Assembly: GCA_035714945.1 (NCBI GenBank)
Contig: DASTLM010000058.1
Span: 1-35,283, forward strand
Origin: Dehalococcoidia bacterium
Lineage (GTDB): Bacteria; Chloroflexota; Dehalococcoidia; Lucifugimonadales; UBA3495
Reading direction: 5' to 3'
DNA length: 35,283 nucleotides
In this document: piece after piece, positions 1-35,283 of the stretch
How positions within the stretch are numbered: the first letter of the stretch is position 1
Layout: every line of letters begins with the position of its first letter
The notes under the pieces: model-generated
What the model was told of the DNA's origin: nothing
Databases searched by the model: none
Seen by the model: the letters and a program-made list of their open reading frames with translations, nothing else
Position numbers and translations under genes: made by a program

Positions 1-288
1 ACCAATTTCGTCGTGGAGCTCCAGAGCTATACGCCGGCGCTCGGCTTCCTGCGACGCTATCAGATGCTGGGACAGCAACTGGGACTGGTTATGGTCGGCG
101 GGTAGACCCTCAACTGTCTTGTGCTCGGTGTTACCCTTCGCGGCGGGGGTGATACCAATGGCCTTCCCCCTCGCTTCTCCTGCCTGCTGCTGCTGGGCTA
201 GTAAGGATTCCAGTTCAGCAACACGCTGACGCAATTCCACTAATTCGCCTGATTCGCCGATGGCTGGCAATGATATTTTATTATACAT
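1..288 (-). CDS. sensor histidine kinase, N-terminal 96 codons (gene runs off the left edge)
   Basis: Not in the ORF track because it is truncated by the window edge. The reverse strand from ATG at 288 is open to position 1: MYNKISLPAIGESGELVELRQRVAELESLLAQQQQ...SQEAERRRIALELHDEIG. ERRRIA-ELHD-xxG is the H-box of HisKA_3 (NarX/DegS/LiaS-type) kinases and is preceded by a coiled-coil-like segment. Confidence 0.6.
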   Translation of the reverse strand, partial: MYNKISLPAIGESGELVELRQRVAELESLLAQQQQAGEARGKAIGITPAAKGNTEHKTVEGLPADHNQSQLLSQHLIASQEAERRRIALELHDEIG

Positions 289-334
289 GGCCGGTTTCCC
301 CATTAAAGAGAATTATTATTCACTAATAGTCAGG

Positions 335-340
335 ATTATA
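335..340 (-). promoter_or_regulatory. candidate -10 box (TATAAT on the minus strand) in an AT-rich island upstream of the histidine kinase
   Basis: Plus-strand attata at 335-340 reads TATAAT on the minus strand, about 47 nt upstream of the ATG at 288. It lies in a conspicuously AT-rich stretch (289-390) of an otherwise GC-rich window. I found no convincing -35. Confidence 0.3.
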
Positions 341-391
341 TCCTATTTTTGAACCATAATGATATTGCATATTACCATCTGCAGCGGGTAG

Positions 392-637
392 ATGGACAGT
401 CAGTGGCCGGCATCTACCAACAGGGCCAGGAGGGGGGCTGCCCAGAACATCCCGCCTCATTGGAACACCTACTTCACGGTGCAGAACGCTGACCAGACAG
501 CACAAAAGGCCAGGGACGCCAGTGGAACGGTGCTGATGGAGGCGTTTGACGTATTTGACGCTGGTCGGACGGCCGTTTTGCAGGACCCCCAGGGGGCGGT
601 TTTCAGTGTCTTTCAACCAATTCACGCCAATCCTTAG
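392..637 (+). pseudogene. C-terminal remnant of a VOC/glyoxalase-family gene
   Basis: The 81-aa ORF ends ...IPPHWNTYFTVQNADQTAQKARDASGTVLMEAFDVFDAGRTAVLQDPQGAVFSVFQP. This is the typical last beta-alpha-beta-beta-beta module of VOC proteins (PPHW..YF.V.D.....A...GG.V......P..GR.AV..DPQGA.F). The N-terminal module is absent, and the upstream DNA is AT-rich non-coding sequence. Confidence 0.45.
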
Positions 638-688
638 CAGGGTGCTGAAAAAGGGGAGTCCAGAGGGGTGAAGCCCCTTTGGCAGGGG

Positions 689-707
689 TCTGGGGGTGTC
701 CCCCAGA
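689..707. repeat. perfect hairpin tctggggg-tgt-cccccaga
   Basis: 8-bp perfect stem with a 3-nt loop, 50 nt downstream of the VOC remnant. No U-tract follows, so it looks REP-like rather than a canonical terminator. Confidence 0.6.
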
Positions 708-717
708 TACAATTTCC

Positions 718-743
718 ACCCCCTTCCTGGTCAGGAAGTGGGT
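718..743. repeat. hairpin acccccttcctg-gt-caggaagtgggt
   Basis: 12-bp inverted repeat with one mismatch. It is the second palindromic element in the same non-coding stretch. Confidence 0.55.
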
Positions 744-965
744 AGGGGGATGGTCGAAAAGGGTTTTTCATCAGTCTGTTAGACCCGGAAGAGCTATGTT
801 GAGACCGTTTGAACCGCGCTGAGCAGCGCAAATAATTCTCCAGCGGTTCTAGTTGTTAATGTTGGTAACTGATGCCATACTGGTGGTGGAAATCCGTTTG
901 CGCTGGGCCAAATTGTAGAGTAGGTCCGGTATTCCTGGCCAAATACCCAGCGTCAAGGAGCTAGC

Positions 966-1928
966 GTGGCCGAACAGTCCAGCTTTGCCTACGGCGGTCA
1001 GGCCGTCATCGAAGGGGTGATGATCCGAGGTAGGAACCACTTCAGCTTGGCGGTGCGCCGTCACGACGGCAGCATTTCCCACGCCCAACAGCCGCTGAAC
1101 CCTCTGTTCACCGGACGCATCCGGCGCTTTCCCTTTTTGCGGGGAGGGGCCGTCCTCATCGAGACGCTGATGCTGGGAATAAAGACCCTGCATCAGTCGG
1201 CCAATATGGCGATGCTGGACCAAAAGGGAGCATCAGAAAATGAGATGTCCGGCTGGGCGATGGGGGTAACTCTGGGTGTTTCGCTGCTGCTGGGAATCGG
1301 AATCTTCTTCATTTTGCCTCTCTTGCTGGTCAAGCTCGTCGATTCATCCATTCCCTCGGACCTGCTCAGCAATGTCATCGAAGGTCTGTTGCGTCTGGCC
1401 ATACTGGTGGGCTACATCGGGGGCATTGGATTGATCAAAGATATCCGCCGGGTCTATGCCTACCACGGAGCCGAGCACATGGCCGTCCACGCTCACGAGG
1501 CGGGTCTGCCATTGAGCGTGGCCAACGTCCGTAAATTCGGAACGCCCCACCCTCGTTGCGGCACGGCCTTCCTGCTGACGGTGGTTCTGGTCTCGATCGT
1601 CATTTTCGCCTTTCTGGGCCGCCCCGACTTTGAGTGGAGAATCCTCTCCCGAATTGCGCTGCTGCCGGTAGTGGCTGGCGTTAGCTATGAATTCATCCGT
1701 TTCAGCGGCGCTCACCAGACCTGGATCATCGCCAGGGCGGTGGCTTTGCCGGGCTTGCTGCTGCAAAGCTTGACCACCCGACAACCCGACGACGCTCAGA
1801 TTGAGGTGGCCATCGCGGCGATGGAAGCCGCCATCGCCGCCGACGCGGGGAAGGAGTATGTAGCGTTGTTCCCGCCCCGAAAGATGGACGGAGAATTTGC
1901 CAGGCCCGTCGAGTCGATTTCAGAATAG
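966..1928 (+). CDS. DUF1385 (YqhQ-like) membrane protein
   Basis: 320 aa. The N-terminus FAYGGQAVIEGVMIRG....AVRR.DG.I, several TM helices and the YHGAEH motif are characteristic of the DUF1385 family. GTG start, with AAGGAG 5 nt upstream. Confidence 0.85.
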   Translation: MAEQSSFAYGGQAVIEGVMIRGRNHFSLAVRRHDGSISHAQQPLNPLFTGRIRRFPFLRGGAVLIETLMLGIKTLHQSANMAMLDQKGASENEMSGWAMGVTLGVSLLLGIGIFFILPLLLVKLVDSSIPSDLLSNVIEGLLRLAILVGYIGGIGLIKDIRRVYAYHGAEHMAVHAHEAGLPLSVANVRKFGTPHPRCGTAFLLTVVLVSIVIFAFLGRPDFEWRILSRIALLPVVAGVSYEFIRFSGAHQTWIIARAVALPGLLLQSLTTRQPDDAQIEVAIAAMEAAIAADAGKEYVALFPPRKMDGEFARPVESISE

Positions 1929-1956
1929 CGCGTAAGTCTTTCCCTTAACGCCGCAT

Positions 1957-1992
1957 CTTTTGCTACAACTTTTGCCATAACTTTTGATGGTA
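1957..1992. repeat. tandem repeat, 12 bp x3 (cttttgctacaa/cttttgccataa/cttttgatggta)
   Basis: Read directly from the sequence. Intergenic, ending 27 nt before the ATG at 2019. Confidence 0.85.
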
Positions 1993-2018
1993 CTGAACAA
2001 TTACCAGAGGACCTGACC

Positions 2019-2417
2019 ATGATGCCTGAACCCGATATGTGCGAGGCCTGCGGGCGCGAACTGAGCAACTGGCGGCCCGACCTCTATCACCTTCCCGATG
2101 CCAGTCAACCCACCGACATGCGGGGTATCGCCGCCCAGAACTTGAAGCGGCACAACGATGCCCTGGAGAGGCTCACCCAGCAGTTGGACCAGCTGTTGGA
2201 ATTAGCCCGTCAGGGTAATCTTGACACTCAGGGGATCGTGGAGCAACTGGACCATCTCCGCCAGAACCTGACACTCCGACACGGACTGTGCATCGACCGG
2301 GCATGCGCCCTATGCCGGGTGCACGAAGAAGCGATCAAGGAGCACGTGCTGGTCTACGTGGACTGGCGAGTGCCGGGGACCATCCAGAAGCTACAGCAGG
2401 CCCGACACCGGAACTGA
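2019..2417 (+). CDS. hypothetical protein with CxxC ... CxxxxCxxC cysteines flanking a helical middle
   Basis: 132 aa. N-terminal CEAC, C-terminal CIDRACALC, and a Q/L-rich helical region between them. AGAGGA lies upstream of the ATG. I recognise no family. Confidence 0.5.
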   Translation: MMPEPDMCEACGRELSNWRPDLYHLPDASQPTDMRGIAAQNLKRHNDALERLTQQLDQLLELARQGNLDTQGIVEQLDHLRQNLTLRHGLCIDRACALCRVHEEAIKEHVLVYVDWRVPGTIQKLQQARHRN

Positions 2418-2430
2418 TGGGATATCAAAA

Positions 2431-2465
2431 GCCCCTCGTCCCGACGGTTGCGGAGGATGAGGGGC
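2431..2465. terminator. candidate bidirectional hairpin between convergent genes
   Basis: gcccctc(2431-2437) ... gaggggc(2459-2465), with an inner tcc/gga pair. It sits between the stop at 2417 (+) and the stop at 2543 (-). An A-run (aaaa) precedes it; the T-tract is weak. Confidence 0.35.
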
Positions 2466-2542
2466 CCCGCCGGCATCTGGGCCTGAGGGCCTTCCCCTGG
2501 TCTCCGCCGGTTAGAAAGGCTCCCGCGATCCAGGCCCACCCA

Positions 2543-3022
2543 TCAGCGCTGGGTATATAGGAGTTCCCGGGCGTCGTTCAAGAGTTCCTCATCACTTCGG
2601 GACAGGTCCAGAGGGTCGCCGTGGGGCTGGGGAACCGGGAAACCGGTCCGGTAGTAAAGCTCGACCCGGTTATTTTCGGGGTCAAAAAAGTACATACCGA
2701 AGGCGTTGCCGTGGCTGACAATGCGGTCAATCTTCAGGTTCTCTGCTTCAATCATCTCTTTGTACTCGCGCAGGTCCTGAATTGTGGGTACTTTGAAGGA
2801 GATCTGCTGGATTAGCTGAGCCTCGTCCGAGGCCTTCCGGCCTTTCATCAGCACGAATTCGTGGTGCTCGGATACCGGGTCGGAGCTGAGAAAGCACATG
2901 CCCCGGCCGTCCAGATCTTCGTCGGCCACGTTGAGTCCGATAACCCGGGTGTAAAAATCGCGCATTTTCATCAAATCTCGGGCGTAAATACCCACATGTC
3001 CCAGTCCGGTTGTCTGCGCCAT
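2543..3022 (-). CDS. VOC family protein (glyoxalase/extradiol dioxygenase fold)
   Basis: 159 aa. LGHVGIYARDLMKMRDFYTRVIGL ... HH.EF ... HGNAFGMYFFDPENNRVELY is the typical VOC pattern. ATG start, with GGAGG 10 nt upstream. Confidence 0.85.
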   Translation of the reverse strand: MAQTTGLGHVGIYARDLMKMRDFYTRVIGLNVADEDLDGRGMCFLSSDPVSEHHEFVLMKGRKASDEAQLIQQISFKVPTIQDLREYKEMIEAENLKIDRIVSHGNAFGMYFFDPENNRVELYYRTGFPVPQPHGDPLDLSRSDEELLNDARELLYTQR

Positions 3023-3036
3023 ACTTTCTTCGCCTC

Positions 3037-3063
3037 CTGTTTATCTGGCCTGGTTTATCTGGC
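3037..3063. repeat. tandem repeat, 13/14 bp x2 (ctgtttatctggc / ctggtttatctggc)
   Basis: Read directly. It starts 15 nt upstream of the VOC ATG (3022), immediately 5' of its Shine-Dalgarno. Confidence 0.85.
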
Positions 3064-3168
3064 CTGCAGGTGTATCGGGTAAGAGGATTCAATTATAACA
3101 CCACCGGAAACCAGGGGGTCTATTACTCCAACCGGGAGAGTCATAGCCTGGGCTGGCGAGGATTCTGG

Positions 3169-3822
3169 TCAGCCCCTGGCTGACTCGACCAACCGCACCA
3201 CCTCAGCTACCACTGGAGAAATGTCCCGGGAGGAATCTACCTTCAGGTGAGGGAGGCTGACGGGTGCTTCCCCGGGGCGAAGGCGGCAGTATATCCGCCA
3301 GTTGGCATCCGAGTGGCTGTCATTGGCCAGCCCGGCGGCGCGGGCGTCCAGCCTGCGCCGGACTAAATCTGTGGGCGCGGTAAACCGGACCAGGGTCAGT
3401 GGAGCTGCGGTATTCTCCGCGATATCGTAGAGCGGGCGCCTGAACCCATCGGTCAGGTTGGTGGCATCGAAAACCACTCGGTAGGCTTCTTTCAGCAAGT
3501 CCTCGATCAACTGATGGCAGGCGGCGAAGACCCGGGCATGCTCACCACGGGTGTATCTGGGCCGGGACACCAGGGCTTTCCGCATCCGGTCGCTGCCCAC
3601 GACCAGGACCGGAATCCGCCGGGACAATTCGCTGGCGAAGTGAGACTTGCCGGTGCCGGGCAGTCCGCTCAGGACGATCAGATAGGGCTCACTGAGGATC
3701 TCTTGAGGATATTGACGCAGCTCGCCATCCAGGGCTTGACGCAGTCTCGCTACGTCCCGCGCCGGGGTTGGTTCAGTGCGGTTCGAGTTTGGCAAATTGC
3801 TGGCCAGGGGTGGCTCCAGCAC
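3169..3822 (-). CDS. P-loop NTPase / predicted kinase (AAA_33-like)
   Basis: 217 aa. Walker A LSGLPGTGKSHFA, followed by the VVGSD and FDATN motifs typical of small-molecule/zeta-like kinases. GTG start is uncertain. Confidence 0.7.
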   Translation of the reverse strand: MLEPPLASNLPNSNRTEPTPARDVARLRQALDGELRQYPQEILSEPYLIVLSGLPGTGKSHFASELSRRIPVLVVGSDRMRKALVSRPRYTRGEHARVFAACHQLIEDLLKEAYRVVFDATNLTDGFRRPLYDIAENTAAPLTLVRFTAPTDLVRRRLDARAAGLANDSHSDANWRIYCRLRPGEAPVSLPHLKVDSSRDISPVVAEVVRLVESARG

Positions 3823-3831
3823 CAGTCCGGA

Positions 3832-4125
3832 CTAGACCCTATCGCGCAAGAAACGTTGTATTAGCTGCAGCAAAATAATCGCAACGATTGGGCTGAAGTC
3901 GAACATTGATAAAGCTGGTACCAGGCGGAGCAGCGTACGGGACAGTAGGACCCGTATGGGACCCAGAATCGGCTCAGTGATCTGGCCCAGGCCCCGATAT
4001 ATCTGCGCCAGGATTGGATTGGGAGTCGCGCCCAACATGGGTATGACGAAGGATAGAATTATCCGGCCGAGTATCGCAAAGTAGAGCAGGTTGAATATCG
4101 CATCAATCAGGCCGCCTGCTGTCAC
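3832..4125 (-). CDS. yggT: YggT family membrane protein
   Basis: 97 aa and hydrophobic, with a YggT-like pattern (RIILSFV...ITEPILGPIR...DFSPIVAIILL). It is next to proC, which is a common YggT context. GTG start, with GGGGAG upstream. Confidence 0.8.
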   Translation of the reverse strand: MTAGGLIDAIFNLLYFAILGRIILSFVIPMLGATPNPILAQIYRGLGQITEPILGPIRVLLSRTLLRLVPALSMFDFSPIVAIILLQLIQRFLRDRV

Positions 4126-4139
4126 GCCAAACGTCTCCC

Positions 4140-4943
4140 CTAGCCCTGGCCCAGCTTGATTGATTTGATGTAGGCGGCGTTTACCGCATTGACGATGGCT
4201 GCCGGAACACCGGCCTGCTCCAGGGCCTGAACCCCTTCGGCGGTAGTGCCGCCCGGCGACACCACCATGTCCTTCAGTTCGGCCGGATGTTTGCCGGTGT
4301 CCATCACCAGCCGGGTGCTGCCGTAGACCATCTGCAGGGCCAGGGTACGGGACATGTCGCGGGGCAACCCGACGTACACTCCGGCGTCGATCAGGGCCTC
4401 GATGAACAGGAACACATACGCCGGGCCGCTGGCGCTCAACGCCGTGGCCATATCCAGGTACTTTTCATCGTCAACGTAGATTTCCCGCCCCACGGTACTT
4501 AGAATCGACCGGGTCATCTCTCGTTGGGCGGCACCAACTTCTCTGGCAGCGGTCCACAGGCTCATGCCATGCCCGATCTGGGCGGGTGTATTGGGCATGA
4601 CCCGAATAACGGTGGGGTGACCCAGGCCGTCGATCAGGGTGGACATCCTGGCCCCGGCGATGATGGAAAGCCCGGCCTGTCCCGCCTTCAGTTTGCCCCG
4701 GAGTTGCTGGGATACCTTGGACAGATCCTGGGGCTTGATGGCCAACACCACCAGGTCGCCGGTTTGGGTGGCCCTCAGGTTGTCTGGAGTGGTCTGGACG
4801 CCGTAATGGCTCTCAAGGTACCGACAGCGGTCGGGGATCGGTTCCCCGACGCAGATGTCTCCGGGGGCGGCCAGTTTTGCCGAGATCACGCCGCTAATGA
4901 TGGCTTCGGCCATGGTGCCGCCGCCGATAAATGTTAGTTTCAT
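4140..4943 (-). CDS. proC: pyrroline-5-carboxylate reductase
   Basis: 267 aa. Contains MKLTFIGGGTMAEAII (Rossmann), RVMPNTPA and SPGGTT, the ProC signature motifs. Confidence 0.92.
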   Translation of the reverse strand: MKLTFIGGGTMAEAIISGVISAKLAAPGDICVGEPIPDRCRYLESHYGVQTTPDNLRATQTGDLVVLAIKPQDLSKVSQQLRGKLKAGQAGLSIIAGARMSTLIDGLGHPTVIRVMPNTPAQIGHGMSLWTAAREVGAAQREMTRSILSTVGREIYVDDEKYLDMATALSASGPAYVFLFIEALIDAGVYVGLPRDMSRTLALQMVYGSTRLVMDTGKHPAELKDMVVSPGGTTAEGVQALEQAGVPAAIVNAVNAAYIKSIKLGQG

Positions 4944-5015
4944 GAGGTATTTGGCAATTCGTTTATCGCTGCTGGGTGTCGGAGACCATTATACCATCTG
5001 GAAAATAATAATCGA

Positions 5016-5050
5016 GAAAAATACCGGGACTAGAAAAAATACCGGGACTA
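5016..5050. repeat. tandem repeat, 17/18 bp x2 (gaaaaa(a)taccgggacta)
   Basis: Read directly. The last three bases of the second copy (cta, 5048-5050) are the pdxA TAG stop codon on the minus strand. Confidence 0.9.
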
Positions 5051-6064
5051 GAAATCGGAGAGGCCGTTGCCCCTGGCCAGCCCCACTGCCAGGCGGATCG
5101 ACTCCAGCATGCTGGTGGGGTCGGCGATGCCTTTGCCGGCAATGTCGAAGGCGGTACCGTGGTCTACCGAAGTCCGCACGAAGGGCAGTCCCAGGTTGGC
5201 GGTGATGCTTTCGGCAAAACCATAGACCTTGACCGGGATGTGCCCCTGATCGTGGTACATGCAAAGCACCGTGTCGTAGCGGCCCTGGATTGCCTGGTGG
5301 AATACGATGTCGGCGGGTATCGGTCCCACCACGTTGATGCCCCGTTCTCGGGCCTCCTTCACCGCCGGTGCAATCTCCTCGGCCTCTTCGCTGCCCAGCA
5401 GTCCGCCGTCGCTGCCGTGGGGGTTCAGCGCCGCCGCTGCGATGCGCGGGTCGGTAAACCCCCATTTGACGAAGCTGTCGTGAGTCAATTGCAGGAAGTC
5501 CAGAATGCGGGCCTTCTTCACATAGTCGCAGGCCAGTCGCAGGGAGCGGTGGGTGGTCAGGTGCACCACCCGCAGGTTCCTGGCCAGCAGCATGGTTGCC
5601 ACGGTCTTGGCCCCGGACAGTTCCTGAAGCAGTTCCATGTGCCCGATGGACTGGAACCCGGCCAGGCTGGCGGCTTCCTTGTTCAGGGGCGCGGTGGCCA
5701 GCCCATCCACAATACCGGCCAGGGCCAGTTGGCCCGCCTTGGACACCCACTCCATGGCCGCCTTGCCGCAGGGGATGCTGATCTGGCCGACGGTGATATC
5801 CTCCGGGTTCAGGTTGTGGATGTCCACCACGTCCACCACGCCGGGATGCTCACCAGCGGTGGTGGGGTCGCTGGACTCGTTGATGGTCAGGGGCAGGCCG
5901 GTGAGCTGGACCGCCTGCCGCATGGCGAAGCTGTTGCCCACCACCACCGGGCGGCAGGAGGCGTAGACCCGGGGGTCGGACAGGGCTTTGACCACCACTT
6001 CCGGCCCGATGCCGCACGGGTCTCCCATGGTGATGGCGATGGTCGGTCTTTCATTTGCTAGCAT
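5048..6064 (-). CDS. pdxA: 4-hydroxythreonine-4-phosphate dehydrogenase family (PdxA)
   Basis: 338 aa. IAITMGDPCGIGPE, HGSDGG..G.EE, MYHDQGHIP and TSVDHGTAFDIAGKG are PdxA-family hallmarks. Confidence 0.9.
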   Translation of the reverse strand: MLANERPTIAITMGDPCGIGPEVVVKALSDPRVYASCRPVVVGNSFAMRQAVQLTGLPLTINESSDPTTAGEHPGVVDVVDIHNLNPEDITVGQISIPCGKAAMEWVSKAGQLALAGIVDGLATAPLNKEAASLAGFQSIGHMELLQELSGAKTVATMLLARNLRVVHLTTHRSLRLACDYVKKARILDFLQLTHDSFVKWGFTDPRIAAAALNPHGSDGGLLGSEEAEEIAPAVKEARERGINVVGPIPADIVFHQAIQGRYDTVLCMYHDQGHIPVKVYGFAESITANLGLPFVRTSVDHGTAFDIAGKGIADPTSMLESIRLAVGLARGNGLSDF

Positions 6065-6124
6065 GATTGAATGCTCCGGAAAGGGGAATTTGTAACATTT
6101 TGTTGAGTTTTGACCGACTTTCCC

Positions 6125-8572
<2,448 letters not shown>

Positions 8573-8590
8573 TTTCCCTTCCCCCTCCGA

Positions 8591-8636
8591 TTATCAATTG
8601 TTCCCGTTATCAATTGTTCCCGTTATCAATGGTCCC
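8591..8636. repeat. tandem repeat, 16 bp x~2.9 (ttatcaattgttcccg) in the nrdJ 5' leader
   Basis: Read directly. It starts 19 nt upstream of the nrdJ start. Each unit contains the palindrome caattg. Confidence 0.9.
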
Positions 8637-8670
8637 GGCAGCCTCCGCCGCCCAACTGGTAGTTCACCCC

Positions 8671-9201
8671 TCAGTTTGAGCCCGTGACCGGGTTCATTGA
8701 CAAGCGCCGGGCCTTGCCCGCCAGCATCAGGTCCAGGATAACCTCCCGGTAGAAGTACATCACCGGCACCAGGCGAGTCTCCCCAAACCCGCCGCCGGCG
8801 ATCCTCCGGAAGGATCCGCTGGTCAGGAAGTTGAACACCAGATCACTGGTCTCCAACCACCGGCCGGAAAGACCTCTATCGCCGGAAAGACCTCTATTGA
8901 AGGAACCTATGAAGGCACCGACAATGGTGCTCAACGAGCCTGCCTCGACTCGGTTGATAACACCGGAACGCAAGCGCAACTTCTGCTCAGCCAAAACATC
9001 AATCAGCAGATCGGCCAGGTCTTTGAAGGCCCCGTCCGCCAGCGGGTGGTTGTACTCCAGTTCCAGGGTAACCCCGGTACTGTCGCAACTGCACTGCTTG
9101 ACATTGAAGTTCCGGCTCAATGATTGTACGATTGCCTCCTCGTGCCCCACGGGAGATGGTTGACATTGTGCCTGCACCAGGTATTTTATGTATCCTTCCA
9201 A
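8671..9201 (-). CDS. hypothetical protein (orf176) between nrdR and nrdJ
   Basis: 176 aa with balanced composition, whereas the overlapping plus-strand ORF is S/R/P-rich and looks like antisense noise. TTG start, with GAAGGAG 5 nt upstream. Contains an in-frame 18-bp duplication. No family recognised. Confidence 0.5.
   Translation of the reverse strand: MEGYIKYLVQAQCQPSPVGHEEAIVQSLSRNFNVKQCSCDSTGVTLELEYNHPLADGAFKDLADLLIDVLAEQKLRLRSGVINRVEAGSLSTIVGAFIGSFNRGLSGDRGLSGRWLETSDLVFNFLTSGSFRRIAGGGFGETRLVPVMYFYREVILDLMLAGKARRLSMNPVTGSN
8863..8898. repeat. tandem repeat, 18 bp x2 (gccggaaagacctctat[c/t]), in frame in orf176
   Basis: Read directly. Encodes RGLSGD-RGLSG. Confidence 0.9.
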
Positions 9202-9236
9202 CAGTACTCCTTCTACCAGTACTCCTCGTTAGTACT
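9202..9236. repeat. period-15 repeat (cagtactcct...) abutting the orf176 start
   Basis: The minus strand reads ...GAGGAGTACTGGTAGAAGGAGTACTG-TTGGAAGGATAC. The GGAGTACTG (SD plus spacer) unit occurs twice, and a degenerate third copy runs into the first codons. Confidence 0.75.
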
Positions 9237-9257
9237 ACAGTCACAGTTCTCACTGGT

Positions 9258-9345
9258 TACCCTCACCCCAGCCCTCTCCCAAAGGGAGAGGGCGCCAAGT
9301 CCCTTGTCCCTTGAAGGAGAAGGTCAGGATGAGGGTGAGACCCTT
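9258..9345. repeat. REP-like palindromic element
   Basis: Perfect 10-bp stem gccctctccc-aaa-gggagagggc (9271-9293), nested inside accctca ... tgagggt. No U-tract on either strand. Confidence 0.6.
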
Positions 9346-9406
9346 CTCTAACATGTGCGGCTGTAGTATTAGGCCATTACTCCTCGTCAGGCGTTGACAA
9401 TTCCAT

Positions 9407-9442
9407 CGGATAATGGACCGGATAATGGACCGGATAATGGAC
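9407..9442. repeat. tandem repeat, 12 bp x3 (cggataatggac)
   Basis: Three perfect copies in the 386-bp gap between orf79 and orf176. Confidence 0.95.
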
Positions 9443-9587
9443 CTTAATATTGCGGGCATTCCAGCGCCAATCGGGCGATTTTTCCCTTATGTTTTAACAC
9501 TTTTGCCCCACTGTTTCGCTGGCCTGGTGTCAGTGTTTCCGCCAACTGTCCCGTCTCGAATCAAGCCAGGGGGACCGATTCGCTAAT

Positions 9588-9827
9588 CTAGTCCTCATAA
9601 ATCTCGGGCATGGCCAGCCAGCAGGAGACCAGGCTAGCCCGCACTTCACGGTCAATCTCGTTCTGTAAATCGGCCAGAGGGTTGATTCGCAGGCCTTCCG
9701 GCAATTCATCCAGTTCGGTTTCGCCGATGGTCACCTGCATCCGGTTCAGCAAATCTTCCAGGTCATGTACCCGGTTGTTGTGGTCTAAAAGCCTGGCGAG
9801 AGCGGCGTATTGAACATTACTACTCAT
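9588..9827 (-). CDS. hypothetical small acidic protein (orf79), translationally coupled to nrdR
   Basis: MSSNVQYAALARLLDHNNRVHDLEDLL... Its ATG at 9827 overlaps the nrdR stop (ATGAGTAG, 8-nt overlap). The ORF track gives a longer 86-aa version starting at 9848. No family recognised. Confidence 0.45.
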   Translation of the reverse strand: MSSNVQYAALARLLDHNNRVHDLEDLLNRMQVTIGETELDELPEGLRINPLADLQNEIDREVRASLVSCWLAMPEIYED

Positions 9828-10497
9828 GATCAGGTAAATCTCCTTCAAATATCGGGTCCTGACTGGCTAATATTGGGTCCTGACTGGCTAATATCGGGTC
9901 CTGACTGGCTAATATCGGGTCCTGACTGGATTGCGCAGCATGTCCCTTCTGATTGGGCGTTTCTGGTCCAAGTTTGTTCTTTGGTCGGGGACCGAACTGG
10001 CGGCGCCGCCGTGTTGGCCCCGGTCCCATTTGCGGCAGGGAGAGCTGGGTATTATCCTCCCGCAAGTCCTGCACCACCCGCTCAAAGCTCTCAATGTCTT
10101 GAAAATCTCGATAGACGCTGGCATATCTGATATACGCCACTCGATCCACGTTAATCAGTCGTTCCATGACCAATTGGCCTATGATGTTCGACGGCACCTC
10201 CCCCTGGCCAAGATGTTGCAGTTCGGTTTCAATATCTTCGACCATCTTTTCGATGGTCCGGGAGGGAATCGGGCGCTTGGCGCAAGCCTTGCGAATTCCG
10301 CTGACCAATTTCTCCCGGTTGAACTCCTCCCTCCGGTTATCCCGCTTCGACACCAACAGCGCCGTGGACTGAATCCGTTCGTAGGTCGTGAACCTCACTC
10401 CGCACTGACGGCACTCGCGCCGGCGCCGGATGCCGCTTTCCACTTCTCTGGAGTCAGTCACTCTCGAGTCAGGGTGCCCGCAGAACTGACACCGCAT
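9820..10497 (-). CDS. nrdR: transcriptional repressor NrdR with ~75-aa C-terminal extension
   Basis: MRCQFCGHPDSRVTDSRE....IRRRRECRQCGVRFTTYE zinc ribbon followed by an ATP-cone (KRDNRREEFNREKL...IRYASVYRDF). ATG at 10497, preceded by AAGGTGGA. The tail carries (SQDPILA)x4. Confidence 0.9.
   Translation of the reverse strand: MRCQFCGHPDSRVTDSREVESGIRRRRECRQCGVRFTTYERIQSTALLVSKRDNRREEFNREKLVSGIRKACAKRPIPSRTIEKMVEDIETELQHLGQGEVPSNIIGQLVMERLINVDRVAYIRYASVYRDFQDIESFERVVQDLREDNTQLSLPQMGPGPTRRRRQFGPRPKNKLGPETPNQKGHAAQSSQDPILASQDPILASQDPILASQDPIFEGDLPDHE
9849..9930. repeat. tandem repeat, 21 bp x3.9 (atatcgggtcctgactggcta), in frame in the nrdR 3' end
   Basis: Read directly. Encodes SQDPILA x4 near the NrdR C-terminus. 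The first copy lies 27 nt from the nrdR stop and 22 nt from the orf79 ATG. Confidence 0.95.
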
Positions 10498-10567
10498 CAC
10501 TCCACCTTTTCTTATACTTTTCTTAAAATTATTTAAGAAATACCAAATGCTGTACTATTTGTTAATT

Positions 10568-10583
10568 GCACTACAACTTGTGG
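10568..10583 (-). promoter_or_regulatory. candidate NrdR box upstream of nrdR
   Basis: gCACTACAACTTGTGg is an imperfect palindrome (ACTACAA-c-TTGTGGT). It matches the published NrdR-box consensus acaCwAtATaTwGtgt at about 11/16 positions, including the conserved C, A, T and G. It lies 71 nt upstream of the nrdR ATG. A weaker second site may be present at 10547-10562. Confidence 0.35.
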
Positions 10584-10763
10584 TAGTTCGATTCTATGAG
10601 TCCAGCCAGCACAATGTCAATACAAAATTTCCGCGGTATTTGGCGTTTTTTTCTGGAGACCAGATGGCTGATTGGGGCGGGCATTGTGGCCAGATCCCTC
10701 ATCCAGACCGGCCTCTGGACTGGTCACCGGCAAGGGGCCGAGGATGATCGCCGAGGGTGATTG

Positions 10764-10799
10764 CAGTTGACTGCGGCTCCACAGTTGACTGCGGCTCCA
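10764..10799. repeat. tandem repeat, 18 bp x2 (cagttgactgcggctcca)
   Basis: Two perfect copies in the nrdR-ftsZ gap. Confidence 0.95.
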
Positions 10800-10978
10800 A
10801 TAGAAGAGGCCATCCCGATCAGGGACGGCCTCAAGCAGGTTCTCGGTGCCCAGGTTGTCAACTAATGAAAAAGGTGATTAAGACGGTCAGGCCTCCGAGA
10901 ATATTCCTCAAATATGGGAACCACCGGGTTTGGCAGCTACCGTCGCTATGGGAACCATTTGCGGCGGGAACCACCCGG

Positions 10979-11030
10979 CAGGAAGTTTATCCAGGAAGTT
11001 TACCCAGGAAGTTTACCCAGGAAGTTTATC
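10979..11030. repeat. tandem repeat, 13 bp x4 (caggaagttta[t/c]c)
   Basis: Four copies. The unit is not a multiple of 3, which fits a non-coding location. Confidence 0.95.
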
Positions 11031-11222
11031 CCAGAGGACGCCAGCTTTGCCTTGAGATAATTGGCTCGATATTCCCCATTCCTCTCCCATCCACTCCCAA
11101 CTTGTTTCGAGCCGGCCAGCGTCCCCGGCGAGGTTAGATCCTGGCTGGATTAAACCGGTGTTTGGGTCCCGGGTTTCCCCTCCTGCCCGGGGAGGGCAAC
11201 CTAAACACTCTCCAGGTCCGGG

Positions 11223-12374
11223 TTATCGAAAAAAGCCTCGCTTGCCTCCCGACTGGCGGCGCAGGAAGCTGGGTACGTCCATCTCTTCCTCGGTATCTGG
11301 AGATATATCCTGCAGCAGCCTCTGCAGTTCGGCCTCGCGCATCCGCTGGTTGTCCTGGACCACCGGGAAGGCGGCGGCGACCATCGTCATCTTCACCTCA
11401 TCATCCATTCTGGGGTCGCGGCTGGTGCCAAAGATGATGTTGGCATCCGGGTCGGCCATGTCCTCAATGACCTTGGCGGCGTCCTGTACTTCCTGCAGGG
11501 TCAGGCTGTTGCCGCCGGTGATGACGAACAACACGCGGCGGGCTCCCTCCATGGCAATATCCAGCAAGGGGCTGCGGGTAGCCATCTTGGCGGCGTCGGA
11601 CGCTCGGTTCTCACCCTTGCCCCGGCCAATGGCCATCCAGGCCGGGCCAGCGCCGCTGAGAATGGTCTTGACATCGGCGAAGTCGACGTTGATCTCGCCA
11701 GGAACGGTGACCACTTCGGCGATCGCCTGAATTCCCTGATGCAGCACTGAGTCGGCCATCTTCAGAGCGTCTTCCCAGGTGAAGGGCTGGTCTTTGTGGG
11801 CATTCAGTTCCAGCAAACGGTCATTGGGGATGGTGATCAGGGTATCGACATGGTCCTTGAGTCGGGCGATGCCCTCCTCAGCGTTCTTGCGGCGGGCGGC
11901 GGCTTCAAAGGAGAAGGGACGGCTCACCACGGCGATGGTCAGAGCGCCGGCCTCTTTGGCGATCTGGGCCACCACCGGCGCGGAACCGGTGCCGGTGCCG
12001 CCACCCATGCCCACCGCCAGGAATACCATGTCCGCGCCTTCAACGGCCCGCTGAATTTCGGACCTCGACTCTTCGGCGGCCTGCCGGCCCAGCTCAGGTT
12101 GGGCGCCAGATCCCAGGCCGCGAGTCAGGTTCTGGCCCAGGGCGATGCGGTGGGCGACGTCACACCGGAACAGGTGCTGGGCGTCGGTGTTCAGCGCATA
12201 GTATTCCACCACGGGCAGCTTTTCTTTGTACATCCGGCTTACGGCGTTGCTTCCGCCGCCGCCAATGCCCAGTACCTTGATCATGGGGACGCCCCGAGCA
12301 ATCTCCGGCACCAGGTTGGACTGCTCTGAATAATCGCCGCTTGGCTCCCAGGAAGCTGAGTTGTCTAGTACCAT
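11223..12374 (-). CDS. ftsZ: cell division protein FtsZ
   Basis: [36 protein letters not shown], and the C-terminal peptide DVPSFLRR. Start placed at ATG 12374 (GGAGGA 7 nt upstream) rather than at the ORF-track start 12479. Confidence 0.95.
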
Positions 12375-12388
12375 AGTCTGATCCTCCG

Positions 12389-12418
12389 CAAGATTTGATG
12401 TCCCAAGATTTGATATCC
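12389..12418. repeat. tandem repeat, 15 bp x2 (caagatttgat[g/a]tcc)
   Basis: Read directly. It ends 1 nt 5' of the ftsZ Shine-Dalgarno. Confidence 0.9.
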
Positions 12419-12555
12419 TATGACGATGTAATGATATTGATTGAGTAATTAGGCTATCGCTTTTTCCAGAAGCGGCCAATGACTCGGGGCTTCAAATTAC
12501 TGAATCTTTTGAACCCTGGCCGTATCGGAATATGGCCGTAACCCAGTGCTGACAC

Positions 12556-13800
12556 CTACCTGGTGACTTGCTCTCTGGACCGACCGAACCGGCGGGCCAG
12601 AGACTTGTACCCCCAGAGAGTTCTCTCTCCGTTCTGATAAGTGCGCCTTTCTCCTTGATGCTTGATCCCCCAGAGCAACGCTCCTACTCCGGCGGAGAAA
12701 GCCGGTTTGCGCAACTGCGAGGGTAATCCCGCGATGCCGTTGGGGTAAGCGATGCGGACCTGCCCGCCCATATTGCTCTCCACCAACTGCTTCAGGCCGG
12801 CAATTTCAGCGCTCCCGCCGGTGATGACCAGGCCCCCGGTGGGCAACTGGCGCAGTCCGGCCTGACTGACCCGCAGCATGATCAGTTTCAACATCTCGAT
12901 CATGCGCAGATGCAACGGCTCGCAAAGGCCCCGGCGTTTGACCACCCGCTTGGGTTGGCCCTGGACCCCCGGTATTACCACCTCCTCGTCTGCTCGAATC
13001 GACTCGGGCATGACATTTCCCCACTTGACCTTGATTTCCTCAGCCATGTGGTAGGGAACCCGCAATGCCACCGCCAGGTCACGAGTCAACTGGCTGCCGC
13101 CCACGGGCAAGACCGTGGAGTACCAGGGGTGACCGTCGCGGTAGATTGACACATCACACGTTCCGGCACCGATGTCCGCCAGGACCACTCCCATCTCACG
13201 TTCGTCCCCAGTGAGGGTAGCCTCCGCTGAGGCCAGGGATTGGAGCACCAGGCTGTTGACGGAAACCTTGCCTACCTCGATGGCTTTCACCGTGTTCTTG
13301 ATGGTGGTAGCGTCGCCCAACACAACATGGGATTCTATCTGGACTTTGCTGGCGTGCAGACCGGTGGGGTTTCGCACGCCGGATAGGCCGTCGACTTCGT
13401 ATCCGATGGGTATTACGTGCAGCACTTCCTGCGTAGCATCCACATGGGGGAATGACGATTGGATCAACTGGTGAAGCTGCTGCGAGGTAACGCCGTCCAG
13501 GTCTTCAAATCCCCGAAGTTCGTCCTGGGTGTTCAGGCAGGATATGTGGGTGCCGCTGATGGTGGCGTATACTCCCGATACGACATCCCTTCCAACGTAG
13601 CGCTGGGCTTCCTCCAGTGACGCGGCCACTGCCGCCTTCACCTCTTTGATACTTTCGATGCGGCCCTTCTGCACCCCCTGGGAAACGGCGATCCCAGTAC
13701 CCAGGATTTTAAGCTCTCCTTCACTGCCCACCCGGGCCAAAATCGCGCAGACCTTATTGGTGCCAATATCGACGGCGGTGTAGAAATTTTCCCTAGCCAA
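12556..13800 (-). CDS. ftsA: cell division protein FtsA
   Basis: 414 aa with an actin-like ATPase pattern (AVDIGTNKVCAI..., LADIGAGTCDVSIY, VITGGSAEI) and a position directly upstream of ftsZ. Apparent TTG start. Confidence 0.9.
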   Translation of the reverse strand: MARENFYTAVDIGTNKVCAILARVGSEGELKILGTGIAVSQGVQKGRIESIKEVKAAVAASLEEAQRYVGRDVVSGVYATISGTHISCLNTQDELRGFEDLDGVTSQQLHQLIQSSFPHVDATQEVLHVIPIGYEVDGLSGVRNPTGLHASKVQIESHVVLGDATTIKNTVKAIEVGKVSVNSLVLQSLASAEATLTGDEREMGVVLADIGAGTCDVSIYRDGHPWYSTVLPVGGSQLTRDLAVALRVPYHMAEEIKVKWGNVMPESIRADEEVVIPGVQGQPKRVVKRRGLCEPLHLRMIEMLKLIMLRVSQAGLRQLPTGGLVITGGSAEIAGLKQLVESNMGGQVRIAYPNGIAGLPSQLRKPAFSAGVGALLWGIKHQGERRTYQNGERTLWGYKSLARRFGRSREQVTR

Positions 13801-13866
13801 TTCTTGACCGTCCTTTGGGCCTGATCGGGCCCCTTGTTGTTATTGCCAAAAATCTACGTTGCTGCA

Positions 13867-14799
13867 TCATATTCTCTCTGCTACCCGCATCCGGGCGCTC
13901 CGGCTGCGGGGATTGGCCGATACTTCTTCGGCGGATGGTCGAAGGATCCTGCGATTGACGATCCGCAGGGCAGGTTGGTGGCCACAAACGCACACCGGCA
14001 ATTCCGGTGGGCAGATACACCCGGCCGCTTCGTGGGCCAATCTGTTTTTCACCAGGCGGTCCTCCAGGCTGTGGTAGCTGATGACCACCAACCTGCCGCC
14101 CTCATCGAGTAACTCAACAGCGGCGGCCAAACCGGACCCAAGGTTGGTTAACTCATCATTTACCTCAATGCGCAGTGCCTGGAAGACTCGCGTCGCCGGG
14201 TTTACTCTGCGCCCCCGTCCAGGGCGTATTACCCCAGCTACCAGCGCCGACAATTCACCGGTGGTGTTGATCGGACGCGCTCGGACAATGGCTCGGGCCA
14301 CCGCCCTGGCTCGGGTTTCCTCTCCGTATTCGAAGAAGATGCGCCCGAGTTCTGATTCCCCGTAGGAATTGACAATATCGGCGGCGGTCAGGGACTGGCC
14401 TTCCGGGTCGTAGCGCATGTCCAGAGGCTCGTCCCTCTGGAAGCTGAACCCGTAACCCGCGACCTCTACCTGTCGGGAAGAGAAACCCAGGTCCAACAAA
14501 AACCCATCTACCCGATCAAAGCCCCTGGACCGTACCATCTGAGCGGCATCAGCGTAGTTGCCCGGAATTCCAATGAACCGGTCGCCAAACTCTTTTAATC
14601 GTTGTTGTGCTCGTGACAGAGAGCGAGGGTCTCGATCAACACCCAGCACCACACCTCGGGGAGCAGACGCCCGCAGGACCGAAGAGGCATGCCCTCCCTC
14701 ACCTACCGTAGCATCCACATACACACCACCCGGCCTCACCGCCAGATGCTCCACCGTCTCCCTCAGCAATACCGGTTGATGAAAAGCAAGTTCTTCCAT
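13867..14799 (-). CDS. rsmH: 16S rRNA (cytosine1402-N4)-methyltransferase RsmH
   Basis: MEELAFHQPVLLRETVEHL...VDATVGEGGHA...LLDLGFSS.Q...GFSF...PLDMR. Start placed at ATG 14799 (311 aa, the usual size). The ORF-track start 14991 adds 64 aa made largely of tandem repeats. Confidence 0.88.
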   Translation of the reverse strand: MEELAFHQPVLLRETVEHLAVRPGGVYVDATVGEGGHASSVLRASAPRGVVLGVDRDPRSLSRAQQRLKEFGDRFIGIPGNYADAAQMVRSRGFDRVDGFLLDLGFSSRQVEVAGYGFSFQRDEPLDMRYDPEGQSLTAADIVNSYGESELGRIFFEYGEETRARAVARAIVRARPINTTGELSALVAGVIRPGRGRRVNPATRVFQALRIEVNDELTNLGSGLAAAVELLDEGGRLVVISYHSLEDRLVKNRLAHEAAGCICPPELPVCVCGHQPALRIVNRRILRPSAEEVSANPRSRSARMRVAERI

Positions 14800-14835
14800 C
14801 CTGGCATCTGGCCTGGCATCCGGCCTGGCATCCGG
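14800..14835. repeat. tandem repeat, 12 bp x3 (cctggcatc[t/c]gg), abutting the rsmH ATG
   Basis: Read directly. The first copy begins at the base next to the start codon. Confidence 0.95.
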
Positions 14836-14878
14836 CCCAACGAAGGGGCCTACCGGGCCGGCCTCGACTGTTTCACTT

Positions 14879-14923
14879 CCGGTACCATTATTGCCGGTAC
14901 CATTACTGCCGGTACCATTATTG
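14879..14923. repeat. tandem repeat, 15 bp x3 (ccggtaccatta[t/c]tg)
   Basis: Read directly, 80-124 nt upstream of the rsmH ATG. Confidence 0.95.
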
Positions 14924-15271
14924 ATGGTTTCTGCGAGAGACACCAAACCGTTGAAGGAGCACCTCACTCTCTGTTCACTAAAACCTGGCACGGCTGGCGA
15001 AAGGCACAGGTATACCCTGGGGTATAATTTAGTGGATTAAAATACCCTTCCCGGGGTGATCAGTTGCGCCCGGCCAAGTCGCGCCCGTTGCAGATCAATT
15101 CGGCTCCCCTCCCGGGGTTGGAGATTAGCCCGTCCAGACCGGCGCTGTCGCTGAATTACATCTCAGCCAGACCGGCGATACCACCCAACCCCTCCACCCG
15201 CTCACTAGTCGAAACTTATCAATCCGGTCAATACCGTGTCAACGAGTTAGACCAACCATTTTAGATGATTT

Positions 15272-15293
15272 TTAAAATTATCTTAAAATTATA
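15272..15293. repeat. tandem repeat, 11 bp x2 (ttaaaattat[c/a]), AT-rich
   Basis: Read directly, in the divergent rsmH/tig intergenic region. Confidence 0.8.
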
Positions 15294-15366
15294 TCGATCC
15301 CCGGCTCAGAGGCCTTCATAAAACGTATTCCTGATATCAGATCGCCCGGCGGTTGGCCAGGGGAAC

Positions 15367-15395
15367 TTTCAACCCTGGGGTCGTTGTGCTATAAT
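15367..15395 (+). promoter_or_regulatory. candidate sigma70-type promoter for tig-clpP-clpX
   Basis: Extended -10 TGcTATAAT at 15387-15395. A weak -35 tttcaa at 15367-15372 with a 17-nt spacer. It lies about 78 nt upstream of the tig start. Confidence 0.5.
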
Positions 15396-15472
15396 TTTTC
15401 TGTCCCACAGGAGCAACGCCCTAGTATCTGTTGCTCTGGTTATTTCAGCTTCATGACTCTGGTGGAGAATAA

Positions 15473-16927
15473 GTGGTGAAGGTTACCAGGGAATCGGTTA
15501 CTTCGACGGAAGTAATCCTCAACATAGAAATGGACCCGGCCGATGAGGATCCATTTATTGACCGTTCCTATCGCCGTTCGGTGGGCCGGATGCAGATCCC
15601 CGGTTTCCGCAGGGGAAAGGCCCCCCGCTTCATTGTGGAGCGATATGTTGGGCGCACTGCCCTGCTGCAGGAAGCTCTGGAATTCATGATTCCGGAGACT
15701 CTGGACCAGGTGCTCAAGGATGAAGACCTCCGGGCCTTCATCGAGCCTCAGATAGAATTGATGGACGTCGAGCCGGTCTCCTTCAAGGCGGTGGTCCCGC
15801 TGGAGCCATTGGTGGAACTGGGCGACTACCGCGCCATTCGCGTTGAGCAAACGCCGGTGGAGGTCACCGATGAGCAGGTAAACGACGTCATCAACCGGCT
15901 GCAGCAGGAGGCAGCGCCCTGGGAGCCGGCGGGACGCCCCGTCCAATTCGGCGACCTGTTGAACCTGGAAGTTCGAGGAACCATCGACGGCGAAGAAGTA
16001 GTCAACGACCAGGGCGTGGACTACATTCCCCAGTTAGAGAATCTCCTGCCCTTTCCTGGCTTTGCCGTTCATCTGGAGGGCATGACTGAAGGACAGGAAA
16101 AAGACTTCACTCTGGCGATTCCTGAAGATTATCCCCGTCCCCAGTTCGCCGGCAAGGAGTGCCAATTTCACGTGGCGGTGCTCTCGATCAAGGCAAAGAA
16201 GCTGCCCGAACTGGACGACGAGTTTGCCAAAGGTGTCGGTGAGGGCTTCGATACCTTTGACGCCTTGCTGGAACACGTTCGAGGGCGGCTGACCGATGAG
16301 TCGGAAACCGAGGCCACCATCCTGCTGGAAACCAAGAGCCTGGACCAGTTGGTCGCCATTGCCACCATCGAGGCCTCCGATGCGGTGTACCAACGGGAGC
16401 TGGAAATTATGCAGCAGGAAAGAGCGCGCATTATGCAGAGCCAGCGCCTGGACCTGGATACCTACCTGAAATATATCGGAAAGACTGAGGAGGAATTCCT
16501 CGATGAACTCCGCCCCAACGCCAACCGGCGGCTGACCAGGTATCTGGTGATGCGCAAGTTGTCCCAGGAAGAGGGTATTTCAGCGTCGGACGAGGAAGTT
16601 CAGGAGGAGATCGAGACAGCCATTGCCTCGGCTGGGGACAACGCTCAGCAGATGCGCCGCACCCTGTCCTCAGAGTTTTCCAGAGAAAACATCCGGTCCT
16701 CGATATTGAACCGGAAAGTAATGCAGCGTCTGATCGAAATCGCCAGGGGAAGCGATGAGGGTGGTCAGGCCCCGGCGACCCGGGCGCCGGAGAGCGGCGA
16801 AATCCAGCCAGCGGCAGGTACTGAGGAACGCCCCGAGGCTTCCGCCCCGGTAAATGGTAAAGAAACCGTAGAAACCGCCATCGAATCCGCGGTAGAAACC
16901 GCGGTACAAACCAATGAAGGAGTATAG
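15473..16927 (+). CDS. tig: trigger factor
   Basis: 484 aa. The N-terminal ribosome-binding motif region ...IPGFRRGKAPR..., a PPIase-like middle and a C-terminal arm domain. It precedes clpP-clpX as in many bacteria. It has a ~50-aa low-complexity tail. Confidence 0.9.
   Translation: MVKVTRESVTSTEVILNIEMDPADEDPFIDRSYRRSVGRMQIPGFRRGKAPRFIVERYVGRTALLQEALEFMIPETLDQVLKDEDLRAFIEPQIELMDVEPVSFKAVVPLEPLVELGDYRAIRVEQTPVEVTDEQVNDVINRLQQEAAPWEPAGRPVQFGDLLNLEVRGTIDGEEVVNDQGVDYIPQLENLLPFPGFAVHLEGMTEGQEKDFTLAIPEDYPRPQFAGKECQFHVAVLSIKAKKLPELDDEFAKGVGEGFDTFDALLEHVRGRLTDESETEATILLETKSLDQLVAIATIEASDAVYQRELEIMQQERARIMQSQRLDLDTYLKYIGKTEEEFLDELRPNANRRLTRYLVMRKLSQEEGISASDEEVQEEIETAIASAGDNAQQMRRTLSSEFSRENIRSSILNRKVMQRLIEIARGSDEGGQAPATRAPESGEIQPAAGTEERPEASAPVNGKETVETAIESAVETAVQTNEGV
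16889..16912. repeat. tandem repeat, 12 bp x2 (gcggta[g/c]aaacc), in frame in the tig 3' end
   Basis: Encodes AVET-AVQT, and a related gtagaaaccgc copy sits at 16868. Confidence 0.75.
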
Positions 16928-16933
16928 CCTCTC

Positions 16934-17599
16934 ATGTTGAACCACCCCTTCCATTCGTCACCGCTGGTTCCTGACGCCTCTTGGTTGAACCCCCAGAATA
17001 TCATCCCCATGGTCATCGAGACCAGCCCCCGGGGGGAGCGGGCGTTCGACATCTATTCGCTATTGTTGAAAGAGCGGATAGTGTTTATGGGGACTCCCAT
17101 CTCCGACCCGATTGCCAATGTCATCATCGCCCAATTGCTGTACCTGGAGCGGGAAGACCCGGACAAGGGAATCAGCGTTTACATCAACAGCCCCGGCGGA
17201 GTCATCAGTTCCGGCCTGGCGATTTACGACACCATGCACCTGATCACCTGTGAAGTCTCCACCATCTGTCTGGGGATGGCGGCCAGCATGGCTACGGTGC
17301 TGCTTTCCGGCGGCGCCAAGGGCAAGCGGTACTGTCTGCCCAACTCCACGGTTCACATGCACCAGGCTTTGGGTGGGGCCCAGGGCCAGGCCAGCGATAT
17401 TGAGATCGCGGCGCGGGAAATTTTGCGTTTGCAGGACAAGATACGCACCCTGCTATCCATTAACACCGGGCAGGACTACGATAAGATTGTTCGCGATACT
17501 GACCGGGACTTCTACCTGACTGCGGAGCAGGCAGTGGAATACGGCCTGGTTGATGAAATCCTGGGGGCTGCCTCCCGCAACGGAGGGCGGGCGAGTTAG
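16934..17599 (+). CDS. clpP: ATP-dependent Clp protease proteolytic subunit
   Basis: [43 protein letters not shown] (catalytic Ser), HQ.LGG.QGQA.DIEI. Confidence 0.95.
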
Positions 17600-17648
17600 G
17601 CCCTTAATTAGCCTTTTGATTAAATATGATGCATAGCAGCAACTGGCA

Positions 17649-18938
17649 GTGACTAACGCAAGAAGCGGCCCAAGGCTCTCCCAGTGCTCCTTTTGCGGGA
17701 AGACCCAGACCCGTTCCAGCCTGGTGGTGGCGGGCAAGGGTCAGGCCACCGTGTGCTACGAATGCATTCGAGTATTGGGACAGCTCATCGAGACCGAGCA
17801 GCCGGTCCAGCCGGTCCGTTCCAGGAAGGATGGCCCGCTGGTGCCTCGGTCCATCTACGCCAACCTTGACGAGTACGTGGTCGGCCAGGAGAAGGCCAAA
17901 AAGGTCCTGAGTGTCGCCGTATACAACCACTTCAAGCGCATCTGGAACGGTGCCAACAAATCCGAAGTCGAACTGCAAAAGTCCAACATCCTGTTGATCG
18001 GGCCCACCGGCTGTGGCAAGACCATGCTGGCCGAAACCCTGGCCCGCACGCTGGCGGTGCCCTTTGCCGTTTGCGACGCCACGTCCCTGACCGAATCCGG
18101 GTACGTGGGCGAGGATGTTGAGAACATCCTGTTGCGGCTGATCCAGGCGTCAGATTGGGATATTGCCAAGGCTGAGCAGGGCATAATCTACATCGACGAA
18201 CTGGATAAGATCGCCCGCAAGGAGGGAGTCAACCGGTCCATCACCCGGGACGTATCGGGGGAAGGCGTACAGCAAGAATTGTTGAAGATCGTCGAGGGGT
18301 GCGTGGCCAACGTGCCTCCCCAGGGCGGTCGGAAGCATCCCCACCAGGAATTCCTGCAAATCAATACCAGGAATATTCTCTTCATCTGCGGCGGCGCTTT
18401 CGAGGGCCTGGAAAACATCGTGGCCCGCCGCATTACCTACAGTGGATCGCAGATGGGTTTCCTGTCCGGCAGTCGATCCAAGACGGAGACCGACGGCAAC
18501 GTTCTGAGCTATGTCACTCCTGAAGACCTGCTGGAGTATGGATTCATCCCGGAATTGGTGGGGCGTCTGCCGGTGGTTAGCAGCCTGGAACATCTGGACC
18601 GGGACGCGCTGATCCGAGTGCTGATCGAGCCGAAGAATGCCATCGTCAAACAATACCAGCAACTATTCAGCATCGACAACGTCGAGTTGGAGTTCACTCA
18701 AGGAGCATTGGAAGCGGCGGCGGATAAGGCCCTCACCCACCAGACCGGCGCGCGCTGTCTTCGCTATGTAGTTGAAGAGGCTCTGATGGAAGTGATGTAC
18801 GAGTTGCCGTCGTTGGAAGATGTGGTGCGTTGTGTGGTCGACCGGGACGCCATCGAAGGTACAGGTTCCCCGGATCTAATTACCGCTTCAGGAGAGTGCT
18901 TCCGACTACCTTTCGGGCCGATCCAGAAATCCGCTTAG
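17649..18938 (+). CDS. clpX: ATP-dependent Clp protease ATP-binding subunit ClpX
   Basis: N-terminal zinc ribbon CSFCGK...CYEC, Walker A GPTGCGKT, Walker [10 protein letters not shown], pore loop GYVGEDV. Confidence 0.95.
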
Positions 18939-18948
18939 ACTTTGATTC

Positions 18949-19779
18949 TCACCCCGTCCTCAACCCATCCTCAATCATCGCCCGGTTTATCTCCTGGTCC
19001 AGACAGATCCCCTCCGGCAACAAATACTTCCCCGGACGATCCCGGAGTTGGCCCAACCGCTGGCTTGCTTCCGGCGACCCCGGGCCGGCGGCCACCGTCC
19101 GCAGGGTCTCGAACAACAGGTAGGGTTCCCGCTGGTATTGCGCCTGACGGATCAGCCGGAATAGCTGGAAATCCTCGCCTTCTCTGGCCTTGATCTGAGA
19201 CACGTCCTGTCGGCCCAGGTCTTCCCAGTGGGCCTTGAACCTTCCGCCGACAATGGGAACGGTGCAGTAAGCGACCACCGGCCCCCGGTCCACTGCCTCG
19301 GTAGCCAGGTGGATCATGGTGCCGGTTTGAGATGCCCTGGTCTCGATCAGTTGCCAGACAACCTCTTGCCAGGTACCGATGGGGCCGTCGGGCAGCGCCG
19401 GATGCAGGTTCAGGAAGGGGAACCGTCGGCACATCACGCCGCCCAATATCAGCATATATCCAGCCAGGACACAAAGGTCAGGTTGACGGCCCGCCAACAA
19501 TCTGGATACCTGCTGGTCAAATTCCGCCCGGTGCCGGGCGAAAGTGCCGCCTCGCCGGCGCCGAAATTCGGCGGAGGAAAGGGTCACCAGAGGCAGACCA
19601 AATCGGTCAACCAGATCGAAAAACTGGTCCGAGCCTGCCGCCTCTCCCGGCGCCCGATTGCTGAAAACGAACTGGATCTGGGCATCCAACCTGCCCCTCA
19701 GTATTCGCTCCTGTACAAACTGCAACAGCCCCCGGGAGCCTTCACCCCTGCCGGTAGAGAACCAGCCGATGCTCAGCAT
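18949..19779 (-). CDS. formyltransferase family protein (PurN-like N-terminal domain)
   Basis: IGWFSTGRGEGSRGLL (GAR Tfase-like first strand/loop) and LNLHPALP (compare the PurN N.HPSLLP motif), plus a ~90-aa C-terminal extension. Start placed at ATG 19779, 1 nt after the xseB stop; the ORF-track start is 19800. Confidence 0.65.
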   Translation of the reverse strand: MLSIGWFSTGRGEGSRGLLQFVQERILRGRLDAQIQFVFSNRAPGEAAGSDQFFDLVDRFGLPLVTLSSAEFRRRRGGTFARHRAEFDQQVSRLLAGRQPDLCVLAGYMLILGGVMCRRFPFLNLHPALPDGPIGTWQEVVWQLIETRASQTGTMIHLATEAVDRGPVVAYCTVPIVGGRFKAHWEDLGRQDVSQIKAREGEDFQLFRLIRQAQYQREPYLLFETLRTVAAGPGSPEASQRLGQLRDRPGKYLLPEGICLDQEINRAMIEDGLRTG

Positions 19780-19780
19780 T

Positions 19781-20104
19781 TCAGGCGTCGGTCTCCTCAT
19801 CGTTCCATTGCAACCCTGGCCCCTGCAACCCTGGCCCCTGCAACCCTGGCCCCGGGGCAGAGCCGGGATAACTGTCCCTCAATTGGGTTATTTTCAACTC
19901 GGTCTCATTCAGCAGTTGGTTGCATCGCTGCACCAGCGCCATCCCCCGTTCGTATACGGCCGTAGCCTGGGCCAGGGGCAATCCTCCGGCTTCCAGGGCC
20001 TGGGCGGTTTCCCCCAAACGGCGGAAGGCATCTTCAAAGGTCATGGTTTCCGGGGTCATGGTTTCCGGGTCGCTACCGGACTCGCTCTTCTTTGGCCGTG
20101 GCAT
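19781..20104 (-). CDS. xseB: exodeoxyribonuclease VII small subunit
   Basis: TFEDAFRRLGETAQALEAGGLPLAQATAVYERGMALVQRCNQLLNETELKI is the XseB helical hairpin. It lies downstream of xseA. Both termini carry tandem repeats, and alternative ATGs exist at 20059 and 20044. Confidence 0.85.
   Translation of the reverse strand: MPRPKKSESGSDPETMTPETMTFEDAFRRLGETAQALEAGGLPLAQATAVYERGMALVQRCNQLLNETELKITQLRDSYPGSAPGPGLQGPGLQGPGLQWNDEETDA
19809..19853. repeat. tandem repeat, 15 bp x3 (tgcaaccctggcccc), in frame in the xseB 3' end
   Basis: Three perfect copies encoding (GPGLQ)x3. Confidence 0.95.
20039..20068. repeat. tandem repeat, 15 bp x2 (ggtcatggtttccgg), in frame in the xseB 5' end
   Basis: Two perfect copies. 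Each contains an in-frame ATG (20044, 20059) and together they encode ETMTPETMT. Confidence 0.95.
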
Positions 20105-20215
20105 CAGCAGGAATTCCTTAAATTGATCTGGAGACTAGTCTACCCGAGAGCAGCCCAGGAAGGAAGGTAAATACCGGCCCGAAGTAGCGCCAGCCGGGAT
20201 GTCCCAACGGGACTC

Positions 20216-21463
20216 TTACAACAACCGCTCCATCTCCAGGACCTCCGCCGCCTTTCTCTTCCTGGCCGGAGGGCTGACCCGGCTAATATTGCCTGCCGTC
20301 GCCGGGATGGCGCCATCGGACAGGGTGATGGTTAAAGCGTCCCCGTTGGACACCTGGGCAGCGCTGGTAACTACCGCGTCGTTGTCCACCCGCTGCACCA
20401 CCGAGAAACCCCGTCGCAGGATGGCTGCCGGGTCCAAGGCGCCCAATCGCTGTTCCAGGCCGGCAACTTCAACCCTGGTCAGGGCCAATCGATTGGTCAA
20501 CGAACTATGGACATCTCGCCCCAGGTCGTCCACCCGACGCCGCCAGGTTTCCCAGTCCGGCAGCGCCCGGTCCAACCCTCGGGCCAGAGCTGCCACTTCG
20601 GCTCCCCGGTGCTGCAACTCGTAGGCGATGGCCCGCTGCGAGCGAAGCATCAACTCGGACAAATCCTGCCTGAGCACGTTCCCATCGGGGACAACCAGTT
20701 CCGCCGCCGCCGAGGGCGTGGGGGCCCGGACATCGGCCACCAGGTCGGCGATGGTCACGTCGGTTTCGTGGCCCACCGCGCTGACCACGGGAATCCGGCT
20801 GGCGTAGATGGCCCGGGCCACTGACTCTTCGTTAAAGGGCCAGAGCTCTTCCAGAGACCCGCCGCCCCGGGCCACGATTATCACGTCGGCGCGGCCATTG
20901 CGGTTCAACGCCTCAATGGCGGCGACAATGTTGGGCGCGGCCCGGTCCCCCTGTACCTGAGTGGGCGACAGCAGCAGTTCGACCAACGGATAACGACGCT
21001 GAATCACGTTCTGAATATCGTGAAACACCGCGCCAGAGGGCGAGGTTACCACGCCAATGACCTGGGGAAATCGGGGCAATGGACGCTTGCGTGATTCCTC
21101 GAACAGGCCCTCAGCGCCCAACCGTAGCTTCAGCCGCTCCAGTTCCAGGGCCAGTTCGCCCACGCCTTCGGCCATGACCAGGTCAACCATAAAGTCGGTG
21201 GAACCCCGGGGTTCGTAGAAGCTCAGGTGCCCGTGGGTTGACACCGAAGTGCCGCTGGCCAGTAGACCCGCCCCGGTCTGACCCTTGAACATGACGCAGT
21301 TCAACACCGCCTGGCCGTCTTTGAGGGTGAAGTAGGAGTGACCGGCTGAGGATACCCGCAGGTTGGAGACCTCGCCCAGCACGTAGAGGTCCGACAGGAG
21401 GGGATCGGCCTCCAGCGACTCCCGCAAATAGGCGGTGACCTGACTGACGCTGTAAACCGCCAC
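20216..21463 (-). CDS. xseA: exodeoxyribonuclease VII large subunit
   Basis: 415 aa. YSVSQVT.YL...LE......L.V.GE.SN......GH.YF.LKD OB-fold N-terminus and the GRADVIIVARGGGS.E.L..FN.E catalytic domain. Confidence 0.92.
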   Translation of the reverse strand: MAVYSVSQVTAYLRESLEADPLLSDLYVLGEVSNLRVSSAGHSYFTLKDGQAVLNCVMFKGQTGAGLLASGTSVSTHGHLSFYEPRGSTDFMVDLVMAEGVGELALELERLKLRLGAEGLFEESRKRPLPRFPQVIGVVTSPSGAVFHDIQNVIQRRYPLVELLLSPTQVQGDRAAPNIVAAIEALNRNGRADVIIVARGGGSLEELWPFNEESVARAIYASRIPVVSAVGHETDVTIADLVADVRAPTPSAAAELVVPDGNVLRQDLSELMLRSQRAIAYELQHRGAEVAALARGLDRALPDWETWRRRVDDLGRDVHSSLTNRLALTRVEVAGLEQRLGALDPAAILRRGFSVVQRVDNDAVVTSAAQVSNGDALTITLSDGAIPATAGNISRVSPPARKRKAAEVLEMERLL

Positions 21464-21466
21464 CGG

Positions 21467-22033
21467 CTAGCTGACCCGCTCCGTGTACTCCCCGGTCCGC
21501 GTATCGACCTTGATGATGGACCCGGTGGTAATGAAGGTGGGCACGGTGACTCGCAAGCCAGTTTCCAGGGTCGCGGGTTTGTTGCCGCCCTGAGCGGTGT
21601 CACCCTTGAAGGCGGGGGGTGTGTCCACGACCTTCAACTCTACGTGAGTCGGTACGTTGACGTTAATCGGTGCGCCCTTGTAATAGATTATCTCCACCAT
21701 CATGTTCTCTTTCAGGTATTCCAGGGCGCCGGCCAACTGTTCCTTGCTCAGTTCGTACTGGTCGAAGGTCTCCTGGTCCAGGAAAAAATAGTAGGTGCCG
21801 TCGGTGTAAAGGTACTGGGCCTGCCGGCTGTCAATTTCCGCCACGGTGAAGTTGGTGTGGTATTGCTGGAAGGTGCGCTCCACCACCGTTCCGGACAGCA
21901 GGTTCTTCATCTTGATGCGGGTGACCGGCGCCCGCTGCTGCATCTTGTGGCGTTCGTAGTCAATGACCTGCCAGGGCTGACCGTCCAGTTCGATGACCAT
22001 GCCCCGGTTCAAATCGCCAAAGTTAATGCTCAT
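21467..22033 (-). CDS. efp: elongation factor P
   Basis: MSINFGDLNRGMVIELDGQPWQVIDYERHKMQQRAPVTRIKMKNLLSG... Start placed at ATG 22033 (GGAGGG upstream, 188 aa); the ORF-track start is 22063. Confidence 0.95.
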   Translation of the reverse strand: MSINFGDLNRGMVIELDGQPWQVIDYERHKMQQRAPVTRIKMKNLLSGTVVERTFQQYHTNFTVAEIDSRQAQYLYTDGTYYFFLDQETFDQYELSKEQLAGALEYLKENMMVEIIYYKGAPINVNVPTHVELKVVDTPPAFKGDTAQGGNKPATLETGLRVTVPTFITTGSIIKVDTRTGEYTERVS

Positions 22034-22125
22034 AACAGCCCTCCGATCCAGCAGTTCCAGCACCAGTAATTCCAGTATCCGTAGTGTACTTTAAGTGGCG
22101 GGCATAAGACCAGCAGGAGAGGGGC

Positions 22126-23202
22126 TCATTTGCGCGCCTTGCTCAGCGGTCTGGCCCCGGCCTCTTCCAGCAATACAATGTCTTCAATTCGCACACCACC
22201 CCAACCCGGAATGTAGATCCCCGGCTCGACGGTAAACACCGTACCCACCGCCAGGTTGTCCTCAGAACCGGGTCCGACCCGGGGCCCTTCGTGCACCGCC
22301 AGTCCGACTCCGTGTCCCAGGCCATGCCCGAAGTTATCGCCGTAGCCCGCTCCCTGGATCACCGACCGGGCCAGGCGGTCGCATTCCCCACCGCTCATGC
22401 CAGGCCGCACTATGGAAATCGCGGTAAGTTGAGCGCCCAGGACGATGTCATAGACCTGGCGGAAGGTCTCATCTTCGTGGCCCAGCACTACCGTGCGGGT
22501 AATGTCGCTGCAGTAGCCGCCAACCCGGGCCCCCAGGTCAATGACCACGGGCTCGCCCGGTCGAACCGTCCGGTCGGTGGGCCGGTGGTGAGGCATGGCC
22601 CCGTTGGGGCCGGACGCCACGATGGTGTTGAAGCTGACGCTTTCAGCGCCAGAGTCGCGCATCGCCTGCTCCAGCCGCCAGGCAACTTCCCGCTCGGTCA
22701 GGCCTTCCCTCAGAGTGGGACCCACCGCGGCCATCGCTGAATCCGAGGCATCAATGGCCCGCTGCAATAGGGCCAACTCCTCTCGATCCTTGACTGCCCT
22801 CAACTCTTCGACGGTCCCCGAAGTTGTCACCAGGGATACGCGGTCGAGGGAGGATTCCTGCCGGATCGATTCCAACAGGCGGTGGTGTTCGGCCACCGTC
22901 AGGTGTTCACTCTCGAAGCCCAACCGGCTGACCCGGGATTTCTGCAACGACTGGACCAGCCAGTCCCAGCCGGAGCGGGCCGACACCACCTGGAAATCTG
23001 GTGCCTGGTTATTGGCCTGCTCGGTGTAGCGGGAATCGGTGGCAAGTATTGCGTGGTCTCGGGTGATCAGCAGATTACCTGCCGAGCCGGTAAAACCCGA
23101 CAAGTACCGCCGGTTTTCCGGCGTGGAGACCAGCATACCGCCCAGTTGGCGCCGGTCCAGGGCATCGATCAGCCGGAGCAGCCGGTCATTCTGGTTATTC
23201 AA
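22126..23202 (-). CDS. pepP: Xaa-Pro aminopeptidase (M24 family)
   Basis: Creatinase-like N-domain plus the M24 metal ligands (VVIDLGA..GGYCSDITRT, HGLGHGVGLAVHEGP, FTVEPGIY). It sits between aroQ and efp as in the Bacillus yqhS-yqhT-efp block. Start inferred at TTG 23202, overlapping the aroQ stop. The ORF-track start 23322 would overlap aroQ by 124 nt. Confidence 0.85.
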   Translation of the reverse strand: MNNQNDRLLRLIDALDRRQLGGMLVSTPENRRYLSGFTGSAGNLLITRDHAILATDSRYTEQANNQAPDFQVVSARSGWDWLVQSLQKSRVSRLGFESEHLTVAEHHRLLESIRQESSLDRVSLVTTSGTVEELRAVKDREELALLQRAIDASDSAMAAVGPTLREGLTEREVAWRLEQAMRDSGAESVSFNTIVASGPNGAMPHHRPTDRTVRPGEPVVIDLGARVGGYCSDITRTVVLGHEDETFRQVYDIVLGAQLTAISIVRPGMSGGECDRLARSVIQGAGYGDNFGHGLGHGVGLAVHEGPRVGPGSEDNLAVGTVFTVEPGIYIPGWGGVRIEDIVLLEEAGARPLSKARK

Positions 23203-23648
23203 TGTGAGTTCTCGTCTTGCAGCAGCCCCACCATTATATCCAGCGCGGCGGTGTAGCTGCGCCAGCCAAACCCGGCGATCTGACCTCTGGCGATGTCGGC
23301 GATGACCGAGTGCCGCCGCCACTCTTCGCGGGCGTGAATGTTGCCCAGGTGCACCTCAATCACTGGCACGGCGGCGTCGATGAGGGCGTCCTTGAGGGAA
23401 TAGCTGTAGTGGGTCAATGCCCCGGGGTTGATGACAATTCCGTTGATGTTGCCCCAATTCTCCTGAATACAGTCAATCAGACTGCCTTCGGAGTTGGACT
23501 GGAAGAAGGCGATATCCGCGCCCAGCAATTTGGCCTTTTGGGCCACCTTCTGGTTGACCTGCTCCAGGGTCATCGTGCCGTAAATCTCCGGGTTGCGACG
23601 CCCCAGGAAGTTGATGTTGGGACCGTTCAGCACCAGAATTTTGGTCAT
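23199..23648 (-). CDS. aroQ: type II 3-dehydroquinate dehydratase
   Basis: MTKILVLNGPNINFLGRRNPEIYG, FQSNSEG.LID.IQ, INPGALTHYSY.L.DA, EVHL.NIHAREE.R. Confidence 0.95.
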   Translation of the reverse strand: MTKILVLNGPNINFLGRRNPEIYGTMTLEQVNQKVAQKAKLLGADIAFFQSNSEGSLIDCIQENWGNINGIVINPGALTHYSYSLKDALIDAAVPVIEVHLGNIHAREEWRRHSVIADIARGQIAGFGWRSYTAALDIMVGLLQDENSH

Positions 23649-23673
23649 GGTTGCTCTTTAACCGGTGGTCCGG

Positions 23674-24633
23674 TTACCCCGACGCCCTCGGGTGATAGTT
23701 GAGATAGGCGTTTCTGGCTTCCACCCTGGTGATATGGGTATAATGCTGGGTCGTCGTGGGGCTGGAATGGCCCAGCAGTTCCTGTATCACTCGCAGGTCG
23801 GCGTGCCCTTCCAGCATATGACTGGCGAAGGTATGACGCAGGGTGTGGGGGTGCACCCCGTTACGCAGCCCGGCCCGGGCGGCATACTGACGCACCAGCT
23901 TCTGGAAACTCCGGCGGGACAGCCGCTGACCGTACCGGTTCAGGAACAGGGCTGGCGTGGCAACGGCGGCCAGCATGGGGCGGCTGTCGGATAAGTAACT
24001 CCGCAGGGCGTCCTCAGTGGGTTTGCCGAAGAGCACCCAGCGCTCCCGGGAGCCTTTGCCCCGCACCAGGATTTCTCTGCTGGCGAATTTGATGTCCGGC
24101 AGGTCCATCCCGTGTATCTCGGCTAGCCGCACGCCACAGGAGTACAGCACCTCAAGAATGGCCCGGTCGCGCCGACCCAGAACCTCAGAGGTGTCGGGAG
24201 TTTCCAGCAGGCGGGCCGCTTCCTGCTGGCCGAGGAAGGCAGGCAAGGGTTTTTCGACCTTGACCTGAAAGCTGCGGCCGTTGGGAACCGGGCTGGAACG
24301 GAACCACTCTTCCTGCACCAGAAACCGATAGAAGGAGCGCAGCGCGGTCAGTTTGCGGGTGATGCTGACCCGAGCGTAGCCTTCCCGTCCGTCCCGGGCC
24401 GAGGTGGCCAGCCAGGCCAGGTAGCCCCGCAGCAATTGCCGGTCCATCTGGGAGGGGTCCCGGCGTTCCTGGGCCAGATATTGCCGGAAGGACTCCACAT
24501 CTGTCAGATAGATGCGAAGGGTATTTTCGGAAAGACCCCGCTGGCCCCGCAGGTACCGTGCGTATTTCTGGGTGAGGTCGTTGAAATTGCTGCCCCCCGG
24601 GGGGCTGGCGTCGGAAGCAGGTCTAGTCGCCAA
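23674..24633 (-). CDS. xerC: site-specific tyrosine recombinase XerC/XerD family
   Basis: SAM-like N-domain (YLRGQRGLSENTLRIYLTDVESF) and the catalytic RLAEI...HTLRHTFASHML..GADLR.IQELLGH......T..YTH. Housekeeping context directly downstream of topA. Apparent TTG start overlapping the topA stop. Confidence 0.85.
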   Translation of the reverse strand: MATRPASDASPPGGSNFNDLTQKYARYLRGQRGLSENTLRIYLTDVESFRQYLAQERRDPSQMDRQLLRGYLAWLATSARDGREGYARVSITRKLTALRSFYRFLVQEEWFRSSPVPNGRSFQVKVEKPLPAFLGQQEAARLLETPDTSEVLGRRDRAILEVLYSCGVRLAEIHGMDLPDIKFASREILVRGKGSRERWVLFGKPTEDALRSYLSDSRPMLAAVATPALFLNRYGQRLSRRSFQKLVRQYAARAGLRNGVHPHTLRHTFASHMLEGHADLRVIQELLGHSSPTTTQHYTHITRVEARNAYLNYHPRASG

Positions 24634-26917
24634 CGGGAGCCAACTCCGGTTCCGGTTCTGCCGGGGCCATTGCCGGCGCCTCTTCCGGTTCGGCTTTCCA
24701 GGGGCAGTTGGTGCAGGCGACGCCGTCCGGCGCCTCCGCGACCATCAATCCGCCGCACTTCGGGCAGGGTTCGGCCACCGGACGCTGGTTAAGTATCAAG
24801 TCACACTCCGGGTATTTGGAGCAACCGAAGAAGGGACGCCGCCGTCCTCGGGAACGACGCTCGACGATGTCGCCGCCGCACTTGGGGCAGGCTATCCCAA
24901 TGCGGTGCAAGATGGGCTTGGTGGTGCGGCATTCCGGAAAGCCGGTGCAGGCGATGAACTTGCCGAAACGACCGGCTTTGATCACCATGGGTTTGCCGCA
25001 GGTACCGCAGATTTCGTCGGTCTCTTCGTCCATTTTGATCTTGGGCATGTTTTCCTGGGCCGATTCCAGGGCCTTTTCGAACGGCCCGTAGAACTCCCGG
25101 AGCATGGGCACCCACTCCCGCTCCCCCTGGGATACCTCGTCCAGTTCGCCCTCCATCCGGGCAGTGAAGTCCAGGTCCATCACGTTGGTGAAATATTCGG
25201 TTAACAGGTCGGTCACGGTGATACCCAGTCTGGTGGGAATCAGCCGGGCCTGGTCCTTCTCGACGTAATTCCGATCCAAAAGCGTTCCGATGGTGGGCGC
25301 ATAGGTGCTGGGACGGCCAATGCCCCTTTCCTCCATCGCCTTGATCAGGGTAGCTTCAGTAAAGCGGGGCGGTGGCTGGGTGAAGTGCTGCCGGGGTTCC
25401 AGCTTCAAGCAGTTCAAACCATCGCCACTGGCCAGTGCCGGCAGCAACTTGCGGTGGTCGTCGTCATCTCCATCGTCGCGACTTTCCAGGTAAAGGGTGC
25501 GGAATCCGGGGAATTTGAGCACCGAGCCGGTGGCCCGAAATTGGTAGACGTTGTCCGACTGTTGGCAAGCGGCTTCGATGTCCACGGTGGTGGCTTCGGA
25601 GCGGGCGTCAGCCATCTGGCTGGACAGCATCCGGGACCAGACCAGGGTGTACAGACGGTGCTGCTCGCTGCTCAACGAATCCTTCAGCGTTTCCGGGTCT
25701 CGCCGGACGGAGGTTGGTCGGATCGCCTCGTGGGCTTCCTGGGCGGATTTAGCCCTGGTCTTATAGACTCTGGACTTATCCGGCAGGTATTCCCGGCCGT
25801 ACCGTTGCCGAATATAATCCCGGGCTTCGTCAATTGCCGTCGGCGCCACCTGAACCGAGTCAGTACGCATGTAGGTAATCAAACCCACCGAACCCTCACC
25901 GGGTACGGTTATTCCCTCGTACAGCTGCTGGGCCACCATCATGGTGCGCTGAGCGGTGAAGCGCAGCTTCCGCCCGGCCTCCTGTTGCATGGTGCTGGTG
26001 GTGAAGGGCGCGGTGGGGCGCTGGCGCACGTCGCGCTTCTTGACATCGGTGACGGTGTAGGCGGCGTCCTTCAACTCGGTCTCGTAGCTGTGGGCTTCAT
26101 CCTCTCGGGCGATGCCCAGACGACCTTTCTTTCCCTTCAGCGAATGCAAGGTGGCGGTAAAGGCCTCCGGCTGGTCCGCCGGGTCGGTCTGACGGTGCAA
26201 AGTGGCATCAATAGTCCAGGACTCCACCGGAACGAAAGCCTCTATTTCCCGCTCACGGTCGGTGACCATGCGCAGGGACACCGACTGCACTCGACCGGCA
26301 GACAGGCCGCGTTGCACCCGCCGCCACAGCAGTGGGCTGAGCTGGTAGCCCACCAGCCGGTCAAGAATGCGCCGGGCCTGCTGGGCGTTGACCATCGGCA
26401 TGTCGATTTCTCGCGGGTGCTGGAAGGCTTCTGCCACCGCCTGCTTGGTTATCTCATGGAACACCACCCGCTTGGGAGGATTGGGCCGGGTGTCCCAGCC
26501 GGCGGCGGTCTGAATGTGCCAGGAAATGGCCTCTCCTTCCCGGTCCGGGTCGGTGGCCAGATAAATCTCGGTGGCCGCGTCGCCCGCCTTCTTCAGCTCG
26601 GTCAGCAGCGACTTCTTCTCCTTCATTGTGACGTAAGATGGCTGAAAGTCATTTTCAAAGTCCACACCCATCTTGCCTTTGGGCAGGTCTCTAACGTGCC
26701 CCTGGGAGGCGGTGACTACATACTTATTACCCAGAATCTGGCCGACAGTCCGGGCCTTGGCCGGTGACTCCACAATGACAAAGCTTTTGCCGGCGGTCTT
26801 GAGGGAACCGGCCTTTTTCTTCGCAACGGCCCTGGCCCTGGTGGTCCTGGGCTTGGTGGTCCTGGCCTTGGTGGTCTTGGCCCCGGCGGGAGCTTTGGTT
26901 GTTGTTTTAATTACCAT
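24623..26917 (-). CDS. topA: DNA topoisomerase I
   Basis: TOPRIM (VIVESPAKA...LATDPDREGEAI), the active-site region ITYMRTDS, and three to four C-terminal Cys4 zinc ribbons. It has a basic repeat-bearing N-terminal extension. Confidence 0.95.
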   Translation of the reverse strand: MVIKTTTKAPAGAKTTKARTTKPRTTRARAVAKKKAGSLKTAGKSFVIVESPAKARTVGQILGNKYVVTASQGHVRDLPKGKMGVDFENDFQPSYVTMKEKKSLLTELKKAGDAATEIYLATDPDREGEAISWHIQTAAGWDTRPNPPKRVVFHEITKQAVAEAFQHPREIDMPMVNAQQARRILDRLVGYQLSPLLWRRVQRGLSAGRVQSVSLRMVTDREREIEAFVPVESWTIDATLHRQTDPADQPEAFTATLHSLKGKKGRLGIAREDEAHSYETELKDAAYTVTDVKKRDVRQRPTAPFTTSTMQQEAGRKLRFTAQRTMMVAQQLYEGITVPGEGSVGLITYMRTDSVQVAPTAIDEARDYIRQRYGREYLPDKSRVYKTRAKSAQEAHEAIRPTSVRRDPETLKDSLSSEQHRLYTLVWSRMLSSQMADARSEATTVDIEAACQQSDNVYQFRATGSVLKFPGFRTLYLESRDDGDDDDHRKLLPALASGDGLNCLKLEPRQHFTQPPPRFTEATLIKAMEERGIGRPSTYAPTIGTLLDRNYVEKDQARLIPTRLGITVTDLLTEYFTNVMDLDFTARMEGELDEVSQGEREWVPMLREFYGPFEKALESAQENMPKIKMDEETDEICGTCGKPMVIKAGRFGKFIACTGFPECRTTKPILHRIGIACPKCGGDIVERRSRGRRRPFFGCSKYPECDLILNQRPVAEPCPKCGGLMVAEAPDGVACTNCPWKAEPEEAPAMAPAEPEPELAPVGD
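26837..26881. repeat. tandem repeat, 15 bp x3 (c[c/t]tggtggtc[c/t]tgg[g/c]), in frame in the topA 5' end
   Basis: Encodes AKTTK-ARTTK-PRTTR at about codons 13-27. Confidence 0.9.
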
Positions 26918-26964
26918 ATAGTCTTAGTTACCATATTAGTTACCATATATTAGTCACCATATAT
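26908..26964. repeat. four imperfect copies of TAGTTACCATAT (period 12-17 bp) spanning the dprA stop and the topA start
   Basis: Copies are taattaccatata / gtcttagttaccatat / tagttaccatatat / tagtcaccatatat. Copy 1 holds the topA ATG (26915-26917). Copy 4 encodes the last dprA codons, with the TAA stop straddling the copy 3/4 boundary (26950-26952). Confidence 0.9.
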
Positions 26965-28164
26965 TGGACTTGCCTCGCGTATCCTGACGTAGTGCATGCA
27001 CCCCACCTGCTTGACCATACCCTTGAGCTCCAGCAGGGTTAACAGGCTGCTGATCTCGGTGATGGGCATGCTGGCACGCCTTCTCAGGTCATCGATATGT
27101 ATCGGTTCATGGTCAATTTGCCCCAGCAGTTTCGACTCGCCATCGCCACTGACCGGCAGCGCCGGAACCGGCTCTTGAGCCAGCCGCATCTGAATCTGAC
27201 GGCCCACGAAGCTCAGGTTCAACTCTTCCATCACGTCGTTGGCGCTGCTTACCAGTTTAGCACCTTCCTGAATTAGCCGGTTGGTCAAGTGGCTGGCCGG
27301 GGAGAAAATGCTGCCCGGAACGCAGAAAACTTCCCGGTCCTGATCCAGAGCATGGTACACCGTCCAGCGGGCGCCGCTGCCCTCGGCGGCCTCCACCACC
27401 AGGGTTCCCAGGCTGATGCCGCTGATCAGGCGATTGCGCCGGGGAAAGCTGCGGGAGTCGGGCCGGATGCCCAGGGGCACCTCGCTGACCACCGCCCCCT
27501 GACCAGATATGCGCTGGGACAGGGTGGCATGCTCCTTGGGATAAATGATATCCAGTCCATTGGCCACCACCGCCAGGGTGCGCTCACCCGAATCTAACGC
27601 GGCCCGGTGGGCAATGCCATCGATGCCCAGGGCCAGCCCGCTGACGATGGCGATCCCGTTTCTGGCCAGTTCAGAGGTCAGGGTGGCGGCGACTTCCCGG
27701 CCGTAGGTGGTGGGACTGCGGGTGCCGACCACCGCCACCGAACGTTCGTCCGAAGGCAGCAACTCCCCTTTATAGTAGAGCACTGGCGGAGGGTCATGGA
27801 TTTCCTTGAGGCGGGCCGGATATGCCGGGTGGTGCCAGTTGACGGCTTTGACTCCAGCCCTGGCCAGGTTGGCCATCTCATCGTCGGGAGAGACCTTGCG
27901 GCGGGCCGCAACGATCTCGTTGGCTACCCGGGCCTCCATGCCGGCGGCTTTAAGCTCGCTGTATGAAGCCTTCCAGACGTTTTCGGCCGCGCCAAAATAG
28001 GCCTCCAAACGGCGAAAACGGATGGTGCCCAGGAGGCGCACCCGACCGAGGGCGACCCAGTATTTTAACTGTTCCACGTTGCCTGTTCCATGTTGGGATG
28101 ATAGCACAGCGGTAAAGCAGCGAACAACGTAGGGCTTGACCGAATTAGGCGAGGATGCAGCCAA
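26950..28164 (-). CDS. dprA: DNA processing protein DprA (Smf)
   Basis: Rossmann-like DprA core (VAVVGTR.PT.YG...A..L...LA..G..IVSGLA.GID..AH..AL, VVA.GLD..YP..H) and a C-terminal winged-helix-like domain. It lies upstream of topA, as with Bacillus smf-topA. The true start may be downstream of 28164. Confidence 0.88.
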   Translation of the reverse strand: MAASSPNSVKPYVVRCFTAVLSSQHGTGNVEQLKYWVALGRVRLLGTIRFRRLEAYFGAAENVWKASYSELKAAGMEARVANEIVAARRKVSPDDEMANLARAGVKAVNWHHPAYPARLKEIHDPPPVLYYKGELLPSDERSVAVVGTRSPTTYGREVAATLTSELARNGIAIVSGLALGIDGIAHRAALDSGERTLAVVANGLDIIYPKEHATLSQRISGQGAVVSEVPLGIRPDSRSFPRRNRLISGISLGTLVVEAAEGSGARWTVYHALDQDREVFCVPGSIFSPASHLTNRLIQEGAKLVSSANDVMEELNLSFVGRQIQMRLAQEPVPALPVSGDGESKLLGQIDHEPIHIDDLRRRASMPITEISSLLTLLELKGMVKQVGCMHYVRIREASPIYGD

Positions 28165-28395
28165 TTGGAGTATCCATAATCTCCCCCGAATCTCCCCCTG
28201 GTGTATTCAGATTGGGACGCTTCCCCTGGTTTTGGCTCCGAAATGTCATAATACTGGCACTGTAGCTTACTCCCAGGCTAATTGGTGGTCTGTCACACTG
28301 GGCCCGGGGCCCTGGTGAAGCTACTCTTCAACCAGAGGGCAGGAACCAAAGGGTCAACCGAGCATGAAATAACTGTGGACCAGGCCGATTTCCGA

Positions 28396-28425
28396 TTGAC
28401 AATGTTTCTGTTCCAATGATATATT
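28396..28425 (+). promoter_or_regulatory. candidate sigma70-type promoter for korAB
   Basis: -35 TTGACA (28396-28401), an 18-nt spacer, and an extended -10 TGaTATATT (28417-25). It lies about 280 nt upstream of the korA ATG. Confidence 0.5.
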
Positions 28426-28488
28426 TCGGTGGTACCGCCAGCCTTCATCTTGTGAATCCACGATCTACTGGTACCGCTGCCCTTACTT

Positions 28489-28512
28489 TGAGCGGTATCC
28501 TGAGCGGTTCGA
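28489..28512. repeat. tandem repeat, 12 bp x2 (tgagcggtatcc / tgagcggttcga)
   Basis: Read directly, inside the putative korA leader. Confidence 0.75.
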
Positions 28513-28703
28513 CAAGAGGAGCACCCTTTTCCAGAGCCGTTTATTCCGCCGATTTGTCATGACATTCACCAAAGAATCCTCGCCCCTTGGTTCGCCAGGG
28601 GCTATATTGCTGGCGCTGTTTACAGGTTCATTACCCGTCGGGTTGGGCCAATCCCACCATCGGATTACAATTTGCCGGGCGAATAAGCCGGGAGGATTTA
28701 TCG

Positions 28704-30434
28704 ATGCAAATGCGTGACTTCGTAGTCCGTTTCGCTGGCGAAGGCGGACAGGGAGTAGTAACCTCGGCAGAGGGGTTAGCGCAAGTTTCCACTCAGGTCG
28801 GTTACCACGCGTTGACCTACTCGACCTTCCCTTCCCAGATTATGGGAGGGCCGACCTGGACGCAAGCCCGGATCTCCGACGCCCCCATCCTCAGCGCTGG
28901 CGACGATGTGGATGTGCTGGTGGCGTTCAACCGGGAAGCGTATGAGACCCATTTTTCCGAAGTGCGCGACGGTGGGGTAATCATCTACAACTCCAACGAC
29001 CGGGAGTTTGAAGGCTTTGAGGCCGAGGGCGAATCCCGAATCTTTGGCCTGCCGATTGATGCCCTGGCCCGCTCTACCGGCAACACCCGCGCCGCTAACA
29101 TGGTTGTGATTGGGGCGCTGGCCCATCTGGTCAACATGTCCCAGGTGTACCTGGAACAGTTCGTTGAGCAGCGGTTCCGCCGGGGCCGGGCCAACGATGA
29201 TGAAATTATTGAATCTAATATCAAGGCCATCAAGCTGGGACGGGCCGAGACCGCCCGCAGCGGCTTCGCTCTGGGCGAATTGGCTCCAGCCAGGACCCCC
29301 GATTTTAAACAACTGATGCTCAAAGGTAACGAAGCCCTGGCGCTGGGCGCGATGGCGGCCGGCATCGAATTTTACGTTGGTTACCCCATCTCTCCGGCGA
29401 CCACTATCCTGGTCTGGATGGAGCACAACCTGGTGGGTCCCGGCAAGTTCGCCTATCAGGTAAGCTCAGAAATCGAGTCCATAACCGGTATCCTGGGAGC
29501 CGGGTACGCGGGCAAGAAGGCCATGACCGCCACCGCTGGCCCCGGCTTTTCACTGATGAGCGAAGGTCTGGGCCTGGGCTGGATGGCTGAGATCCCGCTG
29601 GTGGTGGTGGACGTGCAACGCGGCGGGCCCGCCACCGGCCTACCCACCAAGACTGAGCAGTCCGACCTGATGGCCTGCATGTACCCGGCCCATGGCGACG
29701 TGAGACTACCGGTTATTGCCGTGGGTACGGTGGAAGAGGCCTTCTTTGGCGCGATCTGGGCCTTCAACTGGGCCGAGCGCTACCAGGGGCCGGTCATTCT
29801 GATGACCGAGATGTCTTTGGCCGAGCGGGTCCAGAACATTGCCAAACCCGACCTGTCTAAAATAACGGTGGAGAGCCGGCAGACCTACCGGGGCACCAAC
29901 GGCTATCACCGCTACCATGGTTTCCAGATGTCTCCCATGCCGATCCCGGGCAACCCGGGCGCTTACGTTGCCAACGGCAGTGAGCATGATGAAATGGGCG
30001 ACACCACCCACCTGCCGGACCGTCACGTCCAGATGACCGAGCGTCGCTTCAACAAGCTCAAGTTGCTGGAAGACGGCTACTACGAGCGTGAAAACACCGC
30101 AGCGCCGGTGGTGGTGATGCCCTGGGGCGGTTCCAAAGGCCCAGCTTACGAGGCGTTCCAGCGTTTGCAGCAACTGGAGGTGTCCCTGGGCTGGTACTAT
30201 ACCATGTTCCTGCACCCCCTGCCCCCCAAATTGTTGGAAGAGTTAAAGCAGAAGAAACTGGTGTTAGTACCAGAGTTGAACTATCAAGGTCAGTTTTCCT
30301 CAATCTTGCGGTCAATGGGTGTTAACGCGCATTCAATCACTCAGTACACTGGACTGCCATTCAAGGTGCGCGATCTGGTAGATCGCATTAGTGAAATGGC
30401 TCAGTCCCCTCAGAAGGAGATGGCCCGGGCATGA
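28704..30434 (+). CDS. korA: 2-oxoacid:ferredoxin oxidoreductase, fused gamma-alpha subunit
   Basis: The N-terminal gamma-type domain (RFAGEGGQGVV...) is followed by the alpha domain (GNEALALGA..AG..FY.GYPISPAT). Start placed at ATG 28704 (GGGAGGA 7 nt upstream), not the in-frame ORF-track start 28587. Confidence 0.9.
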   Translation: MQMRDFVVRFAGEGGQGVVTSAEGLAQVSTQVGYHALTYSTFPSQIMGGPTWTQARISDAPILSAGDDVDVLVAFNREAYETHFSEVRDGGVIIYNSNDREFEGFEAEGESRIFGLPIDALARSTGNTRAANMVVIGALAHLVNMSQVYLEQFVEQRFRRGRANDDEIIESNIKAIKLGRAETARSGFALGELAPARTPDFKQLMLKGNEALALGAMAAGIEFYVGYPISPATTILVWMEHNLVGPGKFAYQVSSEIESITGILGAGYAGKKAMTATAGPGFSLMSEGLGLGWMAEIPLVVVDVQRGGPATGLPTKTEQSDLMACMYPAHGDVRLPVIAVGTVEEAFFGAIWAFNWAERYQGPVILMTEMSLAERVQNIAKPDLSKITVESRQTYRGTNGYHRYHGFQMSPMPIPGNPGAYVANGSEHDEMGDTTHLPDRHVQMTERRFNKLKLLEDGYYERENTAAPVVVMPWGGSKGPAYEAFQRLQQLEVSLGWYYTMFLHPLPPKLLEELKQKKLVLVPELNYQGQFSSILRSMGVNAHSITQYTGLPFKVRDLVDRISEMAQSPQKEMARA

Positions 30435-31297
30435 GCAAGAAGAACCCTGAGTACGATTTCAAGTGGTGTCCTGGTTGCGGCGACTTCGGTGTTCGGCGAG
30501 CTTTGGAGTTTGCCATGATCAACCGGTTGGAGGAGACCGGACTGCCCATGGAAAGCAACGTGGTAGTCGCCGGGATTGGCTGTTCCGGCAATCTGGTGCA
30601 CCTGCTGGAAGGTCCTCAGCCCTATGGAATCCATGGCATTCACGGCCGCACCCTGCCAATTGCCATGGGCATCAAGATGGCCCGCCCGGAGTTGAATGTA
30701 GTGATCGTCGCGGGCGATGGGGACTTCCTCAGCATCGGCGCCGAACATATTGGCCCCCAGGCCGCTCGCAACCTCAACGTCTGCGCCGTGATTATGGACA
30801 ATGGCGTGTATGGCCTGACCAAAGGACAGAGTTCGCCCACCACCAAAGAGGGGACCATCACCAGTTCGACCCCCTTTGGCAAGATGGAAACCGAGGTCGA
30901 TCCTTTGGAGCTATACTTGACCCTGGGCGCGTCGTTCATCGCCTCGGGCTTTTCGGGCAACCCCAGGCAACTGGCCCAGTTAATCACCCGGGGGATGAAC
31001 CACAAGGGGTTCGCCCTGGTGCATGTCCAGTCCCCCTGCGTCACCTACAACGACACTTACGAGTTGTTCAAAGGCAAGCCCCAGGAAGGCATAGCGCCGC
31101 TGATCTGGGATGTTCCTGAGGGACACGATTCCTCCGACAAGGCGGCGGCACATAAACTGATTCAGAAGCGCGGACTGCCCGTCGGGGTAATTTACCAGGA
31201 CGAAAGCAGGCTCTCCCTAGACGACCGGGTGCAGCAGGTCTGGCGCAAAGACCGCCAGCATACGGTACAGGAATTGATGGACGCCTACGCAATCTGA
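30431..31297 (+). CDS. korB: 2-oxoacid:ferredoxin oxidoreductase, beta (TPP-binding) subunit
   Basis: WCPGCGDFGV, GIGCSG, HGR.LP.A.G, GDGD...IG..H, N.VYGLTKGQ.SPT. ATGA overlap with the korA stop. Confidence 0.9.
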   Translation: MSKKNPEYDFKWCPGCGDFGVRRALEFAMINRLEETGLPMESNVVVAGIGCSGNLVHLLEGPQPYGIHGIHGRTLPIAMGIKMARPELNVVIVAGDGDFLSIGAEHIGPQAARNLNVCAVIMDNGVYGLTKGQSSPTTKEGTITSSTPFGKMETEVDPLELYLTLGASFIASGFSGNPRQLAQLITRGMNHKGFALVHVQSPCVTYNDTYELFKGKPQEGIAPLIWDVPEGHDSSDKAAAHKLIQKRGLPVGVIYQDESRLSLDDRVQQVWRKDRQHTVQELMDAYAI

Positions 31298-31310
31298 ATT
31301 CAGTAACCAC

Positions 31311-31352
31311 AGACGCAAAACGCCCCGCCGGAAGGCGGGGCGTTTTGCGTCT
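31311..31352. terminator. bidirectional intrinsic terminator between korB (+) and ccmE (-)
   Basis: Perfect 19-bp inverted repeat agacgcaaaacgccccgcc-ggaa-ggcggggcgttttgcgtct. It has a GC-rich core flanked by AAAA on one side and TTTT on the other, so either strand reads as hairpin plus U-tract. Confidence 0.8.
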
Positions 31353-31405
31353 ACTGCACCACCATCGTTCAAGCAGTTTATACTGGACCGAACCAGAGAA
31401 GAGGG

Positions 31406-31433
31406 CTGGGGCCACTGAGCTGGGGCCACTGAA
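31406..31433. repeat. tandem repeat, 14 bp x2 (ctggggccactga[g/a])
   Basis: Read directly, between the terminator and the ccmE stop. Confidence 0.85.
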
Positions 31434-31449
31434 TCGAAGGGCCCGCGCT

Positions 31450-31983
31450 CTAGCTACGGCTTGACGGCACTGGCGGTTGCTGCAAGCGCTGCTCTTCCTC
31501 CAGGGCCCGGTACTTGGACGGACATTTGACCAGTATGCTGTCGGCCTCGAACACTTTTTCGGGACCGTAGCGGCCCTCCAGGATGATCTCCGAGTGGGGG
31601 TTGAAGAACAGGTCGGGCATCACACCCACATAGGAAGCGTTCAGGGCAACTTCGGTGCCTGCTGCTTCATCGATCAGCTGGAATTGGGATAGGGTCGAGC
31701 CCTTTTGGCGCTGGAAGCTTTCCTCCATCAGCTTACCCGACACTCGCACCATCCGCCCGTCCTGATACTCCGGACCTGCCAGGAACTCGCCCACGGTCAA
31801 AAAATACCGGGTGTTCCCGGGGAATGCGGCGTAGATCATGTAGCCGATCGCCAGGACCGCCACTGCTCCCAGGACTGCGAAACGGACCCATTGGCTCCTG
31901 CCTGAGCCTTCTCCAGCGGCCACTGCCAGGGTGGGGTCTTGCTCTATGTCTGCCAAGGAAAGCCTCGTAAAAGATATTGGCAA
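31450..31983 (-). CDS. ccmE: cytochrome c-type biogenesis heme chaperone CcmE (CxxxY variant)
   Basis: One N-terminal TM helix, then the OB-fold pattern YFLTVGEF......GRMVRVSG.L.......F.L.D.......V.Y.G..PDLF.....I.LEG. The C-terminal ...LVKCPSKY occupies the place of the canonical HxxxY heme-binding motif. Apparent TTG start is uncertain. Confidence 0.82.
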   Translation of the reverse strand: MPISFTRLSLADIEQDPTLAVAAGEGSGRSQWVRFAVLGAVAVLAIGYMIYAAFPGNTRYFLTVGEFLAGPEYQDGRMVRVSGKLMEESFQRQKGSTLSQFQLIDEAAGTEVALNASYVGVMPDLFFNPHSEIILEGRYGPEKVFEADSILVKCPSKYRALEEEQRLQQPPVPSSRS

Positions 31984-32192
31984 AAGTTGATACGGTCAAC
32001 GGGTCTGGTCGGTTTGCGGACCAGGATTTCCCAGTACACGAGTTGCCAGTACATGATACCATCCCGGACTGGACGGATCTATATCTGGCGCCTGGAGGGG
32101 TGCACCCACCGTTTAACCGGAAAAGTTGAGAACCATTAGGCTGGACGAGACCCGGGCAATGATGCTAGGCTAGGTTCCATAATCTGGGAGCG

Positions 32193-32891
32193 GTGATGGG
32201 CATGATCCAGTTAACGTTAGTAGTTGCGCTGAACGCAATTGGGCTGGTACTGGCAACCTGGGGGGTCACCATGCTGCTGGGCACTCACAACCCATTTCTC
32301 CCCATGGTTGAAGCCATTATCACCGTCATTGGCCTGACCGTGGCCACCGCGGGCACCGGCTGGATGGCCGCCCTCCTGATAATTGGCAGCACCCGAAGGC
32401 TACGAAGTGCCGGAACCAACAATATCGCCGCCAGACCCACTCCCGCCACCAGGCCAGTCCCGCATCGGGACCGGCTGCTGAAGGCGATGGAAGAGCTGCA
32501 CAATTCCGCTCTCGACCTGATCGAACGCCGGCGGGAGTTGCACCAGATGAACCTTCGTCAGTGGCACAATGAGCATCGAGAAGAGACCGCTGGCGAGATT
32601 GAAGCCACCAAACGGTACCGCCTGGCCAGGACCAACCTGGAACCTTACCGTCAGGTTTTGCCCGCCCATTACCGATCTCCGGTGGACCGATTCGCCGATG
32701 CCATCGAAGCCAGCATACCCCGAGAAGCCTACTCGACTCCCAATGATAAAGGGGTGTACGAGTCGCTGAATCGCAACTGGCACCAGGCAATGCAAGGAAT
32801 TAACGATATTTCCACCGGAATGCCCACCACCGGAATGCCCACCACCGGACTGCCAACCGCTGAAGCCGCCGGCCGGGCCTCCGTCAACTAG
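32193..32891 (+). CDS. hypothetical membrane protein (2 predicted N-terminal TM helices, helical soluble tail)
   Basis: 232 aa with plausible composition. It lies opposite-strand between ccmE and ccmD, and its 3' end overlaps the ccmD 3' end by 8 nt. No family recognised. Confidence 0.5.
   Translation: MMGMIQLTLVVALNAIGLVLATWGVTMLLGTHNPFLPMVEAIITVIGLTVATAGTGWMAALLIIGSTRRLRSAGTNNIAARPTPATRPVPHRDRLLKAMEELHNSALDLIERRRELHQMNLRQWHNEHREETAGEIEATKRYRLARTNLEPYRQVLPAHYRSPVDRFADAIEASIPREAYSTPNDKGVYESLNRNWHQAMQGINDISTGMPTTGMPTTGLPTAEAAGRASVN
32811..32855. repeat. tandem repeat, 15 bp x3 ([t/a]ccaccgga[a/c]tgcc[c/a]), in frame in the 3' end of the 232-aa ORF
   Basis: Encodes TGMPT-TGMPT-TGLPT. Confidence 0.9.
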
Positions 32892-33081
32892 GCTGGTGCG
32901 GCCCTTCTGCTGGTTTCAGGGTTTGCTGCAAGTCCCTCACTTCCCGCTGCATTTCCTGCCGCCGCCGGGAAACGAAAAAGGCATAAGCAAAGAAGACCAC
33001 CCAGGTTACCGCAAAGGCGGCAAACAAAAACGGCAAGTTGGATGGTGGCAGGTTAACCTGAAGCAAACCAGACACGATCAA
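32884..33081 (-). CDS. ccmD: CcmD-family small membrane protein
   Basis: 65 aa with a single TM, FLFAAFAVTWVVFFAYAFFVSRRRQ, followed by a charged tail. It sits directly downstream of ccmC, the usual CcmD position. The start codon (TTG/GTG) is uncertain. Confidence 0.6.
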   Translation of the reverse strand: MIVSGLLQVNLPPSNLPFLFAAFAVTWVVFFAYAFFVSRRRQEMQREVRDLQQTLKPAEGPHQPS

Positions 33082-33099
33082 GCCTTTCCCCGCGGACCG

Positions 33100-33819
33100 C
33101 TACCGGCCAGTCCGGCGCATTGAAAATTTCAGCAGCCTTACCTGGTCTTCCAGGCCCCGCAGGGCCGTCCGCTCTACCACCAGGTACAGGTAAAGCACCA
33201 GGAAGGTCAGGCAGGAGAATAACAGGATTCCCAGCATCACCGGTTCCAGTGCTCCCGCCTCGGCCAGCGGACCCACCACCGCTGATGGATGAATCGACCG
33301 CCACCACTGTACCGAGTAGTAGACAATGGGCACGTCGACGAAGCCCACAATGCCCACCACGGCAGCGTAGCGGGCGCCCTGCGTTCGATTGGGCGCATAG
33401 GCCCGGATCATCAGGTAGGCGACGTAAATCAGCCACAGGATCAAGGTGGTGGTCAGTCGCGGCTCCCATTGCCACCAGGTGCCCCACACCGGGCGCGCCC
33501 AGATGATGCCGGTGAGCAATGCCAGGGTCACATAAACCACACCCGTCTCGGCAGCGGCGTGGGCCAAACGGTCCCACCGCTGGTGGCGCTGGACCAGATA
33601 GAGGATGCTGGCGACAAATACCACGGAAAAGGCAAGGAAGGACGTCAGCGCCATTGGCACGTGGAAATAGAAAATGCGCTGCACGTCGCCCAACACCGAA
33701 TCGGTGGGCGCAACCATAAATATCAGGTAGACATCGGCCAGCATCAGGGCTGCGCCCAGGACCACCAGCAGGTCGGTCAGGGACAGCCGGGGCCGCCTGA
33801 CCGGGTCAGCGGTCGCCAT
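33100..33819 (-). CDS. ccmC: heme exporter/lyase component CcmC
   Basis: 239 aa, polytopic. Carries the tryptophan-rich WWD motif WGTWWQWEPRLT and conserved His residues in flanking loops. Confidence 0.9.
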   Translation of the reverse strand: MATADPVRRPRLSLTDLLVVLGAALMLADVYLIFMVAPTDSVLGDVQRIFYFHVPMALTSFLAFSVVFVASILYLVQRHQRWDRLAHAAAETGVVYVTLALLTGIIWARPVWGTWWQWEPRLTTTLILWLIYVAYLMIRAYAPNRTQGARYAAVVGIVGFVDVPIVYYSVQWWRSIHPSAVVGPLAEAGALEPVMLGILLFSCLTFLVLYLYLVVERTALRGLEDQVRLLKFSMRRTGR

Positions 33820-33825
33820 GACGGA

Positions 33826-34500
33826 CTACTCCTCAACCACGAAGGAAAATACCCAGGGACATATTACCAGAAACAAAGCGTCGAACACGCCGATCAAGGG
33901 CAGCCACCGGCTGATTCCCCCACTGGCACCACCGCCAATGGCCTGGCTGGAAGCCTCCACCGCGCCGATGATCACCGGCAGAATGATGGGGAAGAACAGC
34001 ACCGGCAGCATGATTTCCCGGGAGCGGGTCTGGACTGCGATGGCCGAGAACAGGGTGCCCACCGTGGCGAAACCCAGGGTGGCCAGCACGATGGTCAGCA
34101 GCAAGATCCGGGAGAAGGCCGCGAACCCCAGCAGGGCCGCGAACACCGGCAGCAACGCTGCCTCCACAATGAGCATGAACCAGAAGCTGCCCAGGGCCTT
34201 GCCCAGGAAGATAGCGTCCCGGCTGACCGGGGTCAGCAGCAGCCCTTCCAGTCCACCCTGCTCCTTCTCCCGCACAAAGGACCGGTTCATAACCAGGGTT
34301 CCGGCAAAGGCGAAGGCGACCCACAGGATGCCCGGGGCCAGTTGCGTTACCAGCCGGGGGGTCACGTTCAGCGCGAAGTTGAACACCACCACCACCAGAA
34401 ACCCGAACACCGCCGCCGACACAATGATGTCTTTCGAGCGCAGTTCCAGCAGGATGTCCTTCCAGAATATGATGGCCACGGGCTGTAGGATTCTATTCAC
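33826..34500 (-). CDS. ccmB: heme exporter permease CcmB
   Basis: 224 aa and a six-TM pattern. F.KD...E.R.......V.F and LL.P....I.LGK are typical of CcmB, and it lies between ccmA and ccmC. Confidence 0.88.
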   Translation of the reverse strand: MNRILQPVAIIFWKDILLELRSKDIIVSAAVFGFLVVVVFNFALNVTPRLVTQLAPGILWVAFAFAGTLVMNRSFVREKEQGGLEGLLLTPVSRDAIFLGKALGSFWFMLIVEAALLPVFAALLGFAAFSRILLLTIVLATLGFATVGTLFSAIAVQTRSREIMLPVLFFPIILPVIIGAVEASSQAIGGGASGGISRWLPLIGVFDALFLVICPWVFSFVVEE

Positions 34501-35278
34501 CGGGACTGCCTGCCGTCAGGGCCGTGCCGCCCGACGAGGCCTGGTCCGGATTGCTGGTCCGGGAAAGCTGAAGTTTGGCCGAGTCACGGTATTCCTCACG
34601 GTTTTGAATCTGGAGGCCGCCATCGGAGAGTACCGCCACCCGATCGGCCCAGGCAAGGCCCAGTTCGACATTGTGAGTAGTCATCACCACCGTTCGTCCT
34701 GACTGAGTCCATTCCCTCAGGAGACTGCGCAACATGGCCACCGATTCCTGGTCTAACCCGCCTTCCGGTTCGTCCAGCAGCAGGACCCGCGGTTGATGCA
34801 GGATGGCCCGGGCGATGGCCACCCGTTTCTGCATGCCGTGGGACAGGGTTTTCACGCGGTGGTCCGCTCGTCGGGTCAGGCCAACCAGGGACAAGACCGC
34901 CTCTACCCGGGGTCGGATGGGCTCAACCCGAAAAAGTTGCCCGTAGAACAGCAGGTTTTCCCGGCAGGTCAGGTCTTCGTAGAGGAAGCCGCTGTGGCCC
35001 ACCACGCCGACGCGTCGCCGGACGGAATCAGCCTGGCGGATGCAATCGTATCCGGCCACATTGACCATACCGGACTCGGGCCTGGCCTGAGTGGATAGCA
35101 CGCGCAGCAAGGTGGTCTTGCCGGTGCCATTGGCCCCAAGGAGCACCACAAACTCGCCCCAACCGACCGAGAGGTTCAGGTCCCAGAGCACCGGCCAATC
35201 GCCGTAGCTATGGTTCAGCCCTTCCACCAGGATGGCCTGGCCTGATTGCTGGCTAGGCACCTGCCGCCTCGGGGCCAT
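34493..35278 (-). CDS. ccmA: ABC transporter ATP-binding protein CcmA
   Basis: Walker A GANGTGKTT, signature LSHGMQKRV, Walker B LLLDEP. An 8-nt overlap with ccmB. It has a ~50-aa C-terminal extension beyond the ABC domain. Confidence 0.85.
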   Translation of the reverse strand: MAPRRQVPSQQSGQAILVEGLNHSYGDWPVLWDLNLSVGWGEFVVLLGANGTGKTTLLRVLSTQARPESGMVNVAGYDCIRQADSVRRRVGVVGHSGFLYEDLTCRENLLFYGQLFRVEPIRPRVEAVLSLVGLTRRADHRVKTLSHGMQKRVAIARAILHQPRVLLLDEPEGGLDQESVAMLRSLLREWTQSGRTVVMTTHNVELGLAWADRVAVLSDGGLQIQNREEYRDSAKLQLSRTSNPDQASSGGTALTAGSPGE

Positions 35279-35283
35279 CTGGG

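Follow-up and report, generated by a model that had tools for sequence, protein, structure and literature searches.

Why does a 35-kb stretch of DNA carry so many short tandem repeats, and do these repeats tune the essential genes at whose edges they lie? A sequence-only reading of the window (the whole 35,283-nt stretch analysed here) had counted 23 short tandem-repeat loci and had suggested a genome-wide propensity for local duplication or slippage, with possible preferential retention at gene boundaries and, if copy numbers vary in the population, effects on the expression or termini of essential genes. This interpretation as a whole is partly supported by the analysis below.

Excess of short tandem repeats in the window

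We ran Tandem Repeats Finder (TRF) over the whole window and obtained 44 rows, which merged into 40, 30, and 22 loci at scores of at least 30, 40, and 50, respectively. NCBIfam, Pfam, and the genes called on same-species contigs confirm the gene names. TRF recovered all loci listed in the earlier reading, including the arrays beside the starts of rsmH, ftsZ, orf176, VOC, and nrdJ (Table 1). When the window was shuffled 100 times with its dinucleotide composition preserved, the shuffled sequences contained 0.17 ± 0.43 loci at a score of at least 50. Real sequence, namely 1.64 Mb of loci with a GC content of at least 0.45, mostly from Chloroflexota/Dehalococcoidia, had a density of 0.089 loci per kb, which predicts 3.1 loci for the window, whereas 22 were observed (Poisson P = 4e-12). 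The overall density in the window is ~7 times this real-genome baseline, and its 0.62 loci per kb was matched by none of the 76 baseline loci of at least 10 kb, the highest of which reached 0.44. Hence, the observation of dense short tandem repeats was confirmed.

Perfect duplications with units of 11–21 bp occurred at 0.40 per kb in the window and at 0.012 per kb in other loci (1.55 Mb), or 32 times the baseline frequency. Those of 7–10 bp showed no excess over baseline, and none of 22–60 bp were found in the window. The raised density is patchy in Dehalococcoidia and is seen in the window, in its closest relatives, and in some other members of the class (L081/L083, L005/L099, L001, and L025). 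The 7-fold density and the 32-fold frequency of perfect 11–21 bp duplications support a raised propensity for local duplication or slippage in the lineage. Because the genome is represented here by 35 kb only, we infer a genome-wide tendency from the even spread of the arrays over the window and from the relatives.

Table 1. TRF arrays in the window, with unit length, copy number, location, and comparison with same-species contigs where available. RBS, ribosome-binding site.
Position	Strand	Array	Location	Remark
1957..1986		12 bp × 2.5 (88% match)	DUF1385-orf132 intergenic	copy number equal in L169
2177..2200		12 bp × 2.0 (91% match)	orf132, mid-gene	weak
3039..3066		14 bp × 2.0 perfect	intergenic, abuts 5' edge of VOC RBS AGGAGG	unchanged in same-species L169
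5017..5054		18 bp × 2.1 perfect	over pdxA stop codon (5048-5050)	
8324..8371		24 bp × 2.0 (80% match)	nrdJ, near residue 75	weak, in frame
8486..8533	-	12 bp × 4.0 perfect	NrdJ N-terminus (DKVR × 4)	polymorphic
8591..8630		16 bp × 2.5 perfect	intergenic, stops at nrdJ RBS	
8863..8905	-	18 bp × 1.9-2.2	orf176, at 60% of protein	
9193..9226		15 bp × 2.3 (89% match)	over orf176 RBS and TTG start	
9407..9443		12 bp × 3.1 perfect	intergenic	unchanged in same-species contigs
9848..9929	-	21 bp × 3.9	NrdR C-terminal tail (QDPILAS × 4)	polymorphic
10737..10761		13 bp × 1.9 (91% match)	intergenic	
10764..10799		18 bp × 2.0 perfect	intergenic, directly past conserved terminator-like hairpin	species-specific
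10979..11034		13 bp × 4.2	intergenic, downstream of ftsZ	polymorphic
12389..12418		15 bp × 2.0 (93% match)	1 nt from ftsZ RBS	
14800..14837		12 bp × 3.2	adjoins homology-supported rsmH ATG (14799)	in frame with open upstream extension, PDAR × 3; unchanged in 3 same-species contigs
14879..14923		15 bp × 3.0 (93% match)	80 nt upstream of rsmH ATG	in frame with extension, NNGTG × 3
15272..15292		11 bp × 1.9	intergenic, upstream of tig	
16868..16912	+	12 bp × 3.8 (75% match)	Tig C-terminal tail	old and degenerate
18948..18974		11 bp × 2.5 (87% match)	across purN-like stop codon	
19809..19853	-	15 bp × 3.0 perfect	XseB C-terminal tail (GPGLQ × 3)	polymorphic
20039..20069	-	15 bp × 2.1 perfect	XseB N-terminus (PETMT × 2)	duplicates an ATG
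26831..26882	-	15 bp × 3.5 (89% match)	basic TopA N-terminal tail (TTKAR-like units)	
26924..26965		14 bp × 3.1	across dprA stop codon and topA 5' flank	polymorphic
28069..28095		14 bp × 1.9 (92% match)	over dprA start codon	start is GTG at 28077 (375 aa), agreeing with gene calls on same-species contigs
28178..28198		11 bp × 1.9	intergenic, upstream of dprA	
31405..31432		14 bp × 2.0 perfect	between converging korB and ccmE ends	polymorphic
32426..32463		17 bp × 2.2 (80% match, indels)	unannotated orf232	weak
32812..32858	+	15 bp × 3.1	orf232 C-terminal tail (TGMPT × 3)	unchanged in L173
34117..34152		18 bp × 2.0 (88% match)	ccmB, mid-gene	weak, in frame

Placement and reading frame of the arrays

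Intergenic DNA makes up 12.4% of the window yet carries 17 of the 30 arrays (P = 9e-9), at a density of 4.0 per kb compared with 0.43 per kb in genic DNA. The unit length is divisible by 3 in 11 of the 13 genic arrays (P = 2e-4) vs 8 of the 17 intergenic ones, and eight genic arrays are confined to the terminal 15% of the protein sequence (P = 0.018). At the peptide level, the repeats are low-complexity tails (DKVR, QDPILAS, GPGLQ, TTKAR, and PETMT). These biases bear out the retention of repeats at gene edges, but the claim that genic repeats always lie near a terminus was overstated, as the orf176 repeat and the weak mid-gene repeats in orf132, ccmB, and orf232 contradict it. Likewise, the rule that genic units are always divisible by 3 holds for 11 arrays and fails for two, the 11-bp array at the purN-like stop codon and the degenerate 17-bp array in orf232.

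Four intergenic arrays extend exactly up to the 5' edge of the ribosome-binding site of VOC, nrdJ, ftsZ, or orf176, and the distance between arrays and start codons is shorter than under random placement (P ~0.03). Repeats do abut translation signals, as had been proposed, but their proximity is marginal and depends on the start codons chosen. The unit sequences are mutually unrelated and, in agreement with the earlier reading, represent neither a dispersed family nor a mobile element; we found no dispersed copies of the units and no motif shared by the repeat junctions. The pattern is repeated in other Chloroflexota loci, taken from metagenome-assembled genomes (MAGs) of five Dehalococcoidia and one member of the Ktedonobacterales: 37 of 43 units are divisible by 3, 21 of 43 arrays are terminal, and Tig, ClpP, and TopA are proteins in whose tails arrays recur.

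Copy number within the species and in diverged relatives

Same-species contigs from five samples are 98.2–99.85% identical, with 285 mismatches in ~80 kb of alignment. Six loci differ among them by one or more whole repeat units, and the suggested copy-number variation in the population is thereby established. The window has four copies of the NrdJ N-terminal unit and L169 has two (815 vs 807 aa); the NrdR tail has four units in the window and three in L169 (225 vs 218 aa); and the XseB tail has two copies in L165 and L166 and three in L164 (102 vs 107 aa). At the dprA/topA junction, the three copies of the window are also present in L173, and L164 and L165 have one unit fewer, as do L169 and L171 for the four-copy array downstream of ftsZ. 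The largest difference was found between korB and ccmE, with two copies in the window and L173 and five in L165. Only two other indels (1 nt and ~27 nt) occurred in the entire alignment. Altogether, nine copy changes were counted in roughly 60 locus-by-contig comparisons, alongside the 285 substitutions. Instability depends on copy number, with 5 of 11 arrays of at least three copies being polymorphic compared with 1 of 18 arrays of fewer than three (Fisher P = 0.018). In a second lineage (L005 vs L099, 99.4% identical), the ClpP tails differ by one 12-bp unit, and this is the sole indel exceeding 2 nt.

Relatives that are ~80–90% identical in DNA mostly have one copy per array, and most arrays of the 8.2–11.2 kb region are single-copy in L081, L082, and L083. 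The repeat segments are lineage-specific insertions: NrdR homologues of 204 aa (83–89% identity) have one QDAIL unit in place of the four QDPILAS units in the window, the arrays at 8591 and 9407 are each single-copy in L081 and L083, and the orf176 18-bp repeat sits within a 30-nt (10-aa) insertion relative to these two. At the site of the orf176 start array, an unrelated 12-bp unit is repeated ~8 times in L083. The NrdJ N-terminal site has one copy in L081 and four copies of a diverged unit in L083, and downstream of ftsZ a diverged unit is present ~5 times in L081, in the same register, and not at all in L082. These two arrays keep their site and register, with units that are uniform within lineages and different between them. 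This pattern is concerted evolution, the outcome to be expected if arrays repeatedly contract and expand again. Tig tails with repeats are also present in L001, L025, L005, and L014. In L014, a separate array of 15 bp × 2.6 lies close to the 3' end of a small ORF located where xseB would be expected, a putative xseB by this position, and a K/T/A-rich TopA N-terminal tail of this kind is present in nine of nine Dehalococcoidia relatives examined.

Probable slippage and selection, and alternative readings

We favour the reading that these are VNTR-type arrays changed by replication slippage and filtered by purifying selection, with a probability of about 0.78. An 11–21 bp segment would rarely be duplicated locally without flanking microhomology, and whole units would then be gained or lost, most likely by RecA-independent replication slippage, with an instability that grows with copy number and copy-to-copy similarity. 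Isolated two-copy arrays have only 0–2 nt of extra flanking identity, and slippage would hence account for the change in copy number and not for the first duplication. The lineage, presumably for a reason specific to it, would create or keep arrays at roughly 7–30 times the usual level. Purifying selection, which we propose as the cause of the placement, would remove frame-shifting insertions and those within folded domains of essential proteins, which would leave intergenic spacers with arrays of whatever unit length and low-complexity terminal tails with in-frame arrays. We regard most arrays as by-products that are neutral or nearly so and have no regulatory role. The four arrays ending at ribosome-binding-site edges and the proximity to start codons are not obviously predicted by a purely neutral filter, and selection could also have kept the two arrays that persist over roughly 15–20% DNA divergence.

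A lineage-specific mutational process that makes 11–21 bp tandem duplications without microhomology would be compatible with slippage and selection and stronger on the origin of the arrays, the abundance of which would then be a mutational signature and not merely relaxed removal. Candidates would be altered Okazaki-fragment/flap processing, staggered-break fill-in and ligation, or loss of a misalignment-suppressing exonuclease or helicase. The size range of the excess, the near absence of flanking identity, and the patchy density among Dehalococcoidia fit such a process, but its lower size limit is marginal (a length-uniform process predicts ~9 arrays of 7–10 bp, and four were seen), xseA and xseB are both present in the window, and the junctions lack a common motif. 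Rare duplications in ordinary control loci also occur without microhomology, so this feature does not set the lineage apart, and we consider the process possible but rather unlikely. The suspicion that the repeats are assembly or polishing artefacts, or were left behind by mobile elements (as target-site duplications, small dispersed repeats, or MITEs), may be raised by several exact two-copy arrays that resemble target-site duplications and by the closest species representatives of raised density, L001 and L025, whose contig names and sizes suggest long-read assemblies. However, the arrays recur in independent assemblies from the five samples, two of the ENA sets have short-read-style k141_ contig names, and the reading-frame bias of the genic arrays excludes assembly as their source; the units range in length from 11 to 21 bp, and three to five copies are present in many arrays. 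With this reproduction, the frame bias, and the unrelated units, either origin is effectively refuted.

The arrays could instead be adaptive tuning dials for essential genes (ribonucleotide reductase, FtsZ, TopA, and ExoVII), kept for useful variability, in which copy changes near ribosome-binding sites and starts or in tails would alter expression or protein properties. The six polymorphic loci with their proteins of different length, the arrays that end at ribosome-binding sites, another that copies the topA start region, the marginal start-codon proximity, and the two sites retained in diverged relatives are in line with this idea. We nevertheless consider it improbable, and the pattern does not favour the tuning that had been proposed for the expression or termini of essential genes. 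All arrays in confident genes are in frame and therefore none is an on/off switch, and the gap between ribosome-binding site and start codon holds no intergenic array. The polymorphic array near ftsZ sits past its stop codon, and the array whose copy number differs most is flanked by two converging gene ends, a position that offers no translation start signal for tuning. Moreover, two-copy arrays change in a single same-species comparison and are otherwise stable, the sequences of the units are unconstrained and for the most part missing from close relatives, and protein-structure constraints by themselves predict the terminal enrichment (PMC3315296).

Such tuning had been thought undescribed for housekeeping genes, which is inaccurate given two published studies. 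In prokaryotic genes, repeat density is U-shaped along the protein, which was put down largely to protein-structure constraints (PMC3315296), and in M. tuberculosis the copy number of promoter tandem repeats varies upstream of metabolic and housekeeping-type genes (PMC12817950), a precedent for tuning. Known contingency loci switch orders of magnitude faster than the arrays described here. The arrays are real, unusually dense, and of a known kind; they resemble ordinary unstable repeats that persist only where an insertion causes little damage, and not a control system for essential genes.

Tandem arrays in a core housekeeping region

Scans with NCBIfam and Pfam models, together with gene calls on same-species contigs, identified the window as a core housekeeping region. 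The genes follow in the order DUF1385, orf132, VOC, kinase, yggT, proC, pdxA, nrdJ, orf176, orf79, nrdR, ftsZ, ftsA, rsmH, tig, clpP, clpX, a purN-like gene, xseB, xseA, efp, pepQ, aroQ, xerC, topA, dprA, korA, korB, ccmE, orf232, ccmC, ccmB and ccmA, so that both xseA and xseB are encoded. The GC content is 56-64%. In a scan with one genome per species, the best ClpX identity to any species representative was 77%, and the host lies within Dehalococcoidia, Chloroflexota. Rfam searches (gathering thresholds over the whole window, E<=1 on 10480-11230) and a tRNA scan gave nothing relevant. One stretch, which overlaps orf232 and the minus-strand genes of the membrane proteins CcmC and CcmB, has an AT skew of +0.21, far higher than the remaining window.

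TRF reported 44 rows in the window, which merged into 40 loci at a score of at least 30, 30 at a score of at least 40 and 22 at a score of at least 50; all repeat loci listed by an earlier sequence-only reading were recovered where it had placed them. In 100 dinucleotide-preserving shuffles we found 0.17 +/- 0.43 loci at a score of at least 50. Because shuffles are a weak control, we additionally applied TRF to 1.64 Mb of real loci with a GC content of at least 0.45 around clpX and nrdJ homologues, mostly from Chloroflexota. These carried 0.089 loci/kb, predicting 3.1 loci for the window, compared with 22 observed (Poisson P = 4e-12), and none of the 76 control loci of at least 10 kb matched the window density of 0.62/kb. 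Among other Dehalococcoidia loci the density was 0.28/kb in L001, L025 and L005, 0.44/kb in L099, 0.5-0.8/kb in the short contigs L081 and L083 of genus-level relatives, and close to zero in most others. The observation made in the window is confirmed and statistically strong, and the 35 kb of this genome fit a lineage that creates or keeps tandem arrays at a raised rate. Our literature search found no relevant earlier description of tandem repeats in Dehalococcoidia genomes.

We counted the placement of the 30 arrays with a score of at least 40 on a gene map corrected by homology and by same-species contig gene calls. Intergenic DNA makes up 12.4% of the window and holds 17 of the arrays (P = 9e-9), a density of 4.0/kb compared with 0.43/kb within genes. 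The unit length was divisible by 3 in 11 of 13 genic arrays (P = 2e-4 against one third) and in 8 of 17 intergenic ones. The two genic exceptions were an 11-bp array crossing the purN-like stop codon and a degenerate array of 17-bp units within orf232, an unannotated ORF; in confident genes every array has a unit divisible by 3. The terminal 15% of the protein contained 8 of the 13 genic arrays (P = 0.018). Hence, the idea that arrays are retained at gene edges agrees with both the intergenic and the terminal enrichment, but the claim that genic arrays always lie near a terminus went too far, as the orf176 repeat sits at 60% of the protein and weak mid-gene arrays are present in orf132, ccmB and orf232. 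The repeated peptides form low-complexity tails, with DKVR four times in NrdJ, QDPILAS four times in NrdR, PETMT twice and GPGLQ three times in XseB, a TTKAR-like unit three times in TopA and TGMPT three times in orf232.

Intergenic arrays were marginally closer to gene boundaries and start codons than randomly placed ones, with 10 of 16 at most 30 nt from a boundary (5.9 expected, P = 0.034) and 7 near start codons (3.2 expected, P = 0.029). This proximity is marginal and depends on start-codon calls, with a null dominated by a few long spacers, and we therefore do not rely on it. Four arrays directly precede an RBS, one contains an RBS, and one covers the start codon of dprA.

Several arrays lie close to translation signals. 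Those upstream of VOC, nrdJ, orf176 and ftsZ end at or include the 5' edge of the RBS, a coincidence that was noticed post hoc (rough P ~0.015-0.03) and may reflect merely short spacers. Upstream of ATG 14799, the rsmH start supported by homology, the frame remains free of stops over 64 codons and passes through two in-frame arrays (PDAR three times, NNGTG three times); on same-species contigs, gene callers place the rsmH start at GTG 14991 (374 aa), at the head of this putative extension. At the dprA/topA junction, a polymorphic 14-bp array copies the topA start region. Its unit ATATGGTAACTAA resembles ATATGGTAATCAA of topA; every unit therefore supplies an ATG that runs into a TAA in the same frame, making a very short upstream ORF. 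No RBS could be recognised for the ATG of topA itself.

Positions of the features discussed, and copy numbers of the six arrays that vary among same-species contigs (window positions unless a contig is named)
Position	Feature	Unit	Copies in window	Copies in same-species contigs
3039-3066	Array at VOC RBS			
	Array, nrdJ N-terminus	12 bp	4	2 (L169)
8591-8630	Array at nrdJ RBS			
8671-9827	orf176 and orf79 (also in L081, L083, L161)			
~8860-8915	Region matching the end of contig L171			
9193-9226	Array at orf176 RBS			
9215-9400	Insertion relative to L081/L083			
9272-9292	Perfect hairpin			
	Array, nrdR tail	21 bp	3.9	2.9 (L169)
~10570-10625	Promoter-like hexamer and palindrome			
10800-10915 (minus strand)	Conserved block			
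10979 (start)	Intergenic array	13 bp	4.2	3.2 (L169, L171)
12389-12418	Array at ftsZ RBS			
14800-14991	Putative rsmH extension			
	Array, xseB tail	15 bp	3	2 (L165, L166)
26917-26965	Array, dprA/topA junction	14 bp	3.1	2.1 (L164, L165)
31405 (start)	Intergenic array	14 bp	2	5 (L165)
32001-34000	High AT skew			
L005 9849-9916; L099 791-860	Two adjoining arrays, ClpP C-terminal tail	12 bp		

Copy-number variation within the species and among relatives

Exact-protein look-ups with EF-P, ClpP, FtsZ and KorB yielded same-species contigs from five samples (ENA ERZ27256989 and ERZ27256991; JGI 3300033407, 3300033417 and 3300031965). Look-ups with ProC, PdxA and CcmC returned no record, and a metagenome scan with NrdJ gave no same-species contigs, the best match having 86% protein identity. 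The contigs are 98.2-99.85% identical to the window and jointly span 1166-33581. In ~80 kb of pairwise alignment we observed 285 mismatches and whole-unit changes, by 1-3 units, at six arrays; the only other indels were one of 1 nt and one of ~27 nt. Copy-number polymorphism in the population, the key test of the sequence-only reading, was thus borne out at six loci. Gene-call lengths differ between contigs for NrdJ (815 or 807 aa), NrdR (225 or 218) and XseB (107 or 102). Whole-unit repeat changes are the main class of indels between strains here, lengthening or shortening essential proteins that nonetheless stay intact. Polymorphism was more frequent in arrays with at least 3 copies (5 of 11) than in those with fewer (1 of 18; Fisher P = 0.018). 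No new one-to-two-copy duplication was seen between same-species contigs, and hence the first duplication is far rarer than later copy change. Minisatellites serve strain typing (PMC2884548), and the arrays could be used as MLVA-style strain markers for this uncultured population, which was assembled from at least five metagenomes. One contig, L171, ends in a diverged orf176 allele with a single 18-bp unit, like that of the genus relatives, which suggests a strain mixture or a chimeric contig end in sample ERZ27256989.

The nearest NrdR homologues (83-89% identical, 204 aa) have one QDAIL unit compared with the four QDPILAS units in the window, and the length difference is exactly 21 residues, equal to three 21-bp units. 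The three syntenic contigs of genus-level relatives (L081, L082 and L083) have 72-91% DNA identity to the window over aligned blocks. At 8.2-11.2 kb, the 16-bp array, the intergenic 12-bp array and both 18-bp arrays have either a single copy in these contigs or nothing that aligns. Two other arrays occur at the same site and in the same register across relatives with a different unit sequence. The nrdJ N-terminal array has four copies of GATAAAGTCAGG in the window, four of GATACGGCAGGC in L083 and a single copy in L081, and the 13-bp array downstream of ftsZ has four copies of GGTAAACTTCCTG in the window and ~5 of GGTACTCTTCGCT in L081, and L082 lacks it. Within each lineage the units are uniform and between lineages they have diverged, indicating concerted evolution at these two common sites, as would be expected from repeated contraction and re-expansion. 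The N-terminal repeat was not found in more distant NrdJ homologues, and inspection of longer NrdR homologues (P0045, P0104, P0117 and others) revealed no independent repeat expansions. All nine Dehalococcoidia relatives examined have the basic N-terminal tail of TopA, and all aligned NrdR homologues have a C-terminal tail of ~55 residues after the conserved core; hence, these tails are old and the arrays inside them recent.

We pooled seven other Chloroflexota loci, six from Dehalococcoidia (five MAGs) and one from a Ktedonobacterales MAG, in which 37 of 43 genic arrays had units divisible by 3 and 21 of 43 were terminal, matching the placement rules of the window. Arrays recurred in the tails of Tig, ClpP and TopA, and L014 has one in a small ORF where xseB is expected (putative xseB, by position). 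Contigs L005 and L099 share 99.4% identity across 10.7 kb, with a single indel exceeding 2 nt, namely a 12-bp unit (DSKD) of the ClpP C-terminal tail; this lineage behaves like the window species, with whole-unit copy change. In these UBA1141-like contigs the ClpP tail consists of two adjoining arrays, one of DSKD and one of AKAD/SKAD units.

The nrdR-nrdJ neighbourhood

A block of ~115 nt lies after the ftsZ stop codon and before the putative nrdR promoter, with repeat arrays on either side; in L081, L082 and L083 it is conserved far more strongly than its flanks. A long-range stem, AGGAATATTCTCGG / CCGAGAACCT, is predicted, followed by a GC-rich hairpin and TTCTATT, which is terminator-like. 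The block matched no Rfam family and showed no covariation across just four sequences; it is a possible small RNA or leader. Upstream of nrdR, a promoter-like TTGACA hexamer precedes the palindrome ACCACAAGTTGTAGTG, and both are kept in all three genus relatives. The palindrome is probably an NrdR box through which nrdR would regulate its own operon (nrdR, orf79, orf176, nrdJ). Neither Pfam nor NCBIfam has a match for the two conserved ORFs between nrdR and nrdJ. orf79 and the nrdR stop codon overlap by 8 nt, and orf176 is 81-84% identical in L081/L083 and 43% in L161; the two may be uncharacterised partners in a ribonucleotide reductase operon. An insertion of ~190 bp relative to L081/L083, also present in same-species contigs, contains the perfect hairpin CCCTCTCCC-AAA-GGGAGAGGG, which is single-copy in the window and flanked by further inverted G/C-rich segments. 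Candidate identities for this insertion are a terminator or a small element, mobile or REP-like.

Origin of the arrays and comparison with known systems

Among exact duplications of at least two full copies, periods of 4-7 bp represent the chance background and those of 12-21 bp a separate group of 14 arrays; the window contains none with a period of 8, 10, 11 or 22-60 bp. Relative to control loci totalling 1.55 Mb, duplications of 11-21 bp were 32-fold enriched (0.40 vs 0.012/kb) and those of 7-10 bp showed no enrichment (0.113 vs 0.114/kb). The upper limit of the size class is solid and the lower one marginal, because the chance background masks small excesses. Isolated two-copy arrays have merely 0-2 nt of extra flanking identity, and the first duplication therefore occurs without microhomology. 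The rare duplications in control loci equally lack it, so the lineage does not stand out in this respect. When we inspected the flanks of 23 arrays, no common junction motif emerged.

The arrays fit VNTR-type loci. A rare local duplication would seed each array, and gain or loss of whole units would follow, most likely by RecA-independent replication slippage. In E. coli and B. subtilis this process is established for tandem repeats (see also PMC2884548). Purifying selection would remove insertions that shift the frame or disrupt a fold, and the arrays that survive would be those in intergenic spacers and disordered tails. As the genome is compact and the remaining spacers are mostly short, many surviving arrays would come to lie near an RBS, start or stop codon. 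A higher duplication rate and purifying selection can together mimic purposeful placement at gene boundaries. The earlier intuition of slippage or duplication was right.

Other origins do not fit the data. An assembly artefact is contradicted by the agreement of independent assemblies, and error would not produce the reading-frame bias. For a dispersed family or MITE, a search with all unit rotations on both strands and 1-2 mismatches gave matches at chance level (a rough estimate, not shuffled). CRISPR arrays have repeats of ~24-48 bp separated by unique spacers, whereas the copies here abut without spacers, with units of 11-21 bp in 2-5 copies. Footprints of transposon target-site duplication are opposed by unit lengths of eight values from 11 to 21 bp, by the many arrays with 3-5 copies and by the lack of any element between copies. 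Iterons or direct repeats bound by a regulator do not match arrays that L081, L082 and L083 lack, have in a single copy or have with another sequence.

The sequence-only reading had further proposed that, with variable copy numbers, the arrays would tune the expression or termini of essential genes. Copy number is indeed polymorphic, as tuning would require, but the proposal is otherwise unsupported. Reading-frame switching is impossible for any array in a confident gene, and no intergenic array lies between an RBS and its start codon. The largest copy-number difference falls between converging gene ends, several variable arrays sit where no expression signal is expected, and the units are free of sequence constraint, with close relatives mostly lacking them. 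Copy number changed in 9 of ~60 locus-by-contig comparisons, alongside the 285 substitutions; by rough estimate, arrays change at a few tens of times the per-site substitution rate, far below the rates of contingency loci. The four arrays at RBS edges and the array that copies the topA start might still affect expression.

A broader proposition is that certain Dehalococcoidia lineages have a distinct mutational regime, in which microhomology-free duplications of 11-21 bp arise at ~30 times the usual frequency, dominate within-species indels and continually alter the terminal tails of essential proteins (NrdJ, NrdR, XseB, TopA, ClpP, Tig) and the 5' flanks of RBSs. We consider this unlikely. 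If replication or repair in these lineages had a specific feature that caused the regime, or if some RBS-adjacent arrays modulated translation, it would constitute a new bacterial mutational signature affecting core genes. The restriction to 11-21 bp and the variation between lineages are a concrete lead for studies of replication slippage and repair in Chloroflexota.

Dispersed families such as cyanobacterial SDR, STRR and HIP1, REP/BIME, and the TAACTGA repeat of Beggiatoaceae (PMC4679880) are likewise short, often tandem and abundant in intergenic DNA, but they place one unit at many loci. In the window each locus has its own unit without dispersed copies, and no k-mer longer than 7 is common to the units, which bears out the view that unit sequences are mutually unrelated. 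Contingency loci of Neisseria, Haemophilus, Helicobacter and Campylobacter also change copy number by slipped-strand mispairing near gene starts. They have many copies of 1-7 bp units, switch at very high rates by shifting the frame or altering promoter spacing, and concentrate in surface, virulence and restriction-modification genes; here, arrays in confident genes are all in frame, the gap between RBS and start codon is free of arrays, and the genes are nrdJ, nrdR, ftsZ, rsmH, tig, xseB, topA, dprA and pdxA.

Simple sequence repeats in prokaryotic proteins follow a U-shaped distribution, scarce in mid-protein and enriched at N- and C-termini (Lin and Kussell 2012, PMC3315296), which in many species was ascribed to protein-structure constraints alone (PMC3315296). 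The terminal enrichment of our genic arrays follows the same pattern; that study dealt with simple sequence repeats and phase variation by frameshift, whereas the 12-24 bp units here stay in frame in confident genes and add or remove peptides of 4-7 residues. In Mycobacterium tuberculosis, tandem repeats upstream of dop, lpdA, glpD2 and efpA, genes of metabolic or housekeeping type, vary in copy number between strains, isogenic populations contain 10^-2 to 10^-3 copy-number variants per chromosome, and altered promoter strength was proposed (PMC12817950). There, variation was seen within isogenic populations, whereas in the window it is known from comparison between contigs. These promoter repeats provide a precedent for tuning of housekeeping-type genes, of which the sequence-only reading was not aware, and tuning, even if true, would therefore not be unprecedented. 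On present evidence, the arrays reveal no new regulatory mechanism.

The arrays belong to a known kind of locus, here present at unusual density in an uncultured lineage. Bacterial VNTRs consist of head-to-tail units of ~10 bp or more, with a unit specific to each locus, and lie mostly in intergenic DNA or, inside genes, in frame; differences between strains are of whole units, and instability grows with copy number and copy similarity. VNTR loci are used for MLVA in Yersinia, Bacillus anthracis and Xanthomonas and, as MIRU-VNTR, in M. tuberculosis. The window shows the defining properties of VNTRs or minisatellites, namely tandem units of roughly 9-100 bp beyond chance, whole-unit differences between strains and locus-specific units. 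Compared with the VNTRs used for MLVA, its arrays are denser (30 loci in 35 kb, among core housekeeping genes), with short units (11-21 bp) in few copies (2-5), and the host is an uncultured free-living member of the Dehalococcoidia instead of a clonal pathogen.
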